IMG/VR virus record: IMGVR_UViG_3300028888_000066 | Span: 1 to 64,000 of that record | Strand: one strand, 5' to 3' | Length of the DNA: 64,000 bases | Origin: a virus | Lineage: Duplodnaviria; Caudoviricetes | In this document: positions 1 to 64,000 of the stretch, piece by piece | How the letters are laid out: the number at the start of each line of letters is the position of its first letter | Numbering within the stretch: position 1 is the first letter of the stretch | The notes under the pieces: generated by a model | What the model was told of the DNA's origin: nothing | Seen by the model: the letters and a program-made list of their open reading frames with translations, nothing else | The model's database searches: none | Translations under genes and position numbers: made by a program

Positions 1-45
1 GTTTCCATTAAATCAACTCCTTGCGCTACCATTACGCTAAGGGAC
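1..45 (-). tRNA. 5' portion of a tRNA or tRNA-like RNA, truncated by the window edge
   Basis: Reverse complement GTCCCTTAGCGTAATGGTAGCGC gives an acceptor 5' strand plus D-arm. The anticodon cannot be assigned. Confidence 0.5.
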
Positions 46-158
46 TATAAATGCATCAGTCACCCCTCACGATCTGACGCTTGCATAGCTCCGTTTGCGC
101 TATCTTTCGATAAGGCTATGCACCACAATGCACGTTCTTCATTGGTCACTTTTAATTA

Positions 159-285
159 AATGCGGGTGAGGAATTGCACCTCACATGATTGCAACATAGC
201 CAAGTTGCTTTCAGAAGTCTCACCTGCCGGGACGCAAACACTTCATATCTACCCGGTATAGCGTCACCTATTCCGCCACCGCATT
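159..285 (-). ncRNA. tRNA-like RNA with ~70-nt insert replacing the anticodon arm
   Basis: D-arm GGCGGAATAGGTGACGC, T-arm GTGAG-GTGCAATTC-CTCAC, acceptor TGCGG/CCGCA. Paralogous to 871-974. Confidence 0.7.
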
Positions 286-287
286 AG

Positions 288-374
288 CGACACTAGCACG
301 GCTCGAACGTGCATACCCTTTTACAAGTAACCTCTGATTAGCAATCAGGTGCGTTACCATTCCGCCATAGTGTC
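288..374 (-). tRNA. tRNA-Ser(GCT)
   Basis: Cloverleaf, CTGA-TTGCTAA-TCAG anticodon arm, long variable arm, GTTCGAG T-loop. Confidence 0.9.
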
Positions 375-377
375 ATA

Positions 378-593
378 TTAAACTTCAGTAACCTTAAATT
401 CGGTAGTGAAATATGTGCCACAAAAATCGCATTTACCGTGTCCAAATGATAACTCAAATGTACCGCCACATTTAGGACAAGTGATTGGATATGCTTCAAT
501 TACTTTACATTGTAAGGCATAAACCTTACCATTAGGTAAAGTAATCTTATTAATGAATCCATCCACTTGTGTTCCATCATCTAATGTATACAT
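378..593 (-). CDS. small zinc-ribbon protein
   Basis: ATG after GGAGG. CPKCGG...CDFCG motifs. Confidence 0.75.
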   Translation of the reverse strand: MYTLDDGTQVDGFINKITLPNGKVYALQCKVIEAYPITCPKCGGTFELSFGHGKCDFCGTYFTTEFKVTEV

Positions 594-691
594 ATTTCCT
601 CCAATAAAAAATGCCGCGGAAGAGTTGCGGATACTACTCGGCCTCTTTCTACAGGGCTCTTCCACTCGTCAGTTCCCAACGCGGCTAAAAA

Positions 692-788
692 CTAGACCGT
701 TCAATAATTTGTGGGGTTTGAACCCACTCAGTTTTGTTTACAAATAACAATTCTTTTACCCATTTAAAAAATTTGCTGTAACGGTCTA
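692..788 (-). ncRNA. CAGCAA stem-family RNA copy A, enclosing a degenerate tRNA
   Basis: TAGACCGTTACAGCAA...ACGGTCTAG terminal stem with internal T-arm GTGGGTTCAAACCCCAC. Confidence 0.65.
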
Positions 789-793
789 TGAAG

Positions 794-864
794 TCGAAGA
801 TGTCAGAGTCGAACTGCTACTGGTCGTCCCAAGCGACCCGTGTTACCGTTACACTACATCCTCG
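794..864 (-). tRNA. tRNA-Pro(TGG)
   Basis: GGTCG-CTTGGGA-CGACC anticodon arm, TTCGACT T-loop. Confidence 0.9.
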
Positions 865-870
865 TTATAA

Positions 871-974
871 TTCCACGGATAAGGATTTGCACCTTACATA
901 GCTGGCTACCCGCTCAACTTAATGGCAAAATGTCACCAACTTCGCGCAGCGTCTACCTATTCCGCCACCGTGGA
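871..974 (-). ncRNA. tRNA-like RNA with ~50-nt insert replacing the anticodon arm
   Basis: TCCACGG/CCGTGGA acceptor, GGCGGAATAGGTAGACGC D-arm, GTAAG-GTGCAAATC-CTTAT T-arm. Confidence 0.7.
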
Positions 975-1013
975 TAGACGCGGCTTTCGCCGCGAGAAAG
1001 GAGATTTCACTTC

Positions 1014-1196
1014 TTAATCTTTTGCAACAAATTCATTCAAATTGCCTTTTATGTACATCTTATCTCCTTTTAATTCATACTCTTTTAAAATTTCCAGAGC
1101 ATGGGAGAGAGCATAGTAATAATTAATGCTATTGATTCCGAGATCCCTATTTTTGGCTTTCTCTTTTAACTGTTCTAATATCTCAATATCATTCAT
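1014..1196 (-). CDS. hypothetical protein
   Basis: ORF with GGAGAG RBS just downstream of the promoter at 1218-1246. Confidence 0.7.
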   Translation of the reverse strand: MNDIEILEQLKEKAKNRDLGINSINYYYALSHALEILKEYELKGDKMYIKGNLNEFVAKD

Positions 1197-1217
1197 ACTA
1201 TCTCTCCTTACAATAAA

Positions 1218-1246
1218 ATTATACCAGAAATTTTATTCATTGTCAA
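1218..1246 (-). promoter_or_regulatory. sigmaA/sigma70-type promoter
   Basis: TTGACA-17nt-TATAAT. Confidence 0.8.
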
Positions 1247-1499
1247 GTATTTGGTCTTGCATTTCTTCAATGCGTTTTTCATCTGCAATAGACCAATTTG
1301 TTGCAGGCCCAGCCGTTCGCTTAACTTTCTTGCCTTTAGATTTGCAGGCGCATAATGGGCATGAACAATGAATCTTGTTTTTACTATATTGGTGTAAGTT
1401 ATCATAATAATCTTTTTTTAAATGCCAAGTTTTTGTAATATTACGTTTACGTATAGCTTTTTTCCAATCATTATGACGTTTTTCAGCGCGATTCCTCAT
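1233..1499 (-). CDS. hypothetical basic protein (CxCxxC)
   Basis: ORF with AGGTG RBS, HCSCPLC motif. Confidence 0.7.
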   Translation of the reverse strand: MRNRAEKRHNDWKKAIRKRNITKTWHLKKDYYDNLHQYSKNKIHCSCPLCACKSKGKKVKRTAGPATNWSIADEKRIEEMQDQILDNE

Positions 1500-1509
1500 A
1501 AATATCACC

Positions 1510-2289
1510 TTACTTAAAAATTTCTGGATATTGTTGCCTTAATGGCTCAATATAATGATTAGCATACCATTTTACTAAATTGTTACGTAATTCACTATAA
1601 AACTCACAAGTTTGATAAAATGCCTTTAGATAGCTATCTATATTTGAAAATTTCCAAGGTTTTAGTTCGCCACAAAAATGTAATCCATAGATATTATTTT
1701 CTAATGGAATTAATTTATCAAATGTATCAACGGTAATATTTACAAAATATGGATGTGGAATACGATATCCATTATTAGTTTTAAATGGAAACCATAGTTC
1801 TTCGATGATGTCACTTTCCCATAAATTACTATATTGTAACATTGTAATATAATATTTTAACGGATGATTTTTTGGGCAGCATACAAATAATCCGCAAAAC
1901 CCTCGTTCATGCCATCCAAAATCTTCATATAAAGCACCATCATAATAATCAAATAATTCATCAACTGTCTTTAAAAAGAAGCTATCTATATCTAAATATA
2001 CAACTTTATCAAAATTAGTTAAGCTAAATACATTCACTTTTGAAGCAACTGTCTCCAATCTTTTATTGTTCATTGCTTCTTTGGTTGTAATAGAATATTC
2101 AATTACTGGAACTTTTATATATTTTATGTTCTCTTTATTTAAATAATTAACTACTTGATCAAATATATTTTCTGTAACCATTACGTATAGAGGAAAATGA
2201 CTATGTAATTCTTTTAGATTTCTATCTAAAATAATTGCCGCTGGAAGATAATCAACTGAACTTAATAATGTCACATAAGCCTAGTTCAT
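1510..2289 (-). CDS. glycosyltransferase family 8 (TAG read-through)
   Basis: MN(TAG)AYVTLL start, YLDID DxD motif, HFC..KPW motif. Confidence 0.85.
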
Positions 2290-3074
2290 ATATTTACCTC
2301 CGATTTAAATAGCTATGGATATTTTAGTTGTAATGGTATTAAATAATGATCAAAATAAAAGGCTATAATATTATTGCGGTTTTCACTTTGTGGCAGTCCT
2401 TCTTTATAAAAATCATTTTTAAATTTGGCCATAGAATCATAATTCCAAGGCTTTATCTTATTACAAAAATGTACTCCATATATTTTATCCCTAATAGGAG
2501 AGAAAGACTAAAAATCTTGACGTTTTATATTTAAGAAATAAGATGTTGGAATTCGATAATTTGAATCAAATTTAAAAGGAAAAAATAAGTCACCTAAAAG
2601 ATCGCCATCTAATATTGGTAATTTTTCAATTAATAAAAAATAATATGATACTGGATGTAAATAAGGACAAACTACAAATAATCCAGAAAAACCCTTATCA
2701 AACCCTTCATCATACATCGCGCCATCGGGATAATTAAATATTTCATCAATGGTTTTTAAGAAGAAACTATCAGCATCAATATATACCACTTTATCAAATT
2801 CTTCTAAATCAAATAAATTTAATTTAGAAGCAGTATTTAATACAGTATGATTTTTATACTGCTCTTGTACTTCTTTGGAATATTTAATTACTGGTACTTC
2901 AATATAATGAATACATTCTTTTATTAAGTAATATTTTACATCATTAATAATATTTGAAGTTACCATGACGTATAATGGATACTAGTTGTGTAATTCTTTT
3001 AAATTCTAATTTAATATTAAAACTGGTTTAATATAATTTACAGAACTTAAAAGAGTGACATATGCATAATTCAT
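2286..3074 (-). CDS. glycosyltransferase family 8 paralog (TAG read-through)
   Basis: MNYAYVTLL start, YIDAD motif. The HFCNKIKPW motif lies downstream of an in-frame TAG. ATGA overlap with the next gene. Confidence 0.85.
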
Positions 3075-3082
3075 AAATCACC

Positions 3083-3397
3083 TCACATTAAATCATCTTC
3101 CATATAAATAATTTGTTTACCATGACGTACAGCGTACTGAATTTCACTACGAGTACTTGAACCAATATAACCATTCTTATTAATTACATAAATGGCATCG
3201 GCCATATCAATCTTTCTTTTATGAATGTCATCAAGCATTATCTTCTGTTCATCAGAAAAAGTATCACCAGCGTGCCCAAAGCAACCAACGCTAATGACGA
3301 TATTGCCAGCCAGAGTAAGCTCACGATTGATTCGTTCGAAATCATCTTTAAACCTCGTACTTCCACATAATGTTATTACTTTATAGTTACCTATCAT
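3083..3397 (-). CDS. small Rossmann-like protein (nucleoside 2-deoxyribosyltransferase-like)
   Basis: ITLCGSTRF...HKRKIDMADAIYVIN..GYIGSSTRSEI pattern. Confidence 0.65.
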   Translation of the reverse strand: MIGNYKVITLCGSTRFKDDFERINRELTLAGNIVISVGCFGHAGDTFSDEQKIMLDDIHKRKIDMADAIYVINKNGYIGSSTRSEIQYAVRHGKQIIYMEDDLM

Positions 3398-3412
3398 ATA
3401 ATCGCCCCTAAT

Positions 3413-3484
3413 GAGGTTCCGGTCAGAGTCGAACTGACTAAACAAGTTTTGCAGACAAGTCTCCGGCCGCCAGAGTTCGGAACC
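3413..3484 (-). tRNA. tRNA-Cys(GCA)
   Basis: CTGCAAA loop, short D-arm, TTCGACT T-loop. Confidence 0.8.
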
Positions 3485-3493
3485 TATATATTG

Positions 3494-3564
3494 TGGAACC
3501 GCGGGAAATCGAATCCCGATCTTCTGCGTGCAAAGCAGATATTCTACCATTAAACTATGGCCCC
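3494..3564 (-). tRNA. tRNA-Ala(TGC)
   Basis: GGGGCC acceptor with G3-U70, TTTGCAC loop. Confidence 0.9.
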
Positions 3565-3656
3565 ATGGACCGGACGTTTTAATGAGAGTCCGGCAACTCA
3601 CCGCAATATTTGTTTATTTGGCCAGCATATGACTGGTTGCGAAGTTTGCAATTGCG

Positions 3657-3730
3657 TGCCCAGGCTGGGAGTCGAACCCAGAAAACCACGGCTCTGAACC
3701 GCGTACCTATGCCAATTCGGTTACTAGGGC
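3657..3730 (-). tRNA. tRNA-Leu(CAG), short variable loop
   Basis: CGCGG-TTCAGAG-CCGTG. Confidence 0.85.
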
Positions 3731-3816
3731 AAATACCTCCCTGGTTGTGCAGTCAAAGTACCCAGGGCACAAGGATTTTTAGGGGTTTGGCTTGATCTTC
3801 AAATACTGCGCCAATG

Positions 3817-3890
3817 TGCCTAACTTGGGATTCGAACCCAAACTGAGCCGATTTTGAGTCGGTTTCCTCTTCCAATTGGGATAGAAAGGC
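3817..3890 (-). tRNA. tRNA-Leu(CAA), short variable loop
   Basis: ACCGA-CTCAAAA-TCGGC. Confidence 0.85.
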
Positions 3891-3896
3891 ATAAAG

Positions 3897-3969
3897 CAGG
3901 CTGACTAGGATTCGAACCTAGACCAACGGTTTTGGAGACCGCTATGCTACCATTAAACACCATCAGCCT
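3897..3969 (-). tRNA. tRNA-Trp(CCA)
   Basis: GCGGT-CTCCAAA-ACCGT. Confidence 0.9.
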
Positions 3970-4103
3970 TCACCAAGTTTCGTTGTTACTTAGCATAGCG
4001 CCGCAGTTTTCTCTACCGTACCAACTACATCGTTTTGTGTAGCAATTCGGACGTATACGGAATTTACGTGCATCATAAGATGCCTGAGGTCGCAACCTCT
4101 GAG

Positions 4104-4181
4104 TCGGGATGGGTAGATTCGAACTACCGAAAACCTCCTGTTTATCAGACAGGCGCTCTAAACCAACTGAGCTACATCCCG
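4104..4181 (-). tRNA. tRNA-Ile(GAT)
   Basis: CCTGT-CTGATAA-ACAGG. Confidence 0.9.
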
Positions 4182-4389
4182 GAAGCTTCCCCTGTGCCAA
4201 CTTATATACGTAACGGGCCACAGGGAGACCGACTACACATATAATGTAACTAAACTCACGTTATATCTCACTCTGCATTGTATATTAGCTTTCATCCCAA
4301 GGGTATATATCGTTTCAACTTGCTTGGGCTAGAGATTGCCGCCACCTTTCCGCGCCTTGTAGTCACAGCCATGTCAGGTGGATTAGTTA

Positions 4390-4620
4390 TTACCAATCTT
4401 TATTTTGTCTACCTTCTTTTACAATCTCTTTCATATAATTTTCAAAGAAAGCAAACAATTCTTCATCTTCAGTATAAAAGAAGCCATTAGGATTTTGTAC
4501 TGCCTGAAGTCTTGCCCCAAGCATATTTTCCATCAGTTGCCCAAAGCGCCAATTCGGCACTTGATGCCAAATAGTTTTAAGTTCATTACAAAACTTATCA
4601 ATACGATTCGGATCTCTCAT
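4390..4620 (-). CDS. hypothetical phage protein (MRDPNRI...W..VP.WRFGQL type)
   Basis: ORF with AGGAG RBS downstream of the promoter at 4649-4677. Confidence 0.8.
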   Translation of the reverse strand: MRDPNRIDKFCNELKTIWHQVPNWRFGQLMENMLGARLQAVQNPNGFFYTEDEELFAFFENYMKEIVKEGRQNKDW

Positions 4621-4648
4621 AACAAGGCTCCTTTCTTTCTACATATAA

Positions 4649-4677
4649 ATTATAATATAATTTATATTAAAAGTCAA
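4649..4677 (-). promoter_or_regulatory. sigmaA-type promoter
   Basis: TTGACT-17nt-TATAAT. Confidence 0.8.
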
Positions 4678-4680
4678 ATA

Positions 4681-4890
4681 TTAATCCATATATGGTTCAG
4701 CAGGCATCCAAGCAACTACATCATATGTCATATCTCTATAATTAAATTTATCCCAAACCCATCTATATTTAGTACCACTTAAATAATAATCCATTTTATC
4801 TGTTAATCGTACATATTCTCCCCAATTAAAAGTTACAAAATATGAACCACTAACCTTAGGCTGCGATTCTTTACAAGGAATCCATTCCAT
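4681..4890 (-). CDS. DUF551-like protein
   Basis: MEWIPC...P...VVAWMP.EPY pattern, GAGG RBS. Confidence 0.75.
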   Translation of the reverse strand: MEWIPCKESQPKVSGSYFVTFNWGEYVRLTDKMDYYLSGTKYRWVWDKFNYRDMTYDVVAWMPAEPYMD

Positions 4891-4915
4891 ATAATTTACC
4901 TCAATAATATAAATT

Positions 4916-4991
4916 TGGTGCCCAGAGTTGGAGTCGAACCAACCAATAGTGGATTTTCAGTCCACGGTGTTCACCGGTTCACCATCTGGGC
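4916..4991 (-). tRNA. tRNA-Phe(GAA)
   Basis: GTGGA-CTGAAAA-TCCAC, CCA encoded. Confidence 0.9.
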
Positions 4992-4996
4992 ATAGG

Positions 4997-5069
4997 GGTG
5001 CTAGATGGGACTCGAACCCACTACACGCAGAGCCACAATCTACGGCCTATCCGCTTCGGCTTCTAGCAC
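4997..5069 (-). tRNA. tRNA-His(GTG)
   Basis: GTAGA-TTGTGGC-TCTGC. Confidence 0.9.
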
Positions 5070-5071
5070 AG

Positions 5072-5143
5072 TACCGGAGCAGGGAGTCGAACCCTGATCA
5101 AGAGATTAGAAGTCTCTTGTCGTATCCGTTGGACCACTCCAGC
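5072..5143 (-). tRNA. tRNA-Arg(TCT)
   Basis: AGAGA-CTTCTAA-TCTCT. Confidence 0.9.
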
Positions 5144-5147
5144 ATAG

Positions 5148-5219
5148 TGCGCGTGACAGGACTCGAACCTGCGACTCATGGATTAAAAGTCCATTACCTT
5201 ACCACTTGGTTACACGCGC
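5148..5219 (-). tRNA. tRNA-Lys(TTT)
   Basis: ATGGA-CTTTTAA-TCCAT. Confidence 0.9.
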
Positions 5220-5262
5220 AAGATATAATGTTTAAATCTCCTATGTTTTCGTTTCATTTCAA

Positions 5263-5406
5263 TCACTTCCTATTATATTTCCAAATATAATAATTATCAA
5301 TCATATTTGACCACCAAATAATAAATCGAGTTCTAAATTGCCACCATTTTACATCTGGTAAACTATCGAGATATTTTTGCAGTGGTTTAAAGTTATTTAG
5401 ATTCAT
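5263..5406 (-). CDS. small Trp-rich hypothetical protein (47 aa)
   Basis: MNLNNFKPLQKYLDSLPDVKWWQF..., AGGAGTG RBS. Confidence 0.55.
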   Translation of the reverse strand: MNLNNFKPLQKYLDSLPDVKWWQFRTRFIIWWSNMIDNYYIWKYNRK

Positions 5407-5417
5407 AGAATCACTCC

Positions 5418-5966
5418 TTATAGTTGATTCCATTCTTCATCCGAATATTTTTTAATATCAGTTTTTCGTCTTGGTAAATTATATTTATCGCACCATTTAC
5501 GAATAGCATTTCCATCTACTCCAAATTGACGTCCAAGAGCTTCAAAAGATTGCATTCTAATTAATTGTTTTAATTCTTCACGATTTGGACGTTCAACCTT
5601 TCTTTGTGCAATTCTACTACAGTCTAAACATAATTTTGCTCTGTATTCTTTATGTTTACCACAAATAGGACAAATATTATTTGGTATTAAATCAACAATA
5701 TAACTACCATCATTTAATTGTTTTAGCACATTTTCATTTTCATTTAATTTATGAAAACGAGTATGTTCAGATTTAGTATGAAATACTAATAGATTATTAT
5801 AATTATTATTTGCACGATTGCCATCTCGATGATGAACAACCTCTTCATCTTTAAGGGCGCGGCCTAACATTTCTTCTGCTTTAATAATGTGTTCATAGAC
5901 AACACCCCATGAATTAGCACGATGATGTTGTGGCATAAAAATCATAACATATCCATTAGCGTCCAT
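5418..5966 (-). CDS. HNH homing endonuclease with C-terminal HTH
   Basis: YEH...VHHRDGNRANN...NL HNH motif, zinc ribbon, HTH-like tail. Free-standing in the tRNA array. Confidence 0.85.
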   Translation of the reverse strand: MDANGYVMIFMPQHHRANSWGVVYEHIIKAEEMLGRALKDEEVVHHRDGNRANNNYNNLLVFHTKSEHTRFHKLNENENVLKQLNDGSYIVDLIPNNICPICGKHKEYRAKLCLDCSRIAQRKVERPNREELKQLIRMQSFEALGRQFGVDGNAIRKWCDKYNLPRRKTDIKKYSDEEWNQL

Positions 5967-5984
5967 ATTAAATCCTCCTAAAAA

Positions 5985-6059
5985 TACACCAACGGGGACT
6001 CGAACCCATCGAACTCCAGCATTAAGAGTGCTGTACTCTACCAATTGAGTTATTGGTGC
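5985..6059 (-). tRNA. tRNA-Lys(CTT)
   Basis: CAGCA-CTCTTAA-TGCTG. Confidence 0.9.
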
Positions 6060-6167
6060 GTATTCCGTGGCTCTTTTACTTCGCCACGGCGAAGGTTATT
6101 CTCACTACCGCGAACAACTTTAAAGGGCGTCCATAGCGTCCATGCTATCGCTGGCTATTATAGGATT

Positions 6168-6242
6168 TGGTACCGGCGGGTGGATTCGGACCACCGACCT
6201 ACGGGATATGAATCCGTTGCTCTACCTCTAAGCTACACCGGC
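6168..6242 (-). tRNA. tRNA-Met/Ile2(CAT)
   Basis: ACGGA-TTCATAT-CCCGT, CCA encoded. Confidence 0.85.
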
Positions 6243-6245
6243 ATA

Positions 6246-6321
6246 TGGTACCCGCTGACGGACTTGAACCGCCGACCGTCCGGATGTAAGCCGGAAGCTC
6301 TGCCAACTGAGCTAAACGGGC
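6246..6321 (-). tRNA. tRNA-Val(TAC)
   Basis: TCCGG-CTTACAT-CCGGA, CCA encoded. Confidence 0.9.
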
Positions 6322-6325
6322 ATAA

Positions 6326-6477
6326 ATTGGGTGTGCTATTACGCTAAATCTTTCATCTATTGTCCTTGGCACATCATACTCATGGGGCGGATAATCGTAA
6401 GCCCATGATACATTTAGCACCAAAGGAGATTTAAGAACTCTTTAGCTGATGGCTGCCTCTAAGCCTACAGTCCCAAT
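6326..6477 (-). ncRNA. 23S rRNA GTPase-associated-centre (L11-binding) mimic with ~90-nt insertion
   Basis: GGACTGTAGGCTTAGAGGCAGCCATCAGCTAAAGA...AGCGTAATAGCACAC, closed by ATTGGG/CCCAAT. Confidence 0.75.
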
Positions 6478-6577
6478 AATGTTTGCCTTTACTCACGCAT
6501 GAGTGTTTGCTACTACCGACATCTCGGCGGAAGTGGTTTTCATTCTTCCTAGTCTCCGAAAAGATTAGCTGCTATTG

Positions 6578-6865
6578 TGGTGGAGCTGACGAGTTCTGCC
6601 CCTCGTGTCCAGCCTATAATTCATATTAAGAAATACTTACACGATAGTCAGTTAGGCACTGACAGCCAACATTAATAATAAGTGACGCGCTAATCTATCT
6701 CTGAGCCGCAAGTACTTACCGATTAGCTGGTGTACTGTTTAAGCTAGCCAAATTAAGCGGCTAAAGCGAAATCAAATTCGTCGTTTCTTTTAGATTGCTG
6801 CGTAAGGTGCTCCGCCTACCCGTGTCCTTAATACTTCATATACCTGTCGATACTATTTCAGCCCC
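6578..6865 (-). ncRNA. ssrA: tmRNA, tag peptide (A)DEFDFALAA
   Basis: 5' GGGGCTGAAATAGTATCGAC, 3' CAGCTCCACCA, internal frame GACGAATTTGATTTCGCTTTAGCCGCTTAA. Confidence 0.92.
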
Positions 6866-6870
6866 ATGAG

Positions 6871-6943
6871 AGCCGCGAGAGGGACTCAAACCCTCGACCT
6901 AGTGATTACTAATCACTCGTTCTATCAGCTGAACTACCGCGGC
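6871..6943 (-). tRNA. tRNA-Thr(AGT)
   Basis: AGTGA-TTAGTAA-TCACT. Confidence 0.88.
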
Positions 6944-6949
6944 ATAAAG

Positions 6950-7022
6950 TACGCCGTGCAGGACTCGAACCCGCATCAATAGGGCCGTAACCTATCGTTT
7001 TGTCCAGTTAGACTAACGGCGT
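6950..7022 (-). tRNA. tRNA-Arg(ACG)
   Basis: ATAGG-TTACGGC-CCTAT. Confidence 0.88.
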
Positions 7023-7130
7023 ATAATACCAACCACTCGCGTCCCACCGCCCTGTTCCAATCTCCTTATCGGGCCACTGAATTCCCGCATCGGAGAAGGT
7101 CATGCGCCTAAGCCTTGTCCGTTGGTATAG

Positions 7131-7164
7131 AGCCTCCAGACGGATTCGAACCGCCATACGAGGC
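7131..7164 (-). ncRNA. tRNA minihelix (acceptor stem plus T-arm only)
   Basis: GCCTC-GTAT-GGCGG-TTCGAAT-CCGTC-TG-GAGGC-T. Confidence 0.55.
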
Positions 7165-7167
7165 AAG

Positions 7168-7240
7168 AGCTCCCACTCGGATGCGCGCCGAGGTTTATTG
7201 CTTACGAAGCAATTGTACTAGACTACTGTACGATAGGAGC
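7168..7240 (-). tRNA. tRNA-Thr(CGT) with degenerate T-loop
   Basis: ATTGC-TTCGTAA-GCAAT anticodon arm, T-arm CTCGG-CGCGCAT-CCGAG. Confidence 0.75.
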
Positions 7241-7272
7241 ATATGAGGGGAATTTCCCCTCTGTACATAAAA

Positions 7273-7301
7273 ATTATAGTATAATTTTTATAAAAAGTCA
7301 A
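7273..7301 (-). promoter_or_regulatory. sigmaA-type promoter driving a tRNA block
   Basis: TTGACT-17nt-TATAAT. Confidence 0.8.
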
Positions 7302-7431
7302 ATATTAAATTCTTGGTGTTTTATTAAAGTATTCAATTAATAAGAATATGAGGAGAAGGGCGCCAAGAATTATGGCGCCCCAATCCGTATCAAATAAAGT
7401 TTCAATAAGTACATTCACTTGTATCACCCTC

Positions 7432-9810
7432 TTAATCGAAACAATCACCAACATGGTTAATAACCACTTGTCCACCTAAAGCTGTATCATACTCATCAAT
7501 TTCCATATTCCAACGTAGCCATTCTGTATGTTGCTTCGGTTGCGGCTGGTCCGCGGGTATATGTACAACTGGCACATTATCTAGCTTATACCAAGTTACA
7601 TTATTCTCATCAACTTTTACATCTATTACATGGGGTGGTAGTGTAGGTGTTGGAGTGGGCGTAGCCGTAGGTGTTACTGTGGGTGTTGGAGTCGCGGTTG
7701 GTGTTGGAGTTGCAGTTGGTGCGGGAGTTACTGTAGGAGTACTTGTTGGACTCGGAGTAGGTGAAGATGTTAATGTTGGAGTAGGAGAAGGAGATTCGAT
7801 AGGTTTTTCCTTTTTATTTTCAAATTCAAATGTAACTACCACATCTTCGGTAATATATTGCGTAATACTACCTTCACTTACTAGAGTATAGCCGTCAGGT
7901 ATATCTACTTCTTCAACAGTATATTTTCCCGCAGGAATATCTACTAATGTATATTCACCTATACCACTTTCATTTACTAATATTTCTATATACAGTGGTT
8001 CCTCTAACTCCGTACTTGAAATTTTAAAGAAGAAAATTGCTTCTTCAATATTCTCAGTTTCTACAATCTTTTTCTGTATAATTAAATTACAGGTAGGATT
8101 CATAGGAGTTGGTGATGGTGTCGGCGTCTCTGTAGGTATTGGAGTTGGACTTGGGCTTTCAGTTACTACAGGCGGATTGGTAGATTCGCCAGGAGGCGCG
8201 GTAGGACTTGGAGTAGGTGAAGGTGAGGGCGTAGCTGTTATAGCCGGAGGTGGTGTAGGTGTAGGCTTATTTGGCGGATCAATTTCATTGATAATTACCG
8301 CATTGCCTTCTTCATCATACTCGATGGCTTTTAGTTTATAATTTGCTGTAGCAATTTCCTCAATTTCCAATAGACCTTCTTCAACATCAGTTAAAGTTAT
8401 ACTATCTCCTACTCCTAGATTATATACTGTACCATTAATGATGATAGCAAATCTAGGATTAGTACGATGTAAAACGCCAGTATGATGCCATACTTGTGAT
8501 CCATTTTGACTAATCCAGAATAAGCGCTGTCCTTCTCGTAAATTAATTTCACTAAAAGGCATAGCATTTTCTGGTATAAAGACTTCGTTTATTAAGCGCG
8601 CAGTCATAGCATCATTTGGGTCTGTCGGGTCATATATTAATTGACTTTCAGGAATAGATGCTAAATCTGCGGGCGCACGATACACAATACTTGGTAATGT
8701 GCCACCTGTAGAACCACTTTTTAATTGATATAGACTGATAGCTTGACCTTCTGTATTGACAAATAAAACCCAATTTTCTTTATTACCGCAATGATTAGAG
8801 CGGTGTCCTTCTTTACTGGTAATATTAGCATGATTTGTAATATCGGCCATCCAATAACCGCCGCCTGCTCGGAAGGATGTATTATCCATAACATCGCAGC
8901 GTACTTGCCAAATTTCGCCTTGTAATTGTTTTGTAACTGTAATAGGCTTTGGCGTTGCAGTTGGAGTAGGAGTAGGTGTGGCTGTTGGAGTTGGGGATGG
9001 AGTAGGCCCAACAATAGTGGGAGTTTTACTATTAATATGAGTTTCACCCCATTTAGCCTCTACATTATTTCCAACTACGCTGACACGGTTATTACCAAGT
9101 AATAGAATATTAGAGGCTGGCGCGATTACAAATCCACAAATATCTCTTACTTCTACTTTTGGCGCGTCCGTCCAATAAGTAATACTTGGCCCGTCATAAG
9201 CGGATTCATCGTCTTCTGGGCATTGATATTTGGGAAAACCATTTTCGCCGCCGTGAATATATGCTACTCCATCACTTGATGCGGGCACATATATACAGGT
9301 TTCTCCATTGTTACCTAATTGGTTATATACTCCATACCAATAGTTAATTGTTGAAGAAACGGCGCTATCAGTTAATACACAATAAGCATCGGCACTACGT
9401 GCGTTATTACGATTTTTAAATATAAAACTACCCTGTTTATTATGTATATAACTATTATGTACTGTGGCAGTACTCCAAGAAGTACCATCATCAACATTAA
9501 TTTCATATGATTCTCCGGTTAGGGTTCCACCTACCCAAATAGAATTACGCATATGAGATTTTAGCTGACAATCATTTAAAGCGACAATACCAAATTGATT
9601 TAGGTTACTTAAAGTAACAGTAAAGTCTACAATTGGCGGCCCCGTATCAGATGGTGGTTCATCTGGTGGATTATCTGGTGGAGACGGCGGGTCAACTGGA
9701 GGCTCGACTGGTTCTATGTCAGTAGGAGTTGCTACTTCAAGATTGGAGTAAGCAATTATTGGACTTAAAACCAGCACTAGAATTAAAAGAAATGCGAGTA
9801 TTTTTTTCAT
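7432..9810 (-). CDS. secreted Pro/Thr-linker surface protein with pilin/prealbumin-like domain
   Basis: 792 aa, no TAG. Signal peptide MKKILAFLLILVLVLSP, (PT)n linkers, G.Y.V.E..IPDGY...F.N motif. Confidence 0.85.
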   Translation of the reverse strand: MKKILAFLLILVLVLSPIIAYSNLEVATPTDIEPVEPPVDPPSPPDNPPDEPPSDTGPPIVDFTVTLSNLNQFGIVALNDCQLKSHMRNSIWVGGTLTGESYEINVDDGTSWSTATVHNSYIHNKQGSFIFKNRNNARSADAYCVLTDSAVSSTINYWYGVYNQLGNNGETCIYVPASSDGVAYIHGGENGFPKYQCPEDDESAYDGPSITYWTDAPKVEVRDICGFVIAPASNILLLGNNRVSVVGNNVEAKWGETHINSKTPTIVGPTPSPTPTATPTPTPTATPKPITVTKQLQGEIWQVRCDVMDNTSFRAGGGYWMADITNHANITSKEGHRSNHCGNKENWVLFVNTEGQAISLYQLKSGSTGGTLPSIVYRAPADLASIPESQLIYDPTDPNDAMTARLINEVFIPENAMPFSEINLREGQRLFWISQNGSQVWHHTGVLHRTNPRFAIIINGTVYNLGVGDSITLTDVEEGLLEIEEIATANYKLKAIEYDEEGNAVIINEIDPPNKPTPTPPPAITATPSPSPTPSPTAPPGESTNPPVVTESPSPTPIPTETPTPSPTPMNPTCNLIIQKKIVETENIEEAIFFFKISSTELEEPLYIEILVNESGIGEYTLVDIPAGKYTVEEVDIPDGYTLVSEGSITQYITEDVVVTFEFENKKEKPIESPSPTPTLTSSPTPSPTSTPTVTPAPTATPTPTATPTPTVTPTATPTPTPTLPPHVIDVKVDENNVTWYKLDNVPVVHIPADQPQPKQHTEWLRWNMEIDEYDTALGGQVVINHVGDCFD

Positions 9811-9880
9811 TTGTCTCCCTCCTTATATGAAAATAGGGGCACCCGATGGTGTCCCAAGAGTGCATTTCACCTTGCCAGGT

Positions 9881-9966
9881 TGGTGCCCGAGGTCGGATTC
9901 GAACCGACACTCCCTTGCGAGAAGCGGATTTTAAGTCCGCTGCGGCTGCCTTTACGCCACTCGGGC
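9881..9966 (-). tRNA. tRNA-Leu(TAA)
   Basis: GCGGA-CTTAAAA-TCCGC, long variable arm, CCA encoded. Confidence 0.92.
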
Positions 9967-9975
9967 ATAAAAGGA

Positions 9976-10167
9976 AGATTAGGATTTTGTTTTTTTGGAG
10001 CTCCTGGCGCTACCGAGTATTAAGCCAAATAGCAGCTTTCATGGCTCCCAATCTCCACTGGTGTAAAACCCTCTATTTGTGTCGCCAGCTGTGCGACCGG
10101 AGGGATAATAGTTAGGATTTGTATGCGACAGAGTATTAAGCAAAATAGCCGATCATTGCTCCTAACT
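9976..10167 (-). repeat. two copies of an unknown stem-closed RNA motif (9976-10054, 10110-10167)
   Basis: Shared GGAGCnATGA...GCTATTTkGCTTAATACTCkGTnGC...ACAAA(A)TCCTAA, with different but complementary terminal stems. Confidence 0.65.
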
Positions 10168-10660
10168 TTATTCTTGTTTAGGGAACTTCCCAGAGTCAAG
10201 AGAAACTCGTCTACAGTGCATACGTTGCCGTCCGCGCGGTTTAAGCAGGACTTTCTACCTGCCGTATGATGTAGTGATGGACCCGGGCCTTACAGCCAGC
10301 CCAACGGACAGTTTTTACTCATGTTGGAGACAGGCAGGGTAACTTTGCTACCCACGCGTAGGTATTACCGCATTGCGCCTGAGCATGTACTCATTAAGCA
10401 CGTACCATAGCAGAATCCGATTCTTTAACGTACACTTTACTGCTCTATTGCACGGCCAGATGGTCTATTTTTTACTTGCTGTTGCCACTGTACATCGAAA
10501 GCGCAAGCTATATATTTCTCAATCCCCTATAGTGGGTTGCCCTACTCCAATTTATATACCGCTTTCCGAAGCGCAGGGGCGGTGGCCACCTTATATGGTA
10601 GGACGTAGGATGCTATAGATAACTATCCTCGCGATGGCTCTAAACATACTACCAAAATTA

Positions 10661-10731
10661 CTAGGCGCGGAAATAATGGAGATTAATAAATCAATTTCTA
10701 TTTAGCATAAAAGATTTGCTGCGCGCGCCTA
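10661..10731 (-). ncRNA. CAGCAA stem-family RNA copy B
   Basis: TAGGCGCGCGCAGCAA...CGCGCCTAG. Confidence 0.65.
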
Positions 10732-10837
10732 AATGTGATATAGCTATTATTCTTTAAAATACCGTAAATAACCATATCATAGGAACCAACAACGTCACCT
10801 CACATTTAATAGGTCGTTCTGTCCTCTTTACATATTT

Positions 10838-10866
10838 ATTATAGCAGAATTTCTGCTATATGTCAA
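10838..10866 (-). promoter_or_regulatory. sigmaA-type promoter
   Basis: TTGACA-17nt-TATAAT. Confidence 0.8.
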
Positions 10867-10877
10867 ATATTTAGTTG

Positions 10878-10940
10878 CTAGGCACATCTTTTTCTACTTC
10901 ATTTGCTTAATATAAAGAAATAAGTTGCTGCTTGTGCCTA
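10878..10940 (-). ncRNA. CAGCAA stem-family RNA copy C
   Basis: TAGGCACAAGCAGCAA...TGTGCCTAG. Confidence 0.65.
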
Positions 10941-11032
10941 AGTAAATAGTTCTTCTCTCGCTTATTTATGATATGGGGCACTAACCCATAAATAAGTCAG
11001 AGAATGAGAAGCATCATTTTAGTGTTTCCTCC

Positions 11033-11572
11033 TTACGGCCATTCCCCGAGTGGCTTTCCAAGATTTGCGCGTTCAACATCGGTATTATAGAAAACGCCTT
11101 GAGTAGCTTCGCCAGTTAGAAGTTCTTCAGCAATAGTCTGATATAAGGTGCTAATAATGCCGTGGCAATCGTTTAGATTGTCAGCAGCGAACTGAACTAC
11201 ACAGTTTTTAAATATTACATATGTAGTACCAATCCACTGATAACCTTCTTCCGCAGGACATACGGCATCAGCAAAAGCAGGATTTCCTTTAAACGCAGTT
11301 TTAAATAGTTCAACCTTGCTTGTAAACGCACGATTGCTTGGTACGCCATCTACCATTACTTCAAGTGTTACATTACCAAAATTAACTTCAGAAGGTAGAA
11401 TTCTCTGTAATGCAGCGACTTTATCTCCATTGTTACAGGCTAGAACAACACGAGGATGTTCGCCAGAAAAATCAGTATTGAAAGCAATCTGAGGATCGCC
11501 ATCAAATAGTGCTTCTAGTTTTCTAATTACAATTGTCCAAGGTGGTAGAATTTTTAGTCTGGGTTCTGTCAT
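11033..11572 (-). CDS. hypothetical protein
   Basis: 179-aa ORF from MTEPRL with GAGG RBS. Confidence 0.8.
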   Translation of the reverse strand: MTEPRLKILPPWTIVIRKLEALFDGDPQIAFNTDFSGEHPRVVLACNNGDKVAALQRILPSEVNFGNVTLEVMVDGVPSNRAFTSKVELFKTAFKGNPAFADAVCPAEEGYQWIGTTYVIFKNCVVQFAADNLNDCHGIISTLYQTIAEELLTGEATQGVFYNTDVERANLGKPLGEWP

Positions 11573-11976
11573 ATTGTTGTACCTCACATAATATAGAGTA
11601 TGCAGTTTACTTCGCTTCTTTTGGTATACCGTTTTCCGCTCCTTCTTGCCACATATCACTACTGACCTGCCCGCTTGTTATTTCAAGTGTACTTAATTGC
11701 TTTCGCGGCAGGTTTCGTGCCGGTGGTAGTTTAACTGCAAAATCCGTGTTAACGGTTGCCCGTGTTTATAGTTACGGGACCGAGCCGACACGAATATTTA
11801 TACACTACGTGCTAAGTGTAATGCCATTTTAATATCACTCTTTTGGGATGGCTCCCTCACCACGGCCGTCGTCGCTCACGAGACACAATCCAATGTTTCA
11901 ACAAGTCCACATCGAGTTGCCGCTGGACCTCAACCAGCCGGTCATATCCTGTCAATTCAGGCTTTATGTGGTTGAA

Positions 11977-12053
11977 TGGTACCCGATGGGAGATTTGAAC
12001 TCCACGTCTGCACCTTGAAAGGGTGCTGTGCTAACCTATTACACCAATCGGGC
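11977..12053 (-). tRNA. tRNA-Glu(TTC)
   Basis: GCACC-CTTTCAA-GGTGC, CCA encoded. Confidence 0.9.
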
Positions 12054-12148
12054 ATAATAGTCTTTTAAGGTAAAGACTTTCATCATAACCCCACATCTGC
12101 ATTAATGTTTATTTACTGCCAAGCTACATTTGGTCATCAAAGCACGAG

Positions 12149-12220
12149 CGACCTTACGCAGAATTGAACTGCGGTTTTAGGCGTGACAAGCCTACGTAAT
12201 CACCACTATACGATAAGGCC
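12149..12220 (-). tRNA. tRNA-Asp(GTC)
   Basis: TAGGC-TTGTCAC-GCCTA. Confidence 0.9.
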
Positions 12221-12308
12221 AATTATAGGGCACGTTTTATAGTGCGGTGCCCAAGCACTATATGCGATCAAGACAATGGCGGTAACTGGCATTTTACCAC
12301 CATTGGAG

Positions 12309-12425
12309 CGGCCTCTGAGAGAATCGGACTCCCATCAAGCGGTTAATTGCGCGATGCTGGACTTGCACCAACTAATCTCTATTGTATCGCACCAGCCGCC
12401 CGCTCTACCACTGAGCTAAGAGGCC
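12309..12425 (-). tRNA. tRNA-Asn(GTT) interrupted in the anticodon by a 46-nt insert (12347-12392)
   Basis: GGCGG-CTG[46 nt]TTAA-CCGCT. Removing the insert restores the CTGTTAA loop. Confidence 0.75.
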
Positions 12426-12457
12426 ATATGAGGGATTTTCTCCCTCTCAACATAATA

Positions 12458-12486
12458 ATTATACATTAAATTTCACTAAAAGTCAA
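12458..12486 (-). promoter_or_regulatory. sigmaA-type promoter
   Basis: TTGACT-17nt-TATAAT. Confidence 0.8.
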
Positions 12487-13413
12487 ATACTAATCTGGTA
12501 ATTTTTCATTAGTCAAAATATCATGTGTAAATCGTAATATATTTATCGGAAATGCTACTTTTCCTCTATACTATAAGCACTGTTTGAGACGTGGATTTCC
12601 TAATAATAACTTATTAGGATCAATCTCTTTTTCAAAGTGCCTGTAGAATATGCGCGCACCCGCCCATGCATCCTCTATATAAATAGGGCGTTCTGCCGCG
12701 GTGCGAATGAACCAATAATATAAGGCAATCGCAATTTGATTTATCTCTGTGGCAGTATTGATATTGTTGTTCCTGCAAATATTAATAGTATGAATAGATG
12801 TTAATGATAATGCGCGAGTCTAATCTTTATATAAACTTATATTATCATTCTTTTGTGTTAATGAATTTTCATCTTTTATCCATTCAATAATTGGAACATC
12901 TTTATATACAATTGGTCGTCCATCAACTTCTGTACATAGTCTACAGGTGCGATTAAATCCTATATCTTCATTCAAATATGAAGATTCGGCCGCGAATGTA
13001 ATATTATATTTCTCTAAAAATGCGCGCTTATATATTTTACCATGCATCCTATTATCAGTTTCTTTAGTTATTCCATCCTTATAGATATAAGGAAAACTAA
13101 TAATATTAGCATCTGGATTCTCTTTAATTGCTTTTATTACTTTATCTTGACTTGCATCAGAAATAAATATATCACCAGTATCTATAAACATAATCCAAGG
13201 ATTATCACTCTTATCAATACCTCGCTGACGCGCGCATCCGGGCCCACTATTTATATTCAATCTAAATAATTGTGCCGCATTTAGTGGGAAAATTGGAGTC
13301 TCTTTAGAATGGTCGTCTATAACTGTTACTTTAAATAAATTCTAATTAATAGAATTAAGTGTATTCAATAATCCTAATCGATTATTATAGTATGGAATAA
13401 TTAAATCAATCAT
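12466..13413 (-). CDS. glycosyltransferase family 2 (TAG read-through)
   Basis: MIDLIIPY...VIDDHS...NSGPGCARQRGI...MFIDTGD. Confidence 0.85.
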
Positions 13414-15073
13414 TCTTTATTTCTCCTATAAAACGATTTATATTTATGCGTGGTATTAGCGGATTACTATATTTAATTAATGTGGATACAGCTTTCTGAT
13501 AATATTGGTTTAGCATATTTTGATTAATTAGTTCAAATTGCTTATAGACATATTTATAAAAATATTTTAGCGCCTATAAATTATCTTTTAGATTATCTGG
13601 ATGTTCTTTAGCGCAACGTAAATAACATTCATACAAATAAACTAAATAATATGTTATTAATCGTGCTGGATATTTCCAATGTAGATTATTTTCTCTACAT
13701 ATTTTTACAATATGCTCTGCATTATAAGATAATCCAGGGATGTGTTTAAAGTAATAAAACGCTCCATTATTTGCCTATGTAATTGAGTCTTTATCTAATA
13801 TACGTCTATATAATACATTAGAATTAAAAGATAGGCGCACATTTTTATCATAAGTAGAAATATATTCTAAAATTAATTTACATGGAGCCATGAAGCCACG
13901 ATCTTCATTAGAGTATGAACCTTCTGGAATGATATTAAATCTAATGTGATATAATTCAATAAATTCACGACTGAAAATTTTTCCCCATAATAAAGTAGTA
14001 TCTTTTTTGAAGTAAGTTCCGCCATCGCCATTCCATGAAGTATAACTAAATATATAAGTTTGACTATAATTAATAATATTTTTAATTGCTTTAGAGAGTG
14101 CCACGCGTGAAGCAATACAATCTCCAGTATCTATAAACATAATATATGGATTATTTGTATGTTCTATTCCATATTGCCGCGCGGCTCCAGGGCCAGAATT
14201 ATGTTCTAACTATAAGAAATTAACTGTTGGAAAATCTTTTTTTAGTTCTTCATAACCTTCTCTTTTAGTAGAACAATCATCAACTACTGTAATAGTTGCC
14301 ATATTATAATTAATTGAATTTAAAGTTTCACGCAATCCATTTACATTATTATAATATGGAATAATTATATCTAGTGCAAAATTATCTGGCACATTGCGTT
14401 TAATTTCAATATCTCTATACTTCTATATAAGTGGAAGTTTTTGCCAATCTTTTACTGCGGCATAATGAATAATTTTTTCTTTTCCTAATTGTAAGCCTGT
14501 ATAATTATTTCTATTATACATATGATTCAATACAAGAATATGGCCTTGACACGCCATATTAATGGCAGTTTGTTCTGTTTCTTCAAAATAATATGTATGT
14601 AAATCTTCTACTAACTTTTTATCTAGTCCATCTTCGCGCCATTTCTTTAAATTTATCATAGCCACACCCATATTTATATAAGTAAGATTGGGTTTGCTTT
14701 TCTATGGTTCTAGACAGCCAGCAATATAATAATTATTTAAATTAAGTTCCCAAAGTTCAGATATATTTTCACGTACAATTGTATCATTATCTATAGTTAA
14801 AATACGATCTAAATGCGGAAAAATCTAACAAAAAACTACACGCAATAATACCATATAACTGCATCTGTTTTTCATATTGATACAATCTGATTTAAACCAC
14901 TATTGCTCACTAACATTTATACATTCTACCTCTGGCGGCAGTTCATAAGGAAATGTATCATCTTCAATTAAAAAATAAATTTTATCTACATTAGAATGAA
15001 TTAGGAGAGATTTCATAGAGGGTATCATATCCTAATATACATTGCGTGTACCGCAATAAACCGCTGCTCTCAT
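13406..15073 (-). CDS. GT8-GT2 fused glycosyltransferase (TAG read-through)
   Basis: Single frame joining ORFs 14671, 14392 and 14140. GT8 (DND, N.GV..INL..WR, HYA) followed by GT2 (IIIPYYN, VVDD, FIDTGD). Confidence 0.8.
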
Positions 15074-15184
15074 TATTTTCCTCCTTTATACACGAATAGG
15101 CGGTATAGTTAAACCATACCGCGTAAGCAGCAGTAGGTTGCTAGCCGCACATCGGTTTAGTCATCGTTTTTGCTAAGATGAGCG

Positions 15185-15257
15185 TGGCAAACTTGGGAGT
15201 CGAACCCAATCCTCGAAGGTTATGAGCCTCGCGACTTAACCGCTTGTCCTGTCTGCG
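15185..15257 (-). tRNA. tRNA-Met(CAT), initiator-like
   Basis: CTCATAA loop, mismatched C1 position. Confidence 0.8.
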
Positions 15258-15356
15258 ATATAAGAGGTTAACTTGTAGCTATCAAGTTAACCGAGGTAAG
15301 ATTAGCTAAATCAATACTTGTATAGCCGCTCCATAGCTCACCAGCAGGAATATTCC

Positions 15357-15433
15357 CGCCAGTGTGGGATTCGAACCCAAGACACTCATACAAAATACTG
15401 TCCCTCTACGCAGATCAACCCTGCGCTACCGGC
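15357..15433 (-). ncRNA. degenerate tRNA-like element
   Basis: Acceptor GCCGGT/ACTGGC, T-arm TGGGTTCGAATCCCA, no regular anticodon arm. Confidence 0.5.
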
Positions 15434-15477
15434 TACAACTTCTTGTTAATATATGCCAGTTGCCGGCACGATCGCGA

Positions 15478-15548
15478 TACCCTCAGAGGATTTGAACCTC
15501 ATTACCGCCCACGGGCGATGTTTTCTCCGACTTAAACTATCTTTGGGC
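15478..15548 (-). ncRNA. tRNA-like element lacking an anticodon loop
   Basis: D-arm GTTT/AAAC, TCGCC-CGTG-GGCGG, T-arm GAGG-TTCAAAT-CCTC. Confidence 0.55.
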
Positions 15549-15554
15549 ATGAAG

Positions 15555-15684
15555 CTAGACACATCTATGTAGTACGCCGCTCTACCAACTGAGCTAACTG
15601 CGACATAAGGTCGCAGTATTGGACTCGAACCAATGACACGCGGATCCTCAATCATCTTTAGAAAAAGGTTGCTGTATGTGTCTA
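15555..15684 (-). ncRNA. circularly permuted tRNA-like RNA (YrlA-like), CAGCAA family copy D
   Basis: Order is T-arm, closed acceptor hairpin, D-arm, inside TAGACACATACAGCAA...TGTGTCTAG. Confidence 0.8.
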
Positions 15685-15688
15685 TAAG

Positions 15689-15759
15689 AGCACCATACCA
15701 GATTTGAACTGGTGAAAACACGTTGGCAACGTGCTATGTTGCCACTACATCAATGGTGC
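15689..15759 (-). tRNA. tRNA-Gly(GCC)
   Basis: GCACG-TTGCCAA-CGTGT. Confidence 0.9.
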
Positions 15760-15800
15760 GCGCCCGTATTTTCTGGAGATACGGAACTCACTGTGACGTC

Positions 15801-15876
15801 TGCATCCGTAGAGGAGTCGAACCTCAGTTCGGTCCGATTTCGGCCGGACCTAGACTGCCGTAGCCTGAACAGGATG
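15801..15876 (-). ncRNA. atypical tRNA-like RNA
   Basis: CATCC/GGATG acceptor, GGTCCG-GCCGAAAT-CGGACC arm, GAGG-TTCGACT-CCTC. Confidence 0.5.
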
Positions 15877-15907
15877 ATATTGCCCTACTCCGAACTTCAT
15901 ATCGGTA

Positions 15908-15977
15908 TGCCGCAAATGGAATCGAACCATTTATTGCAGTTTACTGACCGCCGAGGAGCTCCACTCCTCCCTACGGT
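15908..15977 (-). ncRNA. atypical tRNA-like RNA
   Basis: 6-bp D-stem GAGGAG/CTCCTC, GCGGT-CAGTAA-ACTGC, AATGG-TTCGATT-CCATT. Confidence 0.5.
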
Positions 15978-16286
15978 TTTCGGACAATAACCTTTGATTT
16001 AATCCTCTTTTATAAAGCGCCGATCAAATGCTGGCAGGTTATCCCAACTTTGCGCTAACGATAGCTATCTTCAGTTTGCATAGCTTGACGCACTATGAAT
16101 AACCGATGAAATCTTTACGATCTAGTCGACACCTTTTGCTACGTCACACCTAGCAGAGTGGGGAGTCTAGACATACCTTCTCTCTATCGCGCCATCCCAG
16201 TTGTCTTATTTACTTGCCTCAAGGTGGATTAGCAAGTCCCTCAAGCACTTCGTTTCGCGCTACTCCATGCTACCTATTGGGAAATA

Positions 16287-16350
16287 CTAGGCACAATAAA
16301 CTCGATTGTTTAACAGACAATTGTTCAAAAAAAATTGCTGCATGTGCCTA
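16287..16350 (-). ncRNA. CAGCAA stem-family RNA copy E
   Basis: TAGGCACATGCAGCAA...TGTGCCTAG. Confidence 0.65.
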
Positions 16351-16418
16351 TGGGCTTAAAGTATTATTTAACGACATTGCCCTGGTTTGTCGGAGTTTTC
16401 TCTGCGTTCTCACGCGTG

Positions 16419-16492
16419 TAGGGTATCTGGGAATCGAACCCAGCATCTTAGGTTTATAAGACCTCTGCTTGAACCAACTAAGCTGATACCCA
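16419..16492 (-). tRNA. tRNA-Ile(TAT)
   Basis: AGGT-CTTATAA-ACCT anticodon arm, CTGGG-TTCGATT-CCCAG T-arm. Confidence 0.85.
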
Positions 16493-16511
16493 TCATCCTT
16501 TCAACATAATA

Positions 16512-16540
16512 ATTATATCAGAATTTATGCTGAAAGTCAA
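16512..16540 (-). promoter_or_regulatory. sigmaA-type promoter
   Basis: TTGACT-17nt-TATAAT. Confidence 0.8.
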
Positions 16541-16544
16541 ATAT

Positions 16545-16724
16545 TTACTGATTAAAATATCTGAAAACATTTTCTTCGGAGAAGCCTACCGATCTCATAA
16601 AATCAAGAAACATTTCACAGATATCATAATCATGAACACCATTTTCGTCTCGTCTTGCCTGCGTTACTGCTTTTTCTTCGCCATTTTCATCATGATAAGT
16701 ATAGGTAAATTCAATTCGTTCCAT
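16545..16724 (-). CDS. small acidic hypothetical protein (59 aa)
   Basis: MERIEFTYTYHDENGEEK..., AGGAG RBS, own promoter. Confidence 0.7.
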   Translation of the reverse strand: MERIEFTYTYHDENGEEKAVTQARRDENGVHDYDICEMFLDFMRSVGFSEENVFRYFNQ

Positions 16725-16756
16725 AGTAAATCTCCTTTTCTTTTTCTTACATATAT

Positions 16757-16785
16757 ATTATATATGAAATTTAACTAAAAGTCAA
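16757..16785 (-). promoter_or_regulatory. sigmaA-type promoter
   Basis: TTGACT-17nt-TATAAT. Confidence 0.8.
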
Positions 16786-17097
16786 ATAAAAAATTTCCCG
16801 CAATTCTTACTGGGCTAGTTGCGCTAGGCGTTCGGAACTGCGGGAAACCTGTAGATAGGTTCGCAACTCCTATCTGCATAAGCGCTATTTCGTGTCGCTT
16901 TACGCCTATTCTAACGTTACAGGTTACGTGTACTAGTGTCGGTGTACAATTGTCCGATGTTATATAAGTAAGGACAGCCTAACATTGGCTCCGCGTCTGT
17001 CATCCTAGGCTGACTTGCAGGGTTATCGCTCCTGGTAGTATTTATAGGCTACTTACATGCCTTTCTCCTATTTTCGCGTCCAGCTAGGAGAAGCTGG

Positions 17098-17171
17098 TGG
17101 AGCGCCATAACAGATTTGAACTGTCACCTGCTGCTTGGAGGGCAGTAATGCTACCATTACACCAATGGCGC
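17098..17171 (-). tRNA. tRNA-Gly(TCC)
   Basis: CTGC-CCTCCAA-GCAG, CCA encoded. Confidence 0.9.
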
Positions 17172-17187
17172 GTAGCGGCTTAGCCGC

Positions 17188-17496
17188 TTAAAAATTATGA
17201 AATGCTTTATAGTCATTTACCATTGCCATTCCATATACACTTAGTGGGAAACAGGTTAAATCGGGATGAGGTTCATCTGCATATACATCATATTCTTGTA
17301 ATATTGCAAATTCGCCATCTTTTCCATATACTTCTTTTTCTTGTCGTATAATCATTTCCCTAGCATAAATATTTCTTTCTCTGGTTACATATCCTATTTC
17401 TGGGCGTGAGCGTAATTCTTGTATAGAAATAGGCCCAGTCTCATTGAAGAATAAAGTGTCTCCTCGCCAAATACGATTAAGTTGTTCCCAAGCCAT
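17188..17496 (-). CDS. hypothetical protein, last gene of the YcaO/rSAM operon
   Basis: MAWEQLNRIW start with GGAGG RBS, overlaps the upstream rSAM gene. Confidence 0.75.
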   Translation of the reverse strand: MAWEQLNRIWRGDTLFFNETGPISIQELRSRPEIGYVTRERNIYAREMIIRQEKEVYGKDGEFAILQEYDVYADEPHPDLTCFPLSVYGMAMVNDYKAFHNF

Positions 17497-18892
17497 TATT
17501 CTTCGCCTCCAATATATCATTTAGCTATAATAATTTTGCTACCGATGCACTACGTGGTTCTCCAAGTGAAAAAGTTTTCAAATAATCTATTACGCCATGT
17601 TCTCTATAATAATTCATTATATAAGTATATTTAGTTTTAAAGAAATCACAAATATTCTTTATAGGGAAGAAAGGATCTTTTTGTGATTCTAATTGGCTAC
17701 CAAAACATCCGCGTAAACAGCAAAAATTGAATTCACATTGGTCACATAAGGGCATAGAAGTTAAGATATTACCCATATAAATCTTTATTGCCATCTATGG
17801 ATTATTAGCTTTTATACCAGTAATACGATTATTTTCGACTACAAAATGTCCATACAGGTATTCATCATATGCTTGACGATGACAGGGGCAAATTGCTAAA
17901 TCTCCTAAACGCACAGTAAGATGATTAGGAACTGTACAACCCTAGAAACTATCGCATTCTCCTATTGCCCAAGGCACATATCCATTTAATGAGGGGTCAT
18001 TGTCTAACTATCTAGCCGAAACAAGAGCATTTCCAAATAATTTTGGATCTCCATGGCATTCACCGTAGAAAAATTCGTCCATTAGAATTTTTAAAAAGGT
18101 ACAATAATCTTTCATATTTTCTTCAGTCCAGCCTTCGTTGCGTACTTCTAATGTCATAATATTTCCAATAGGTAAATTATATTTCTTATCTTGTTCTTTC
18201 CACCATTTATAATTTTCGGGCCATTGTTTGATATTTTGCGCAGAAACCATAGGATGGAATAAAAAGTTATTTACTTTAGCAAATGCAAAAACATTATCAT
18301 AAAACTCATCACTATAAAGTTCTCCATTACGGCGCGGTCTTCCATTATTATCTACAATCTTCCCATCTATAGAAATAGAGAATACAAGAGGACAACCAAT
18401 ATTATTAAATTTATTAACAAATTGTTGAATTTTCTAAAATGCGATAGGATCATTAATAAAGGAACAATTAGAAGTGGTTAAAACATATTTAACTTTCATT
18501 CCTTTTATTACATATTCATATATTAAATCTAAAACATCCCAACCGAATGGAGTCGCAAAAACTTCGCCAGAAAATACATCTAAACATGGTAATTCAAATT
18601 GATTTGCAATGATATAATTGAAAAGAATACGCATGTTTTGTAAAATTAATTCTGGCTTATTATATTGAGCAGGATATAGTTTAGGATATTGCTATAGATA
18701 GCAGTATTCACAATTCTAATCACAAGTAGAAGTAATAAATAATTCTAATTTAGAATCTGGTAAAAGAGAACGATCATCATTAAATTTAGTTAAATGGCGC
18801 CAAGGATTAAAAAAACGCAAATCTAATATAGTTTTTAATAAAGCGTCCTATTCTTTTTGATACTAAATTTTTTCTTCAGTTAAAATTTCCAT
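17477..18892 (-). CDS. radical SAM/SPASM-like enzyme 2 (TAG read-through)
   Basis: CD(TAG)NCEYC CxxxCxxC motif, FSGE, SISIDG, C-terminal CPCHR...CDQCEFNFCCLRGC. Confidence 0.88.
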
Positions 18893-20237
18893 TACAGCTA
18901 TCCTCCTCTAAATAATCTAATGCTCCATTTAACAATAAGATATAGAAACCAGTTGGCTCCAAGCAGAAAGAACCAGTAACTGCATAATTTGCTTTAGGGC
19001 AAAAGGCTGTACTTCCTAATACATATTTTGCCGCATGTAATGCTTCGCCTTCATTTACATATTTTTCTTCAATTAAACCAGCCATAGCTAAAGCAATAAT
19101 AAGGGTAACTGCATTAGTCATTTGTACTGTGGAAGCTGGGTTTAAGTAAGACATTTTACGTTCATGATTCACATATTGATCATCTGTTAAACACATAGGA
19201 ATAGAATGTAGTTCAAAGAATTTATTTAAAGTAACGGTTAAGTCTTTATCTGAGCGCTACGCGGCAAATTTTTTATATTCTTCAACTAGTAATGTAAATC
19301 CTTCATGACAAGCGGAAATCATATTATGTGGTAAAAAACCTACCATAGTACTGCCTGAACCACATCTATTTACATCCCACCTATATTCCGTGCAGGTGCA
19401 ATACTGACCATTGCCATATGGAGTAATTTTTTCGTAATATTTAAAATAATGTTTAATAAAATTTTCTGCTTCAATTTCTCGCGTCTTTTGGACTAGTTCA
19501 CTAAATATTATTCCATCATGTTTTGTTACTGGAGCAGGAACAGCGGTATTAGGAATATCATTTGATATTTGAATATTCTCAATATTTAATTTTTTAATAG
19601 GTTCAATATAGTTATTTTCAAGAAATTGAAAAAATTCAATTAATTTTTGTTTATCATTTAGTTTATGAATACAATCTAAATCCCATGTTCCTTTTAATGT
19701 AATAGTTAAACTTACATTTGAAGGGAATTTTCCTTCTTGCATTAAATTAACTAATTTATTAAAATTGGCAAGGCATCGTTTAGTTACTCCGACACCACGA
19801 TTAGCATCATTAATATATTCTGGACCGTCAATGGATAGCTGTAATAAATATTTAAAAGATCGATAAGGATAATCAGCAAAACATTGCATTAATCCCATAA
19901 ATTCATCTAACCATTCATCATAAGAAAAATTAGTAGATGAATACATATTATCAAAATAAGGATAATATTCAATTAATTTATGAACTAAAGGATAAATGCG
20001 ATGCATTTTAAGGAATGGCTCGCCGCCCCAAGTTTCAAGGGATTTTAATTGGTCGCGGCGTGGAAAATATTCTTTTATACGATTAAAATAATAATCGCCT
20101 TGAAAACTTTCTTCCAGTTCCTTATCTATCTATAATAATGCTGGATTTTTATCAATCGTACAATAACGACAATTTAAATTACATATTCCGCAAGTATAGA
20201 CAACCGCGGTTGTACGTTCTTCATTAAAATTTATCAT
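18876..20237 (-). CDS. radical SAM enzyme 1 (TAG read-through)
   Basis: CNLNCRYC, WGGEP, QLSIDGP, CGSG...ACH. Confidence 0.9.
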
Positions 20238-20244
20238 AAGCACC

Positions 20245-21258
20245 TCACAAATTAGTATGAGCATTTCTAATATCAATATAAGTGGTATATTTACATGTGG
20301 TATGTGCCGTACAGTCGTTTGTTATATTGTGACTATGAGTACCATGAGCAGCACAATTATTTGTACTATTATGGGTATGCGTACCATTAGAACCGCAATT
20401 GTTTGAAATTTTATTACCATGCGTACCATTAGAACCACAGTTATTTACTTTTTTATTGCCATGGGTACCATTGGTAGTACATGCTCCATGATTACAAGCA
20501 GTATTAGTTTGAGTACTATGATTACGATTACCATTTGAACCACAGTGCCCATTAGAATTATTACCATTACCCCACATATTATACTGACAAACCCATTGAG
20601 AATTACCATTATAACTGTTATTTCCATGGCTACGCCATTGATTAGCACTACAACTACCCTGACCGTTATTTCCATTACTATGAGTACCATATGGGTTGCA
20701 GTTATTTACTTTCTTGTTACCGTGAGTACTATGATTTCTTACTCCATGATTACAAGCAGTATTAGTCTATGTACTATGCCCACGATTGCCATGATTACAA
20801 GCAGTATTGGTCTATGTGCTATGGCCGCGATTGCCGTGACTACATGCAGTATTAGTTTGCGTGCCATGTGCTTTTGTTCCATGATTACACGCAGTATTTA
20901 CCTATGTACCATGATTATTCGCGCCAAAACTATGATAAGCGTCATTACGGCATTTTACACTTGGCATATTGCTAACCGTGGTATTAATTCCGGTCCAATC
21001 AACTGGATAAATTACATTACCTATATTAACAGTCTAATTAACCCACCAAGCGGATTCAGTTGATAAATACGTATCTTGCTTAAATTCTGTAATTTTCCCA
21101 TCTAAATTATTAATATTAGATGCCTATATTGTACTATTAGCTGATGGTATTACTAATGTAGTAATAGGCCCACCAAATTGAGTAATAAAAGTATTAAAAG
21201 TTGTGTATACATTTTGTAAATCACTATAAAGAGTAACCTAACCTTGTTCAATTGCCAT
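20245..21258 (-). CDS. Cys/His/Asn/Gly repeat protein, putative multi-core RiPP precursor or modified structural protein (337 aa)
   Basis: About 95 aa of non-repetitive N-terminus, then repeats HSTQTNTACNHG and THGNKKVNNCGSNG. One frame with TAG=Q. Confidence 0.8.
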
Positions 21259-21273
21259 TTAAACCACCTCATC

Positions 21274-23052
21274 TTATGAGGGACTATTATTAATAAATGT
21301 GTCGATCATCTCTAAATATGGACCATGTACAAATCGACTTAACGGTTCTATATATGCCCTCTATAGTAAGTAACTTAAGGATGTACAATTTTCAATATCT
21401 TTTTCGCTAATATTATAATTAAAAATATTATTAAAAATATATAATAATTCTTGTGCAGAATAAATATTGAATTTTACATATAGTAGAAGCTATGTATATT
21501 TTTTATAAGCTTTAAAAATTTCGCTATCTACTAAATCATTTGGAACGTTATCAATAAAACTATTGAATGGATCTAAGAATATTTGTAAATATTGAAGGCC
21601 AATATCATGTTTAGTAGCCAAAGTAAAATGCCATAAGAAGGTATTATCTAATAATCTTTGGACACTAAAACCATATGAATCTGCAGTACGAATTAAATTA
21701 ACTAAATTTGGTATATCAACAGGAGTTTGATCCTTAATTGATCGAAATAATTTGGTATAATCGCTAAGTACCTATAAAGCAATCTCTTTGCTTGTATTAT
21801 CCCATACCATAGGATTAGAATCAATTACATAATTAATTTTATATTGTTCTGTACTTTCTATTATAACCTAAATAGCTTTTATATCTGGCGATAAAGATTT
21901 ATCAATGTAATAAAATTTTGTGCCAAGTGATTTTGCTAATTTGGCAAAATATTTTACAATTGCTTTATTTGTATAATCTTTATCAACAAAAACTTCTTTA
22001 TTATAATAGTCTTTATATTCAATATGATCAAAGAAACAGGCAGGGAAAATTTCACCAGAAATAGAATTTCCATATGTTATTAATAGATTGGACAACTGAA
22101 ATACTTTGTATGGTTGTTGTAATCTGCCCTAAAAGCTAGAACTTTTATAAGTCTGTATTCCTTGATAAAGTTCAGTAATTACTCGTTCCGCTGCAATATC
22201 AAAAACTGGAAAAGCGCCAAAATTCATATTTAATATACCGCTATCTCGATCTACTAGTAATGACATAATTACCGGTAAATGACAGCTATATGATAAATCA
22301 AATAAATAAAATTCATATCCTAACGCTTTAATATTTTTAATTTTTTCCTATATACTTGAATTATTAATATTTTCCAATTTCAAAGCATAATGAGGTTGCT
22401 CAAAATTTTTAAATGTCCAATATTCGCCTTCTCGCTCGACTAATTCAGATAACCCCTGAGCTAAGGCTTCATCTAATGTATTTCCCGCGGCCATGCCATT
22501 AGAACGACAGATTCGTAGTGAAAAGCGTGGATCAATATAAATTTTATCGTTAGAATCATCAATATTAGTCCAGGGTACGCCAACATAGCGGTTATCTGTA
22601 ATAGCACTCATCATTGCGCGAGTAAGTTCTACATCATCACGACAATAAGCATAGACATAGTCTTTAGCTCGACCACAACAATTAAGTGTTTCTTCATATG
22701 TCATAATCTTTTCATCGGGCGTCCAATAGTATCCATTTTTAGCGTAATTTCTGTCCATGTATAAATTACCCCAATAGAGGCTGGGCATAAAATTAATTTG
22801 ATTGCAAAACCGTTCATACAATTCTGCGTATCCACTTGCTAAAGAATAACTTGTGGTCATTCCCTTGCCATTTGCGCCACAAACATTAACATCATTTTTA
22901 AAGCAGTCTACATGACAATACCATGTGCCTGCTTCACTCTAATTTAAATCTGTTTCTTTTAATGTAAAGCCATTCTAATTAAAGAAATCTTTAATAATCT
23001 AAATTGTCTCTTCTGGAGACCTTTCTTTATAATGTGTTGATAAATCAGCCAT
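21274..23052 (-). CDS. YcaO-family protein (TAG read-through)
   Basis: NGKG...ASGYAELYER and SNGMAAGNTLDEALAQGLSELVER motifs. Confidence 0.88.
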
Positions 23053-23076
23053 ATATATATCCTCCAATAAAAATCG

Positions 23077-23164
23077 CGGCCCCGCTGGGATTCGAACCCA
23101 GACTACCTGCTTCAGAGGCATTACGGTTTTAGAGACCGGTGTTGTACCATTCAACTACGGGGCT
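23077..23164 (-). tRNA. amber-decoding tRNA(CTA) with long variable arm
   Basis: CCGGT-CTCTAAA-ACCGT anticodon arm, CTGGG-TTCGAAT-CCCAG T-arm, G73. Confidence 0.88.
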
Positions 23165-23206
23165 ATAAAAGAAAGGACTGATAAGGCTCAGTCCAAGCCT
23201 TAGTCC

Positions 23207-23548
23207 TTAGAACTTAAAGAGATTATCAAAGATGTCAAATAAGGAAGGAATTTCATCCGCACTGGAAGTACTATAATGATAAGTACCGTATTTACCGCAA
23301 AAATCTTCTAGTGCTTTACGGTATGCCTTTTGCGCTTCTAGATAATTCTTGCGTGCGGCTTCTACGCTTTCCGCCGCAGCCTTGCGTTCGGTAAGCGCTT
23401 TTTCCTTCTTTTCTTTGGCTAGAGCGAGTTCGCGCTCCTTCTGAATCTTTTCACGATTCTCTTTCTCTTTTAGTTCAAATTCTGCCCGATTTGCTTCTTC
23501 TACGCTATTGTAGAACTTGTTTGTCTTATCGGAATAAATTTTAATCAT
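23207..23548 (-). CDS. coiled-coil hypothetical protein
   Basis: 113 aa, no TAG, GGAGG RBS. Confidence 0.85.
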   Translation of the reverse strand: MIKIYSDKTNKFYNSVEEANRAEFELKEKENREKIQKERELALAKEKKEKALTERKAAAESVEAARKNYLEAQKAYRKALEDFCGKYGTYHYSTSSADEIPSLFDIFDNLFKF

Positions 23549-23618
23549 AATAAAGCCTCCCTATGCTTATTATATTTTTTATAGAAGTGAAAGTTCCTTA
23601 CCTTTCATTTCTATTATA

Positions 23619-23647
23619 ATTATACTAGAAATTTAATCAATTGTCAA
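23619..23647 (-). promoter_or_regulatory. sigmaA-type promoter upstream of the amber tRNA and YcaO cluster
   Basis: TTGACA-17nt-TATAAT. Confidence 0.8.
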
Positions 23648-23924
23648 ATATTAGATTTACATTTGTAACAATTGTATCTTGCATTAAATCTTCACTAATA
23701 TTATCTAAATGTACACTAATATCTTTTAAATCATAGATCTTTTCATCATCATGATAAATCTCAATACTAGTAATTTCAGTATCAAATAATTCAATGATTA
23801 AGTCTAAATCTTTTTGTTTCATGCCAAAATATGCACGATTTTTTACCATATCTTCTGAAAAGGTCATCTGTCTATTATAAGATATTACTTCTACTTCGAC
23901 ATCATTTAATTTAATAGTATTCAT
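23637..23924 (-). CDS. hypothetical protein
   Basis: ORF with ATGA coupling to the upstream gene. Confidence 0.75.
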   Translation of the reverse strand: MNTIKLNDVEVEVISYNRQMTFSEDMVKNRAYFGMKQKDLDLIIELFDTEITSIEIYHDDEKIYDLKDISVHLDNISEDLMQDTIVTNVNLIFDN

Positions 23925-24220
23925 AAGCACCCTCCTTGCAAACTATTTATTAGCTGCATAATATCTATGCCTCTATCTTGAGCCATACTACGTGCGATAG
24001 ACTCTAAACTGCCATTAGAACTTAACATCTTGGCTATCATGGCTGTATTAGGATTAGATTGTAACATTTGCGCGAGTAAGGCTTGAGGATTTGGAGCATT
24101 TTTAACTTGAGCCATTAAAGCTTTAACCTCTGCAATGCTATTATTCAGTTGTTGTTGTTGCTGCATTTGTGGGGTTTGCGGATACATTCCGTTTCGCATT
24201 TGACTTACTCTACTTGCCAT
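23921..24220 (-). CDS. Gln/Met-rich hypothetical protein
   Basis: ORF with GGAGG RBS. Confidence 0.8.
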   Translation of the reverse strand: MASRVSQMRNGMYPQTPQMQQQQQLNNSIAEVKALMAQVKNAPNPQALLAQMLQSNPNTAMIAKMLSSNGSLESIARSMAQDRGIDIMQLINSLQGGCL

Positions 24221-24563
24221 TTACCCATTCCTCCAATGCGCCCAGTCGCGCCAAGATATTTTCCATATCAACAGGTTGTGGTTCCTCATGTGGTTTAAGA
24301 TCAAATGGTTTTACTTGTTTATTACCATTCTAATCAATTTTAATCCACCATATTATATCCTAATCAGCATCGGGTAACCAAATATCACCGCTACCAATAG
24401 GAAACGCCCACGCGGCATTTTCACCATGAATCGGCTCAGCATGGTATACTGGGGCGCGCATATTATATGAACTAGTAGGCTAATTCATTCCCCAATAGGG
24501 ATTAAATGACGCTTGCCCCATAGTCATATTGTTTTGTGTTTGATTCTAATTCCAACTATTCAT
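24141..24563 (-). CDS. hypothetical protein (TAG read-through)
   Basis: MNSWNQNQTQNN... continuous only with TAG=Q. The 3' end is uncertain. Confidence 0.7.
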
Positions 24564-24708
24564 TAACCGGTTCCTCCCCATATTTGCGGCCGCACTTAGG
24601 ACAATAATCACACTGCCTTAAATTATTAGCCGCGTCGAAAAAATACAGATATTCTTTTTCTTTTTTGCGTTTAATATCCCAACAATAAAAACATCCAAAT
24701 TCTTCCAT
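24556..24708 (-). CDS. small zinc-finger protein
   Basis: CFYC...CPKCGR. The stop is uncertain because it is a TAG. Confidence 0.6.
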   Translation of the reverse strand: MEEFGCFYCWDIKRKKEKEYLYFFDAANNLRQCDYCPKCGRKYGEEPVNE

Positions 24709-24715
24709 AATTACC

Positions 24716-24988
24716 TCACTTGAGTGCTTTCTCGATTAACGCGAGAGTTTCTTTTAAACTATCATAAATAGCCTGTAATTGTGTTGTTGTAGAAGTTTCA
24801 GCAGATAGAAATTGGGTCATAGCAAAACCGTTCTTTCCATTATAAGTGGTGCGAACCCATTTTCCATCTACTGTTTCTACATCTAATTTTGCGCCATAGG
24901 GAATCTATGCTAAAACAGGACTTCCAGTATTAGGCGCTTGGCGCAAATTAAGAGTGCCTTTATTTTGTGTTTTAACATACATTATCAT
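24716..24988 (-). CDS. SH3b-domain protein
   Basis: LNLRQAP....VLA(TAG)IPYG...W....YNGKNGF. Confidence 0.8.
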
Positions 24989-25311
24989 TCTGCGGGTACC
25001 TCCACTGCTTTCTGGTCGAGGCTTAGCTGTTCAACCTGAGCCTCAATTGCCGCACGAACAACATCTTCATCAAAGGTCAGACCTTTCTTTTCAAGTAGTT
25101 TCTTTGCTAGACCCAAAGCATAGGCTAACTTATCGTCACCCATCTTCGCGCCGAAAATCTTTTCAGCGGCAAATACTACTGTTTGAGCAATACCTGCTAA
25201 CATAGAAAGCTATTCAGCAGAAACATGACTCTTAATATATGGCCATACAATTAGAGTTACTAGACCACCTAGAATAAAAATAAGACCAAGTAAAATTTGA
25301 GTAATATTCAT
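24985..25311 (-). CDS. holin, LL-H-like (TAG read-through)
   Basis: One N-terminal TM segment, VFAAEK...G.DK...A and AAIEAQV pattern. Confidence 0.8.
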
Positions 25312-25334
25312 AATATTACCTCCTTTTTTCTTTT

Positions 25335-25364
25335 ATTATACCACAAATGGTATTTAAATGTCAA
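25335..25364 (-). promoter_or_regulatory. extended -10 sigmaA-type promoter upstream of holin
   Basis: TTGACA-18nt-TATAAT with TG at the extended -10 position. Confidence 0.65.
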
Positions 25365-25457
25365 ATATTTAAATAAGGGGCGCGTATTAGGCGACCCCTT
25401 ACTATTATAATATTACTATCGGCGCGAAGCAGCGATATAATATTATAGTTAAAATAA

Positions 25458-27371
25458 TTAACGAACACGTATCCAAATGCGTCCATTAACCTTAACATTT
25501 CCAGAACCCCAAATTTCATATTTGGGTATTTCACTAACTATTCCAATAATGGCGTCTGGATAATTACGAATTTCTTCTCGTGTCATAATATCAATAGTAC
25601 CATTGGGGGCGGAGCAGACGGCCATGCCTGCATGATAGTTTTCACGTGGCTAATATGTATAAGCTAAAACTCGCCCAGCCACGGCAATGGGAGTGTGCGC
25701 CAGCTCCGTTTCACCTTCTGCGTATCCGTACGTGTCCGTAATAATCGATGCTCCCGCGATTAATCGTCTATTACTAATAGTAAGACAGCCGTTATCATTT
25801 TCTTGTACACATTTACCTGGTATTATACAATTAGCCTCTCTAAATTCGGCATAGTCATTCCATACTGCATTATATACTTTTTCAGCATGAATATATCCAT
25901 TTGCATCTCTTTTTACAATCGTATTATTATATCCATCTGTTGCAGTGGTTGAAGTAACAACTGTTGCCCATGTAGGTGCCGCGGTACCATTACTCTATAA
26001 TAGACTTCCAGCGATACCAGCTGTGGTAGATGAATATTGTGCAGTTGTTGAGGCATAAATAATACCAAGTGCAGTTGGGGAAGAAGAAGTACCAGTGCCG
26101 CCATGCGGAACATCAAGCACTTGCGTCCAGCTTGGAACTTTATCACTACTTAACTGTAATACCGCGCCTGCAGTTGTTGCCGCTAAGTGTGCAGGAGTAT
26201 TAGCGCCACTCCAATAGATTATATCACCTTTAGTTCCGCTAGTATTGTTTAATATTGTACTATTACTAACATTTCCCAGGCCAACATCTACAGGAGCGGG
26301 TGACTCCCAGGTAGGCGCTCCACTACTGCTTGATCGTAAGAATTTATTAGTTGCTGCCGAGTTTGGATTTAGAACTGTATATGTAGATGAACCAGTACTA
26401 TATAATAATTGATTAGCGCCTGTAAAAATATTTCTAGGAATCTACTACAAATTATCTACATTTGATAATCCGACATCAGTTTTAGTAACTTTATCCCAGA
26501 CTGGTATACCTTTATTTCCACCACTTGCACTGACAGATTTTAAAAATTTATTTTCTAATCCAGAATTACATGCTAAGGTAGCAAGTGCAGTAGAACTAGA
26601 GGCATATATTATATTTCCTGCACTATAACTACTTATTCCGGTTCCGCCATGTTTAGGAGGAAGGACACCCGAGACTCCTATTGCTTGAGGAGTAGTACTT
26701 CCACCCTAAATAGTTGTTTCATTACCAGTGCCAAATGTACTTTGTAAATCTACTTTTACCGGCTAAGCATCTTTAAACTTTGTAGCAGTATCAGCATTGC
26801 CATATAGATTACCAGTGATATTACCTGTAACATTTCCGTATACATTACCAGTGACACTGCCATAGACATTGCCAGTTACATTACCATATAAATTGCCTGT
26901 TACATTACCATACACATTACCTTCTACTGGCCCAATAAATTTATTAGCGGTAACAGTACCACTAAAAGCGACTACCGCGCTTGTGGCTGTATTGTAATTT
27001 ATACTGATAACTGGTGTAGAATAACCATTACTGTTTTTATCATTGCCTAAAGTATAAGTACCATTTGTTCCTATACCCCAACGCCAAGAATATGTACTCT
27101 CACTTTGAGTTACTTTATTAATTTTTATATCAGCCTATTGAGTAGTAGAACGTAAAAAATTAAATTCACTTGATCCGGATGGTAGCTATATATCGGGGCC
27201 TGCGTCTATTAAACTGCCAGATACGCTTGAGGTGCTTCCGGCTCCACTAAAACTTTGGCCCCAAAAGGAATGAGTCGTGGTAAAAGCCTCAGCATATATT
27301 GGATACGACCCTGCATTTGGAAGTATTATCTAACTAATATATGCAGGGTTAACTGCTGGATCTCCGGCCAT
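25458..27371 (-). CDS. tail fibre/spike with C-terminal intramolecular chaperone (peptidase G2-like)
   Basis: 637 aa with TAG=Q. GNVY/GNVT repeats, HGGTG motifs, AVWNDYAE...AGRV...IIGIV. Confidence 0.8.
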
Positions 27372-27377
27372 TCTAAC

Positions 27378-29282
27378 TCACCTCCCATTAAGAATATTAT
27401 TTAACATCTGATTATAGATATTTGAAACCTCTTTATTATTATTCTTTTCTTTAGCAATAGTCATATAACCCAGACCGAGTATTCTATTTCCTAATTCAAA
27501 ATTGCATACTCCCAATATTAAATATGGAAAATAACTGCCCTATCTTACTATTGTACACCACTGATTTTGTCCAGCATTTATCAAGCCTTTTTCACAGTAA
27601 TCTATTGCTTCCTAAAATTTATTAATTCTATAATAAATTTCTCCGCAAAAGAAATAAAGGTCGCCTACATTTGGTAATAAAGAAATACCTTTGTTTAAGA
27701 CCGCAAGACCTTCCTCTATTTCTCCCATCTAATATAAACATTTACCAAGACTAGCGAAGCATCTACCAATTTCTACATCAGCTAAACCAGATGATTCTGC
27801 TAAAATACGACGATACTCTTTAATCGCTTGTTCATATTTAAAATGTACCTCATATTCTGCAGCTAGCTATAAATGAATTAGCCAATTTAGTGGTTCTTCC
27901 TTTACCTATTGTTCACATAATTCAATATACGTTTCACGATTTGGGTGCGTTGGATAATGCCATACAGTAATTGGAATATTTATACATTCATCTTCAAAAA
28001 ACTGGCGTGAATTTGCAACGTTACAAAGTTGTTCATGTACAAGGCCATTATAATGCCAACTATTATTATGTACTCTAAATTCTAAAAAGCATTGAAGCAC
28101 AGAATCGGTTGCTGGATCCACCTAACGATTATAGGTATAAGAACCTCGTAAAAATAATGGATTCCAAGCATTCTTTATACTATCTACCCATCCATCTTCT
28201 TTAATAATTTCATCTAAATCTACCATAAAATACATAGTAGTATCATTTGGCACTAATTTTAAACTTAAATTTCGCGCAGTATCATACCGCCAAGGAGTTA
28301 TGATTTCTTGCTGAATAATTAAATTAGAATATGATTTTCGAGCTTCCTATAAAAATTCCCAAGTGCCATCGGTAGAGCCTGTATCTAAAATACATAAATA
28401 ATCAGCTTGACTAAAGCATTTAACATAATCTTTTACTTTTATAATTTCATCTTTACATATTGCATATACTGCTAATTTAATTTCATTTTTTGCTTTTTCC
28501 CAGTCTAATAAATTAACTTCATCCTATATTTTTTTATGAGCTAAATCATATAAAACTTCAGAATAGGTTTCTTTAGAAGATTTATAAAAAGCTTTCCAAG
28601 GCTTGCGGCCAATAAAATGAATAAAATAACTATTTTTTAATATATCCTCAACCTAATCTTCCTATACATATGGAGCAAATATATTATAATATTTATTTAA
28701 ATGCAGGCTTGTCTATTTGGGCCAATCAGAATAATATAAATTAAGTACTTCCTAATCAGCAATACAACTATTTTTATTCCAAGAAATAGTTTTCATAAAG
28801 TCTATAATTTTATTATATTCTTCTATATTTGGCTCAATGACAAGTAATCCTGCATTTAAATGCGGCTCATCAGGCCATATATTAAAATATTCTCCATCTA
28901 AAGCGGCGGTTAGATGAGGTTTTTCAAATAGATGATCTATATTTTTTAAAACCATAATATCTGCATCTAAAAAGATAATTTTATCAAATTCTGTAAAACT
29001 AAATATTTTAAATTTAGTAAAAGTTAAAGCCCAAGTTCGCGCAAAAATAGCATTAACTTTTGAGTTATATTCAATAAAGCTATCTACTTTAATTGCTTCT
29101 ATTATTCTATATTTTAAATTTAACTATTCTAATATATTTAATACTGGTTTTGAAACATTAGGTGTAACTATTACTTCTAATGGATATTCAGTATTAACTT
29201 CCTATAAACTCTTTTGTAATAAAATAATTCCATATATATAGCTATCATCTGATAGTAATGTCATATAAGAATAATTTTTCAT
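27378..29282 (-). CDS. GT8-GT2-TPR fused glycosyltransferase (TAG read-through)
   Basis: FLDAD, AD(TAG)EVLN, HFIGRKPW, then in frame AICKDE, DTGSTDGT, DLDE, and a helical TPR-like tail. Confidence 0.85.
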
Positions 29283-29309
29283 AATACTCCTTTTTCCTCC
29301 TTTAATTCA

Positions 29310-30452
29310 TTAGGTATAACTTACAGTTGCATTTGTGGACGCACTTGTCGCGGTAACACTTGTAATAATAGAAGCCGTTACGCTAACATTACCAGCAGTG
29401 CCAGTAAACCCATATGTATCTGGCACAGTAATAGCCATAGAGGCTGAATAAATAGTTGTACCATTAAAAGTACCACTTCCAGTAATAGAACCAACTGTTT
29501 TAACCACTGATGCACTAGCCGTACCGCCTAAGGTATTTGCAGAACTAGAAACAAGCTAATTTAAACTAAGAACGTGTCCAGAAACAGAAGCGTATAATAA
29601 TGAAGCATTATTTGCTGGAGGTGTAGTGGTTAATCCTGTTAATGCTTGAATTCCAGTGACAGAAGAAATTACATTTGTCGTGGTGCCACCACTAGCAGAA
29701 GCGGAAATCGCAACCGTGCCAGCTGGCTTATACACCCAATAATTTGCAGTACTGGCTGGGGTGACACTAGTGGAAGTAATTTTTAAATATTTAGTCGTGC
29801 TGCCAGTAAGTGTTATGGAACCTGATGGAGTAAATTGACCTTTAGATGTAACAGTAGTAGCGCCGGTATTAATCGCAGTCACTTTATCATATTTTACTAC
29901 CACACTGTTTTTATAAGCCAGAGTACCTAAATCTTGCGCACCAATATCGCCAAAGAATTGCCATTTTGAACCGTCCCAAATGTATTCTTGTGCTGCATGA
30001 TTTGCGGGTTTATATATTGCAATTGCGCCAGTCGTAGCATTTATAGTTGTAGAATCAACTTGAATTGAAGTCGCCGTAGAACCGTCTGTAAGTGTTGTAG
30101 ATGATACACCTATAAACGAGGTATATTTAGACATGCCATCAACACGCGTTGTTAATTGACCTAGATTTGAAGAAACACTATTAACTGTCCCAGAAATACT
30201 ATTTACAGTACCTGACAAACTGTTAACTCGTGAAGATACACTATTTACATTGCCAGAAATACTATTTACTGTTCCAGATAAACTATTAACGCGCGAAGAG
30301 ACACTATTTAAATTACTAGATATACTATCAACAGTAGTGCTCATTGCGTCAACGGCTTGGCGTGCCGCGAGGTCAACAATTTCATAAGTATTATTACTTG
30401 GTAGAGTAATCTATTTTATATACAAAGTATCATTTGATGGAGTGATTGCCAT
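29310..30452 (-). CDS. fibre protein with heptad repeat coil
   Basis: (VNSISGT/VNSVSSR/VNSLSGT)n, EYIWDGSKWQFFG, Ser/Thr-rich tail. Confidence 0.8.
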
Positions 30453-30467
30453 ATTCTCTCCCTCCTA

Positions 30468-31121
30468 TTAATTTCTCGTTAAGATAAGATTATTTTCAAC
30501 AACCGTATCCGTACAAGTAATTTTATTATTCCAAGAATCTTTATCCTACTATGTTACATGAATTACATTATTTGTGATATGTGCATTAAGTTCATTTCGT
30601 AATGGTATAACTACGTCATCTCCGACAAAAGGCAAATCAATACATGGCGTGCTACCATCAGATATTTTAATTCCTGGAACAGTTTTTACAATGCCATTAT
30701 TTAATGTTAATGTTCCATGATCTGTAAACACAAGTATAGTGCCTTGTGGAGCTACATACGTAGAACGTGATTGCCATTCTGTAGTAGTTCCAATCATAAT
30801 ATTCTAACCAGCGATATCCCCTAAAACATCCCAATATGTACCATCATATATAAATGTATAAATATTACCGCTAGTTAACATATCACTACCAATCTAAACA
30901 TTATTATAGTAGATATCAATCGCGCCGGTATTGTTAACATTTAATGTAGCATTTGCTACTACTTCTCCTACTTTAACGTGTACATATGCTCCCGGCGCTA
31001 AAGCAAAATTATTAATTCCAGCTGTTAATGCAGAGCTTGTTCCACCAGCTGTTGCAAATAATAAAGGTTCAATTAAATAGGACTAATCATTAGATATATT
31101 AATTGTATGAATATAGCCCAT
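30468..31121 (-). CDS. tail fibre-associated protein
   Basis: ATLNVNNTGAIDI...FIYDGTYW, KISDG...LPFV. Confidence 0.75.
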
Positions 31122-31131
31122 TTATATCACC

Positions 31132-32265
31132 TCATGTTCCGCTAGAATTGGGAACTACAACAGTAGTATTGTTAGTATTTAAAGATGCCTATGTTCCAGC
31201 ATTCCAACCAGACGCGGAACCGACAGAAATAGCAGTTCCTAATACAGGAACAGCATTAGGAGTAAATTCATCAACGCCCTATATAGTAATAGGAGTCGCA
31301 TCAAGAATTGTATTCTATCCTATATTTAATGTAAGTATACCACCAGTAACTGAAGCAGTAGTTGCTGTGCCAGCCTGTGTAACCTTTGGTACTGTATGTG
31401 TGGTAGTTGTTAAAGAAGCAGTTGTTCCAACATTAGTAATATTAGGAATACTAACAGAAGTTACTGTTAATGTTGGTAACGTATTAGCTGTAAAGCTGCT
31501 CACCTCAGTAATCGTATCAGTACTTGATTTTAATGCATAACTGCCTTCATCACCTAATTCAATCCAAGCCGAATCTGCAGCATTATCTCCCTTCAAATAA
31601 ACATATTCTTTATTATTCGGTCCTAAAACTACATCTCCAGAATCATAAGAATTAAATGTATCGGAACTGGTTGCATCAGGTAAAGAGTTTACTGAACCTT
31701 TAAAATGCATTGCTCCAGTTAATCCACTTAAGCCAGCAGTACGCTCATTAACATATGAAACAACAGCTTCAGTTGTAGGTAAATCTGCGCTGGCTGTATT
31801 ACTATTAATATTCGTGACTACTCCCTTTACCGCCGCAGCCGCGATATCACTCTCTGTTAAGGCTTTATTATTTACAGCATCATACGCAGTTTTAAATACA
31901 TATTCAATATGGGTATCTACATTATCATTAGCAATCCATGTCTCGGTCTCATCTAGTGTAAAGCTAATGATAGTTCCCGCTTCACACACAGGCATACCAA
32001 CAACGGCTTTCGCAATAACATTGCCAACTGCAAGAGTAATATTGGAAGTAGCGGTATTACCATATACAAATTTTACGTGAATAGTAGTGCCTTGAATAGG
32101 GCTATCATACTTTGCATTTATAAATTTTCCACTGGTATCATCAGTAGTGCTATTAACAGTTTTCGCGGCTACTTCCGGTGCTACTTTACAAATACCATAT
32201 AAAGTAGAACCAATTAATACTGGAGTAGCTGAGCCTATCTAAACTTGTCCAATATATCCACTCAT
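31132..32265 (-). CDS. tail fibre-associated protein
   Basis: One frame with TAG=Q. GAMHFKG...EYVY...WIELGDE. Confidence 0.75.
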
Positions 32266-32810
32266 GAATTATTACCTCCTTGTGTAATATTTGTTACAAC
32301 CTAATAATTTTCTTTTAATAGTTCTGGAATCCAACCGTTATCTACTACTAATGTATTACTAGTAACTGAAGCGGCTGTCATTTTACCCGCACTCCAACTA
32401 ATAATATTTGTTACTGTGGTTTTAGAAACATTAAATTCAAAATTAGAAAGTTGTGTATATCCACTATTAGCCGCGTAATGATAAATACGACTAGTAGCTA
32501 AATCAACATATAATTTATCGGGTGAGCCAGGAGACGGAAGATCATTAAAAGTTGGTACTTTTACGATTTCTGTCTCTGTCCCATTTAAAGTTCCCGCGTC
32601 AATAAATGGTAAATTCACTACATTGGTAGTGCCATCACCAACCTTTAAACGAGAAAAAGGGTGAGCATTATCAGCTGAATAGATGATAAGCTCACCCGCA
32701 AGTGGTATAAAACCAGTAGATCCATTTTTTGGAGCTGCCTTATTCCAATTGGTTTCAGTATCACTTTTCAACTGAATTCTCGTTTTTATGGTATTATTGG
32801 CCGTTGCCAT
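32262..32810 (-). CDS. Mtd_N-like tail fibre protein
   Basis: RIQLKSDTETNW...GE...LKVGDG...LPF. Confidence 0.78.
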
Positions 32811-32842
32811 AAAAACACCTCCTTGGCATCATTCCAGCCAAG

Positions 32843-34462
32843 TTAACTATTAGATATAGTAGGATGTGATTCGCTGTCACTTGTTCCACAATCTAATATG
32901 ATATATGTATTTGCAGTCTATCTTAGATCCATGACATCTCCTGTCATAGCAATTCGTTCTAATAATAAATTTTTAGAACTCTATGGAACACTCGTAGTGC
33001 TACCTGCCCCATCTGGAATTGTAGCTCCTTCAAGTACATTTAAATTTAGATCGCTCTAATTTAGTAAAATTCTAACTTGTTTTTGTTCATTTGGAACCCA
33101 TTCAACACCATTGATAAAAATTTGTTCAATTTTATTTTCATGCTCTGTGTGTGGGTCTGGAGTAATATTAATTACTTTATTAACAGGTGTTATAGTGGTG
33201 CTATTGTATACCACTGCCTCAATTGTATTAACTTGCGCTCCAGTGGCAATACCTGTTAATTTATTCATAAATGTGTCGGTAAAATCATTAGATGTAAGTA
33301 CTTTACCCTCTTCTACGTCTACTTTACCCGCAAGTGAAGCAGTTAAGCCTGCAATTTTTGATTGAGCAATTGCTGCAGATGTACTAATATCAGCATTAAC
33401 AATGCTTCCCTTAATTGCATAACTGCTTTCATCGCCAAGCAGACGCCAAGCATCATCTGCCCAAATAAATTCAGCAGAATCATATAAAATAACATCACCT
33501 GCATGAACATTAGAAAAGTTGTATCCATTAATTACAGGATTTGCCGTACTACCATTAACAATTGGTTCTGTTGCGATACCAATAAACTACATTGCCCCGC
33601 TTAAATTTGAAATAGCGCCGTCTACATAACTTTTAACTACGCTGCTTGGCACTAAATAGTTATTATTATTAATTTCAGTTGCGATTGGTATTAATTGAAC
33701 TGGATTTGTACCATTACCAACTAATACACTATTTGCAGTTAGTGAAGATAAACCTGTGCCACCTTGTGCAACTGTGGCCGTTCCACTAATATTAGAAAAT
33801 GATGGCTATGCTCGAGAAACGGAAATAGTTCCGCCCGTTTGTGAAACTTCAGTAACAAACTAATTTGCTACTGCCGTATCAGAAGAATTAATTGTACTAA
33901 TATAGGATTCAATTTCTTCATCTAAATCATTATATTGATTTAAACTGGAAATTCCAATCCAATTTATAATAGTATTTAAATTACTTAAATCAATATAACT
34001 ATCTGTATCTGTAACCCAATTGTTACTTTCGGTAGTTTCCTTATAACGCAAGTAATATTTATTCGCATTTGCTCCTGTACCCTAAATAAATTGATATATT
34101 CTAGGCTCAATTGCATCTTCTGATGTAGCTGGCAAAAGTCCTGTAATATAATCTTGCAACCCCTAAATTTCACCATAAGTATATGTTGGTTTATAAGCGC
34201 TTTTCGCCCAATCATATACATCAGCTGAAATTGCTTGTACCCAGGGTAACTATTTGAAAGTATGAGTACCATCACCAATTTTAATACCAATAGCAGGTGG
34301 AGTATATTCTGGTTCTGAGTTAGATAATGACTCAATCGTATAATCTAACGGAAAAGCACAAATGGCGGCTTCACCGCGCATTAGTACAGTATTGTTAGTC
34401 ATCCACTAACTATAAGTACCATATCGTAACTATATTCGTACATCAAGTGTATTATCCGCCAT
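32843..34462 (-). CDS. Mtd_N-like tail fibre protein
   Basis: RI(TAG)LRYGTY...GE...IKIGDG...LPW, QGGTG motif, 539 aa. Confidence 0.78.
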
Positions 34463-34478
34463 CTGAACTCACCTCCTA

Positions 34479-35183
34479 TTATGTTGTAGCTGTACCCCCG
34501 TTAAGGATTAATGTATCGCCAGATGGTACATATAATTTGGAGGTGGAAACCGTAGTTAATGACATAAAACCTTCATTATTGACTGAAATACGATCAGCTG
34601 CGGTAGAAGACATAACACCACCTAGGACTAAATCAGTAGCGGGAGTTAATGTGAATGCACTTGCAGTACTTCCAATTAAATCCCAAGCATTGCTGATATA
34701 CATGTATTCATCATAACCAGTGCCAGCTGAATTAGGGACCATATAAATAGTATTTTCATTAATATTTGTGACAGGAAGTTCTTCTACAATAGCACGACGT
34801 AAATGCCCAGACTAAGCAATAGCATTTGCTACGAAGCGCTGTAAATAGCTATAATTAATAGCATCCGTAGATTCTGTTGGATCATCATTAATTATAATAT
34901 GAGCACTTCCACCAGAATTTGCAATTAAATTATTAATCTATGTCGCAAAAGTATCCCCAAAAGTTAAAGAGCCATCTGACATAGTTTTAAAATATGAAGT
35001 ATCTAACTTATTTAAATAACGTAAGTTATTCCAATTGGTAGTGCCGTCACCAATTTTTAATAAATAAGTATTAGTTTCTAAGCCATATTCGCCCTAGGCT
35101 AAAACAGGATTTTGTTGCGCCCATTCTGTAGAAGTATCACTTCTAATTTTCATAGTAACGCGAACTGTATTTTCCACTGCCAT
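34479..35183 (-). CDS. Mtd_N-like tail fibre protein
   Basis: RSDTSTEW..QNPVLA(TAG)GEYGLET...KIGDGTTNWNNLRY. Confidence 0.8.
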
Positions 35184-35596
35184 TAGGCGTCACCTCCTTC
35201 TAAAATTGTATTTGTAATGAGTGTTGTGCTAACTGGACGATAAGCATTATCAAACCAGTGATATAGAATATGTTCATCTAAATCAAAGTATAATTTATTT
35301 GGATCCCCATAACGAGGAAAGTTTTTATAAAAATCAAATACAACTTCCTAATGATTGCGTTCCAAATATAAACCAAAAGAATTATAAAATTCTTCTCGCG
35401 TTCCCTAAAAACCACTATTAATAGCAAAATTATACAGAAGTTCACCAATTATTTCTTGACTTGGATTAAATTCATGGCTATTGCCCCAAGGATATAACAT
35501 TGCTAGCCCGCCGACACGAGGTCTAATAGGCACAATAGTGGAATATTCTAGTAATAAATCTCTTGTGCGAGTACGATTACTTATATATGCGCTCAT
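35183..35596 (-). CDS. hypothetical structural protein
   Basis: One frame with TAG=Q, FPRYGDPNKLYFD motif. Confidence 0.7.
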
Positions 35597-35955
35597 GGTG
35601 CCTCCCTGACTTCGCATTTTGGTAAACTAAAAGCTGAATAGTAGGAATCTATTTGTTCCGCGCCCAGGGGAATATTCTAATCATCATAACTTGTTGGATT
35701 ATGATAAATTTTCACATCCCATAAATAACGATTACTCGGCTCAATATCAATTGTGTCTTTATGCGCGAAATTAAAAATGACCTGTCTATTAGCATCCATT
35801 TCACCTACGAGTCTTAATACAGTAGTTTTATAAAGTGGGTCATAAATTGCTAATACTGCGGTATCGCCCCGTTCCGCAGTCTATAGTAATGGTAAAGTAA
35901 ACGACCCCGTATCTCCCTATGGAATTATTAAGCGTCGCAGTATTATTCTAATCAT
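35593..35955 (-). CDS. BppU-like baseplate protein
   Basis: IP(TAG)GDTGSF...DT......YLWDVKI. Confidence 0.6.
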
Positions 35956-35960
35956 TTATT

Positions 35961-36512
35961 TCACCACCCTAGTTTCTTTTTATATTTATGATAAAATTTA
36001 TTCTATTCATCAATAATAAAATAAATATCATATCCTAATGTTTCTAATTTGATAAGTTCTTTTTGAGCCTTCTATAGTTCTTTATCAACCTCTGCAATTA
36101 ACTTATCAATATATAATGTCGCGGCTATTTCATCTATTTCTTCTAAAGCCCGCTTCATTTCCTAATATAATTTTTTAGTAGATTTTTCCCATTCAATCCA
36201 TTTTGAAATTAATTCTTTTACAGTATTACGTTTTGTTCCTGTATCTACAGCTATAGTAGAATATTTATGCCATGCTTCAGGGATTAATTTTGGTGAGGCA
36301 ACATTTTCAATTACTAAAAACTTTAAATAATGTGATGAATAGTAATGAGAAAGGTGCCTATAGGATTCTGTTTCTTTAATAAAATGATAACTCTAACAAA
36401 TAGAATAACCATACAATCCTAGAAAATCATACAATTTAGCCATTTCATCATGATACTTTAGCCCTTCTAACATATGAGAAGCTATTTTATTAAAAATCTC
36501 TTCAACAGTCAT
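35961..36512 (-). CDS. ferritin-like helical hypothetical protein
   Basis: 183 aa with TAG=Q, His/Glu-rich helices. Confidence 0.6.
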
Positions 36513-36525
36513 ATGAATCACTCCT

Positions 36526-36552
36526 TAAAAAGAGGGCGGGCGAACCCGCCCT
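36526..36552 (-). terminator. intrinsic terminator
   Basis: AGGGCGGG-TTCG-CCCGCCCT followed by a T-rich run. Confidence 0.7.
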
Positions 36553-36555
36553 ATA

Positions 36556-36969
36556 TTAACGAATCTTGGTGATTACTACATTAATATGAGCGTCACTAAC
36601 AGCAGTATCACCATTCATAAATTGAAGAGTAGTTGGGCTGGTAAGGCAATTACAATTACAATTATTTTCTAATACGCGAACGAAAGTTTTAAAACCAAAG
36701 GTGCGAGTATCAGTAACAGCTGCAGGTACAAAAGTAGTGATAGCCTGCGGCTGAGCCACACCATTTACAAATAGTTGAACGGATACTTCTGTGGCCGCAT
36801 CTGGAGTAGCAAAGCCATCCATCTCTACCAAATAAACGCCCTATTTATTTAATTGAATTGTTGCGGGTGCGCTTAATGCTTCGGCGCATCCTTTATCCAT
36901 AACTACATTATTGAATGGGAATGCTGTATTCGCAGCAACCGCTAAATTATCAGAATAAACCTATAACAT
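36556..36969 (-). CDS. hypothetical protein (BclA C-terminal/C1q-like beta fold possible)
   Basis: ML(TAG)VYSDN...FPFNNVV...IQLNK(TAG)GVYLV. Confidence 0.7.
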
Positions 36970-37047
36970 AACTCATTCCTCCTTTATATGAAAAAAGAGG
37001 GCGTACCAAGTACGCCCTATATGTTTGGTGTACTAAATACACTCGGA

Positions 37048-37683
37048 TTACATATTACATCCTCCACAGAATGGAGAGTTTCCAGCATTATAGGTCCATC
37101 CATTTGGATAGCGGACTACACCCTGGAGTTGATTCTGTAGTTCTAGTTGATTAATACGATTCTGCATGGCTTCTATCTTGTTGCCCATAATAGCATCAAG
37201 AATTTTCTGATTCTGTGCTACAATATTTGCATTTGTGGCAGCGTCGCGCATAGCAGCATCATAATTATTCTGGAGAATTAATTGTTTAGTCTGGCAGCAA
37301 CAATCATTCTGATGTGCTAGTAAGTTGGCTTGACCAACTGCTAAACCAGCTACATCGCGCTGTAACTCATTATATTTATCGCCAACATAACCAACTATAT
37401 CATGATAGACTTGATTAGTTGTCTGTACGCCAGTCATAGAGGCTGCATTTACCGCGGCTAAAATATCACGAGTCTGTGCCTGCAGATTCTAGTTATCAAA
37501 TCCACGATTAATATCATTTTGAATTGCATTGGAATTACCATTGCCGCCATTCCATCCAAATCCACCGCCCATCATAGCGAGGATAGCGAATAGCCAAATC
37601 ATTCCGCCCCAACCGTTGCCGAAGCCATCTCCATCACGAGACATTAAAGCAACGTCAGATGCTGTTAAACCGTTTTCACCCAT
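37048..37683 (-). CDS. Gly-rich membrane/coiled-coil protein common in Firmicute phages
   Basis: GGMIWLFAILAMMGGG...DCCCQTK, with one TAG joining two ORFs. Confidence 0.8.
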
Positions 37684-37878
37684 TTTTATCACCCCAAATA
37701 ATATTATTTGCTAGATAAGAAATAACAACCTATTATTTCTACTATAATATTATTTCATCGTGTCGGATCCTTACACGCTCTTCGTAGTGGTAGAACGTAA
37801 TAAGTTTATTAAAATCCTTCTAACATAGATTATGTAGGAGTGTATGGATAAAATCAGATAATTTTTTTCAAATGGATA

Positions 37879-37911
37879 AAAAAAAAGAAGTACAGCATAA
37901 GCTGTACTTCT
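37879..37911 (-). terminator. intrinsic terminator
   Basis: AGAAGTACAGC-TTAT-GCTGTACTTCT followed by a T run. Confidence 0.8.
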
Positions 37912-37996
37912 AAACCGTCCTCACCCAAACGGTTTACGTTCCCCCTTCAACTCAAGGGTGTAGTCCAGGATTTTTCTTTTCCTTTTCTACATTTAT

Positions 37997-38025
37997 ATTA
38001 TAACAGAAATTTGACTCAAAGTCAA
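37997..38025 (-). promoter_or_regulatory. sigmaA-type promoter for a short non-coding transcript
   Basis: TTGACT-17nt-TATAAT. Confidence 0.75.
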
Positions 38026-38082
38026 ATATTAGGTTGTAATGATTTGTAAAAAATTTTTAACGAAAGATTAAAAGTTAAATAT

Positions 38083-38484
38083 TTATATCTCTTTCCAACC
38101 CGCTGGATAAGCAGCTGGACTCCAAATATTATTATCAATTACACTTTCATATACTTTTCCATCAAACATTACCTTATCACCAATCATATAAGGATTAGTG
38201 CTATCTGGTTGTTCCCATTCTGGAATAATATCTGGAGATGGAATTAATACTTTGGCCCATAGGCTTGGCGCAGCGGTAGGAATCCAAGAGCTAATAGAAT
38301 TATGCGCTTGAAGGCATTTATATAAAATGCCTTCAAATTTAACGCGCATATCTTTGCTATAATTAGTATCTGATTTCCATTCAGGAAATAACTCTATAGC
38401 CTCGAGAGCATCTTCATCTCCTAACGAAACGGCGGCTTTTTCTATATAGGGCCGTAATTTATAAGCTAATTCTACTAATGTCAT
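38083..38484 (-). CDS. carbohydrate-binding (CBM5/12-like) protein
   Basis: W.....Y....RV...G.LYKCLQAH...W.P...PSLW, and Y.IGDKV.FDGKVYES...N.WSP. Confidence 0.8.
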   Translation of the reverse strand: MTLVELAYKLRPYIEKAAVSLGDEDALEAIELFPEWKSDTNYSKDMRVKFEGILYKCLQAHNSISSWIPTAAPSLWAKVLIPSPDIIPEWEQPDSTNPYMIGDKVMFDGKVYESVIDNNIWSPAAYPAGWKEI

Positions 38485-38486
38485 AA

Positions 38487-38711
38487 TTAATCAACCCCCA
38501 ATAGAATTTTTGCCGCGGTTAACTACTGTGCTAAAGATAAAAGATATTCATCTTTTGTATATTCTATACAATCATATTCATATCCTTCTTCAATATATCC
38601 ATCAATATTTTTATTATATTCTGTAATATTACTGGCCACAAAAACAGAATTTTCAGTCATTTCAATGTCTTGTGGTCTATTAGTGCTACGAATTTTACCA
38701 AGATTTTTCAT
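38487..38711 (-). CDS. hypothetical protein
   Basis: MKNLGKIRST..., continues through a TAG to KILLGVD. Confidence 0.65.
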
Positions 38712-38716
38712 GACTA

Positions 38717-40702
38717 TCAACTCCTTGCATTTTGCCATTTAAGAATATTACTATTATAAATTGTATTTTTTGTTGGGATATATAGCAGACGAGCGCCATA
38801 AGCTTTATAAGTAGAATCATATGGTAACTTATCACATCCATAATAAAAGGGTCCATCTGCTTCAGCAAAGGCCCAGCCGCCGCCTTGAACTACCATACGG
38901 ATTCCGCTCATATTTTTATCAAACCAGCCATTATCTCCAACTGGTAATACACTATTAGCGTTTTCTGCACTAGCGGGCATTAATAACCAGTCATATGTTT
39001 TATTTCCATACCCCATTGCAGAAATCCAACCATTATTATTTGGTAAACTAAATCCAGCGCTCTCATAGTCCTCAGTAACTTGATTATATGAATAATTGGT
39101 ATTTTTACAAATATACGGTATTCCACCATTAGAAGCGGCATTACCTTGAATAAGAATACCATTTAACATTTCCCATACATTTCCCCAAGGATTTTCTAAG
39201 CCACGATAACTAATAGAAGATTTATCTGCATCATTAGTAGTATATGTCGTTCCATTAGATTCAATAGTTGTAGTTGTTGCAATACCACTATTATTTCCTA
39301 AAGTAGAAGTCGCACCTGTAATTGCAGCCTAGTTATACTCATTATTAACTAAATTACAAACTCCTTGTCCAAGAGCAGCCTACCCATTAAAAGTGCCAAA
39401 CTCAACGACTTCAAGCATCTAATTTGCGCTCTCTGCTTCAATCGTAAAAATATGCCATCCATTACCACGATTGTTTGCTAATTGTTCTGCTTTCTAGAAA
39501 TTTAATGCACTACTGCCTGTTATAGGTTTTGTACCTGCGAGTGATGTTAATTTGTCATTATTAAAATCAACATCTGAAGCTGTATTTACTACATAGGTAT
39601 TCTCACTAGCATCTTCTAACCCACCTTCATAAGCAGAAAACAATACATAATCAAGCTCATCACCGTTAGGAAGTACAAAAATAGGATGTAGTTTAAATCC
39701 ACTCTGTTTGTCATAAGAGATCATTAAAGAATCTCTAACAATAGTTTTACCAACTTTATTTGATGTAGTAGATAGAGGAATACGCTGATAATAGAATTTC
39801 GGCTGATAAATCATAACCTATCCATTAGAACCATCTTCTGCATAGTTATTATCACCATAGAAAGCTGTAATTTCTCCATTATCATTAACATTACAGCGCA
39901 TACGTCCACCATACATTTCATATATATCAAAATCTGTACCCATTTCTTTATCTGTAGCCTACTAAGTACGTTTAACTATTTTATTTTCATAGTCTATTTC
40001 TATACCAACAGCATCTCTTGCGACATATCCGCCACCAAGAATTAATGCTTCGATTAACTCCTCTTCTGATACAATACCAGACTAGATATTACCATCTTCA
40101 CCGACGACAACAATCTTACCCTCATTTTCATCTCCAAGATTGGAAACTCCGCCACCACTGCCACTTCCGCTTCCAGAAGGAATTGCGGCGATAGCATTAT
40201 TTACATATACGGTGGTAGCATAGTTGTTTAGTACGGTAGTATCTGCTTTAGTATCTAAAGCATCTGTGATGGCTTTTTGAGTCATAGTGCCATCTTCATT
40301 GCTACCGGTATTTTTATATAGTTTTGTAATATTTTGAGTATTAAGTGTATCATCTGGATAGGTTGTAATTACTTGAAGAGTATTCGCTGTATTACCTGTA
40401 ACTGTATTAGTATTGACAGTTAACTTCTTAACCTCGGCATCTACGTCTTCTACATCAAGTGTATTTATTTGCGCTTCTTGTGCAGTTTCTAAAGCCTATT
40501 GAGCTTCTTCTAATAATGACGCTGCTTCCTCACGTGCAGTGGCAATTTCATCTGCCGCGGCTTCAACTGTCTAAATAGCAGTAGTAGCATCTTGTTCGGC
40601 CTTTTCAGCTTTTGCAGCAGCAGCGTTAGCAATAGAAACATATGTTTCAGTCTAGCCCTATGGTGTCATAGCTCTCGCTAGCATAACATCAATTATATCC
40701 AT
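38717..40702 (-). CDS. tail fibre/receptor-binding protein (661 aa)
   Basis: One frame with TAG=Q. VMIYQPKFYY, GFKLHP.F, SAYEG, YRGLENPWGNVW motifs. Confidence 0.78.
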
Positions 40703-40704
40703 TA

Positions 40705-40914
40705 TTAATCACCTGCCTGCTCTACGCCAAAAACGCACCACTGTTTATTACTATCGGCTATAAAAACCTATATGCCTGGCTTTAATACAACTGCTATTGT
40801 GCCAAGATTAATGTCAGAAGCTGGAATCTTATCTCGATCACTCACTGTATCACAAAAAAATTCATTAGTGATTTCATTGTCTAATGAACCGCGTTTAGTC
40901 ATTTTATATGCCAT
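40705..40914 (-). CDS. small hypothetical structural protein
   Basis: MAYKMTKRG...EFFCDT, one TAG. Confidence 0.65.
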
Positions 40915-41034
40915 GATTATCACATCCTTATATTAAATTGGGATATTCCCTAATTAAAAGGTATTATCGCTATGAAAAAATAATTATTTTTATTTTGAAT
41001 ATATAAAAAAATAAGGGCGCAAAAGCGCCCTTTA

Positions 41035-41727
41035 TCAAGATAAAAATTTACTCATCATATATCCTGTCTTACCCTAATAGGTAACTTTAGTCCAACTGTC
41101 TCCAAGCACCTGTACTCTTTCGCCTTTATCAACTCTCACAAGCACTTTATCATTAGTTGATGGACCACTTCTTAACGCAACTTTAACCGCATTTACAACT
41201 GCGCTTCCTACATTGCTATTTGGAGTTTCCGTGGCGTCGTTATAATCAACGCCCTTTAATTCACCCCATTCGGCCCATTTACTATTCGTTATCTTACTCT
41301 TAATAACACCAGCCTCGGTGCTACTAGCTTCAATAACTTCACCATTACCTATATATAATCCAACGTGCGACCTATCACTCGTACCTCTTAAAACAAAAAC
41401 TGCTGTTCCTGGTTTTAATGTTTTCCCATCGGTACGCTTTCCTCCACTTAATTTGCCCTAGGCCATACAATACTTGTTCCACATAGTATTAGACCCATGA
41501 TACATATATCCGCCTAATTTATTAAAAGCCCAAGAAAATAAGCCGGAGCAGTCAGCAACATAATGGCCTACCCATTTTTGCCCGTATCTTTTAGCATATG
41601 AATCAGTCGCGGCATTTTGCTTTGCCTAAGTCCATAAAATACCAGCAGTATTAATGATATAACCCCACTTATTTTCATAAGCATATTTAAATTTAATAAT
41701 TAAATTAGCCGCAAGAATCGCCATCAT
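41035..41727 (-). CDS. endolysin, NlpC/P60 (CHAP-like) plus SH3b (TAG read-through)
   Basis: ADCSGL, SHVGLYIG..EVIEA, LRSGPST...W.KVTY(TAG)GKTGYM. Confidence 0.85.
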
Positions 41728-41737
41728 CTGACACCTC

Positions 41738-42100
41738 CTACTCATTCATTATATCATCTTGGACTTCCTCTTCTAATTCTTCATTACGTTGCTTATTAAA
41801 GGCACTTACTCGGCCCATCATTTGCTTAAAGCCGCCAGTGGTTAGCCATTTAAATATAAACCTATCACTGTATATATACTTTTCGCCCAACGAATTAATC
41901 AGATAAGTGCCCATGTTGACTAACATAATCCAGTCTAAATTATAGAGGGTAGATGCTAGAGCTTCAGCCGCTTCTGGTACAACCACTGTAGCGCCTAATG
42001 CCGTGAACCGATAGATGGCCCAAATCCAACATATAAACTTACTCATCCACTTGCTGTATTGTAATGCGGCCTTAAGAATCTTCTTACTCTTGTTACTCAT
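41738..42100 (-). CDS. two-TM membrane protein, holin-like
   Basis: Hydrophobic segments, directly upstream of the endolysin. The 3' end is ambiguous (TAG). Confidence 0.6.
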   Translation of the reverse strand: MSNKSKKILKAALQYSKWMSKFICWIWAIYRFTALGATVVVPEAAEALASTLYNLDWIMLVNMGTYLINSLGEKYIYSDRFIFKWLTTGGFKQMMGRVSAFNKQRNEELEEEVQDDIMNE

Positions 42101-42119
42101 AAGCATCCCCTCCATTTTC

Positions 42120-42440
42120 TTATTTCATGTACATATCCTATAAATTTTTAATGGCGGCTGCCTTCCTAATTTCGCGCTCATGCATATAGTTATAAATAGC
42201 CATCATTGGCGCGGGAGGCTCTCCTTTTTCTTTACGATAACCTTCAATTATGGAAACTACCGCATCATGTTGTCCTTTAATAGAATCCATTAAAATTATA
42301 GATTCATTATAGAATGCCTTTGCGGCAATAGGAAATTCCTCTTTGTATTCTATTGCCTTCATGATATTAGTCTCGGCCATATCCAAAATACATTCTATAT
42401 TTTCTGTCATACATTTAATAATTTTCATAACTGTTTTCAC
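42120..42440 (-). CDS. hypothetical helical protein
   Basis: ORF extended through one TAG. Confidence 0.7.
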
Positions 42441-42453
42441 CCCATTGTTTTAT

Positions 42454-43182
42454 TCATTCCAATGATTTTAAAACGTTAGTTTTATATTCTTCTGGAATAT
42501 CTATTCCATATTGAATAGCAGAAATTTCTTTAATTGTTTTAAGTGCATTAATATATTTCTTTAAAGCATTATAATATGTAGTATTATAAATTTTGAAATT
42601 ATTTGCGGCGGAAACAATTTTATTTATTTCTTTTGTGGTATAGAAAGTACAATCTTCTCCATCTGCATGATAAGGAATTTGTCTTGAAGATTGAGCCATA
42701 ATACTTAAATTCATCAAATTTAATTGATCCTATGCACTTAAAGAAAAATGCTAGAGTTTTCCTTGTATTTCTAAATCAAATCCATGTTCAATTGTTTTAC
42801 GGCAAGCTTGAGACATTTCTCTAATTTTAGATTCACGAATAAATTCTAATGAAGCAGTTTCTATTGGATCTTCTAAATGTTTTATTGGTTCTGGTTCTTC
42901 TTCTAAAATTATTTCTATTTCTGCATTATTATTTATTGCTTCATGATACGCAGTATATTCATCTTTTTCAATTGGAATTATACGAACTTCTATAAATTTA
43001 TAATCTATAGAAGTTGGATGCATCCATACGTCTCGATAAAGATTACCATTGTAAGAAATATATTCTCCTATACTTTCATCGCAACGAGTGAAGCAATTAG
43101 ATAATGGAATGTATCGTATAAAGTTTTTAGAAGATACCGCACCAATAATTCTATTATCCTAAATTATTTTATAGTATTTCAT
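42454..43182 (-). CDS. DUF4376-like tail assembly protein
   Basis: KIREMSQAC..TI..GFD...HFSL...DQLN...YHADGEDC..Y. Confidence 0.75.
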
Positions 43183-43235
43183 ATAATACCTCCTCAAAAG
43201 AGGAGGCAGTATATCTCTATACTGCCTCCATTATC

Positions 43236-46200
43236 TTAAATTGCCAGCATATAACTAAGTTTAGCGGTAGTCGCATTAGCATTGGAAAGATTTAACTATC
43301 CAGCATTATTATTATTTGCAACTACTGTAGCAAAATTAACACCATTATTTGAATTACAAATAATAGAACGAGTGAAGTAGCTATCCGCTTTTACCCAACC
43401 GCCGATACCTTCAGAATCACTATCAATATTAGCAGCAATACTATCTCTAATACCAGTAAATTTAGAATTGTTACCTGTGGTTGACATAATAGATAATCCA
43501 TATTTATTAATTTCAGCATTGGATACATAAATATATGCACCATTTGCATCAATATAAATATCACCACTTCTAATATTGGAATTACCAATAGAATCTGCAA
43601 TTGTACGAGTTGGTGATTCAATATTATCAACAAATACACGCATAATATTATTACCTAGACCAAAATGAATAGCTTTTCCCGGGAACCTTAAATTCAAATA
43701 ATATGTATTACTATTAGTTGATGCTTTCCAAGTCTAGTTAGTATCACGATTGAATAAACTAATATGATTTGCTATTAACCAACTAAATGGATTAATTATC
43801 TGATCTTCATTTTCATATGCATCTGCATCTTCTTGTAAATTAGCAATACTATAAGCAAACGCATAATTTCGTACCGTACCATAAACTATATTTTCACCAG
43901 TTCTTGATACAGCATAATATGGAGAATCAGTTTTATATACCGCACGCGTATAAGCAACCTAACTCTTACATAAAATAGATTGTAATTTAATAGGCAAACT
44001 ATTGTAAACACGCTTATCTAATACTGTCTAGAAATCTGTATCTTCGCCCCAACCATATACTTCATTTAAATCATAAGTACTGAAAGAGACACTCTATTTA
44101 CGATCGGAATAAATTTTACCATGCATAGGAGTGTTTAAGGTAGCAAGATAAATTGAAGGCGTCGGAATTACAGCGGTGTCGCTCGCGCGCTTATTAATAA
44201 TAATTGCATTATTATCTCGATATGCATATGGGATACCATAAGTCATATATTCATGCGGCCAAGACGCTAATTTTTTGCATTCTCCGTACCCAACGTCTTC
44301 ACTCCAGTATTTAGCCCAATAAATATTACAACAGGCATTAGTAATATTAATAATATTACTATCAGAAGACTATATAGTTTCACGTGCAGTATCATACAAC
44401 GCACCAAAATTAAGATATGCATTAGAATTAAAGTTAAGAGAGCCTGTTCTCGTAATAGATTCTTCGAAAACATCTAATGGTAAGGTTGTCTCATTACCGC
44501 AACTAGAGTAAATATAAAGGGTAGGACTATTTGCTGGATGACGTAATACTACAATATTACGCATATTAGCATTAACAGCACTACTGATTGCTTTCCTCTA
44601 TGTTGAGTCACTATACATAGCGCCAAATCCAACTTCAACCTAGCCAGAAGAACTATTATAGAATAAGCCTAAACCACTTCTAACATTGTCTGCGCTATGA
44701 TAGCAACTGGCAATAATAGCAAAGGTCTTGTTATAGGTTAAACTATCTAAACTATAATCTATTGCTAATGTAAATGCATCATTTCCCGCGACTAGTGGCT
44801 AAATACTAGTTGTCTAATAATCATTACCATCTCCTGTAAAATACCAAGGATCGCTGGTATCAGCATGAATAGTCTGACCACTAATACTTAAATTATCATA
44901 CCCTAACTTATATTTTACCTAAGTGTCTACCTAAATTAAATTATCTAAACTATAAGTTTGTTTTTGAGCCTAGGTTAATGAAGCATAAATTAATAATTGT
45001 TCGGGAGTTAACGAAGTAGTATCAGCAAATATATTTGGAATACTGTCCTATATAGTTTCTATATCTGCGATGATATCAAAATAATCAGTAAGGCCATCAG
45101 GATGGATATTCGCGGAAGAAGTCTACCAACCTTTAAATATATGAGCTGTAACTTGACCATTGCTAATACTAACATCACAAGTCTCAAAATGAGCATTGTG
45201 AATGTCCATTGCGGTTGGGGCCTCTTCTTCAGCGCCGCCACCATAAGGTACTGTATGATCATTTGCTCTTACTAATTTGGTTTTTTCTTCATCTAAATAC
45301 CATCTTATAGTGTAATCTCTTGGAATCGTTTCAAAATATTCTTGAAGAATAGTATCTTCTTGTATTACTTTTGCACCACTTAATGGAGTTGAAGCGCCAT
45401 ATTCTTTCCATCCAGAATATGTTACATAGGTACCATTACGAGGGTCACGTAAGCCAAAGATATATCTTTCTTGCGGCGTCTGGGCTCGCGCAGGCATATG
45501 CCCAATTGTGCCATTAGAATAAATATCTGGCGCAGTATTTCCATCATTAATATAGAGAATTGTGGTCTGATCTTCATAATAGTATGTTACTCTATGCTTT
45601 ATCTCTTCCTTTGTAGGATCAATAATAATTCTAAGATCTGGGAATAACGGACTCTCATTATAATCTCTTGCTAAAATAGAATTATTCCAAACCCTATCAT
45701 CTCCTTCGCCAGTATAATAACCAACTGTATTGGTATAAACTTTAGCTTCAACTTTAGACCATGCTCCAGTAATAGTAATAGTACCACTTAATACAATTAA
45801 TCCACCAGCGTCTTCTATTATTGGCTTTAAACGTCCAATAGAATCTATTGTTTGTAATGCTGTAATAGTAGCAGTAGATAATTTCTATAGTGATAAATGC
45901 GTACTAGTACTTTCTTTCTATAACATACCTACAGCCACATCAAGCCAATGTACATTACTAGAATAGTCACTATCATTAATATCTAAAGTATATAGTGAAT
46001 TATATGTTTCAGTACCATTCCTATCTGTAATAGAGAAATCAGTTAAGAAACGCGCGCTATTTAATACTAAATCAGTAACCGTTGAAGGTAGATGTAAAGT
46101 CTAAATTTGTGTATATTCGGGTAATGCAATACCGCCTATGATGCTGCCAGCGGCTTCTACAGTTCGTAGATTATTTGCGGTTCTTAGGCCTATTGGTGTT

Positions 46201-49200
46201 GCGAGGCTACCACAATTCTTAATATTTAATGTTTCAAGTAGTGGTAACTATGTTTCATTTGTTAATGGTAGTTCAACGAAGTTTCCATTACGATAACCAG
46301 AATTATCAGTACCAACATCTAATTCTTTTAGGTGATCTAGATTATTTAATGTAAATGCATAAGGATACATTGGCGCTAAATTACCTAATTTAGATATCAT
46401 CTTAAAGCCGCTAATATATACACGAGTTTCAGCGAAGTTACCTGCTGTATAATCATCTAGTTTAATAGTATATTCTTGATTAGCTTTCGCGCGAATCGGA
46501 GGAATTGGAGTACCATTACCAACAACTACATTCAAATACATATCTTGATATGGAGTTAAATGTAAATGATAGTCAGGCTATACTGCTAATAATGAATGAT
46601 CTCCCGCGGGAGAAACAATGTTAAATTCTGTCTTATTAACAGAAATATCACCAATATTATATTTACTATTAAAATAGAATCCCTAATCACGTACCCACTG
46701 ACGGCGTTGATATTTCTTACGGCCCTGCATCATGGACATTAAGAAACGAGCATTTTGCTTACCCTCTTGTACAGAATTATCTACTGAAGCGCCAGTATAT
46801 GTTCTAATATACTTACGTTCAATATCAAGACGCCAAATTTCTTCTGGGAAGCAATTCTGGAAATCATCAAATTCTTTAATTAGATGTTCAGAATTGAAAC
46901 AGTTCTTACCAGTATTGTTCATAACTTCAGCAATTTCTTCTGGGAAAGTTGTCTTTAATCTACGCCAGAAAATAGAACCAGCACCATTAAAGGCATAACC
47001 TGAGGAAGGCTCGCCATCTACACGATAGTCATCATCTTCTTTACCATAAGGGAATACAAGTGCACCGTTATTATCAATACCAAGCGCAGTATCGCAGTCA
47101 TATACCCATAAATCAAATGCATATTGAGTATAATAAGTAGCGGAAGGATCAAATGCCCCTGTCGCTGGAACGAATGTACCGGTCCACACATTAGTATCAT
47201 TAGAATTAGAAAGATTCTAAACTGCGTCTTCAGAAGTCTCATAAACATGGAATAAAGCTTCGACTGGTCTACTAACTTTCCGATGAATACCAGTTTTAGC
47301 AAAATGCCAGAAAGTGTTTTTCGCGCGGTTATCCATCATTGTATAATAATGAGTGTACGCATAGAAGAATTCCATAGCATTCTTTACAAACCATTCTGAA
47401 GCTTCAGTTCTATATTGCTGTTCCGTCGCGGTTATTGCCCATTCATACATAGCTAGCATAACATCATGGTTAAGATCAAATTGTACATCATCTTTTGTAC
47501 GTGGTTCATTTTTACTATTTAATATAGTACTGTTACCATTCGTATCATTTATTAAATCACCATCACGATAATCGCCCTTACAAGCATATCTAAATTCGAA
47601 GGAATGGTCTCCATCAAATTCTTCCGTTACTAATGTCATATGTTTTCTATTTAAATAATCATCACCAAATTTAACATTCCATTGACTTGGTGTAATTGGA
47701 TAAATATATTCCATAGGATTAGGATTAGTACGAGGTGCAAAATATGGAGGTGTATCATCGGTCCAACCAGTATAAGTAATTGCTGTCCAAGCACTACTAT
47801 TCCAGGTAGATTCTGCTGCTTGGTCCGCTCCAGTTAATGTATAAACCATACCATTATATACCACAATATCACCAGTAGTATATGCATTAGCACTATTCCA
47901 AGCCGCATAATCTGTTTCAATTGCATCGTGAGACTGATAATTAAATACACCAGACTGGAATTGACCATTATTGGTATTATTATCTGAATTTTCACAGGTA
48001 AATTCATTCATATCATCTGGGTCATAAGCACGGGTATAGTCGGTTTTCTTGGAATCACCAATATTACCCAATGCATAGAAGTGCCAATTAGTATCTTTAA
48101 ATTCGGTATGCGTTGCAATTGTCGCATTATGTTCACGTACAAATAATACTGCTGGAACAAACTCCATACAATTCTTTACAATAACATCTTCAATATTATC
48201 GTATGTATCGTGGTGCTTTGCTACTTGAGCAGCCTAGGCTGGGGAACTATAAGTTAAGAAATCATTATATCTCTTTTGGAATAAAGCATTATTAACATTT
48301 TCAGAAGATGCTACATTAACTTTTAAGTTAAAATAGTTATTGGGTACTGATGAATTAGTTAATGAAACTTTACAATCATCATTCTTCCAATCAGAGCATT
48401 TACTAGTAGTACCAATCTTTTTCCAATTTCTAGCATCAAATGCCTACTCACTGGTATGATTTTTGGTACAAGAATAAATAATGCCAGAATATTGATCTTC
48501 AATAATTACTTTATCGCCTAAAACATATGGGGTCTCTGGCTCCCAAGCATTGTAAGATGCGCTCCAAGAAGTTCCATCAAAAGTACTAGCATCCTTACCT
48601 TTAATAACTTCAGAAATATAAGTTGGATTTTCTACAATCTTATATTTGCCCATATTCTTAGATTTAGTAGGCCAGTGTACTGCATCAACCTCAAATAAGA
48701 AGTCTACGTTTCTTGCGGCCTAACCATAGTTATCAGATGTGGTACCCTGTCCAGCATGGAAACCATTTATAAATAGCCAGTTATCTTCATCTCCACGAGA
48801 AGTGTAGATATTACCGCCATCCGCATGAATACAACGTAAGGATGAATTCATAACAAAGTCTTTTTTACCAGTTGTAAAAACATCTGTATCTAACATTAAG
48901 ATTTTTACATTTGGCATTTTCGCAGCTAATTTGATTGGATCTAATGTAGATTCGGCAGTCTTGGTCAGCATATATCCGCCTTCACCGTCATTTAATGCAG
49001 GATTCCAATAAATACAGTTTCTATCATATCTTTCAACTTTTTCATTTAAATCTTTACCATCGGCAATAAAGTTTTGGAGAATCTAGTCTGTACTTAAAGC
49101 CTTAACATAATAACGTAAACGATAGATATAAACATCACAATCGTTTGAACCAATATGAATCGTTCCATTATGACTGATCTTATCTCCGCCAGAACCAGTG

Positions 49201-52200
49201 GTATAAGCATAAGCTTTACTTGGAACACCATCTTCATAAGACATAATAAAACTGTTATTAGCTTCATTCTTATTAATGTTAATATCTAGTTCAATTTTGT
49301 CTTCTTCGGAATAAGGGAAATATAGATAAGAGTTTGTAGCTAATACTTCAGTATCTAATTGGCCAATAGCTAGCCATTTTTTCATATAACTCTTTGCTGG
49401 ATCTTCATCTAAATCAACCGAAGTATCCTATAAATCAATGTTAAGGCTCGTATCAGTAGCATTAATACATCTATAAATATTTTTACGAATTACCCGTATA
49501 TCATTAAGTTGATATTCAGTATTAGGTTCCCAGTAAGTATAAGTAATACCTTTAACTGTAATAGTATCTTCATCAGTATCTTCATCTGCCATAGTGGTTG
49601 CATTTACAGCCTTATCTGTTTTCAGCCAACCAGAATGCGCGCTCAATTGAATACCTACAGTTTTACCAGAAACTTCTCCAGTATTTTGATACCATATAGC
49701 ATCAGCATTCCGTACTGAAGAAGTTTTAAACACTATCTTCATTTCCGCGCCGTTTCCAAAGACATCGTTTGCAAACATTGGATAGTCTAAATCAATATAG
49801 GAACCTGCTTTAATTACAAAACACTTGTCCCCATTGCTATCTTTTTTATATCCGCCGCCATTAATATCTTCAGACCAGTTAAAATTAGGAGATGCGGTCA
49901 ATTTAAAGGTTTTATTTACCTAATTAATACGAGTATCCCACTGTGGTAAACGATTTTCTGCGCTATTAGATAACATAGTGGGATCAAAATCTATAACTGC
50001 CCCGTTTACTGGTGATAGATTCTTATCAGACCTAGTAACATTTAAATTAATTGTAATGTAAACTTCATCAACCTAAATCTTTAATGTATGAGATCCAACA
50101 TCGCCAGCAACATAAGATAGCGTACCAATATTAGTATCAGTTAACGTACTTGTCTGATATGGGGAAACATCAGCATCTAAGTAATATTCAACCACTATTG
50201 AAGAGGCATCTTTCTTATATACTTGATATGGAATTTCCACGATAGAATATTGCATGGTGTCTATAGAGATATTTTCATATTTCGATGCAATAATAATTGG
50301 AGTACTTTCATCATTTATATCATACCAAATATATTCACGATTAATTACATTAGAGTATTCTGTTTGACCGCCAATTACCGCGGCTAATTTCATCTCAATA
50401 GTATGTTTACCATGCTATAGCTCATCTGTAATGATGAAATTGCTTTGTACGCCAGAAACCGTGCTATTAAGCGGAACTGTATGAGTAATTTCATTTTGAG
50501 TATTTTTATCAATAATAACCTGTAATTCTTTATTAATAGTACCAATTGGCGTATATGGGAATTCATATTCATCCCCAACCATAATTAATAAGTTATCTGG
50601 AGCAGTAGATTCTAAACGTAAATCTGTTAAATTTACTCTCCATCCCTTACCTAATGAAACGCCACCAACTTCTACAGTTAATGTGAAATTGGTATTACCA
50701 ATACCGCAATAGTTGGTTACATCAAATTCATGATAGCCTGCAGTATTTTCTTTCCAACCATTTACTTTTTCATCCGATACTTCACAAGAAGATAATTCTC
50801 TATTAGAGAAAATAATTGTATCTCCTGTACGTAAAGTAGCATAACCTGTACTACTTTCCGAACCGCTAGCATCAAATGAAGAATAGAATACACGTAATAA
50901 GATTTGGCTGCCAACAACTTTCTGAATAACTTCACTACCGATACGTAATAAGCGATTATTTTGTGCTGAACTTGAACCATCGCCGCCACCACGTGGGAGT
51001 TCTACTTGTGTAAATAATTTATCGTCATCAATTATCGTATTATCTTCATTATAGTTATATTGATATAAATTGAGATAAGTTACTGCGACAGGTTCATCCT
51101 AGCCCTCTACTTGTTTTTCACCGGCAACAGTTGCAATATTGTATTTTTTAATTTGAGCAATATCTACAATATTACCAATTTCAATTTCAACTAAATTATT
51201 ATTATCTCCATCAACCCATCTATAGTGATGGACTCCATCGGATTCATTAACATAATAATCAGTATTTTTACTATGAGTTGTTAATTCTTCATATTCTGCA
51301 GCGGTCATATCAAATCCAGAAGAATTACCTGTTCCGCTGCCGCCTCCACTAATTAACGCCCAAGTAAATGTATCGGGATTAGAACCAGTTTTAATATACT
51401 TCCAATAATAATATTTATCTCCATTCTTTAGTAAATAGTCTACTGTAGTAGAAGGATTGCTAATATTATTAGGAATGCCTTCAGTATCATAGGTGACATT
51501 TTCTACAATAACTGTACCAGAACTTTCTAATGTAGATACGCGCCCAGTTAAAGCATTCAAAGCAGTAGTAGAAGCAGCATTAACCTATTCTATAGCAGTA
51601 AATCTCGCACTTAAGGTATCATCATTAGTACGATGAGCCGCATCAATTTCATCAGAAATATTATCCATACGAGTTCCAGTACGTTCAATAGCATCTGCTA
51701 ATGGTAATACTGTATCAGCTTCCTAAAGCATGCCAATCTCTTTTCCCATCGCAATCACATTGGCTTCTATTGTATCAACACGACTATTAGTATTTTGAAT
51801 TGCGCCTGTTTGAGTATTATACATATTTAATTCATTAGCAATTGTTGCAATATTATCAGTAGTATTTGCTGCTAATGTCTCAATTGCTTCTAAACGCGCA
51901 TCTAAACTAGTATATGTTTTAGGAACCTCATATGTTACTTCTTCGCCGCCTTCTTCTGAAGTAACTGATTCAGTTATTATTGAAGATGTCCTTGCGTTTT
52001 CAACTTCAGATGCAACATTCGATACCGATCCATCTAAAGTATCAATCGCGTCTTGTAAAGTTTTACCAACTCGAGCGTCTAAAACTTTACCTGCCGTAGT
52101 ATAATCTACATCATTATAGATATCTGTTTTATCTACTTTATGCTCATCTGCATAATTCACCGCGTAAGACTCTGCAGTTGACTATGCATTAGAAATAGCA

Positions 52201-53093
52201 GTTGCAACTGTATTATCTGGACCGTAAGAACCGCCAATTGTTTCTTTTAATTCTTTACCTTTAGCCGCGCTTAATGGTTTGTTAGTATCTGTAGAGATAA
52301 AGTCATTTTTTATATCAGCATACTTTACAGTATTATCTTCTAAAGTTCTAATACGTGAAGTATTTGAATTAACAACCGTCTCATCTGCTTCTAAACGTGC
52401 GTCAATGCTTGCATATGTAACATCATTTGCAGTAGACACATAAGCATTTTCTAATTCAGTAATTAATGCTGGTAATGTCTTAGTTGGAATACTATTATCA
52501 TCAATTGCAGTTAAACGCTGTGCAAAAGTACGCATCCCCTCAGGTTCTATAATACTTAAGGCTGATTGCGCAGTACCTTGAGCGATAGAAATTTTTCTAT
52601 AGATATCATTAATACGTTCTGCTAATGATTCTGCTGGGCGAGTAGTTTGAGTTTCCTCAATAAAAATCGATCCGCCTTGAGAATAAGCTGCTTGTATCCA
52701 TAATATTGCAGTGTTGGCTTCAGAAGATACTGTCTCAATATTAGATTCTATAGTGCCTAATCGAGATGCTAAATTGATAGCAGGAGTACTATCTTCTTCA
52801 GATGCCCAAATCATAGCGGGTTTAACATAGGTCCAAGCTAAAACACCCTAATCTGCTTTTACATCAGTATCTTGATTACTACGACGGGCCTACTCGGCTA
52901 TTTGTTTTGCTTCCGCGGCTGCGGCTGCAGCCGTTGTCACACTACTATCTAGTCCATCTATTGATGTAGACATTTCATGGGCATTTATATCAATTGCTTC
53001 AATTCCCTATTCAATATGTCTCATTTTCTCCTGCGTAACAGGATCTCCAGTATTCCACATATATGCTACATACGGACTTCGTTCAATCGCCAT
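43236..53093 (-). CDS. giant virion protein (3,285 aa with TAG=Gln) containing a CotH-kinase-like domain
   Basis: The main-frame ORF fragments I checked between 52814 and 43296 share one frame and end in TAG. DNRAKN...YDCDTALG motif, LRR-like and carbohydrate-binding-like segments. Confidence 0.8.
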
Positions 53094-53223
53094 ACTATTA
53101 CCTCCTTTTTCTCAAATTTTTAGATTAAGAAGTATAAACTTCTTTCTAACTGTTTTGTGTTGGCAAAGTACCATAATAATTGTTTTAGTTTTTATAGATA
53201 AAAAAAATTGCGGCCAAGCCGCA

Positions 53224-53643
53224 TTATTTAAATTTCTCCTCTACATACCCATCTTCGGTAGTATAATAAATTTTTTTAATTCCAAGTTCGCGCAACAACG
53301 CCATGCAAGAAGGGCACGGGCGCGAAGGCCCGAGAGTACCATTCTTATATTCCCTATACAAATAAATATGAACTTTCGTCCAGTCCAGGCTATCTCCAAA
53401 TTTCCAGCGCAATCTTTGTATAAGAGAAATCTCCGCATGGGCCTTATCGGGAGTATCTGCATTAAAACGATATACATTATAGCGCGCCTGTAACGGCGAA
53501 GTCTTATTCGTATTCCACGCGGTCGCCACAATACTCCCTTTATAAATCGCACATGCCCCTATCATAGGAGAAAATCTATGAGAACCAGTATAAGTCGCGC
53601 GCATTGAAGCCTCGCGCGCGAATTTAAAGTATCTTTCTTTCAT
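53224..53643 (-). CDS. zinc-dependent cytidine/adenosine deaminase-fold protein
   Basis: HAE...SRPCPSC motif. Confidence 0.85.
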   Translation of the reverse strand: MKERYFKFAREASMRATYTGSHRFSPMIGACAIYKGSIVATAWNTNKTSPLQARYNVYRFNADTPDKAHAEISLIQRLRWKFGDSLDWTKVHIYLYREYKNGTLGPSRPCPSCMALLRELGIKKIYYTTEDGYVEEKFK

Positions 53644-53809
53644 TTTCTTGTTCTTTCAACCATCTACATTCATGTGGATCCATACTACAAATTTTTTTGT
53701 CATTCTTACAATACCATTCTCCAGATTTTTCTATAATTGGAGGATATGGCTTCCATTCACTGAAAATACATTCATCTTGTTTTGGCATCTCATCAACTAT
53801 AAATTTCAT
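53624..53809 (-). CDS. small Cys-containing hypothetical protein
   Basis: ORF with GGAG RBS behind the promoter at 53833-53860. Confidence 0.7.
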   Translation of the reverse strand: MKFIVDEMPKQDECIFSEWKPYPPIIEKSGEWYCKNDKKICSMDPHECRWLKEQENERKIL

Positions 53810-53832
53810 ACTATTTTCTCCTCCATAATAAA

Positions 53833-53860
53833 ATTATACCATAAATTTTACATAAGTCAA
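53833..53860 (-). promoter_or_regulatory. sigmaA-type promoter
   Basis: TTGACT-16nt-TATAAT with extended TG. Confidence 0.7.
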
Positions 53861-53886
53861 ATACTTATAATTCGAGGTGATAGCAT

Positions 53887-54549
53887 ATGAAAATTAAGGT
53901 GAAAGTAACAACACCAAGTAATATGAAATACTTTAAGTGCGCGAGTGGCGCCATTGTTGAAGTTGAACTTGAAGATTATGTCAGATGTGTAGTAGCATCT
54001 GAAATTGGTAAAGCTTCATTAGAAGCGTGTAAGGCGCAGGCAATAGCTTGTCGTACATTCGCATGTTCGCGTGGAGTGCTTGATGGCAAACCTATTAGTG
54101 ATGATGCGGGAAAGGCGCAAGCATACATAGCTGCGCGAGATTATTACGATGTATGTAATTAGGCTACAAAAGAAACTGAAGGTCAAGTTCTAATGTATGG
54201 CGGTCGCTATTGTACAACTTATTTTTCTCATTCAAATGGCGGTCGTACATATGCTTGCGAAGAAGTTTGGAACCAAAAGAAGCCATACCTAGTTGGGCGC
54301 AAAGATGAATGGACACAGAAATCAGGAATTAAGCGCAACGGACATGGCATTGGTTTGAGCCAAGCGGGCGCTAAATATGCTGGAGAACATGGAGTAGGAT
54401 ATCGGGAAATATTAAGTTTCTATTATCCCTATACTACATTAAAGCAAATAGAAATGACAGTAGATGGTAAAGATTATCATAAAAAAGTTATGGAAGAAGT
54501 AAAGGTTCGAGTAGAGAATGCTCTAAAAGATTTAGAGGGGATGCTGTAA
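53887..54549 (+). CDS. SpoIID/LytB-domain peptidoglycan hydrolase (TAG read-through)
   Basis: LEDYV..VVASE....LEA.KAQAIA.RT and GHGIGLSQ.GA...GY.EILSFYYP. One TAG at 54160. Confidence 0.88.
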
Positions 54550-54567
54550 GGCATCCCCTCTTTTTTT
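54535..54567 (+). terminator. intrinsic terminator between convergent genes
   Basis: GAGGGGATGC/GCATCCCCTC followed by T7. Confidence 0.8.
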
Positions 54568-55042
54568 ATTCTATTCCTTTAGACATATGCTCGTCAATTT
54601 TATTTTGGAGCGCATTACGCTTTTCTTCCAACTTCATACCAAAATCATTAAACATAGTAATCATGTCGCCAAGACGTCTATCAAGAGTCTGCACTAGCTG
54701 ATTAGCCCGCTTAAAGAAGCTTTTATAGCACTTATCTTTCGCGCGCGAAAATGCTATCATACGGCCCAATTCTTCATCCCATTCATCTTCTGGTGCGCAA
54801 ACTGCTTTACCCATAAAAGATACTGGCATTTCAAGATTTTTTTCCTGCCATCCATAATCTAGCGCAAAACTAAAATCAATATCATTAAACCTAAAATTTT
54901 TCTCAATAAAATCCTCTAACATTGTGCTTACAATAGTAGTACTTCCATCTTTGTGACGAATTTTGTTTGGAATTACACATACTACTGTCCGAGCATCCTC
55001 ATCGACATAAAACTTACAATCTGACATTTTAATACCGTTCAT
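54566..55042 (-). CDS. hypothetical phage protein
   Basis: 158 aa, GKAVCAPEDEWDEELG..IA..RA motif. Confidence 0.8.
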   Translation of the reverse strand: MNGIKMSDCKFYVDEDARTVVCVIPNKIRHKDGSTTIVSTMLEDFIEKNFRFNDIDFSFALDYGWQEKNLEMPVSFMGKAVCAPEDEWDEELGRMIAFSRAKDKCYKSFFKRANQLVQTLDRRLGDMITMFNDFGMKLEEKRNALQNKIDEHMSKGIE

Positions 55043-55043
55043 A

Positions 55044-55235
55044 TTATTCTCCTTTATTTTTTAATAATAATGCAATAAATACTGCAACAAACCACATAAT
55101 TATAAATACGCCACTTAAAATTAATGGCATTGCCAACCATAGCCAACTAATAGTAATAATATTCATAATTTTTAATATAATAATTGCCGCAATTATACCA
55201 AAAATTACAATATCTAAAATCTTATCTTCATCCAT
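55044..55235 (-). CDS. small membrane protein
   Basis: Two hydrophobic segments, LK...I..SWLW...P. Confidence 0.7.
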   Translation of the reverse strand: MDEDKILDIVIFGIIAAIIILKIMNIITISWLWLAMPLILSGVFIIMWFVAVFIALLLKNKGE

Positions 55236-55304
55236 ACTCTCACCTTTCATACTTTAAACCAACGTTCTTCATGGCAATATTGACAGTGACGTAAGACTTG
55301 CATC

Positions 55305-55523
55305 TTACCGCGGTATAATACTATCCAATGATGATGACATTTCTTCTTTATTCGTATAACTAAAAATAGTGCCACAATTGCAGCAGCGACAATTGGTAGT
55401 AGTAATATTAGGATTTTCATTTATCAATATTCCATCCTTATAAATTGGAGTCCAACCCATACAAGTTGTAGTAGAATATAGTTCAGCATAATATGATTTG
55501 CCGCAATTAGGACATTTTATCAT
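55305..55523 (-). CDS. zinc-ribbon protein
   Basis: CPNCG...CCNCG, GGAG RBS. Confidence 0.75.
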   Translation of the reverse strand: MIKCPNCGKSYYAELYSTTTCMGWTPIYKDGILINENPNITTTNCRCCNCGTIFSYTNKEEMSSSLDSIIPR

Positions 55524-55559
55524 CTTTTATCTCCTCTTTCTTTTTCTTTTTCTATTATA

Positions 55560-55588
55560 ATTATAGTTTAAATTCAAAAAAAAGTCAA
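55560..55588 (-). promoter_or_regulatory. sigmaA-type promoter
   Basis: TTGACT-17nt-TATAAT. Confidence 0.75.
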
Positions 55589-55623
55589 ATAAAAAAAGAG
55601 GGTGGCTAATCGCCACCCTTATA

Positions 55624-55869
55624 TTAATACTGTTCTGGCCATACTTCTTTTGCAATAGTTCTACGGCCACTTGTATCTGTAACTTCACAATAAACATAGT
55701 CAATATCTGGACTATGATCATATGCATATGCACTTAAATAAGCATGCCATGTTTGTAATGCGGCTGCTTTATTATCTTCATTTGCGGTATCTTTAACTAC
55801 AATTCCTTTATTCCATGTGCCAGTTGTTTTATTATGATAAACCTGATGCACAAAATAAACATTGTCCAT
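55624..55869 (-). CDS. hypothetical protein, tandem paralog 2
   Basis: MDNVYFVHQVYHNK...AALQTWHAYL. Confidence 0.8.
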   Translation of the reverse strand: MDNVYFVHQVYHNKTTGTWNKGIVVKDTANEDNKAAALQTWHAYLSAYAYDHSPDIDYVYCEVTDTSGRRTIAKEVWPEQY

Positions 55870-55881
55870 AATTGTCCCTCC

Positions 55882-56127
55882 TTATTCTCGGGCTTCCCAT
55901 TCTTCTTCAACTGGTTCTCTGCCGCCTCCAGCCGCGGTAATTCTGCAATATACATAATCAATATCAGCATTATTTCCATAGGCATATGCGCCTAAATAAG
56001 CATGATATGCCTATAATGCTGCTTCTTCATTGTTCTTTGTAGGATCAGATTTTACAACGATACCTTTACTCCAAGTATCTGTAGTTTTATTATGATATGC
56101 TTGATGTACAAAATATACATTATTCAT
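55882..56127 (-). CDS. hypothetical protein, tandem paralog 1
   Basis: MNNVYFVHQAYHNK...AAL(TAG)AYHAYL. Confidence 0.8.
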
Positions 56128-56140
56128 TTATAATTCCTCC

Positions 56141-57043
56141 TTATGTCGCGGCAGCGATAGTTAAAGTCCCCGTACTCTTATCAAATGTACCTGTTAATCC
56201 AGATGAAGCATCAAATACGACAGATTTAAGACTTGCTTCACGTACTTCAACACTCCATGTTCCGCTAGATGTCAACTTATATACGTATACCTAGTCACTC
56301 ATTTGATTAATTGTTTTATTATTAGGATTCATAGAACGATAGTATTGAAATTCTACATTAGTAGGATTAGTTGTATCATTAATATAGGCCATGAAAGCCA
56401 TACGAGTTTGACTACCTGTACCTGGATTAGCATTAGATGAAGCACGACAATATACTATAACATTATTTTTATATGCATTTATAAACTCACTCCAAGATGA
56501 ATGACCATATGATAAAATGACCATAGGTAAGCCACCGCTTTTATATGTACCATCACCGGATAAGAATTTATCTTCTTCACCCGCGACTGGCGCAGGAACT
56601 AATCCACCTGCACCATCATCATTCTCTGAAGCGCCAACCATTGTAGTTGGTAAAGCATCTTGAGCAGTCCATTCACCATTACTTACCTATAATATACTAC
56701 CATTATCACTCGCAGTAACATCTGGCACTCCTGTTGGCGCCTCACCAACAGTCCAAGCGCCATTCTCTACTTTTAGGATTTCTCCATTATTACTAGCTGT
56801 GACAGTAGGAACTTGTAATGGGATTCCTAATGTTAAATGAAAATGTCCATCTACTTCTGTTAAACTAGAGGTTGGAGTAGCACCAGCTGGTAATATTGTA
56901 ACAGAAGTGGTCATATTATTTAGTTTTAACGCCGCAGCAACAGTCGTACCATTGGGGTCTACAACATTAGTTAAGGCTTCGAGCGCATCAACTATATCTT
57001 GTCCCGTTTCATCTGTTAATAAGCGTTTAGTTACATCTGGCAT
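56141..57043 (-). CDS. tail fibre-associated protein
   Basis: VP.VTAS.NG.IL.V..G.W repeats, GLVPAP.AG...KFL.GDG. Confidence 0.75.
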
Positions 57044-57315
57044 TACTCATTCACCTCCACAGTCTAACATACATATCCTTGCGCATCTACGCTTAAATGT
57101 AAAGATTTCCATTCTTCTAATGCTATTTTATCTGCTGCTGACATTAAGCCATGAGTAGTAGTAGTAGCATCTGTTAGCGTACCAATACTTCTCGCGCCGT
57201 TAGCACTATAAAATACCTGTCCTTCAATTACGTCATCAGTAGATGCTGTTGTATCAGTAATGTCCATTAATGTCTAATTACCATATATTACTTTATTTTT
57301 ATATTGATTTGCCAT
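57043..57315 (-). CDS. small structural protein
   Basis: MANQYKNKVIYG, GLMSAADK motif. Confidence 0.7.
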
Positions 57316-57329
57316 TCGGCATCACCACC

Positions 57330-57938
57330 TTAGGCATTTGGATTTACGGTACCAATTGTTACTGTTACACCACCCGCAGCATTGTCTGTTTCAGTATAAG
57401 CAATAGCCGCGACATTAATTTGTGTAATACTATTATAATCACCTAAATCCGCGGGTGTAATTGTCTGTGAAGTAGTATAGGGAGTTACACTTGCAGATGT
57501 CGATTTTACACCTTCAGATCCATTCATAGTACCAGTTACACCTAAAACTGTAACACCTTCACGGATGTTAGATGCAATTAATTTAGCCTGCTCTGTACTG
57601 TCTATACTAATACTACCACTACCATCATGATAACCTTGTTGTATAATTACACTACCGGTAACTGTAGAAATAGTGCTTGTCTGTGCGCCACGATTTGGCA
57701 TAGTACCAGTTAATTTACTACCACTTTTATATGCTGTTTTTCCTGTTAAAATTTCAGAAGCGACTGCAGTAGCATCTGTAGTATCTGCATCATATGTACA
57801 AGTACCAGTTGTGGATTCACCAGTTGGTAAATGAAACTTTTTACCCGATAACACATCAGCGCGAGTAACATCATCCTAAGTTAAATCTATAAGTGTTTCT
57901 CCACCATATATAACTTTATTAATATATTGATTTGCCAT
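57330..57938 (-). CDS. tail protein
   Basis: MANQYINKVIYG...GYHDGSG...NIREGVTVLGVTG. Confidence 0.78.
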
Positions 57939-57949
57939 ATAAACCCTCC

Positions 57950-58321
57950 TTATCCTATAAATACGGTATATCCACCAGCATCATTTGATGTTTCATAATA
58001 TGGTATAGGTTTAACGACTACATCTCCAGACATTAATTTATTTGTAGTCCTTAAAATCTATGATGTCTCCGGTAAAGGAATAACTTCATACTATCCATCA
58101 TATAATTCTTGGTTAATAATAGCACCTTGTGCCTATAAAAAGGCACCTAAAGTGTTTTTAAATTCACTAAAGGTGCCAATGTATCCAGTTTTTAAAGCAA
58201 TTTCATAAATATCCTAATACAAATTAGCAGGACTAGAAATATCCCAAGGATAAATATTATTAATCTTTGGCTAGGCGCATGGCTATATTGGAATTATAAA
58301 ACGTTTTGCTCTATCATCCAT
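57950..58321 (-). CDS. structural protein
   Basis: Six in-frame TAGs, C-terminal IPYYETSNDAGGYTVFIG. Confidence 0.7.
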
Positions 58322-58343
58322 CTCCTTTGCCTCCAATTATTTA

Positions 58344-59951
58344 TTATTCTGCCGCGGGTTCAATATATTCAGTTCCAATGATCCCACTAGTTGTATAAGT
58401 TCTTGAATTAAAACTAAATGTTCTAGTTGCATATGCACGATAATGTTCTCCTTCAGTACGCGCGCTGTCATCATAAGTCTCCCAATTACTTCCTACCTAC
58501 TTTTGAATGATAACAGTTGTACTAGATACATAATTATCAATCGTTGCAGATAATGCTCCTGTTGTTTCATCAACTGCCCAATTTACTGTATCTGGTAAGG
58601 ACAATTTAATATCAAAATTATCAAGTAATGCATCTATTAAAGATGGTTCTACAGCACCAACTTCACTAGCTGTGTATGTAGGCTTGGTCGCAGCTTTGGC
58701 CCAGGCAGATACATCTGCCGCATTACGGGCATCTGTTAATCTACTATCATTGCCCATTACTACTTCAGTTGCCGCAGCATCTCCAGATGTTGGAGCATCT
58801 TTTACAGCTGCTGTGCCTAAAAGTCCTGTAATATCAGATGCTTGAACTGCATCAGTAGCTGTAACATGTCCTTCAGCATTTACTGTTACACGATATAGGC
58901 CCGATGCTGCTGCGGTATATTGTGCGCTTGCACCTGCGTGAGCATAAGCACGTGCGCCATAGTCTCCACGATACGCAGTTGAACTTGTTTCTCCTAAACT
59001 TAAATCAGAAGCAACTTTTGTATACTGGGAACCAGACCACCTATATGAAGTATTTGTGACGGTATCAACATAAATCTTACCGGTTTCACCTGTAGCTGGG
59101 AAAGTCGCTAATGTTCCTTCTAATACATCATCAACATAGGATGGTAGCTAGCTTGCTGGCACATGCCCATTCTCATCTAATGTTGCAACATTACCCGCCG
59201 TACCTCTATCGCTTATCTAATTAGATAGTATTGAAATGTCTTGGAATGTTGCGCTGACTTTACCATCAATTTCATCAATAGTGGCAATAGTTTTGCCAGT
59301 AGTATTTGTAATTTGTGTAATATCTAAAGATTCAATAGCATCTTTTACTGCTTTGGGCGTAGCTGCTAATACTTCACTTGTACTATCTATTGCATTAGAT
59401 AATAAAGTAACTCCATATACAGCAGTTGTTGCAATATTTGGAGTTACTGAAGTGGAAGTATTTCCAGCAATACTAATACTTAAAGTAGGCTTACTATCAT
59501 TAGTTCCTGAAACTGCATCATGCCACGTAATAGCAGGAGAAAATAATGCATGAGTGGCTTGAAGCGCACCGCTGGTATTTGTGATCTATTTTATATAGTA
59601 AGCATTCCAATCAGAAGTTTCTTCTGGATAATCTGTGTCTGTATAACCTGCTACTAATGATGTCATTACATTATTTGCAGTACTTGAAAGAAGATATCCC
59701 TCTGGTTTAAACTGCCATGCAGTTGAACCCGCCGTTAAAGAACATACTTGATATGCATTTGTAGGATGTAATACAGTTAAACCTATATCTGCCGCGATTA
59801 ATTGCCCAAATATATGTGGAGATATAGTTTTTGTAACTGGATTATCTACGCTAGTCAACTGATAATTTGCTATTAATTGAGACTATTCACATATATTTTT
59901 ATAATCTAAACGTCCTATATATAGAATTTTCTCTAACTCACTAATTTTCAT
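58344..59951 (-). CDS. tail fibre protein
   Basis: VATLDENGHVPAS(TAG)LPSYVDDV, FPATGETGKIYVD, GETSSTAYRGD. Confidence 0.78.
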
Positions 59952-59966
59952 AATCCTTTCTCCTCC

Positions 59967-60668
59967 TTAAATTATCTCTAGGAATTTAGCCATCATATAC
60001 CATCCTTTCCACTTACCATAACTAATTTGCGCCCATTCTTCTCCTGGGTTATCAATTGTTACAGTCGCGCCAATTGGTATTTCTTCATATATACCACATC
60101 TTGTGGTTGGTTCTTTTCTCATTTTAACATATCGACCAGATTTTGCGGTTACTCGCGCCTTAACATTCTATTGAGGTGTCTGCGGTGCCAATGGTTCTAC
60201 TGGTTCTGCGCCCAATCTCTTTAACCATCCTTTATAAGTCCACCATCTTAAAGAAGTATCTACCTTAACAGAAGGCTACCACATATGGGTGATTTGTAAG
60301 GGATTTACATTTGTTACAATGCCAATATGCATATAATCGCGCACATCGCCATTATAATAAAGACCACCTTTTCTATAGCGCCCAGGTAAAGCATAACCTG
60401 CTTGCCCTGGTTCATATGTCTGGAATACTGCGTCTCCTATTTTGAGACAAGAGGGGCCAGTTATGGGTTCTAACTTGGTAAGTTCCTTGCGCGCGAACCA
60501 ATTGCTGCCGTGAATACCGCTCCACTTTATTCCAGCACGCCTAAAAGCGCCAATAATAAGACCAATACAATCACAAGTTCCTTTGGAGCCGTCTCCGCCA
60601 GATTTATATTTTGGCTATAATGCTTTAATAATAGCTATTTTACTTAAAAATTTTTCTAATAAAGTCAT
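59967..60668 (-). CDS. second NlpC/P60-like peptidoglycan hydrolase plus SH3b
   Basis: CDCIGLI, HGSN, MHIGIV, VKMRKEP...W..ISY...GWYM. Confidence 0.8.
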
Positions 60669-60770
60669 ACTATCACCTTCCGAGTGAGTATTCTCTAATT
60701 AAAGGTAATAGTAGTAAGGGAAAGTTATTATTTTATTTTATAGAGAAATAAAAAAAGAGCGCTTTCGCGC

Positions 60771-60971
60771 TCAAAAAATAAACAAGTCTAAATAATCGGG
60801 TTCAATGCCCAATGTGTCCTTTAAAATTTCTTCTACTTCATCCAATGAGCCATCCATGAAAGCAAGTTCCATTTCAGCCGCGCAATCGCGCACAGCTGAC
60901 ATTGCTTCATCATAACTAATATTATCCCGTTTAGCAATCATTTGAGCAAGTTCTTCAAGAGTCTTTGGCAT
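60771..60971 (-). CDS. small acidic hypothetical protein
   Basis: ORF with GGAGG RBS. Confidence 0.75.
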   Translation of the reverse strand: MPKTLEELAQMIAKRDNISYDEAMSAVRDCAAEMELAFMDGSLDEVEEILKDTLGIEPDYLDLFIF

Positions 60972-61269
60972 TATCTTTTCCTCCAATCATTCTAGGGCAT
61001 ACTAAACTATCTGGACACATTATGTGTGACCATTCAATCCTAATCATTTGCGGCTTACCTTCATACTGAAGATAGGTAATTTCATAACCGAGTGCGCGCA
61101 AAGCATCCACTACTCTCGTATTAACTTCGCCGCCATATATAATAGAGGTACCACCGTGTTGTACGCTATCAAGAATACGAATTTCAATATGGGTATAAAG
61201 AGACCAGTCTTGTGGCGTTAGAAGATACGCGGTCGCGCGTGCCTCAAGCGCGGTAAATAAAGCCAACAT
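60955..61269 (-). CDS. hypothetical protein
   Basis: ORF overlapping its neighbour. Confidence 0.65.
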   Translation of the reverse strand: MLALFTALEARATAYLLTPQDWSLYTHIEIRILDSVQHGGTSIIYGGEVNTRVVDALRALGYEITYLQYEGKPQMIRIEWSHIMCPDSLVCPRMIGGKDNAKDS

Positions 61270-61273
61270 ATAA

Positions 61274-61480
61274 TCACCTACTTCGCCACGCGCTCAAAGC
61301 AATTTCTTTCGTGGCTACTTCGGGAGTAAGGCGACCGCATTCGCTACACTTAATCCACCAACTTTCTTCGGGTTCTGTCTGATGATGGATTTCGTACAAA
61401 TGTGAGCCGCATCTACGGCAGCACATGCGAGGCCACCAAGCATTATGTTTTTCTATTTCTTCTACAAATGTTACTTTCAT
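61274..61480 (-). CDS. zinc-ribbon (Lar-like) protein
   Basis: CRRCGS...CSECG...A..AW. Confidence 0.65.
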   Translation of the reverse strand: MKVTFVEEIEKHNAWWPRMCCRRCGSHLYEIHHQTEPEESWWIKCSECGRLTPEVATKEIALSAWRSR

Positions 61481-61881
61481 TCTCTTTCTTCTCCTTCTGC
61501 CCAATGTGTTACTTGTAGGCGATAGAAATATTGATAATTATCACGAGTAATGGTAAAGGCGTATGTAGGCTGGGTAGCATCTGGGATATCGCGCCAAGTA
61601 TCAGTCATATCATTATGCTCCTTGTATTGCCACTGATATTCAAGTACACGACCTTCGCCACCAATAATTTCACTATGGAGATACACGGTGTCTCCTAAAG
61701 AGAGCGGTCTCTTATATTCAAACCAAATATTAATTTCAATATGAACTTCGGGTTCATAGATTGGTTCGGTTAGTTCTTGTGGCGCGCTTAGGTCAGTTGT
61801 AGTTGCTAGGCTTTCACTATAGGCGCAACATACACATAGCATAATCGCGCAAATCAAAATAATATTAAGTATCTTTTTCAT
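61477..61881 (-). CDS. secreted Ig-like protein
   Basis: Signal peptide, YQWQ...W.DIPDAT..TY...Y.YRL.V. N-terminal ATTTDL resembles ATPTDI of the 7432-9810 protein. Confidence 0.75.
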   Translation of the reverse strand: MKKILNIILICAIMLCVCCAYSESLATTTDLSAPQELTEPIYEPEVHIEINIWFEYKRPLSLGDTVYLHSEIIGGEGRVLEYQWQYKEHNDMTDTWRDIPDATQPTYAFTITRDNYQYFYRLQVTHWAEGEERE

Positions 61882-62062
61882 CCCTATCCCTCACTTTATT
61901 ATTAAAATTTTCTTTCTCTTCCTTAATCACTACTTCTTCGTAGTTAGAGAAATGGTTGCCGCAAAAGACACAGTTTGGGCGCAAATCAAATTGTCGCATA
62001 CGGCAGTTGCTACAATAGAATGTATTTTTATCTTTTAAAAGTCTGCTAACCATATAATTCAC
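61865..62062 (-). CDS. zinc-ribbon protein
   Basis: CSNC...CVFCG. Confidence 0.7.
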   Translation of the reverse strand: MNYMVSRLLKDKNTFYCSNCRMRQFDLRPNCVFCGNHFSNYEEVVIKEEKENFNNKVRDRDEKDT

Positions 62063-62063
62063 C

Positions 62064-62588
62064 TCAATCCCATAGTTTATAGAAATGTTCTCCTAATAGG
62101 GACATTACTCTGCGAACATTTGCCTCGCCCTGTTCCTCCAGTTCTTTCATCCGAGCAAAATACTTATCATTAAGTTCTTGAGTAGGAGTATGATACACTC
62201 CATTCTCATCTGGTTTCCACGGCTTCCATTCATCCATCAGTTTATTCATATGTTCTTCATAGTATTCATTATGTTTATCTTGCCAATCTTCGCGCCCAGT
62301 TTCAAGCAAGTCAGCCATCTCGTGAAGCCAGTCGTGCCATTTTTCTGGAGTAGTAAATGGTTCGCATCCGGGATAAGCACTGCCGTGGTCTGCCATATAG
62401 CGGAGCATATCTGGCACAGTATGAAGGAACCAACTATACCAATCCCAAACATCTCCATATGTCCAGCCATAGACAGAGCGGCGCCAAGCATCACGAATAT
62501 TGCGCCAAGCGCACTTAAACCATTTCCAGGGATGGGTTATAAGATACCGTTTATTATATGGCATATACCATACCGAGTATTTATTCAT
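62064..62588 (-). CDS. Trp-rich hypothetical protein
   Basis: 174 aa with GGAGG RBS behind the promoter at 62614-62642. Confidence 0.8.
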   Translation of the reverse strand: MNKYSVWYMPYNKRYLITHPWKWFKCAWRNIRDAWRRSVYGWTYGDVWDWYSWFLHTVPDMLRYMADHGSAYPGCEPFTTPEKWHDWLHEMADLLETGREDWQDKHNEYYEEHMNKLMDEWKPWKPDENGVYHTPTQELNDKYFARMKELEEQGEANVRRVMSLLGEHFYKLWD

Positions 62589-62613
62589 AATTAAATTCCT
62601 CCTTTATATTTAT

Positions 62614-62642
62614 ATTATAATATAATTTTTTTAAAAAGTCAA
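62614..62642 (-). promoter_or_regulatory. sigmaA-type promoter
   Basis: TTGACT-17nt-TATAAT. Confidence 0.8.
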
Positions 62643-64000
62643 ACAATAAATCTGAATTTTTCACGTATCTTGGTTAGATATTGCGGCCACTATTCTAAAT
62701 CTTTTAATGTTGCTTGCTTTTCAGCTACAGTTATTCCCGCATCTGCAAATAAAGTTGTGCATCCTCGTAGAGAATTTATAGTATGACGTGATTTATCTTT
62801 TATTCCCATTGCGGCGAAATCCTATAGAAGAGCTTCTTGTGCGGGTCCTTTTAAAGGAATGCCACGCCAACGTTCAGCAATTTCAATAATTAACTCTTTT
62901 TGATTTGAAATTCTAATTAAATTAGGGTCAACTAATTTTGGAACTGCGCCCAAATATGAATACATTTCGCGCACAGCTTCTTCTGTATTTCCCATTAAGT
63001 GCAAATAATCCTTATGGTCTTTAATAAGATGAAGATAAGCTTGTTCATTTACTTCATAAGATTTAGAGCCATTTTCATGTTTGCGCTCATTTATATACTT
63101 AATTTTAAATTGTGCGCCTTTAAGAAGGCCATATTGTTTTGCTAATTCTACCTAATTACCTTCTGCTTGAAGCTGACGGAAGTGCGCGAACATATCGGAT
63201 TGAATTTGAAAATCTCTACGCGCATTGGATGGATTAAAGATAATAAAGAGCTGGTCAAGATTACCACGAAAGCGTCCAACTTTCTACCTAATTTCAACTT
63301 CTCCATATCCGTCAATAATCATATAGTCAATTTTGGGAAAGGTAAGTGACATACCTTCTTGTAGCGTATCAGTCACAATTAAAATTGAAATATCATCTGG
63401 CAGATGTTCATTTCGCAGTGCCTCAAATAATGATTCCTTGCCATCAGCAATACGTTGTTTGTCCGCCATATCCTGTAAATCTGCAAGGGTCAGGCCGCTA
63501 TGTCCATCACTTAATTCAAGCATTAAATTCTGCGCGGCAGTCTTAGCCTATACCACATCTAAAGAAAGTGATGTTTGATTCGCACGCGAAACAAGCATTG
63601 CAACACCTTTTTTCTAATCAAGTAGTTTGAAATACCAATCTTTAACTTTACTTGCGCTTTTAAGAAATACAATACCTCGTTTACCTTCCTGCTGCGCTAA
63701 AAAGTAATCAAGTGTCATATTGGTGTTTCGGGTTTTTATAAATTGTATCTCCTTCACATACGTATTACTAACATACTTAGTGAAATCTGGAAACAAATAA
63801 ATAAAATTACTTTCCTCAGAAAAGAATTGTTTAGATAGCTCTTCAAAATATTCATCATTGGCAGTAATGAAAATGATATGGGTATTGCCGCGAGCATTTT
63901 TAATCCAATCCCCAATAATTGTGGTATCTTCCGCAAAAGATGCTTCACTAAAAAGGCCATGACATTCATCAATTACAACCCAATCATAGTCGATTGTGCC
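62639..64000 (-). CDS. superfamily 2 (DExH) helicase, 5'-truncated, TAG read-through
   Basis: VVIDECH motif II, ITAN, ILIVTDTLQEGMSL, R(TAG)KVGRFR motif VI. Confidence 0.8.

What the first reader, a model, noticed from the sequence alone, without database searches (positions are those of the whole stretch)
692..16350. Five-copy RNA family: conserved CAGCAA stem carrying interchangeable cargo
Copies at 692-788, 10661-10731, 10878-10940, 15555-15684 and 16287-16350 share 5'-TAGRC(nnn)-N-N-R-CAGCAA...complement-CTAG-3'. Compensatory changes keep the stem paired (GACCGT/ACGGTC, GGCGCG/CGCGCC, GGCACA/TGTGCC, GACACA/TGTGTC). The interiors are unrelated: a degenerate tRNA, a permuted tRNA, and three AT-rich loops. 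Inference: a modular RNP system with a protein-binding handle plus variable effector, like Y RNAs, possibly for tRNA repair or as decoys for host defence nucleases.
Basis: partly seen in the sequence, partly recalled or inferred. Interest (0 to 1): 0.85.

Follow-up and report, generated by a model that had tools for sequence, protein, structure and literature searches.

The report
Phage Y-like RNAs with CAGCAA handle
Five small RNA genes hidden among this rumen phage's tRNA genes share one conserved "handle" and each carry a different insert, some of them tRNA look-alikes; they belong to a widespread, uncatalogued RNA family that sits beside genes for a Ro60-shaped RNA-binding protein in other phages and bacteria.

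Summary
All five copies exist and all read on the minus strand, like the roughly 25 phage tRNA genes around them. Each has an 8-9 bp closing helix (UAGRCNNN / NNNGYCUA), then 1-2 bases and an invariant CAGCAA, then a variable cargo.

- **Cargoes:** E4 is a YrlA-type tRNA mimic, E1 carries a T-arm, E5 a tRNA-Asn anticodon stem-loop, and E2/E3 AU-rich hairpins.
- **Family:** a covariance model trained only on other phages ranks these five as the window's top hits. The helix covaries strongly across 94 relatives and between orthologues.
- **Partner protein:** the family co-occurs with DUF2828 genes, whose predicted fold is Ro60-like. That holds for 13/13 complete element-bearing phages, and 35/35 model hits beside bacterial DUF2828 genes are on the gene's strand, 34 of them upstream.
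- **Gap in this record:** it has no such gene. Its collinear relative carries one about 3.4 kb past where this contig ends.
- **Expression:** sheep-gut RNA-library contigs cover E2 and E5.
- **Not shown:** binding and function are inferred.

The handle is not the canonical Y-RNA motif and there is no TROVE gene, so this is a variant, not YrlA. It matches the Dictyostelium Class I RNA signature. This scan has already noted the family in at least 111 other genomes; I found no paper or Rfam entry for it.

The parts
692..788 (-). E1, handle RNA of 97 nt. The 5' clamp strand is 788-780, CAGCAA is 778-773, the 3' clamp strand is 701-693, and a conserved G follows at 692. The cargo has a hairpin at 734-750 and a T-arm at 711-727. 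E1 starts 4 nt after tRNA-Pro (864-793).
   Evidence: Rfam tRNA 24.7 bits at 705-773. R1 25.4 bits, E 0.022. The orthologue in G084 has two compensatory stem changes and a different 57-nt cargo.
10661..10732 (-). E2, handle RNA of about 71 nt. The clamp is UAGGCGCG / CGCGCCUA and the cargo is AU-rich hairpins. It lies about 100 nt downstream of a consensus sigma-70-type promoter (10866-10838).
   Evidence: R1 24.4 bits, E 0.034. Two compensatory stem pairs against G084. It lies inside an RNA-library contig spanning 10559-10857, identical in sequence, depth 227. Promoter.
10878..10941 (-). E3, handle RNA of about 63 nt. The clamp is UAGGCACA / UGUGCCUA and the cargo is one AU-rich hairpin.
   Evidence: Best R1 hit of the window, 32.5 bits, E 9e-4. 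The G084 orthologue differs at only 2 of 65 positions, and those two are the partners of one stem pair (G-C to A-U).
15555..15684 (-). E4, handle RNA of 130 nt with a YrlA-type tRNA mimic as cargo: T-arm 15634-15618, closed acceptor-like hairpin 15617-15597, D-arm 15594-15579. The clamp is 15684-15676 with 15564-15556, and CAGCAA is 15674-15669. E4 starts 3 nt after tRNA-Gly (15759-15688).
   Evidence: Rfam YrlA RF02553 38.2 bits, E 3e-5, all 114 model positions, below the gathering score of 69. Fold. In the G084 orthologue the handle is unchanged, while the T-stem, acceptor hairpin and inner stem change in a compensatory way. R1 gives only 18.8 bits because the cargo is long.
16287..16350 (-). 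E5, handle RNA of 64 nt whose cargo is a tRNA-Asn-like anticodon stem-loop (16321-16305; 5 bp plus loop CUGUUAA). It lies 67 nt downstream of tRNA-Ile (16492-16418), which follows a near-consensus promoter (16540-16512).
   Evidence: R1 28.0 bits, E 0.007. The anticodon stem-loop is conserved in G084. The same stem-loop sits inside a whole tRNA body on a handle in L144 and L124. An RNA-library contig spans 16005-16613, identical in sequence, depth 40. Promoter.

Best explanation
The five elements are genes for small structured RNAs, transcribed from the minus strand together with or between the phage's tRNAs. Each RNA has two modules.

- **Handle.** An 8-9 bp helix joins the RNA's two ends, followed on the 5' strand by 1-2 bases and an invariant, probably unpaired CAGCAA.
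- **Cargo.** A free insert: a YrlA-type tRNA mimic (E4), a T-arm with hairpins (E1), a tRNA-Asn anticodon arm (E5), or AU-rich hairpins (E2, E3).

They belong to a large uncatalogued family. Elsewhere its members lie directly beside, and on the same strand as, a gene for a DUF2828/DUF7788 protein predicted to fold like the ring-shaped Ro60 protein.

The most likely mechanism follows the Ro60/Y-RNA model. The handle docks on the Ro60-like ring. The cargo then either presents tRNA-like surfaces to tRNA-binding enzymes or nucleases, or tethers an effector, during infection.

**Shown here:** the copies exist; the helix covaries; the family is widespread; it is linked by gene neighbourhood to DUF2828; DUF2828 has a predicted Ro60-like fold; and E2 and E5 are present in RNA-library contigs.

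**Inferred:** that the handle binds the protein, that the RNAs are discrete processed molecules, and what the complex does. In this record the protein gene is not present. By synteny it should lie about 3.4 kb beyond the contig's left end.
For: 1. **Structure.**
 - Across 125 phage stretches, 371 of 1230 CAGCAA sites have an exact 7-nt closing complement downstream, against 51-80 in four matched controls. With a stem of 8 bp or more the figure is 301 of 1288, against about 5% for control hexamers.
 - In a model-derived alignment of 94 members, 97.1% of stem cells pair against 68.7% in shuffles. There are 171 double-change cells against 44.5, and 0 of 500 shuffles reach the observed value. All 7 pairs covary, and slid controls score 0.07-0.20 against 0.825.
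 - Orthologues in the collinear phage G084 show five compensatory double changes in the clamps of E1, E2 and E3. E3 differs from its orthologue only by one such pair.
2. **RNA rather than DNA.**
 - The motif is strand-asymmetric and always co-oriented with the tRNAs.
 - In stems with a single mismatch, G.U-type mismatches outnumber A.C-type 11 to 3.
 - All eight sigma-70-type promoter matches of 11/12 or 12/12 lie on the minus strand.
 - Sheep-gut RNA-library contigs cover E2 and E5 at depth 40-227, while the glycosyltransferase genes between them sit at 0-3.5.
3. **Membership.** Model R1, trained on 28 elements from other phages, 13 of them beside DUF2828 genes, ranks E3, E5, E1, E2 and E4 as the top five hits of the 64-kb window.
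4. **Partner protein.**
 - DUF2828 is present in 41 of 50 element-bearing viral records and in 13 of 13 that are at least 90% complete. In records where no element was seen in the fetched stretch the figures are 11 of 29 and 6 of 14.
 - Elements sit directly upstream of the gene in seven of twelve loci inspected.
 - In 80 bacterial DUF2828 loci, all 35 R1 hits are on the gene's strand and 34 are upstream, many ending less than 150 nt before the start.
 - The DUF2828 model (pLDDT 72.6) has Ro60/TROVE structures as its ten best PDB matches over its full length.
5. **This phage.** The window is collinear with G084 from window position 12131 down to 14. G084's DUF2828 gene lies about 3.4 kb past that point.
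6. **Precedent.**
 - Ro60 with Y RNAs in bacteria and phages (PMC4201824, PMC12135203).
 - Bas63 gp130, which I confirmed to be DUF2828 with three R1 hits next to it. A preprint reports that it counters the Ppl defence (10.1101/2024.10.10.617714).
Against: - No Ro60-like gene of either kind (TROVE or DUF2828) is in the 132-kb record. The synteny argument is indirect.
- No experiment shows that any CAGCAA RNA binds any DUF2828 protein.
- The handle lacks the GNCGAA/CGAA motif that canonical Ro60 recognises.
- In the Bas63 preprint, gp130 alone restored T7 growth on Ppl cells. That activity therefore does not obviously need the phage's RNAs.
- The control group for co-occurrence is imperfect: only a stretch of each control record was scanned for elements, and 38% of the controls carry DUF2828.
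- The covariation alignment was fitted to the model's structure.
- The RNA evidence comes from assembled contigs. These cannot show strand, ends or discrete molecules.
Confidence: 0.68

Rival explanations
1. The elements are processing or folding aids for the long tRNA-array transcripts. In this view the clamp helix insulates neighbouring tRNAs or marks cleavage sites for host RNases. There is no dedicated protein partner, and the cargo is tRNA debris.
For: E1 and E4 start 3-4 nt after a tRNA and E5 67 nt after one. The elements are confined to the tRNA region. Some cargoes look like tRNA fragments.
Against: - An invariant hexamer kept across very different phages and bacteria points to specific recognition, not just a helix.
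- In bacteria the elements sit upstream of DUF2828 genes without tRNA arrays being required.
- Cargoes are conserved and covary between orthologues: the E4 arms, the E5 anticodon stem-loop, and E3, which is identical. Debris would not behave this way.
Confidence: 0.12
2. They are canonical Y RNAs of the YrlA/YrlB type that work with a TROVE-type Ro60 (Rsr) supplied by the host, not with DUF2828.
For: E4 matches Rfam YrlA over all 114 model positions (E 3e-5). Some gut bacteria encode Rsr: the control genome Bacteroides thetaiotaomicron scores for TROVE.
Against: - The YrlA score of 38.2 is below the gathering score of 69.
- The 5'-strand motif is CAGCAA, not GNCGAAN0-1G (PMC4201824).
- TROVE is absent from this record, from four relatives and from 50 element-bearing records. 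DUF2828 is present in 41 of those 50 and sits adjacent to the RNAs.
Confidence: 0.08
3. They are DNA-level elements: miniature inverted-repeat mobile elements, or recombination or protein-binding sites. The terminal inverted repeats would act as DNA, and transcription would be incidental.
For: Terminal inverted repeats flank variable inserts, there are several copies per genome, and an HNH endonuclease gene lies in the array at 5418-6044.
Against: - The inverted repeats differ between copies within one genome yet stay complementary. A single transposase or binding protein would need constant ends.
- The asymmetric CAGCAA is always on the tRNA strand.
- G.U-type mismatches are favoured over A.C-type, 11 to 3.
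- Copies are at syntenic positions in G084, so they are not freshly transposed.
Confidence: 0.04
4. E4, and perhaps E1, are permuted or split tRNA genes that mature into decoding tRNAs, as in the permuted tRNA genes of red algae.
For: In E4 the 3' half of a tRNA precedes the 5' half. The acceptor strands are perfectly complementary and the T- and D-arms are normal.
Against: - There is no anticodon loop. Its place is taken by the clamp and CAGCAA.
- The acceptor stem is closed by a 5-nt loop, exactly as in YrlA.
- Three of the five copies carry no tRNA body at all.
Confidence: 0.02

Closest known systems
YrlA/YrlB Y RNAs with Rsr (bacterial Ro60), also in TROVE-encoding mycobacteriophages (Rfam RF02553; Chen et al. 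2014, PMC4201824)
   Same: The RNAs are modular. A helix formed by the two ends carries a conserved purine-rich motif on its 5' strand, with a variable second module. One RNA per genome mimics a tRNA with a T-arm, a closed acceptor-like hairpin and a D-arm, and E4 aligns to the full model. There are several RNAs per genome. In relatives they are encoded next to, and on the strand of, a Ro60-shaped protein gene.
   Different: The motif is CAGCAA instead of GNCGAAN0-1G. The score is below Rfam's gathering threshold. The neighbouring protein is DUF2828/DUF7788, not Pfam TROVE, and its match to Ro60 is detectable here only by predicted fold. The cargoes also include bare anticodon arms and T-arms, and the RNAs are scattered through tRNA arrays.
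Thermus phage phiLo Ro60 with Yrl1/Yrl2 (PMC12135203; PDB 9KOP, 9L5Y)
   Same: A phage-encoded Ro60-type ring has small RNAs encoded just upstream. The RNAs have a helix joining the 5' and 3' ends plus a short conserved motif needed for binding. 9KOP is the best structural match of the DUF2828 model.
   Different: The phiLo protein is a TROVE Ro60 and its RNAs use CGAA. A complex with host PNPase was shown for phiLo. Nothing comparable is known for the CAGCAA family.
Class I RNAs of dictyostelid social amoebae (Kjellin et al. 2021, PMC7919456)
   Same: The architecture and signature are the same. A short covarying stem joins the 5' and 3' ends. It is followed immediately on the 5' strand by CCUUACAGCAA (the paper's supplementary files; E1 here reads GUUACAGCAA and E4 CAUACAGCAA). 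Then comes a variable interior, and a conserved G just after the 3' strand. The paper gives about 60 nt for Class I RNAs, and E2, E3 and E5 are 63-71 nt.
   Different: Class I RNAs are eukaryotic genes with their own upstream promoter element. The known direct binder is an RRM protein (Rnp1A/Cibp). No link to DUF2828 has been reported, and I did not test whether dictyostelids encode one. Common descent is not shown.
Bas63 (Escherichia phage JohannRWettstein) gp130, a Ro60-like counter-defence protein (PhageMaP preprint, 10.1101/2024.10.10.617714)
   Same: gp130 is a DUF2828/DUF7788 protein at the head of the tRNA array. Three CAGCAA-handle RNAs lie among the first tRNAs behind it. The authors guessed that some 'tRNAs' there might be Y RNAs.
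   Different: It is a different phage lineage and host. The preprint tested the protein alone against the Ppl system and did not identify the RNAs. This window's record lacks the protein gene.

Membership tests
YrlA, Y RNA-like (Rfam RF02553) | Reaches the family's curated Rfam score (69 bits) | tested here: not met
   E4 scores 38.2 bits, E 3e-5. The other four copies give no hit at E up to 5.
YrlA, Y RNA-like (Rfam RF02553) | tRNA-like domain: T-arm, acceptor-like stem closed by a loop, D-arm | tested here: met
   Met for E4 only, with compensatory changes in the G084 orthologue. E1 has only a T-arm. E2, E3 and E5 have none of these arms.
YrlA, Y RNA-like (Rfam RF02553) | GNCGAAN0-1G (CGAA) Ro60-binding motif on the 5' strand of the terminal helix (PMC4201824, PMC12135203) | tested here: not met
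   All five copies have CAGCAA at that position.
YrlA, Y RNA-like (Rfam RF02553) | Encoded within a few kb of a TROVE-domain Ro60/Rsr gene, on the same strand | tested here: not met
   PF05731 is absent from this record, from four relatives and from 50 element-bearing viral records.
CAGCAA-handle RNAs (uncatalogued family, defined in this scan) | 7-10 bp covarying helix joining the two ends, then 1-3 nt, then CAGCAA on the 5' strand | tested here: met
   5 of 5 copies. Family-wide covariation. Matched controls. Orthologue compensatory changes.
CAGCAA-handle RNAs (uncatalogued family, defined in this scan) | Recognised by a covariance model built from members in other genomes | tested here: met
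   R1 gives E3 32.5 bits, E5 28.0, E1 25.4 and E2 24.4 (E 9e-4 to 0.034). E4 gets 18.8 bits (E 0.43), limited by its long cargo. These are the five best hits of the window.
CAGCAA-handle RNAs (uncatalogued family, defined in this scan) | DUF2828/DUF7788 (Ro60-like) gene in the same genome, usually adjacent | tested here: inconclusive
   None is found in the 132-kb record, which is 74% complete. The collinear relative G084 has one about 3.4 kb beyond the point where this contig ends.
Dictyostelid Class I RNAs (PMC7919456) | Short stem joining the ends, plus the 11-nt motif CCUUACAGCAA next to its 5' strand | tested here: met
   Met in part. The stem and the last 6-8 motif positions match. The paper's near-invariant positions 6, 9, 10 and 11 are kept in all five copies, and position 3 (U) in E1 only.
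Dictyostelid Class I RNAs (PMC7919456) | Dictyostelid gene with the DUSE promoter element about 60 nt upstream | tested here: not met
   This is a phage genome with sigma-70-type promoters. It is not a member of that eukaryotic gene family, whatever the deeper relationship.
tRNA (Rfam RF00005) and permuted tRNA genes | Complete cloverleaf with an anticodon loop, reaching 29 bits | tested here: not met
   E1 scores 24.7 bits. ARAGORN calls none of the five. E4 has no anticodon loop.

The most novel reading that the evidence does not exclude
The phage and bacterial CAGCAA-handle RNAs and the dictyostelid Class I RNAs may be one ancient RNA family whose shared partner is the DUF2828 Ro60-like ring. 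DUF2828 also has eukaryotic members. That would make a second, cross-domain Ro/Y-type ribonucleoprotein system. In phages, its interchangeable cargoes (anticodon arms of Asn, Lys and others, T-arms, whole tRNA mimics) would serve as programmable baits in the conflict over tRNAs.
Probability: 0.25. Interest if true: 0.9.

Novelty: new variant of a known kind. Interest (0 to 1): 0.7.

Why it matters
Ro60 with its Y RNAs is a classic but still poorly understood RNA-surveillance particle.

- **A second, much more widespread version.** Here it has a different protein family (DUF2828) and a different RNA handle. DUF2828 homologues occur in 695 GenBank phage records and in many gut and rumen bacteria. 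The RNA cargoes are visibly tRNA parts.
- **Unannotated genes in tRNA arrays.** The gaps in phage tRNA arrays hold real genes that annotation pipelines miss or miscall.
- **A candidate RNA component for a counter-defence protein.** One member of the protein family has been reported to counter a bacterial defence system.
- **Culturable test systems.** Felix-O1-like coliphages carry the family, so binding and function can be tested directly.
- **A lead on Class I RNAs.** The match to the Dictyostelium Class I signature offers a concrete, testable partner hypothesis for an RNA class whose mode of action is still not established.

For this particular window the value is as a clean five-member example. 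It includes a case where the cargo differs entirely at the orthologous position in a close relative (E1).

Tried and rejected
- **TROVE and RtcB.** Searched for TROVE (PF05731) and RtcB (PF01139) in the record. Neither is present.
- **DUF2828 in this record.** Searched with Pfam and with my own HMM built from 12 phage proteins, heuristic filters off. Nothing found.
- **A divergent Ro-like protein.** Suspected the 483-aa ORF at 17477-18928. It is a radical SAM enzyme.
- **GenBank relatives.** blastn of window 10000-17500 against GenBank phages gave no match.
- **Relatives by protein.** The radical SAM protein alone found no viral relatives. An alignment of it did.
- **Permuted tRNA idea.** Considered a permuted tRNA processed through a bulge-helix-bulge site for E4. 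Rejected because there is no anticodon loop and the layout is that of YrlA.
- **Promoter idea.** Considered that the 5' clamp strand is promoter DNA, since many family members are preceded by TATAA. Rejected because that strand covaries with the 3' strand.
- **Alignment.** MAFFT alone did not put the 3' clamp strands in register. I used it only to seed a covariance model and took the model's own alignment for the pair counts.
- **RNA ends.** The RNA-library runs are held as contigs, so they say nothing about RNA ends or strand. Low cover over E4 and E3 allows no conclusion.
- **Possible sixth copy.** The window's sixth-best R1 hit (51818-51881, 18.2 bits, E 0.55) has a mismatched stem and I treat it as noise.
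- **tmRNA CAGCAA.** The CAGCAA at about 6800 lies inside the tmRNA-like gene and has no proper clamp.
- **Eukaryotic DUF2828.** The protein atlas shows eukaryotic DUF2828 clusters but gives no information on dictyostelids.

Full report
**What is there**

The window is the first 64 kb of a 132,621-bp IMG/VR virus record, linear and 74% complete by CheckV. The phage reads TAG as a sense codon: open reading frames only become long when TAG is translated, and it encodes a tRNA with anticodon CUA. About 25 tRNA genes lie between 287 and 23164, all on the minus strand.

Read on the minus strand they share one layout: a closing helix of 8-9 bp (UAGRCNNN pairing with NNNGYCUA), then 1-2 bases, then CAGCAA, a U-rich run, a variable interior, and a G after the 3' strand. 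The exact pattern occurs five times in the window and nowhere else in the 132 kb. A relaxed scan and a covariance-model scan found no further copies.

**The cargoes**

- **E4 (15684 to 15555).** It carries a T-arm, an acceptor-like stem closed by a 5-nt loop, and a D-arm. That is the layout of the bacterial Y RNA YrlA. It aligns to all 114 positions of Rfam RF02553 at 38.2 bits, E 3e-5, below the curated 69 bits.
- **E1.** It has a T-arm and a sub-threshold tRNA score of 24.7 bits.
- **E5.** It holds a 5-bp stem with loop CUGUUAA, a tRNA-Asn anticodon arm. In other phages the same arm sits inside a whole tRNA body whose acceptor stem is replaced by the handle.
- **E2 and E3.** These are AU-rich hairpins.

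**Is the helix real, and is it RNA?**

A pattern scan of IMG/VR returned 120 stretches, and relatives found through neighbouring genes added more.

- **Closing stems.** In 1.27 Mb of these stretches, 301 of 1288 CAGCAA sites have a closing stem of at least 8 bp within 200 nt, against about 5% for six control hexamers. An exact 7-nt reverse complement is found downstream at 371 of 1230 sites. The reversed, complemented, upstream and direct-repeat controls give 51-80.
- **Model trained elsewhere.** I built covariance model R1 from 28 elements of other phages, none from this window. It ranks E3, E5, E1, E2 and E4 as the five best hits of the window on either strand.
- **Covariation.** In the model's alignment of 94 hits, 97.1% of stem cells pair against 68.7% after shuffling. 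There are 171 cells with changes on both sides against 44.5 expected, and 0 of 500 shuffles reach the observed value. All seven pairs covary, and sliding the partner by 1-3 columns drops the score from 0.825 to 0.07-0.20. That alignment is fitted to the structure, so the orthologue comparison below carries independent weight.
- **Orthologues.** The closest relative, G084, is collinear with the window and has a counterpart for each element. E3 differs at two positions out of 65, and these are the two partners of one stem pair. E1 and E2 each show two compensatory pairs. E4 keeps its handle while its T-stem, acceptor hairpin and inner stem change in a compensatory way. E1's counterpart carries a different, shorter cargo at the same site.
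- **Evidence for RNA on the CAGCAA strand.** The motif has a fixed orientation relative to the tRNAs. G.U-type mismatches exceed A.C-type 11 to 3. All eight near-consensus sigma-70-type promoters are on the minus strand, including ones upstream of E2 and of tRNA-Ile/E5. Sheep-gut RNA-library contigs are identical to the window across E2 (depth 227) and E5 (depth 40), while the protein-coding genes between them sit at depth 0-3.5. Contigs cannot show RNA ends or strand.

**The partner**

A YrlA-like RNA suggests Ro60, but TROVE is absent from this record, from four relatives and from 50 element-bearing records. Earlier notes of this scan pointed to DUF2828, which I then tested myself.

- **Co-occurrence in phages.** PF11443 is present in 41 of the same 50 records and in all 13 that are at least 90% complete. 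In records where the fetched stretch showed no element the figures are 11 of 29, and 6 of 14 complete ones. That control is imperfect.
- **Adjacency in phages.** In seven of twelve DUF2828 loci inspected, elements lie directly upstream on the same strand. One locus has six in a row.
- **Adjacency in bacteria.** In 80 bacterial DUF2828 loci, mostly gut and rumen Bacillota but including isolates, all 35 R1 hits are on the gene's strand and 34 are upstream. Many end within 150 nt of the start codon.
- **Fold.** A model of the DUF2828 protein from a relative (pLDDT 72.6) has Ro60/TROVE structures as its ten best PDB matches over its full length: phage phiLo Ro60, D. radiodurans Rsr, and Xenopus and human Ro60. 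A sequence profile search against PDB found nothing, so the relation is visible only by fold.
- **Annotation.** The protein is PHROG 850, 'RNA-binding protein'. Homologues occur in 695 GenBank phage records, some annotated 'Ro-like RNA binding protein'.
- **Cultured phages.** In Salmonella phage Mushroom, and in Bas63, the RNAs sit among the first tRNAs right behind the gene.

**This record's missing gene**

Neither Pfam nor a custom profile finds DUF2828 in the 132 kb. The 483-aa ORF in the array is a radical SAM enzyme. However, window position 14 aligns to G084 position 45,334, and G084's DUF2828/DUF7788 gene starts about 3.4 kb further on. The simplest reading is that the gene lies just off the left end of this contig. 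This is inference.

**Comparison with what is known**

The design is that of Ro60/Y RNA systems (PMC4201824, PMC12135203). Membership in YrlA fails on score, on the binding motif (CAGCAA, not GNCGAA) and on the neighbouring protein family.

The handle matches the published signature of dictyostelid Class I RNAs. These have a short covarying terminal stem followed by CCUUACAGCAA, a variable interior, and a G after the 3' strand (PMC7919456 and its supplementary sequences). Whether that reflects common descent is open.

A preprint reports that Bas63 gp130, which I confirmed to be DUF2828, counters the Ppl defence and is Ro60-like, and it guesses that Y RNAs may hide among the tRNAs. There the protein alone sufficed in T7, so that activity may not need the RNAs.

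I found no paper on DUF2828 as an RNA-binding partner and no Rfam family for the handle. This scan had already noted the family in at least 111 other genomes.

**Verdict**

The Y-RNA-like reading is the best explanation (about 0.7) but rests on gene neighbourhood and a predicted fold. What the particle does is unknown. I rate it a new variant of a known kind and of high interest as a family. This window is a clean but incomplete instance.

Noticed in passing
window 6578-6865 (-): A phage-encoded tmRNA-like gene: Rfam tmRNA 46.1 bits, just under the gathering score of 47, E 1.5e-15. Its tag reading frame ends ...NDEFDFALAA-stop. ARAGORN did not call it.
   Followed up: partly
window 23549-23614 (-), 10276-10406 (-), 10248-10303 (-): Matches to orphan Rfam motifs first found in rumen metagenomes: cow-rumen-4 (60.7 bits, above threshold), cow-rumen-3 (70 bits, below 86.7) and DUF3800-XI (34.4, below 37.8). 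All lie on the tRNA strand inside the array.
   Followed up: no
window 15780-16286 (-) and 10500-10660 (-): Unannotated non-coding stretches with the highest depth in the sheep-gut RNA libraries (160-1500, against 0-3.5 for nearby genes). Both are conserved in the relative G084. They are probably further structured RNAs with no Rfam match.
   Followed up: no
window 23076-23164 (-), and genome-wide: TAG is read as a sense codon: many ORFs open only with TAG translated. An 89-nt long-arm tRNA with anticodon CUA is encoded at the edge of the array. I did not determine which amino acid it carries.
   Followed up: partly
window 17477-23154 (-): A cluster of two radical SAM enzymes (17477-18928, 18876-20276), a 337-aa ORF with no database match, and a YcaO-domain protein (21274-23154) sits next to the tRNA array. 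This suggests a peptide- or RNA-modification pathway.
   Followed up: partly
window 1218-16785 (-): Eight sigma-70-type promoter matches of 11/12 or 12/12 (TTGACA-17-TATAAT), all on the minus strand. Examples are 10866-10838 and 1246-1218. This suggests a host with classical -35/-10 promoters and several transcription units within the array.
   Followed up: no
window 7432-9810 (-): A 792-aa ORF without any TAG codon lies in the middle of the tRNA array. It has Pro/Thr-rich repeats and a SpaA-like prealbumin-fold domain, and its local G+C is higher (about 0.42-0.44).
   Followed up: no
L127, L133, L134, L011 (elements next to DUF2828 genes): Many short family members carry a 5-bp stem with loop CUUUUAA, a tRNA-Lys(UUU) anticodon arm. 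After T-loops are excluded, the commonest anticodon-like loops in the family are Asn (9), Lys (7), Ser (6), Arg (4) and Tyr (4).
   Followed up: partly
L176 (genome contigs): A 7-kb contig binned into an Acutalibacteraceae MAG encodes a DUF2828 protein 98% identical to that of relative G004. This is a weak hint at the host lineage of this phage group, or a phage contig mis-binned.
   Followed up: no

Follow-up and report, generated by a model that had tools for sequence, protein, structure and literature searches.

Why would a phage keep, among its tRNA genes, a short stretch that reads like a piece of large-subunit ribosomal RNA? The question is raised by a sheep-gut phage known from an IMG/VR record of 132,621 bp (IMGVR_UViG_3300028888_000066), estimated to be 74% complete. 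On its minus strand, between a tmRNA gene and a tRNA-Val gene, lie 152 nt (6326-6477) which an initial annotation, made on the first 64,000 nt of the record (hereafter the window), had read as a stand-alone mimic of the GTPase-associated centre (GAC) of 23S rRNA. tRNAs, tmRNAs and a handful of ribosomal proteins are known from phages; as far as we have found, none has been described with a separate copy of a functional centre of rRNA. Here we ask whether the likeness is real, whether the RNA is more than the remains of a captured rRNA gene, and what it could do for a phage. The observation is confirmed and its structural reading is supported; the function that we propose is plausible on the sequences at hand.

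The GAC-like RNA and its 23S counterpart

The letters of the minus strand are as the initial annotation gave them, and they resolve into the parts collected in Table 1. As reference we used E. coli rrlH, with 23S nt 1051-1108 taken as the GAC segment. In a direct alignment, 42 of 49 core positions between nt 1055 and 1104 are identical (28 of 34 at 1055-1088 and 14 of 15 at 1090-1104), which bears out the likeness to H43-H44 first noticed. The closing stem of its own that had been claimed for the element is also there, six base pairs long. No other rRNA was said to flank it, and this holds for the whole 132,621-bp record, where nothing matched the Rfam model LSU_rRNA_bacteria (RF02541). When 5,426 E. 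coli genomes were searched by blastn with the window RNA, nothing was matched, probably because a match of about 40 nt cannot reach the E-value limit at 28 Gb.

For structure-based searches we used a covariance model, R1, made from 24 short members of the family described below, with the structure assigned by hand; it contains phage copies only and no rRNA. R1 finds the window element at full length (model positions 1-167, or 6315-6487 including the model flanks) and exactly once in the 132-kb record. Reciprocally, when R1 was run on E. coli rrlH, the only significant match was at nt ~1040-1120 (52.7 bits, E 1e-13). With these scores, chance is no explanation of the likeness. R1 also matches the GAC site, there without an insert, in seven Patescibacteria 23S rRNAs. 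Alignment to large-subunit rRNA models, a check suggested by the initial annotation, agrees with this: RF02541 matches the 5′ half of one member of the family (locus L024) at the GAC positions with 31.4 bits, below threshold. Across 19 member loci, the sole overlap with any Rfam family was a sub-threshold LSU rRNA match. The family and the R1 match to the GAC of rrlH thus support the reading of the window element as a stand-alone copy of the uL11-binding, GTPase-associated centre of 23S rRNA.

Table 1. Parts of the GAC-like RNA and its neighbours in the window (four-digit numbers within feature names, and the ranges in brackets there, are E. coli 23S positions unless a window position is evident)
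Feature	Positions	Strand	Evidence
Whole GAC-like RNA, closing stem to closing stem, 152 nt	6326..6477	-	R1, 101.9 bits, E 1e-27
Closing stem, 5′ strand AUUGGG, equal to top of H42 (1050-1055)	6472..6477	-	pairs with 6326-6331
Closing stem, 3′ strand CCCAAU	6326..6331	-	6-bp stem with 6472-6477
H43 copy (1057-1081), loop UUAGAGGCA; A1067 is window position 6460; 1070 is G	6446..6470	-	alignment to E. coli
Junction CUAAA (1082-1086), then G1087, A1088, G, U	6437..6445	-	alignment and family conservation
Insert, 88-nt irregular hairpin, base helix UCUU/AAGA	6349..6436	-	family covariation
Linker UUU and A (G in most members)	6345..6348	-	U in 81-82 of 83 members per position
H44 copy, G1091-C1100 hairpin GCGUAAUAGC (window 6344-6335), loop GUAAUA, A1095 at window position 6340; then A1101, C1102, A1103	6332..6344	-	14 of 15 identical to E. 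coli
tRNA-Val (UAC), starting 4 nt downstream of the closing stem	6246..6321	-	ARAGORN; Rfam tRNA, 62.6 bits
tmRNA, ending 100 nt upstream of the GAC-like RNA	6578..6865	-	RF00023, 46.1 bits (gathering 47), E 1e-16

An insert closed by a stem had also been reported at the junction. The 88-nt insert is real, and the register given for its stem (TAAATCT/AGATTTA) is wrong: covariation backs a base helix of UCUU (6436-6433) with AAGA (6352-6349), followed by AUCU/AGAU, and the earlier register was rejected because it would consume the conserved UUU(A/G) linker. Within the insert, a conserved internal loop, GUGC(U/G)AAAUGUAU, lies opposite AAGUAUGAUGUGC.

The family, its fold and its lineage

Relatives of the element are numerous. 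In a blastn search of GenBank phages, the H43 half was matched in unannotated gaps of several phages, namely the jumbo phages XaC1, XbC2, GAP32, BF, CBB and the pEa_SNUABM series, and Pseudomonas phage pf16 (KU873925), where the copy, at 29406-29613, sits between tRNA-Asn and tRNA-Pro. These copies follow a common plan and differ in the lengths of their inserts. An exact-pattern scan of IMG/VR with the H43 half returned 114 stretches, none of them real 23S rRNA. When H44 was sought by a 3′ regular expression, it was found 46-339 nt after the H43 half in 100 of 118 matches, and R1 later gave full-length matches in the remaining loci too. An independent IMG/VR scan with the H44 half (TTTGGCGTNNNAGCACAC) contributed at least 91 new loci among the matches listed. 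Almost every locus searched with R1 (88 and 91 phage loci, ~170) contains a single full-length copy. These copies represent at least 162 distinct sequences, and the members other than that of the window score 50-133 bits. In each of five whole phage genomes, those of XaC1, GAP32, pf16 and two relatives of the window phage (98-100% complete), there is exactly one copy. By these counts, the GAC-like RNA is small and structured, is encoded by one gene copy, and belongs to a large family specific to phages.

Rfam 15 gave only noise over 6326-6477 (E ~10), with no family at or near its gathering score. T4 rnaC and rnaD were considered as relatives and rejected, R1 with filters off scoring no more than 9 bits anywhere in the T4 tRNA region. 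In the searchable literature, where subscription journals are thinly covered, we found no description of a phage GAC-like RNA family. The window element is apparently a further member of a large, undescribed class of phage RNAs.

The initial annotation had proposed a search of phage genomes for homologs with covariation, and these relatives provide it, both in the helices and in one tertiary pair. In the hand-made and the model-fitted alignments alike, shifting the partners by 1-3 columns lowers the share of paired cells from ~91-92% to 36-52%, and the covariation score from 0.63 to 0.08-0.18. In the hand-made alignment, changes on both sides were found at 9 of 10 closing-stem pairs, at all 4 pairs of the insert base and at the H43 pairs 1057:1081 and 1058:1080, the former being C-G in the window and A-U in most members. 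The model-fitted alignment (87 sequences), which leans towards the model, gives a similar picture; here the closing stem has two-sided changes at 10 of 10 pairs.

Bias from the search patterns was avoided by reading the 5′ half only in the 3′-anchored set and the 3′ half only in the 5′-anchored set. G1055, G1059, U1060, G1063, G1071, C1072, C1079, A1084, A1085, G1087 and A1088 are invariant in the 3′-anchored set; A1084, A1085, G1087 and A1088 are unchanged in 76 of 76 independently anchored members. We take the invariant nucleotides to be the builders of the GAC tertiary fold seen in the 1999 structures of Wimberly and Conn. Moreover, the lone tertiary pair 1082:1086 covaries (C:G in 32, U:A in 28 and A:U in 11 members, or 71 of 76). 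Because the tertiary nucleotides are invariant and 1082:1086 covaries, there is strong comparative evidence that the free RNA adopts the three-dimensional fold of the rRNA domain. The loop tips are looser: A1067 is kept in 64 of 75 members (85%; G in 9 of 75), G1068 in 51 of 75 (A in 24) and A1095 in 77 of 83 (93%), and positions 1096/1097 vary.

The window copy, with C1082/A1086, is off the family rule for the tertiary pair, as are several close relatives with ...CAGCUAAAG. Given its R1 score it stays in the family, and the departure is, judged from these relatives, a peculiarity of the subclass. The folds given by RNAalifold and by minimum free energy were rejected; in them GCUAAA has UUUAGC as its partner, and the GAC fold does not appear. 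The single-sequence folding z-score of the window RNA is only -1.8. Thermodynamic folding being a poor guide for this RNA, we relied on the comparative pairs.

The family also has marks of its own, which are all present in the window copy (A at 6334, corresponding to 1101; G-U at 6438-6437; the insert at 6436-6349; UUUA at 6348-6345). Position 1101 is A in 82 of 84 members and U in E. coli and in the seven Patescibacteria 23S rRNAs. After A1088, each of the 76 members read at this place has G-U, and it is here that the extra helix is inserted. In the UUU linker, which rRNA does not have, U is nearly invariant (Table 1). Because A1101, the UUU linker and the fourth helix are common to nearly all members, the sequences indicate that the family is a lineage of its own and not the result of repeated rRNA capture. 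The simplest reading would be that the family arose once, long ago, and then spread among large phages. The initial annotation had named a decayed, captured rRNA fragment as the alternative. On this comparative evidence such a fragment is ruled out, being contradicted by the at least 162 relatives, the covariation and the family-specific marks.

The H43 variant of the window (C1057-G1081, ...CAGYUAAAGAG) occurs in 7 of ~185,000 species genomes, in every case in real Patescibacteria 23S rRNA; the seven Patescibacteria with this window-type H43 stem include Berkelbacteria and Saccharibacteria (L119-L125). The sharing is probably a coincidence, and it could be a hint at the host. A recent copy from the rRNA of a typical gut host was considered and rejected, the variant being absent from gut-typical phyla. 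The same scan of ~185,000 genomes, restricted to the pattern of the window's subclass, gave no cellular copies with the insert.

Across the family, the inserts range from 46 to ~340 nt and belong to unrelated classes standing on the covarying base helix. An alignment of 8 sequences from the subclass of the window shows the insert as a long hairpin of irregular shape, in which 15 pairs are compensated and the internal loop given above is conserved in sequence. Another module, CACCCC-(UAAC/GNRA)-GGUAAGG, is found in 30 of 162 members (for example, L003, L007, L039 and L078) and is absent from the window copy. Its consensus is GNC-ACC-CC(G/A/U)-[UAAC or GNRA]-(C/U/A)GG-UAAG-GNC, with a covarying 3-bp hairpin stem. 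We asked whether the module might imitate another part of rRNA, such as the sarcin-ricin loop, and rejected this, as it has no counterpart in E. coli 23S rRNA and the window does without it.

Inserts of such variety, each class with its own conserved motifs, such as this module or the internal loop of the window's subclass, are consistent with a division of labour in which the GAC fold serves as a handle, either a compact, uL11-coated, nuclease-resistant scaffold or a means of docking near ribosomes, and the variable insert does the work, like cargo on tRNA scaffolds. However, the strongest and most universal constraint lies on the GAC core and not on the insert, and a mere scaffold would not need factor-facing loops kept at 85-93%. 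We consider a handle of this kind improbable.

The tRNA array around the RNA

The GAC-like RNA had been placed next to a tmRNA, and an Rfam tmRNA match indeed lies there (Table 1). It extends over the full model length (positions 1-374), its tag ends in ...FALAA followed by a stop, and ARAGORN misses it; phage tmRNAs as divergent as this are probably annotated too rarely. All 23 tRNAs found by ARAGORN in the window are on the strand of the GAC-like RNA, and so are 1027 of 1028 tRNA genes in the member loci. A tRNA or tmRNA is present in the fetched flank of 114 of 162 members and within 10 nt in 63 of 162; in three members, a detectable tmRNA is the nearest downstream gene on the same strand, 9 to 491 nt away. 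With at least 23 tRNAs, an amber suppressor tRNA, a tmRNA and the GAC-like RNA, the translation toolkit of the window is unusually rich.

Several other RNA matches were noticed as well. An Rfam tRNA match at 7168-7240 (minus strand, 49.9 bits) is absent from the ARAGORN list and adds at least one tRNA-like gene to the 23. A match to the cow-rumen-4 RNA (RF02948), an orphan motif of unknown function, is found at 23549-23614 (minus strand, 60.7 bits against a cut-off of 48.5), here in a phage and some hundreds of bases away from its amber suppressor tRNA. Sub-threshold matches to YrlA, a Y RNA-like RNA, lie near members of the family in two other phage tRNA arrays (L194, 1253-1537; L053, 2270-2339), a hint that such arrays are shared by RNAs of several kinds besides tRNAs.

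The neighbourhood also bears on whether the RNA needs a role in trans at all. It could be a functionless captured piece of rRNA, or else a cis-regulatory leader of a neighbouring gene, and we find this hardly credible. A relic would not be expected to show at least 162 distinct members, compensatory changes, invariant tertiary nucleotides and family marks. For a leader one can point to GAP32 and XaC1, whose copies stand between small ORFs, with an ORF starting ~30 nt downstream of the RNA. These two ORFs, however, were rejected as a conserved downstream gene or cis target, as they are not homologous and have no Pfam match, and most members, including that of the window, are flanked by tRNAs and not by ORFs.

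Comparison of the GAP32 and XaC1 ORFs likewise revealed no conserved protein partner gene beside the RNA. We found neither an L11 nor an L12 gene in the virus record of the window, nor did five other carrier genomes, each with one copy of the GAC-like RNA, yield an L11 gene; a phage-encoded L11/L12 was rejected as partner on these grounds. A tie to the YcaO/radical-SAM operon of the window, as a form of thiopeptide immunity, was rejected as well: YcaO is absent from five relatives of the same subclass, two of them complete.

A CUA-anticodon tRNA of 89 nt, labelled 'Pyl' by ARAGORN, lies at 23076-23164 on the minus strand. Such a length is usual for class II tRNAs, whose variable arm is long; the corresponding tRNA of locus L036 is similar (89 nt), and those of L011 and L069 have 76-77 nt. 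L11-deficient ribosomes reportedly terminate poorly with RF1 at UAG (Bouakaz et al. 2006; Van Dyke et al. 2002). The GAC-like RNA could then be an aid to TAG recoding, where withdrawal of uL11 weakens RF1, which reads UAG, and so favours the amber suppressor tRNA of the phage. Domain 1 of RF1 makes contact with L11's N-terminal domain (PMC3677378), and a CUA-anticodon tRNA is found both in the window and in L036, a relative of the same subclass. Yet the family is also present in GAP32, XaC1 and pf16, with no sign of recoding seen (the code itself being outside the analysis), and a CTA suppressor tRNA was found in only 3 of 60 member loci scanned. The relevance to amber recoding suggested by the initial annotation is therefore very unlikely to reflect a general role; it would be a secondary use at best.

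Two metatranscriptome contigs span the whole RNA. The first (X2, sheep gut) has 240 nt and is exact over 6272-6511; the second (X5, from a second sheep-gut study) has 191 nt over 6303-6492, with three differences. The contigs place the element in RNA libraries; DNA carry-over is possible, so transcription is not proven by them. The region 5900-5993 is covered in a DNA run (X1) and not in the RNA runs, and such gaps carry no evidential weight. Runs with small shares played no part in judging the habitat. In the region, summed contig depth peaks over the spacer at 6478-6577 (minus strand) in two RNA libraries, at ~240 in X2 and ~187 in X5. No fold beyond shuffled controls was found at 6478-6580 (z = 0.0). 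This 100-nt spacer may be a processed leader or another small RNA common to related phages, or its depth may come from cross-mapping from other organisms.

Possible roles and known systems

What could a free GAC do in an infected cell? Candidate roles listed by the initial annotation are titration of L11/L10, RelA or translational GTPases, a damped stringent response, altered release-factor activity and the binding of thiopeptides. We propose that the GAC-like RNA, released by tRNA-processing enzymes, imitates the stalk base away from the ribosome and captures the uL11 of the host as a decoy, and we regard the chances of this proposal as evenly balanced. Transcription of the tRNA/tmRNA array would include the RNA, which RNase P and 3′-end nucleases would then free, the cut at the 5′ end of tRNA-Val, 4 nt downstream, setting the 3′ end of the RNA. 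It would take up the compact fold of the GAC, here as a four-way junction, and bind uL11, which would be the host's because no phage examined encodes L11. The resulting uL11-RNA particle would act as a decoy away from the ribosome, withdrawing or intercepting uL11 and whatever recognises the uL11-RNA surface. Host responses that depend on uL11 would thereby be blunted. RelA activation requires L11 (relC mutants), and a blunting of it is our first guess at the gain for the phage.

Conservation of the fold is what points to binding of uL11, and of thiostrepton, by the GAC-like RNA. An isolated 58-nt GAC fragment is reported, in work of the Draper laboratory, Wimberly (1999) and Conn (1999), to bind both L11 and thiostrepton tightly in vitro. 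The pattern of an invariant fold with relaxed loop tips fits recognition by the C-terminal domain of uL11 better than recognition by GTPases or antibiotics, and the variable tips would weaken a GTPase- or thiopeptide-directed role. Binding of L10, which the initial annotation had also suggested, is doubtful because H42 is reduced to its top 6-12 bp, with a sequence that is free to vary.

Several points count against the decoy. First, ribosomal uL11 is abundant and tightly bound, and a sponge would therefore need tRNA-like copy numbers. Second, we know of no mechanism that strips uL11 from assembled ribosomes. Third, the fourth helix and A1101, in H44 near the junction, could alter protein recognition. 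Finally, C1082/A1086 in the window breaks the tertiary pair of the family, and the RNA has no conserved partner gene at its side.

The uL11-coated RNA, perhaps with the L10-L12 stalk, might go further and work as a portable 'mini stalk base', an off-ribosome GAC that captures RelA, release factors or translational GTPases. The phage would in this way control the stringent response and termination, and RF1 would be weakened at UAG in TAG-recoded phages like that of the window. We consider this possible but doubtful. If true, it would be the first virus-encoded functional domain of ribosomal RNA.

Alternatively, the GAC-like RNA could be bait, a sponge for agents that attack the GAC, either a thiopeptide or a toxin, from the host or a competitor, acting on H43/H44 by modification or cleavage, so that the ribosomes are spared. 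Phage tRNA arrays are thought to counter tRNA-directed defences, and the GAC-like RNA is located in such arrays. The thiopeptide contacts A1067 and A1095 are kept in 85% and 93% of members, respectively. Enzymes aimed at the GAC do exist: the type VI secretion toxin Tre23 ADP-ribosylates H44 at nt 1095-1098 and blocks the GTPase activity of EF-G (PMC8661411). On the other hand, positions 1096-1097 in the H44 loop and G1068 vary freely, which is odd for the look-alike of a target. To our knowledge, there is no anti-phage system directed at the GAC. Exposure of infected cells to thiopeptides across lake, soil and gut habitats also seems unlikely, and the YcaO operon of the window is unlinked to the RNA. 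Bait is, in sum, an unlikely role, and capture of uL11 by a decoy is the reading that we carry forward.

If uL11 is bound, the family would open a new viral route into translation control, by way of the stringent response, termination or factor recruitment. It would also amount to a minimal GAC of natural origin, already tried out by evolution and with a site where an insertion is tolerated, which could be put to use in RNA structural biology and as an RNA scaffold. The family is common in large phages of many habitats, and its cultured carriers (GAP32, BF, CBB, XaC1 and pf16) make it testable at the bench. We found no described case of a virus-encoded mimic of a ribosomal RNA domain in the searchable literature, and the nearest known systems are compared here.

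The closest is the bacterial 23S GAC itself, that is, the top of H42 with H43 and H44, the 58-nt domain bound by uL11 and thiostrepton. The phage RNA has the same helices and the same H43 and H44 loop sequences, and the nucleotides of the tertiary fold (U1060, A1088, G1071, C1072, A1084/85 and the 1082:1086 pair) are found in the phage family too. In contrast to the GAC, it is a free-standing 152-nt gene inside a tRNA array, with a short closing helix of its own and the rest of the rRNA absent. The 23S GAC is a three-way junction with a continuous H44 (1087-1102) and U1101, whereas the window RNA has an 88-nt helix in the 5′ strand of H44, and A1101. Across the phage family, this fourth helix adds 46 to ~340 nt after G1089-U, and position 1056 is often A.

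The autoregulatory leaders of ribosomal protein operons (the rplJ L10 leader, RF00557, and those for L1, L20 and S15) are also off-ribosome mimics of protein sites on rRNA, and the L10 leader mimics the neighbouring site of the stalk base. They are, however, cis-acting 5′ UTRs of cellular operons that bear a loose likeness to rRNA and control the downstream gene, whereas the phage RNA is near-identical to rRNA and lies among tRNA genes, without a conserved downstream gene or a match to an Rfam leader.

The small stable RNAs of phage tRNA clusters (T4 rnaC and rnaD, phage tmRNAs and YrlA-like RNAs) share its niche, being co-oriented in tRNA arrays and presumably released by tRNA-processing enzymes, but the GAC-like RNA is not homologous to them. 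Finally, decoy RNAs such as 6S RNA, which mimics open promoter DNA, and the phage pseudo-ToxI, which mimics an antitoxin (PMC3475682), share the logic proposed here, in which the ligand of a host machine is imitated to sequester that machine. What sets the GAC-like RNA apart from both is that the thing imitated is a domain of ribosomal RNA.

What the first reader, a model, noticed from the sequence alone, without database searches (positions are those of the whole stretch)
12309..12425. tRNA-Asn whose anticodon is interrupted by a nested mini-tRNA
A 46-nt insert (12347-12392) splits the loop as CTG/TTAA. The insert folds as an acceptor-like stem GTGCGAT/ATCGCGC plus a T-arm-like TTGG-TGCAAGT-CCAG. 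It is far too short for a group I intron and shows no obvious bulge-helix-bulge. Inference: host tRNA end-processing nucleases (RNase P plus a 3' nuclease) could excise it and an RNA ligase could join the halves, which would be a new kind of tRNA intron. It could instead be an anticodon-nuclease decoy. The junction could shift by one base to give anticodon ATT.
Basis: partly seen in the sequence, partly recalled or inferred. Interest (0 to 1): 0.82.

Follow-up and report, generated by a model that had tools for sequence, protein, structure and literature searches.

The report
tRNA-shaped mini-intron in phage tRNA-Asn
The only asparagine tRNA gene found in the 132 kb we hold of this TAG-recoded phage is split inside its anticodon by an exact 46-base insert folded like the top half of a tRNA, a barely described kind of phage tRNA intron whose removal nobody has yet shown.

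Summary
A minus-strand tRNA-Asn(GUU) gene (12425..12309) carries a 46-nt insert (12392..12347) exactly between G34 and U35. Related phages hold the same gene, exon for exon, without the insert, so the junction is unique. ARAGORN's 'Thr-GGT' call is wrong, and the DNA comparison does not give an ATT junction.

The insert folds as a tRNA minihelix: a 7-bp acceptor-like stem, a 13-nt linker and a genuine T-arm. Its 17-mer also serves as the T-arm of predicted tRNAs in other phage contigs. Three diverged phage lineages carry it unchanged.

Sister phages carry a second, 47-nt family with the same build, ending in ACCA, in tRNA-Leu, tRNA-Ile and probably tRNA-Lys. Both its stems covary.

Complete relatives encode an Rnl5-type RNA ligase, a kinase and a phosphoesterase just beyond where this record ends.

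Removal by RNase P and an RNase Z-like cut, followed by ligation, is the best-fitting mechanism. It is unproven, and the 3' cut is one base off the usual RNase Z site.

The kind was noted as 'enigmatic' introns in Lak megaphages (Devoto 2019). This scan has also found it on other DNA (22 notes, at least 18 genomes).

The parts
12309..12425 (-). Whole interrupted tRNA-Asn(GUU) gene, from base 1 (12425) to discriminator G (12309)
   Evidence: Sequence. ARAGORN -i cloverleaf. Identical intron-less alleles called tRNA-Asn(gtt) in L125 and L127. Acceptor GGCC... and G73 as in L002 Asn, unlike the phage Thr tRNAs, which have GCC... and U73.
12393..12425 (-). 5' exon: acceptor 5' strand, D-arm, anticodon-stem 5' strand, C32 U33 G34
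   Evidence: 100% identical to L113:8838-8874 and to L111.
12347..12392 (-). 46-nt insert (mini-tRNA intron) between G34 and U35
   Evidence: Absent from L111, L113, L110 and L112. Present and identical in L004 and L114.
12386..12392 (-). Acceptor-like stem, 5' strand GTGCGAT. Its first base is the first base of the insert.
   Evidence: Pairs 7/7 with 12349-12355.
12373..12385 (-). 13-nt linker standing in for the D-arm, anticodon arm and variable region
   Evidence: Unpaired in the MFE and centroid structures.
12356..12372 (-). T-arm GTTGG-TGCAAGT-CCAGC (5 bp, 7-nt loop with U at position 1 and A at position 5)
   Evidence: The same 17-mer (A or G allowed at one stem base) is found in 106 IMG/VR stretches. 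In 32 of the 105 hits checked it lies inside an ARAGORN-predicted tRNA, where sampled contexts show it as the T-arm.
12349..12355 (-). Acceptor-like stem, 3' strand ATCGCGC, directly abutting the T-stem as in a tRNA
12347..12348 (-). 2-nt 3' tail AA (discriminator-like A plus one A), the last bases of the insert
   Evidence: Junction fixed by the intron-less alleles. Family-2 relatives have ACCA here.
12309..12346 (-). 3' exon: U35 U36 A37 A38, anticodon-stem 3' strand, variable loop, T-arm, acceptor 3' strand, G73
   Evidence: 100% identical to L113:8875-8915.
12458..12486 (-). Sigma-70-like promoter TTGACT-17-TATAAT (11/12), 32 nt upstream of tRNA base 1
   Evidence: The same layout stands upstream of the intron-less L111 allele.
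12430..12446 (-). Leader hairpin GAGGGA-GAAAA-TCCCTC between the promoter and the tRNA
   Evidence: Sequence. A similar hairpin is seen in L111 and L114.

Best explanation
This is a genuine intervening sequence in the phage's tRNA-Asn(GUU) gene, and it is built as a miniature tRNA.

Shown here: the insert is exactly 46 nt and sits between G34 and U35. It is polymorphic, present or absent, among related phages whose exons are identical. It is unchanged in three diverged lineages. It folds as a 7-bp acceptor-like stem stacked on a bona fide 5-bp T-arm. The gene keeps its own near-consensus promoter.

Inferred: after transcription the host's tRNA-maturation enzymes treat the inner minihelix as a tRNA. 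RNase P would cut at its base +1, which is the 5' junction, leaving G34 with a 3'-OH. An RNase Z-like endonuclease would cut just past its discriminator region, which is the 3' junction, leaving U35 with a 5'-phosphate. The two tRNA halves would stay held together by the acceptor and anticodon stems. An ATP-dependent RNA ligase of the 3'-OH/5'-P type would then reseal them. The phage family encodes such an enzyme (Rnl5/NgrRnl-like).

At the DNA level the insert probably spreads or persists through homing endonucleases that target this tRNA gene's anticodon region.
For: (1) The junction is exact and unique, from intron-less alleles with identical exons.
(2) The 5' junction coincides with base +1 of a 7+5-bp acceptor/T stack, the known minimal RNase P substrate shape (the RNase P minihelix substrate is established knowledge).
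(3) The 17-mer T-arm lies inside ARAGORN-predicted tRNAs in 32 of the 105 IMG/VR hits checked.
(4) The 118-nt gene with its insert is 100% identical in three phages. Their flanks are 72-94% identical and their other tRNAs 79-91%.
(5) Sister phages carry a second 47-nt family with the same build, ending in ACCA, in tRNA-Leu(UAA), tRNA-Ile(UAU) and probably tRNA-Lys. Five acceptor pairs and one T-stem pair covary. The outer Leu exons also change in a compensatory way, so these interrupted genes are maintained by selection.
(6) The complete relatives G001 and G002, and G004, encode an OB+NTase RNA ligase about 21 kb downstream of tRNA-Asn: PF21189+PF09414, PDB 5COT at E=3e-29, phrog_968 at E=6e-61. 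A kinase lies about 14 kb downstream in all three, and in G002 a metallophosphoesterase sits beside it. The window's record ends about 290 nt after tRNA-Ser(gct), so this block would lie just off its end.
(7) This is the only Asn tRNA found in the 132 kb held, and Asn codons make up 7.2% of long ORFs.
(8) A promoter is retained.
(9) Published Lak megaphage introns have the same inner acceptor/T-arm element plus a short tail.
Against: All three copies of this insert are identical, so it has no covariation of its own. Recent horizontal spread could explain the identity without selection.

Canonical RNase Z cuts right after the discriminator, which here would leave one extra A and an 8-nt loop. 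The 3' junction lies 2 nt past the stem here and 4 nt past it (ACCA) in family 2, so a simple ruler does not fit both.

The minihelix lacks RCCA.

The ligase was not found in any intron-bearing record; all of those are incomplete. It is also present in G002, where ARAGORN -i found no intron in the 60 kb around the tRNA array. It could therefore simply be a tRNA-repair enzyme. Its neighbours, a kinase and a phosphoesterase, point to 2',3'-cyclic-P/5'-OH breaks rather than RNase P/Z ends. Rnl5 enzymes are known for nicks in duplexes, not in anticodon loops (background knowledge).

Other phage introns, such as the L010 Leu and Lak Tyr/Phe introns, have a 5' leader before the inner stem, so RNase P alone cannot define their 5' junction.
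Confidence: 0.4

Rival explanations
1. It is a true, spliced intron, but it is cut out by a dedicated, still unidentified phage or host endonuclease that recognises the outer tRNA and cuts at 34/35. This enzyme would leave 2',3'-cyclic-P and 5'-OH ends. The phage kinase, phosphoesterase and ligase would then heal and seal them, as in fungal Trl1-type splicing or T4 tRNA repair.
For: Every junction resolved in this phage family is compatible with position 34/35, whatever the tail length. The 3' cut is not at a fixed distance from the inner helix. G002 encodes an AAA_33 kinase next to a Metallophos_2 phosphoesterase and a methyltransferase, plus the ligase, which together make a heal-and-seal set; the kinase and ligase recur in G001 and G004. 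Introns with 5' leaders do not fit a pure RNase P rule.
Against: No candidate endonuclease was found. PF01974 (tRNA splicing endonuclease) is absent from the own record. The model does not explain why the inserts are built as acceptor/T-arm minihelices that start at +1 and often end in ACCA.
Confidence: 0.2
2. It is not spliced. The insert would be a selfish or endonuclease-immunity DNA insertion, or a small structured RNA that uses the tRNA as an expression scaffold. Either way the gene no longer yields a decoding tRNA-Asn, and the phage relies on the host's tRNA.
For: No bacterial protein-dependent tRNA splicing pathway is known. The insert is dispensable, since intron-less alleles exist. 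All copies are identical, which fits recent spread. Homing endonucleases cluster on this gene: an HNH ORF abuts it in L004, and a PD-(D/E)XK ORF interrupts the ortholog in L003. The phage family is rich in aberrant tRNA-like RNAs.
Against: The exons show no decay in three lineages whose neighbouring DNA differs by 6-28%. The promoter is kept. It is the only Asn tRNA gene held, and Asn codons are 7.2% of long ORFs. In the sister family 2, both exons and intron have been kept paired by compensatory changes over real divergence.
Confidence: 0.25
3. It is an anticodon-nuclease decoy: the interrupted tRNA would soak up a host tRNA-cleaving defence enzyme.
For: Only circumstantial. Position 34/35 is where colicin-E5-type nucleases cut QUN tRNAs (background knowledge), and the phage family has RNA-repair genes.
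Against: The anticodon loop is not contiguous in the precursor, so it does not mimic the substrate. Family-2 inserts sit at the same place in UAA and UAU anticodons, which are not E5-type targets.
Confidence: 0.03
4. It is a self-splicing (group I-like) intron or an archaeal-type bulge-helix-bulge intron.
For: Its position in the anticodon loop, as for bacterial group I tRNA introns.
Against: At 46 nt it cannot hold a group I core. The 5' exon ends in G and the intron in A. No Rfam intron hit was found. The junctions flank an uninterrupted 7-bp helix, without two 3-nt bulges 4 bp apart. No splicing endonuclease gene was found.
Confidence: 0.02

Closest known systems
'Enigmatic' introns of Lak megaphage tRNAs (Devoto et al. 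2019, Nat Microbiol, PMC6784885). A 2026 jumbo-phage survey (PMC13037316) repeats the remark that such introns 'could encode another tRNA'.
   Same: An insert in the anticodon loop of a tRNA of a TAG-recoded phage. It is polymorphic between related genomes and identical wherever present. It contains an acceptor/T-arm tRNA-like element followed by a 2-4-nt tail. It has no Rfam family, and its mechanism is unknown.
   Different: The two Lak introns read here (Table S6: Tyr, Phe) are 79 and 93 nt, with a roughly 25-nt leader before the inner element. This one is the bare 46-nt minihelix, with the 5' junction exactly at inner base +1. The host phage is a different lineage of about 180 kb.
Group I introns in bacterial, plastid and phage genes, including the tRNA-Leu(UAA) intron at U34|A35 and the tRNA-fMet intron that carries I-Ssp6803I
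   Same: The anticodon-loop position, 34/35 as in tRNA-Leu(UAA). The association with homing endonucleases, including a PF11645 (I-Ssp6803I family) ORF in the orthologous gene of L003.
   Different: There is no ribozyme core, no terminal G and no U at the 5' splice site. It cannot self-splice.
Archaeal and eukaryal BHB/ruler tRNA introns (EndA/Sen plus RtcB or Trl1)
   Same: A short, protein-dependent intron in the anticodon loop. A heal-and-seal enzyme set exists in the phage family.
   Different: No BHB motif, position 34/35 rather than 37/38, no EndA homolog, and a bacterial setting.
tRNA minihelices and tRNA-like punctuation (RNase P/RNase Z substrates such as model minihelices and mascRNA)
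   Same: A 12-bp acceptor/T stack with a T-loop. It would be expected to recruit RNase P at +1 and a 3' endonuclease near the discriminator.
   Different: Here the element is nested inside another tRNA, so its release would break that tRNA and require ligation. No such splicing route has been demonstrated.

Membership tests
tRNA-Asn(GUU) gene | Cloverleaf with anticodon GUU once the insert is removed | tested here: met
   Removing 12347-12392 gives a 72-nt sequence identical to the genes that ARAGORN calls tRNA-Asn(gtt) in L125 and L127.
tRNA-Asn(GUU) gene | Discriminator G73 and a body like Asn, not Thr, tRNAs of the same phage family | tested here: met
   GGCC acceptor and G73 as in L002 Asn. 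The phage Thr tRNAs have GCC... and U73.
Lak-type 'enigmatic' phage tRNA intron | Insert in the anticodon loop of a phage tRNA, polymorphic between related genomes | tested here: met
   Present in the window, L004 and L114. Absent from L111, L113, L110 and L112.
Lak-type 'enigmatic' phage tRNA intron | Intron sequence identical wherever it occurs | tested here: met
   46/46 identical in three lineages whose flanks are 72-94% identical.
Lak-type 'enigmatic' phage tRNA intron | The intron itself contains a tRNA-like element | tested here: met
   Acceptor/T-arm minihelix. Lak Tyr and Phe introns show the same element.
Lak-type 'enigmatic' phage tRNA intron | Removal from the RNA (being a true intron) | not testable with these tools
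The main text and supplement passages of the 2019 paper read here report no splicing experiment.
RNase P/RNase Z minihelix substrate | 7-bp acceptor stem stacked directly on a 5-bp T-stem with a 7-nt T-loop (U at 1, A at 5) | tested here: met
   The T-arm lies inside predicted tRNAs in other phage contigs.
RNase P/RNase Z minihelix substrate | 3' RCCA after the stem | tested here: not met
   The tail is AA followed by the exon UUAA. Family-2 elements in sister phages do have ACCA.
RNase P/RNase Z minihelix substrate | Actual cleavage at +1 and near position 73 | not testable with these tools
   Needs an enzyme assay.
Group I intron | Ribozyme core P3-P9 (about 200 nt or more), U at the end of the 5' exon, G at the intron end | tested here: not met
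   46 nt; the 5' exon ends in G and the intron in A. No Rfam hit at E<=1.
BHB (archaeal-type) tRNA intron | Two 3-nt bulges separated by a 4-bp helix at the junctions | tested here: not met
   The junctions flank a continuous 7-bp helix, with 3 nt of loop on the 5' side and 6 nt on the 3' side.
BHB (archaeal-type) tRNA intron | Splicing endonuclease (PF01974) available | tested here: not met
   None in the 132-kb record. The host is unknown.

The most novel reading that the evidence does not exclude
Bacteria and their phages may have a protein-dependent tRNA splicing route in which the intron is itself a miniature tRNA. RNase P and an RNase Z-like enzyme would excise it at its own mature ends, and a phage Rnl5-type ligase would rejoin the anticodon loop. 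The elements would move between tRNA genes with the help of homing endonucleases.
Probability: 0.35. Interest if true: 0.85.

Novelty: new variant of a known kind. Interest (0 to 1): 0.66.

Why it matters
Bacterial tRNA introns are thought to be self-splicing group I ribozymes only. A 46-nt insert cannot splice itself. If this gene still makes tRNA-Asn, proteins must cut and rejoin it, which is a route not demonstrated in bacteria or phages.

This locus is a clean test case. Natural alleles exist with and without the insert and with identical exons. The insert is minimal, with no leader. The promoter is known. A candidate ligase exists in sister genomes.

The locus also shows that the anticodon region of phage tRNA genes is contested by homing endonucleases. 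That may explain why such inserts spread.

On the practical side, standard tRNA finders miss or misname these genes. Here the result would have been 'no tRNA-Asn' or 'tRNA-Thr', which distorts phage tRNA inventories.

Tried and rejected
- Phage GenBank collection (INPHARED): no similar record was found.
- Rfam: nothing matches the locus. There were also no group I hits in L003, L058, L103, L023 or L035.
- Enzymes in the own record: RtcB, tRNA splicing endonuclease, Rnl2-type and T4 Rnl1-type ligases were all absent. The PF09511 control matched nothing anywhere, so that search is uninformative.
- Enzymes in relatives: RtcB, PNK3P and CCA-adding enzyme were absent.
- Cellular donor or host: the insert's T-arm plus acceptor, and the 3' exon, have no exact match in 185,579 species genomes.
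- Other copies of this insert: only the window, L004 (the same contig as L115) and L114 were found in IMG/VR and JGI metagenomes.
- Look-alike minihelices in L030, L061 and L071, with the same 17-mer and a 13-nt linker, are not nested in tRNAs. By eye they resemble part of a riboswitch-like leader, so I dropped them.
- A joint alignment of family 1 and family 2 by MAFFT was structurally wrong. I therefore built no covariance model and counted pairs on an ungapped alignment in a script.
- An RNase III-like 2-nt overhang rule fits the window but not family 2, which has a 4-nt tail. Rejected.
- The ARAGORN -i reading 'tRNA-Thr(GGT), intron at 35' is rejected on body identity and on the intron-less alleles.

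Full report
**What is there.** The window is the first 64 kb of a 132.6-kb IMG/VR virus record that CheckV estimates to be 74% complete. Its genes and more than 23 tRNAs lie on the minus strand. ORFs open up when TAG is read as Gln, and a CTA-anticodon suppressor tRNA is present.

On the minus strand, 12425..12309 reads as a tRNA with a perfect 7-bp acceptor stem, a D-arm, a 5-bp anticodon stem, a T-arm and discriminator G. Its anticodon loop holds 53 nt instead of 7. Standard ARAGORN and Rfam both miss the gene. ARAGORN with introns enabled finds it but calls it tRNA-Thr(GGT) with a 46-nt intron.

**Exact junction and identity.** A scan of IMG/VR for the 3' exon found related phages that carry the same gene without the insert. 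In L111 (G001, 188 kb, complete) and L113 (G002, 182 kb, terminal repeats) the tRNA-Asn(GTT) gene is identical, base for base, to the window's two exons joined as CTG|TTAA. BLAST alignments of both loci skip exactly window 12347-12392. L110 and L112 have the same intron-less gene with compensatory changes in the acceptor and D stems, which is the signature of a working tRNA.

No other split of the loop reproduces the intron-less sequence. The insert is therefore 46 nt and lies between G34 and U35. The body also says Asn. The phage family's Thr tRNAs begin GCC... and end in U73, whereas this gene has GGCC... and G73, like the syntenic Asn gene of L002.

The DNA comparison fixes the insertion boundaries, not the RNA cut sites. 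A cut pair shifted by one base (33|34 plus a cut after the first tail A) would also give a 7-nt loop, with anticodon AUU. That reading remains formally possible at the RNA level.

**The insert is a miniature tRNA.** On its own the insert folds as a 7-bp stem (GTGCGAT/ATCGCGC), a 13-nt linker and a 5-bp hairpin with a 7-nt loop (GTTGG-TGCAAGT-CCAGC). The hairpin abuts the 3' strand of the outer stem exactly as a T-arm abuts an acceptor stem. A 2-nt tail AA follows. This fold is the MFE structure, takes 69% of the ensemble and has z = -2.26.

The hairpin is not merely T-arm-like. The same 17-mer (A or G allowed at one stem base) occurs in 106 IMG/VR stretches, and in 32 of the 105 hits checked it lies inside an ARAGORN-predicted tRNA; in the contexts I inspected it is that tRNA's T-arm (Met, Pro, Cys and others). 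None of the tRNAs picked up by the stem scan of this record uses this T-loop variant, and the scan found no other G+C-rich short-linker minihelix in the 132 kb.

**Conservation and distribution.** Three distinct phage lineages carry the interrupted gene: the window, L004 (a 31-kb contig) and L114 (a metagenome contig). All 118 nt are identical in the three. Their flanks are only 72-94% identical and their other orthologous tRNAs 79-91%. Divergence resumes within a few bases of the tRNA ends.

Because the exons are also identical in the intron-less phages, this pattern has two possible explanations. One is purifying selection on the insert. The other is recent lateral spread by recombination within the exons. 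With three identical copies I cannot separate them.

The gene keeps a near-consensus promoter (TTGACT-17-TATAAT) 32 nt upstream, as does the intron-less L111 allele. It is the only Asn tRNA in the 132 kb held. Asn codons make up 7.2% of codons in long ORFs, and AAT alone 6.3%.

**Homing endonucleases sit on this gene.** In L004 an HNH endonuclease ORF is inserted between the promoter region and the interrupted tRNA (phrog_2255, E=7e-21). Its C-terminal domain is 52% identical to that of the HNH ORF at window 5418-6044.

In L003 the orthologous tRNA-Asn is split after U36 by a 463-nt insert. That insert is almost entirely an ORF of the I-Ssp6803I family (PF11645, E=4e-34), and it gives no group I match. 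The same kind of ORF-bearing insert recurs in L103, L021 and L058, with conserved termini and a long covarying stem around the ORF.

The anticodon region of this gene is therefore a target for mobile endonucleases. An insert at 34/35 would destroy such a target. I infer that this is a plausible reason for the insert to spread or persist, in the manner of 'collaborative homing'.

**A sister family gives the comparative evidence that this copy lacks.** Running ARAGORN -i over the tRNA arrays of the relatives, plus one more IMG/VR scan, revealed 47-nt inserts of the same build. They consist of a 7-bp acceptor-like stem, a 12-nt linker, a 5-bp hairpin with loop GGCAGCA or AGCAGCA, the 3' strand and the tail ACCA. 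That hairpin also forms the T-arm of tRNA-Asp-like sequences in other phage contigs.

These inserts sit in three tRNAs:
- tRNA-Leu(UAA) in G001/L111, L156, L145, L149 and L162
- tRNA-Ile(UAU) in G004
- probably tRNA-Lys(UUU) in L159

Identities were assigned by body similarity and synteny, not from ARAGORN's calls.

Five of the seven acceptor pairs and one T-stem pair change on both sides between members. The outer tRNA-Leu exons of L111 and L145 also differ by compensatory changes in the acceptor, T and variable stems. These interrupted genes have therefore been kept as structured tRNAs, with a structured insert, over real divergence. That argues they are functional and spliced.

In the Ile and Lys hosts the insert runs exactly from inner base +1 to the A of ACCA. 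In Leu the same reading holds within a 1-nt ambiguity. All junctions are also compatible with position 34/35.

**Enzymes.** The own record has no RtcB, no splicing endonuclease and no recognisable RNA ligase. The complete relatives G001 and G002, and G004, each encode a 408-417-aa protein with an N-terminal OB domain and an RNA-ligase nucleotidyltransferase domain. It matches Naegleria gruberi RNA ligase (the enzyme I know as the Rnl5-type exemplar) at E=3e-29 and phrog_968 'RNA ligase' at E=6e-61. The gene always lies about 21 kb downstream of tRNA-Asn.

About 14 kb downstream of tRNA-Asn, all three relatives have an AAA_33 kinase. In G002, the one neighbourhood I examined, a metallophosphoesterase and a methyltransferase lie beside it.

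The window's record ends about 290 nt after tRNA-Ser(gct). In G002 that tRNA lies 5 kb before the kinase and 12.6 kb before the ligase. The block would therefore fall just off the end of the record, and its absence from the record says nothing.

By established biochemistry, ligases of this family join 3'-OH to 5'-phosphate. Those are the ends that RNase P leaves on the upstream fragment and RNase Z leaves on the downstream fragment.

There are caveats. The ligase is also present in G002, where ARAGORN -i found no intron in the 60 kb around the tRNA array. Its neighbours suggest repair of cyclic-phosphate breaks. It may simply be anti-anticodon-nuclease repair equipment.

**Mechanism, and how sure I am.** The inner minihelix would be processed like a tRNA, with RNase P cutting at +1 and an RNase Z-like cut on the 3' side. 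The nicked anticodon loop would then be sealed by a 3'-OH/5'-P ligase.

Three points support it:
- The 5' junction coincides exactly with inner base +1.
- The T-arm is genuine.
- Family 2 follows the +1-to-ACCA rule.

Four points weaken it:
- Canonical RNase Z would cut one base earlier than this junction requires.
- The 3' tail is 2 nt here and 4 nt in family 2.
- Other phage introns (L010 Leu and the Lak Tyr/Phe introns) have leaders that RNase P cannot account for.
- Nothing has been shown at the RNA level.

I put 0.4 on this mechanism. I put 0.2 on splicing by another endonuclease with heal-and-seal, 0.25 on no splicing (a selfish, immunity or scaffold insert), and very little on the decoy, group I or BHB readings.

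**Relation to what is known.** Devoto et al. 2019 (PMC6784885) reported 'enigmatic', highly conserved, polymorphic introns in Lak megaphage tRNAs, one of which 'itself may encode a tRNA'. The Tyr and Phe introns in their Table S6 contain the same acceptor/T-arm element plus a 2-3-nt tail, behind a roughly 25-nt leader. A 2026 survey (PMC13037316) found intronic sequences in tRNAs of 77% of alternatively coded jumbo phages and repeated that they 'could encode another tRNA'. In the passages I read, neither paper gives a mechanism, the minimal minihelix form or the exact-end rule. My literature searches found no mechanistic follow-up.

This scan's earlier notes describe the same class on other DNA: 22 notes in at least 18 genomes, including 46-nt inserts in cyanophage tRNA-Asn. 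I used them only as leads.

**Verdict.** This is a real, precisely bounded, tRNA-shaped mini-intron. It is a minimal variant of a published but unexplained kind, and its splicing mechanism is unproven.

Noticed in passing
L003:5589-6052 (ortholog of the window's tRNA-Asn); also L103:10596-11144(-), L021:1452-1981, L058:4614-5345(-): A second class of anticodon-loop insert. It is a PD-(D/E)XK (PF11645, I-Ssp6803I-family) endonuclease ORF with only about 35 nt and 10 nt of flank, inserted after position 36 in tRNA-Asn and in a tRNA-Ser(GCT)-like gene. It has conserved termini, a helix that pairs anticodon bases with the insert's last bases, and a long covarying stem around the ORF. No group I core was detected in the three loci scanned (L003, L103, L058). 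How, or whether, it is spliced is unknown.
   Followed up: partly
L119:701-3184 (G002), L117:844-2070 (G001), L118:820-2073 (G002), L116 (G004): RNA repair set in the complete relatives. G002 has a methyltransferase, an AAA_33 kinase and a calcineurin-type phosphoesterase side by side. About 7 kb further on lies an Rnl5/NgrRnl-like RNA ligase. All of this sits just past the tRNA array and resembles a split Pnkp/Hen1-type system.
   Followed up: partly
L130:18049-18095(-) (G004) and L159:21-84(-): The family-2 mini-intron in the Ile and Lys hosts has the acceptor GGGGCUU/GGGCUCC followed by ACCA. This gives G3:U70 with A73, which is the alanine identity set shared by tRNA-Ala and tmRNA. The excised element could in principle be charged by AlaRS.
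   Followed up: no
window 6578-6865 (-): tmRNA-like match (Rfam RF00023, 46.1 bits, just under the gathering score of 47, E=1.7e-15) inside the phage tRNA array.
   Followed up: no
window 15551-15662 (-); also L002, L003, L004, L103: YrlA (Y RNA-like) sub-threshold matches recur next to tRNAs across this phage family.
   Followed up: no
window 10276-10406 (-) and 23549-23614 (-): Matches to the cow-rumen-3 RNA motif (70 bits, below the gathering score) and the cow-rumen-4 motif (60.7 bits, above it). These show that the orphan motifs reside in this phage family. L004 also has cow-rumen-4.
   Followed up: no
window 7168-7240, 15185-15257 and 3415-3484 (all -): tRNA-like genes that ARAGORN does not call. 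The first two match the Rfam tRNA model at 49.9 and 38.1 bits. The third shows a 7-bp acceptor plus a TTCGACT T-arm in my stem scan.
   Followed up: no
window 5418-6044 (-): Free-standing HNH endonuclease (PF13392) within the tRNA array. Its C-terminal domain is shared with the HNH ORF that abuts the interrupted tRNA-Asn in L004.
   Followed up: partly
window 6870-6943 (-); relatives L122, L127, L130, L133: tRNAs with unmodifiable-looking A34 anticodons, Thr-AGT here and Leu-AAG in the relatives, which is unusual for bacteria-type decoding.
   Followed up: no
L021:7503-7701 and eight other IMG/VR loci from sample 3300045988; L021:6599-6761: A 123-nt insert in what ARAGORN calls tRNA-Glu(TTC) contains a full tRNA-like element that uses the same T-arm 17-mer as the window's insert. 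An 87-nt insert in tRNA-Pro(TGG) is itself a tRNA-like gene.
   Followed up: partly

Follow-up and report, generated by a model that had tools for sequence, protein, structure and literature searches.

Prochlorosin- and proteusin-type RiPP precursors combine a long conserved N-terminal part with a hypervariable C-terminal part, and several paralogues are served by each enzyme set. The thioether-forming SPASM maturases PapB, CteB and QhpD act on short Cys-x3-Asp/Glu peptides or, in the case of QhpD, staple a protein subunit, QhpC. In Methanococcus voltae, the radical SAM/SPASM enzyme CrpC (TIGR04463) installs thioether (ranthionine) cross-links on a whole protein, CrpA, with an N-terminal domain that helps enzyme engagement (PMC13692751, 2026). 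The anti-phage system HXS (HxsA/B/C/D) uses two radical SAM enzymes and a small protein to mature an effector with His-x-Ser repeats, which keeps phage DNA from entering the cell (PMC13128918, 2026). E. coli YcaO (EcYcaO) is the backbone thioamidase of uL16 and thioamidates the folded protein without TfuA (PMC13063428, 2026).

Each of these systems resembles in part an operon of a sheep-gut phage in which the stop codon TAG is read as glutamine. The operon lies in the window, by which we mean the whole 64,000-nucleotide stretch analyzed, and encodes a suppressor tRNA, a YcaO, a repeat protein that we call X, two radical SAM enzymes (rSAM1 and rSAM2) and a small protein (Table 1). As with CrpA/CrpC, a SPASM enzyme gene stands beside the gene of a large, repeat-bearing, Cys-rich protein whose N-terminal domain is conserved and whose C-terminal region is repetitive; the phage locus differs in having a second radical SAM enzyme, in the accessory YcaO, in an N-domain of another kind, in the many tails free of Cys and in its setting among late genes. 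With HXS (TIGR03976-03979) the locus shares two adjacent radical SAM genes, a small protein and a repeat-bearing protein; HXS, in contrast, is bacterial (Pseudomonadota) and defensive, its HxsA is exported and cleaved, its gene order is unlike that of the phage cassette, and the phage version may add a YcaO. The seven-Cys SPASM layout of PapB, CteB and QhpD is shared by rSAM2, but Cys-free X tails cannot be thioether substrates. The X family has the conserved N-terminal part, the hypervariable C-terminal part and the paralogues served by one enzyme set that mark prochlorosins and proteusins; against this, the phage enzymes are of other kinds, the "cores" much exceed those of RiPPs in length, neither a leader protease nor an exporter was found, and the family has so far been found in phage contigs only. 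In its gene layout the locus is RiPP-like in the general sense of the term, since a candidate precursor with a conserved N-terminal part and a variable C-terminal part lies beside its putative maturases. The best reading is a RiPP-like maturation cassette for a phage protein, and we think it probable that this is a conserved phage cassette whose two radical SAM enzymes modify X, whether or not a YcaO is present.

Decoding and layout of the operon

Translated with table 11, the region splits into fragments, as a first-pass annotation of the window had noted; with TAG read as Gln, it resolves into five overlapping or tightly spaced ORFs on the minus strand, at the coordinates proposed there. No TAA or TGA interrupts any of the five joined frames. 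In alignments, the columns that hold the TAG codons contain Gln in 66 of 310 cells of other phages, against a background of 3.4%, and show no enrichment of Ser; the TAG in the rSAM2 cluster motif is aligned with Q in homologues (CNQxCEYC), and TAG and CAA swap at an identical position of the X repeat units. On this sequence evidence the assignment of TAG to Gln holds, and with it the tightly packed operon of the earlier annotation. With 28 in-frame TAGs, the operon needs amber suppression for its translation, as had been claimed. The idea that recoding hides the cluster needs qualifying, because L007, a phage with the standard code, has the cassette too: recoding hides the cassette but does not define it.

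Table 1. Features of the operon and of its upstream flank
Feature	Position	Strand	Remarks
Operon	17188-23164	-	tRNA(CUA), YcaO 592 aa, X 337 aa, rSAM1 453 aa, rSAM2 483 aa, 102-aa ORF
Small ORF	frame 17188-17520; likely start 17496 (17188..17496)	-	102 aa, TAG-free
rSAM2	17477-18928	-	483 aa, 11 TAG; CDQNCEYC, Q71 = TAG inside motif
rSAM1	frame 18876-20276; likely true start ATG at 20237	-	453 aa as in relatives, 2 TAG
X, whole	20245-21258	-	337 aa, 6 TAG
X conserved C-terminal motif TCKYTTYIDIRNAHTNL and stop codon	20245..20295	-	
X hypervariable repeat tail	20296..20934	-	rich in N/S/T/G/H/C; units such as HSTQTNTACNHGNRG and THGNKKVNNCGSNG
X N-terminal domain, residues 1-108	20935..21258	-	helical bundle ending in conserved VKCRN junction
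YcaO	21274-23052	-	592 aa, 9 TAG; E. coli-type (non-TOMM)
Amber suppressor tRNA, anticodon CUA	23076..23164	-	89 nt; ARAGORN; Rfam tRNA 56.9 bits; fold
Terminator-like hairpin	23175..23194	-	between upstream 113-aa gene and tRNA

The suppressor tRNA has an extra 5-bp arm, an A1:C72 mismatch and G73. It ends 23 nt before the ycaO ATG (first estimated at about 25 nt), with GGAGG in between. The two had been placed behind the same promoter, which our analysis does not bear out: a terminator-like hairpin stands just before the tRNA, and the sole strong promoter-like site (23647-23619) is upstream of another gene. The neighbors of the cassette are tail fibre, holin, SH3 protein and glycosyltransferase genes. 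Sheep-gut RNA libraries hold contigs identical to the operon, for which carried-over phage DNA is a possible source.

The radical SAM pair, its small partner and the spread of the cassette

The set X-rSAM1-rSAM2 is present, at 25-67% enzyme identity and in both genetic codes, in more than 30 independent contigs from phages or metagenomes; another 31 loci came from metagenomes. Wherever a contig extends upstream of rSAM1, an X-type ORF ends just before that gene, which bears out the conserved synteny of the repeat gene with the radical SAM pair that was suggested as a check at first pass. The gene order is common to L002, L003, L005, L006 and L008 at 40-66% identity, and the cassette genes are co-oriented and overlapping in many independent phages. 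We found no published description of the family, which is so far confined to uncultured phage contigs, and rSAM1 queries (the L013 and L007 versions) gave no tblastn match in 50,697 GenBank phage records.

The most conserved cassette gene is rSAM1 (62-66% identity), in which CNLNCRYC and WGGEPF (the GGE motif) are invariant along with four further Cys in a twitch-like arrangement. In rSAM2, C69-x3-C73-x2-C76 and FSGE are invariant in 11 phages; both cluster motifs, and the TAG within that of rSAM2, are thus as first described. We compared rSAM2 with a seven-Cys SPASM layout (C-x(9-15)-G-x4-C, gap, C-x2-C-x5-C-x3-C, gap, C) and found C331, G342, C349, C395-x2-C398-x5-C404-x3-C408 and C427 invariant in the alignment. 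The first half is slightly non-canonical, in that C347 (G-x4-C) is not invariant and C349 (G-x6-C) is. Judged from these alignments, rSAM2 carries the full canonical SPASM Cys set, in keeping with the SPASM-like Cys tail noted earlier.

The earlier annotation had proposed a set of profile searches, of which that for YcaO (PF02624) gave a score above cut-off. Pfam PF04055 stayed below its gathering score of 29.5 for rSAM1 (18.2 bits) and rSAM2 (15.5 bits), and SPASM model TIGR04085 below its cut-off of 27 for the rSAM2 of the window (16.2 bits; 3 of 11 members match, up to 9e-7). No RRE was recognizable in either enzyme, another difference from CrpA/CrpC, and PqqD (PF05402) had no match in the genome, although a divergent RRE may be present. 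PHROG 1802, "radical SAM domain", was matched at 9e-10 by rSAM1 and 2e-13 by rSAM2. The nearest matches of rSAM2 were PapB in all 11 members (best 3e-15), QhpD in 8 of 11 and CteB (5WGG, 2e-7); on the PapB model NF047865 the rSAM2 of the window fell short of the 340-bit cut-off, at 23.4 bits, as did the other members. Matches of rSAM1 to RiPP-maturase radical SAM families were likewise below threshold, the Crp-type TIGR04463 giving 22-30 bits (1e-5 to 2e-7) against 525, and the YhhB and GrrM models were matched weakly. Because all of these family matches are far below curated cut-offs, the chemistry cannot be read from homology. The two enzymes are remote paralogues.

HxsB was matched by 5 of 11 rSAM2 members (best 5e-10; cut-off 370 bits) and HxsC by the rSAM1 of L017 (1e-6; cut-off 268 bits). 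Together with the matching set of parts (a radical SAM pair, a small protein, and a protein whose repeats include many H-x-S/T units), these weak matches would suit an HXS-like exclusion or counter-defence effector, used against competing phages or to disturb an HXS-type defence of the host. We consider this very improbable: the scores are far under the cut-offs, X and the small ORF are unmatched by the HxsA and HxsD models, no signal peptide or peptidoglycan-binding domain was found in X, and many X tails have no His. Superinfection exclusion is also a poor fit because heavy TAG use marks late genes. The small ORF shares 20 nt with the end of rSAM2 and accompanies every X whose N-domain is of the type found in the window; searches of Pfam, NCBIfam, PHROGs, PDB and the Atlas returned no match for it.

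Relatives and position of YcaO

The YcaO match to PF02624 is at 123.4 bits (cut-off 25.7; 1.6e-35; residues 61-398), a six-frame search of the genome agrees, and 272 homologues were found. Among 20 relatives the ATP/Mg2+ residues S73, E77, E80, R81, E195, Q199, S202, E203, E206, E289, R290 and E294 are invariant and coincide in alignment with motifs of E. coli YcaO (structure 4Q84). That structure is the best solved relative (5e-24), with about 29% identity over residues 10-299 only. The two proteins are similar in length (592 and 586 aa in phage and E. coli), and both have the conserved ATP/Mg motif and lack TfuA and a PxPxP C-terminus. The EcYcaO equivalog NF040716 (uL16/S12-type) is also the best NCBIfam relative, at 117.3 bits against a cut-off of 700: the closest named family, of which the phage protein is not a member. 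EcYcaO acts on a protein rather than on a leader peptide, and by analogy we propose that the phage YcaO may do so too. Unlike EcYcaO, the phage enzyme has genes for radical SAM enzymes and for a candidate substrate beside its own. Membership of the azoline-forming TOMM cyclodehydratases (SagD, TIGR03604) was rejected (44 bits against 219; C-terminus ...FINNSPS, without PxPxP). An E1-like/Ocin-ThiF partner domain was not found among the neighbor genes, and TfuA (PF07812) had no match in the 132,621 bp searched of a record that is about 74% complete; the first-pass statement that the locus has no E1-like or TfuA partner, protease or exporter agrees with our family searches of the neighbors.

The position of YcaO varies. 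It may precede X, follow the small ORF (L047-L049, L052) or be absent (L013, L037). Because it takes two different positions and is missing from some relatives, YcaO is not the center of the system; it is an accessory, and the core of the cassette is X, rSAM1 and rSAM2. The earlier framing of YcaO as part of the core therefore falls, and the expected co-occurrence of the repeat gene with YcaO and radical SAM enzymes stands for the radical SAM pair and only in part for YcaO.

These observations bear on the proposal that YcaO, perhaps with the radical SAM enzymes, modifies a host or phage translation component, for example by uL16-like thioamidation near the peptidyl-transferase center that aids amber read-through, X being an unrelated structural neighbor. 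The nearest characterized relative does modify ribosomal protein uL16 (PMC13063428), and of the six recoded phages examined in which ycaO precedes X, five, L002, L005, L006 and L008 included, have the suppressor tRNA immediately before ycaO. However, the resemblance to EcYcaO is confined to the N-terminal half and falls short of the equivalog cut-off, YcaO is present in L007, which has no suppressor tRNA, and missing from L013, which does carry one, and it is X rather than YcaO that always accompanies the radical SAM pair. We regard a translation target as very improbable.

Protein X and its proposed maturation

An HMM search with the X N-domain returned 202 protein clusters (50% identity), with the domain at residues 1-110 in all. 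X had first been described as 337 aa with about 95 aa of unique N-terminus followed by repeats; the length and the repeats stand, and the unique part is about 105-108 aa. The AF2 model of the N-domain (pLDDT 83, pTM 0.75) had no convincing fold match, including any that would place X on the virion. Beyond the nearly invariant VKCRN junction, tails of relatives are unrelated in sequence and alike in composition (N/S/T/G-rich, with spaced Cys and aromatic residues), span 70-370 residues, and in most family members end in a kept C-terminal motif, T-x-I-D-I-x-N/C-x-x-T-x-N. In the window, 45-nt and 42-nt DNA repeats underlie the tail. Aromatic residues occur at a median of 12 per 100 aa and fall below 3 in just two of 105 tails. 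The aromatic-x-[S/T/N] motif, expected for three-residue cyclophanes (triceptides), is barely enriched, at about 2 standard deviations (z ~2) above shuffled tails, a point against the maturation reading.

As 13 of the 105 tails have one Cys or none, no single chemistry fits all of them, and neither metal binding nor Cys chemistry can be the whole story. X might instead be an unmodified structural protein, intrinsically disordered or metal-binding through Cys/His, and its adjacency to the enzymes operon packing only. The tail in the window is Cys/His-rich and AF2 yields no fold for it, but X keeps its place beside rSAM1 across the divergent contigs of both codes, and Cys-free, His-poor tails keep the same enzymes; we give this account hardly any credence. 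X is the obvious candidate for the substrate because it always adjoins the radical SAM pair. The first-pass claim that the repeat protein is the substrate thus gains from this invariant neighborhood, while its metal-binding and Cys chemistry cannot explain the Cys-poor tails.

A classical released RiPP would have the N-domain as a long leader, cut by a host or other protease, and the tail or its pieces freed at lysis, in place of an exporter, as a multi-core modified peptide (antimicrobial, signal or anti-competitor). The conserved "leader" and hypervariable "core", the several precursor paralogues per enzyme set (three X genes in L037, in the order X-X-rSAM1-rSAM2-small-X, and a second, distant copy in G001), the placement of the enzymes in the RiPP-maturase branch and a VKCRN junction that could be a cleavage site all agree with it. 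Yet the tails far exceed known RiPP cores, protease, RRE and exporter were not found in or near the cassette, and the conserved C-terminal motif and the location among tail and lysis genes better fit a structural protein, which leaves a released peptide unlikely.

Returning to a maturation cassette for X, we infer the standing of X as enzyme substrate, the modification chemistry and the role of the product as follows. The cassette would consist of late genes that make one phage protein, X, and modify it post-translationally, and the TAG codons would tie the operon to the suppressor tRNA encoded directly in front. The helical N-domain (~105 residues) is most likely a recognition or "leader" domain, possibly an anchor, and the 102-aa protein probably serves it as adaptor or chaperone. 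rSAM1, with one extra cluster site, and rSAM2, with a full SPASM domain, most likely cross-link side chains along the tail, through thioethers where the tail has Cys and, where it is Cys-free, through C-C or C-O bonds that engage aromatic side chains (His, Tyr, Phe, Trp). In one clade, a TfuA-independent E. coli-type YcaO would add ATP-dependent activation of backbone amides, with a thioamide slightly more likely than an azoline as its product. That the product is a virion fibre we hold as a tentative possibility; as to its form, we favor a tail-associated fibre or adhesin, in which X stays with the virion at full length, stapled and protease-resistant, and think a small peptide set free less likely.

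Recoding and expression of the gene cluster

The source is a 132,621-bp phage contig in IMG/VR, its completeness estimated at 74%, and its best match among public sequencing runs is to sheep-gut samples. Under the standard code, positions 17188-23164 break up into short fragments. Reading TAG as Gln resolves the same stretch into five co-oriented minus-strand ORFs separated by small gaps or overlaps, the coupled operon that the first-pass annotation had proposed. The operon encodes a YcaO homologue, a repeat protein (X) with a conserved N-terminal domain (N-domain) and a variable tail, two radical SAM enzymes (rSAM1 and rSAM2), and a small ORF. In the window phage, 28 TAG codons interrupt four of the five genes, which makes the cassette a concrete case of biosynthetic potential that is invisible to standard-code gene calling. 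Outside the operon, a 3,285-aa ORF at 43236-53093 (minus strand) likewise appears only when TAG is read as Gln, with 37 in-frame TAG codons.

Features of the cassette and its surroundings (positions in the window)
Feature	Position	Strand	Remarks
GT2 glycosyltransferase	12466-13413	-	downstream of operon
GT8+GT2 glycosyltransferase	13406-15073	-	downstream of operon
Small ORF	17188-17496	-	102 aa; 0 TAG
rSAM2	17477-18928	-	483 aa; 11 TAG; CDQNCEYC, with Q71 = TAG within the motif
rSAM1	18876-20237	-	453 aa from ATG 20237, as in relatives; 2 TAG; CNLNCRYC
X (repeat protein)	20245-21258	-	337 aa; 6 in-frame TAG
YcaO	21274-23052	-	592 aa; 9 in-frame TAG
tRNA(CUA)	23076-23164	-	89 nt; 3' end 23 nt before ycaO start
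Terminator-like hairpin	23194-23175	-	between 113-aa ORF and tRNA(CUA)
113-aa Lys/Glu-rich ORF	23548-23207	-	TAG-free; directly after promoter-like site and cow-rumen-4 RNA
cow-rumen-4 RNA (Rfam)	23614-23549	-	full-length match, 60.7 bits vs gathering score 48.5
Promoter-like site	23647-23619	-	TTGACA-17-TATAAT; perfect sigma-70-type, sole strong one
SH3 protein	24716-24988		upstream of operon in transcription direction
Holin	24985-25311		upstream of operon in transcription direction
Tail-fibre-like protein	25458-27371	-	637 aa; weak PHROG 30742 match; run of GNVYGNVTGN-type repeats; just upstream of lysis genes; upstream of operon in transcription direction
GT8-TPR protein	27378-29282	-	upstream of operon in transcription direction

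The suppressor tRNA is unusual: its extra arm is type-II-like, with 5 bp and a 7-nt loop, A1:C72 is a mismatch, and G73 is present. Because of the long arm, Ser and Leu were considered as alternative meanings of TAG. We aligned the five genes from seven phages and examined every column in which one phage has TAG. Gln occupies 66 of the 310 cells of the other phages in these columns (21%, against a background of 3.4%), followed by Lys and Glu, and Ser is not enriched. At the TAG within the cluster motif of rSAM2, relatives have Gln (CNQxCEYC), and TAG and CAA are used interchangeably at one repeat position of the X units. The codon-level column counts and the repeat units rule out Ser and Leu; the protein alignments are clear in indicating Gln, as first annotated, despite the odd tRNA.

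The long form of the tRNA (88-93 nt) is common to the relatives. It immediately precedes ycaO in the window and in four related loci (L002, L005, L006, and L008) and follows the operon in a fifth (L003). Similarity to phage phAss-1 extends only to 67 nt of the suppressor tRNA, at ∼87% identity; the phAss-1 paper makes no mention of YcaO or radical SAM.

A GGAGG sequence is found between the tRNA and the ycaO start. The tRNA and ycaO had been placed behind one promoter, a claim that the sequence does not establish: the only strong promoter-like site precedes the 113-aa ORF, and the hairpin that follows this ORF means that the tRNA and ycaO could share the promoter only by read-through. The cow-rumen-4 motif appears to be the 5' leader of a phage gene. 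Two RNA libraries from one sheep-gut sample contain contigs identical to 17346-21840, with uneven depth over the tRNA block (∼100x), the operon (4-20x), and the glycosyltransferase genes (1-4x), where the DNA run is flat. These contigs hint at transcription of the operon, short of proof and of transcript ends. At 15600-16800, where tRNA and tRNA-like genes cluster, depth is ∼100x in both libraries, which suggests that these small RNAs are abundant.

Conservation of the cassette among phages

A search with the window YcaO yields 272 homologues of ∼590 aa, all unnamed and metagenomic. The order YcaO-X-rSAM1-rSAM2-small ORF recurs in L002, L003, and L005, all three TAG-recoded, where it is flanked upstream by tail-fibre and lysis genes and downstream by tRNAs, also present downstream in the window, and a GT8+GT2 glycosyltransferase gene. 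Two further IMG/VR loci (L006 and L008) carry the same operon as the window, and a third, standard-code locus (L007) encodes YcaO, a 132-aa ORF, X, rSAM1, and rSAM2. Relative to the window proteins, rSAM1 is 62-66% identical, rSAM2 47-55%, YcaO 40-46%, the X N-domain 48-57%, and the small ORF 31-36%. A search with rSAM1 recovered L013, which runs X-rSAM1-rSAM2-small ORF without YcaO and continues into a GT2 gene (10035-11057) that overlaps the end of the small ORF, as well as five loci with more divergent X-like proteins (L014-L017 and L019).

In a metagenome scan that gave 31 loci, an X-type ORF ends just before rSAM1 wherever upstream sequence is present. YcaO stands before X, after the small ORF (L047, L048, L049, and L052), or is absent (L013 and L037). 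On this gene-order evidence the core of the cassette is X, rSAM1, and rSAM2, with YcaO as an accessory. The first-pass annotation correctly placed YcaO within the operon of the window. Although YcaO is outside the core, its arrival at two separate sites in the operon argues for a functional link to the cassette.

Some phages carry more than one X gene. The complete genome G001 (193 kb) has a second, distant copy, and the metagenome contig L037 has three paralogues, ordered X-X-rSAM1-rSAM2-small ORF-X (4094-10068), in which the N-domains and C-terminal halves are near-identical and the middles differ. In the more distant phages L017 (6095-6989) and L019 (6064-6992), the same radical SAM pair accompanies two tandem X-like genes with an N-terminus of another type. 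This N-terminus, W-x-P-I-x-x-G-D-I-I-x-A-S-H-x-N-E-I, is reminiscent of tail-fibre motifs; the tails are rich in Asp, Ser, and Tyr and nearly free of Cys, and the genes adjoin baseplate-like genes. Separately, in L010 (5944-9776) a divergent phage YcaO (28% identity) follows a radical SAM gene and a protein of 259 aa whose C-terminus is rich in Cys, Gly, and Asp; this may be an independent arrangement of YcaO, radical SAM enzyme, and Cys-rich protein.

The family was found only on phage-sized contigs in the collections searched. The L013 and L007 versions of rSAM1 gave no tblastn match in 50,697 GenBank phage records. A scan of 185,579 species genomes with a pattern from the rSAM1 alignment, a method of limited sensitivity, returned two remote matches only (24-25% identity) and no close, bacterial, or prophage copy. 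In the literature on YcaO, radical SAM, RiPPs, SPASM, and triceptides in phages, we found no account of this system.

Protein X and the associated enzymes

Searched against 1.84 billion representatives, a profile of the first 110 residues of X hits 202 clusters at E <= 1e-3, and in almost all listed matches the domain occupies residues 1-110 of a 150-420-aa protein; P0255 and P0268, which are longer, match internally. Ten clusters that we looked up are all unnamed or "hypothetical" and come from contigs of <= 186 kb. AF2 models the N-domain (111 sequences) as a confident helical bundle (pLDDT 83, pTM 0.75) with helices at 11-29, 46-61, 65-71, and 85-100. The model has no convincing structural relative: a Foldseek search of the PDB gave only E > 3, the only hits in BFVD, uncharacterised proteins of phages and rudiviruses, were weak (E 0.15-0.5), and the best scores in a wide VIA search (Z 6.4 for a BARA domain, 5.8 for TssK) are background for a helical domain.

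The N-domain ends in VKCRN, a junction that is almost invariant. The tail beyond it reaches up to ∼370 residues and has no predicted fold (full-length X, four-sequence alignment, pLDDT 31). Pooled over 105 tails (12.5 thousand residues), residue frequencies are N 15%, S 15%, G 12%, T 12%, C 6.6%, H 4.6%, Y 4.3%, F 2.8%, and W 1.3%. The tails are wholly different between phages, with units such as CCNTQACGR, CCNTNSTNG, NSHGT, GWSQG, FNSS, and SYDSSHRS. Local preferences are S-H-G-T/Q-K near His and T-C-S-N-G-T near Cys. Aromatic-[G/S] pairs lie 13.7 sd above shuffled tails, and the triceptide-type motif is only marginally enriched. At most one Cys is present in 13 of the 105 tails, and just two have fewer than three aromatic residues. 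Most end in T-x-I-D-I-x-N/C-x-x-T-x-N.

In rSAM2, the cluster motif and a seven-Cys SPASM layout are invariant across 11 phages; the first half of the SPASM motif is slightly off canonical, in that the Cys of G-x4-C (C347) varies and C349 is invariant. The nearest named families are thioether formers (PapB for 11 of 11 members, best 3e-15; QhpD for 8; SCIFF for 4; CteB 5WGG at 2e-7), all matched far below the family cut-offs. rSAM1 has CNLNCRYC, GGE, and four further invariant Cys. It matches only the core of RiPP-maturase families (DynA, GggB, YhhB, twitch, TIGR04463, and others), and profile searches of the PDB gave no match. An hhalign comparison of the two enzymes (E 5e-4) spans 252 columns, takes in the SPASM motif's first half, and marks them as remote paralogues. 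The small ORF has no match in Pfam, NCBIfam, PHROGs, a PDB profile search, or Atlas (where 0.89 is noise). Profile comparison places it solely beside X N-domains of the window type, a co-occurrence that suggests an interaction between the two.

The window YcaO scores 123 bits against Pfam YcaO, and its ATP/Mg residues are invariant. Its closest solved structure is E. coli YcaO (4Q84, 5e-24, residues 10-299), and among NCBIfam models the EcYcaO equivalog scores highest, with 117 bits where the cut-off is 700. No PxPxP C-terminus is present in this protein and no TfuA match was found on the 132,621-bp contig, the latter in agreement with the first reading. A 2026 study (PMC13063428) showed TfuA-independent thioamidation of a folded ribosomal protein, uL16, by EcYcaO with sulfide in vitro. 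We rate a thioamide product slightly above an azoline, given EcYcaO as the closest relative, a sulfide-rich anaerobic habitat, and the lack of TfuA and PxPxP; the Cys/Ser/Thr-rich X tails speak for the azoline.

Proposed maturation of X and its implications

X had initially been proposed as the enzymes' substrate. We infer the same, as a RiPP-like maturation system, from its adjacency to the paralogous radical SAM pair, which persists at enzyme identities of 25-67%, in both genetic codes, and through several gene orders; from the conserved N-part and hypervariable C-part, with several precursor paralogues in some phages; and from enzymes that are closest to peptide and protein maturases. Each element of the cassette has a recent precedent: the SPASM enzyme CrpC staples the protein CrpA (PMC13692751), HxsB and HxsC with the small HxsD mature the repeat effector HxsA (PMC13128918), and EcYcaO modifies uL16. 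The phage proteins, however, are members of none of these families and miss every curated cut-off by a wide margin.

Where the X tail has Cys, the radical SAM pair would install thioethers, our best guess for such tails; Cys-free tails would need a C-C or C-O link to aromatic residues. We favour a full-length, virion-associated X as the product. Several features point this way: its place among late, tail, and lysis genes; the length of the tails; the conserved C-terminal motif; the linked glycosyltransferases; and the lack of a protease or exporter, none being found with the cassette, as already noted in the first pass. With glycosyltransferases on both flanks, the Ser/Thr/Asn-rich X tail could also be glycosylated, as in serine-rich-repeat adhesins.

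A bolder reading, which we hold tentatively and with less than even confidence, is that large phages of the gut and rumen use RiPP-type chemistry to make part of their own particle: a stapled, YcaO-thioamidated, possibly glycosylated hypervariable virion fibre or adhesin that serves host recognition. The radical SAM pair would staple this tail-associated protein, through thioether and/or C-C bonds, in the reducing cytoplasm, YcaO would thioamidate its backbone, and the flanking glycosyltransferases might add glycans, to give a protease-proof, rapidly diversifying host-recognition element.

The cassette joins two themes of 2026, whole-protein stapling by SPASM enzymes (Crp) and the action of E. 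coli-type YcaO on folded proteins (uL16), and an adjacent candidate substrate could help define the role of this YcaO branch. The N-domain family is large (∼200 clusters at 50% identity), and hypervariable tails behind one conserved recognition domain are a natural library for enzyme-substrate studies and the engineering of cross-linked proteins. To the best of our knowledge, phages are not known to own RiPP-type maturation machinery for their own proteins. If our reading is true, X would provide the first case of a virion part cross-linked by enzymes in such a way, and the family, with its hundreds of members, would form a new class of modified proteins restricted to phages. A product located on the virion would have a bearing on protease survival and host recognition by gut phages.
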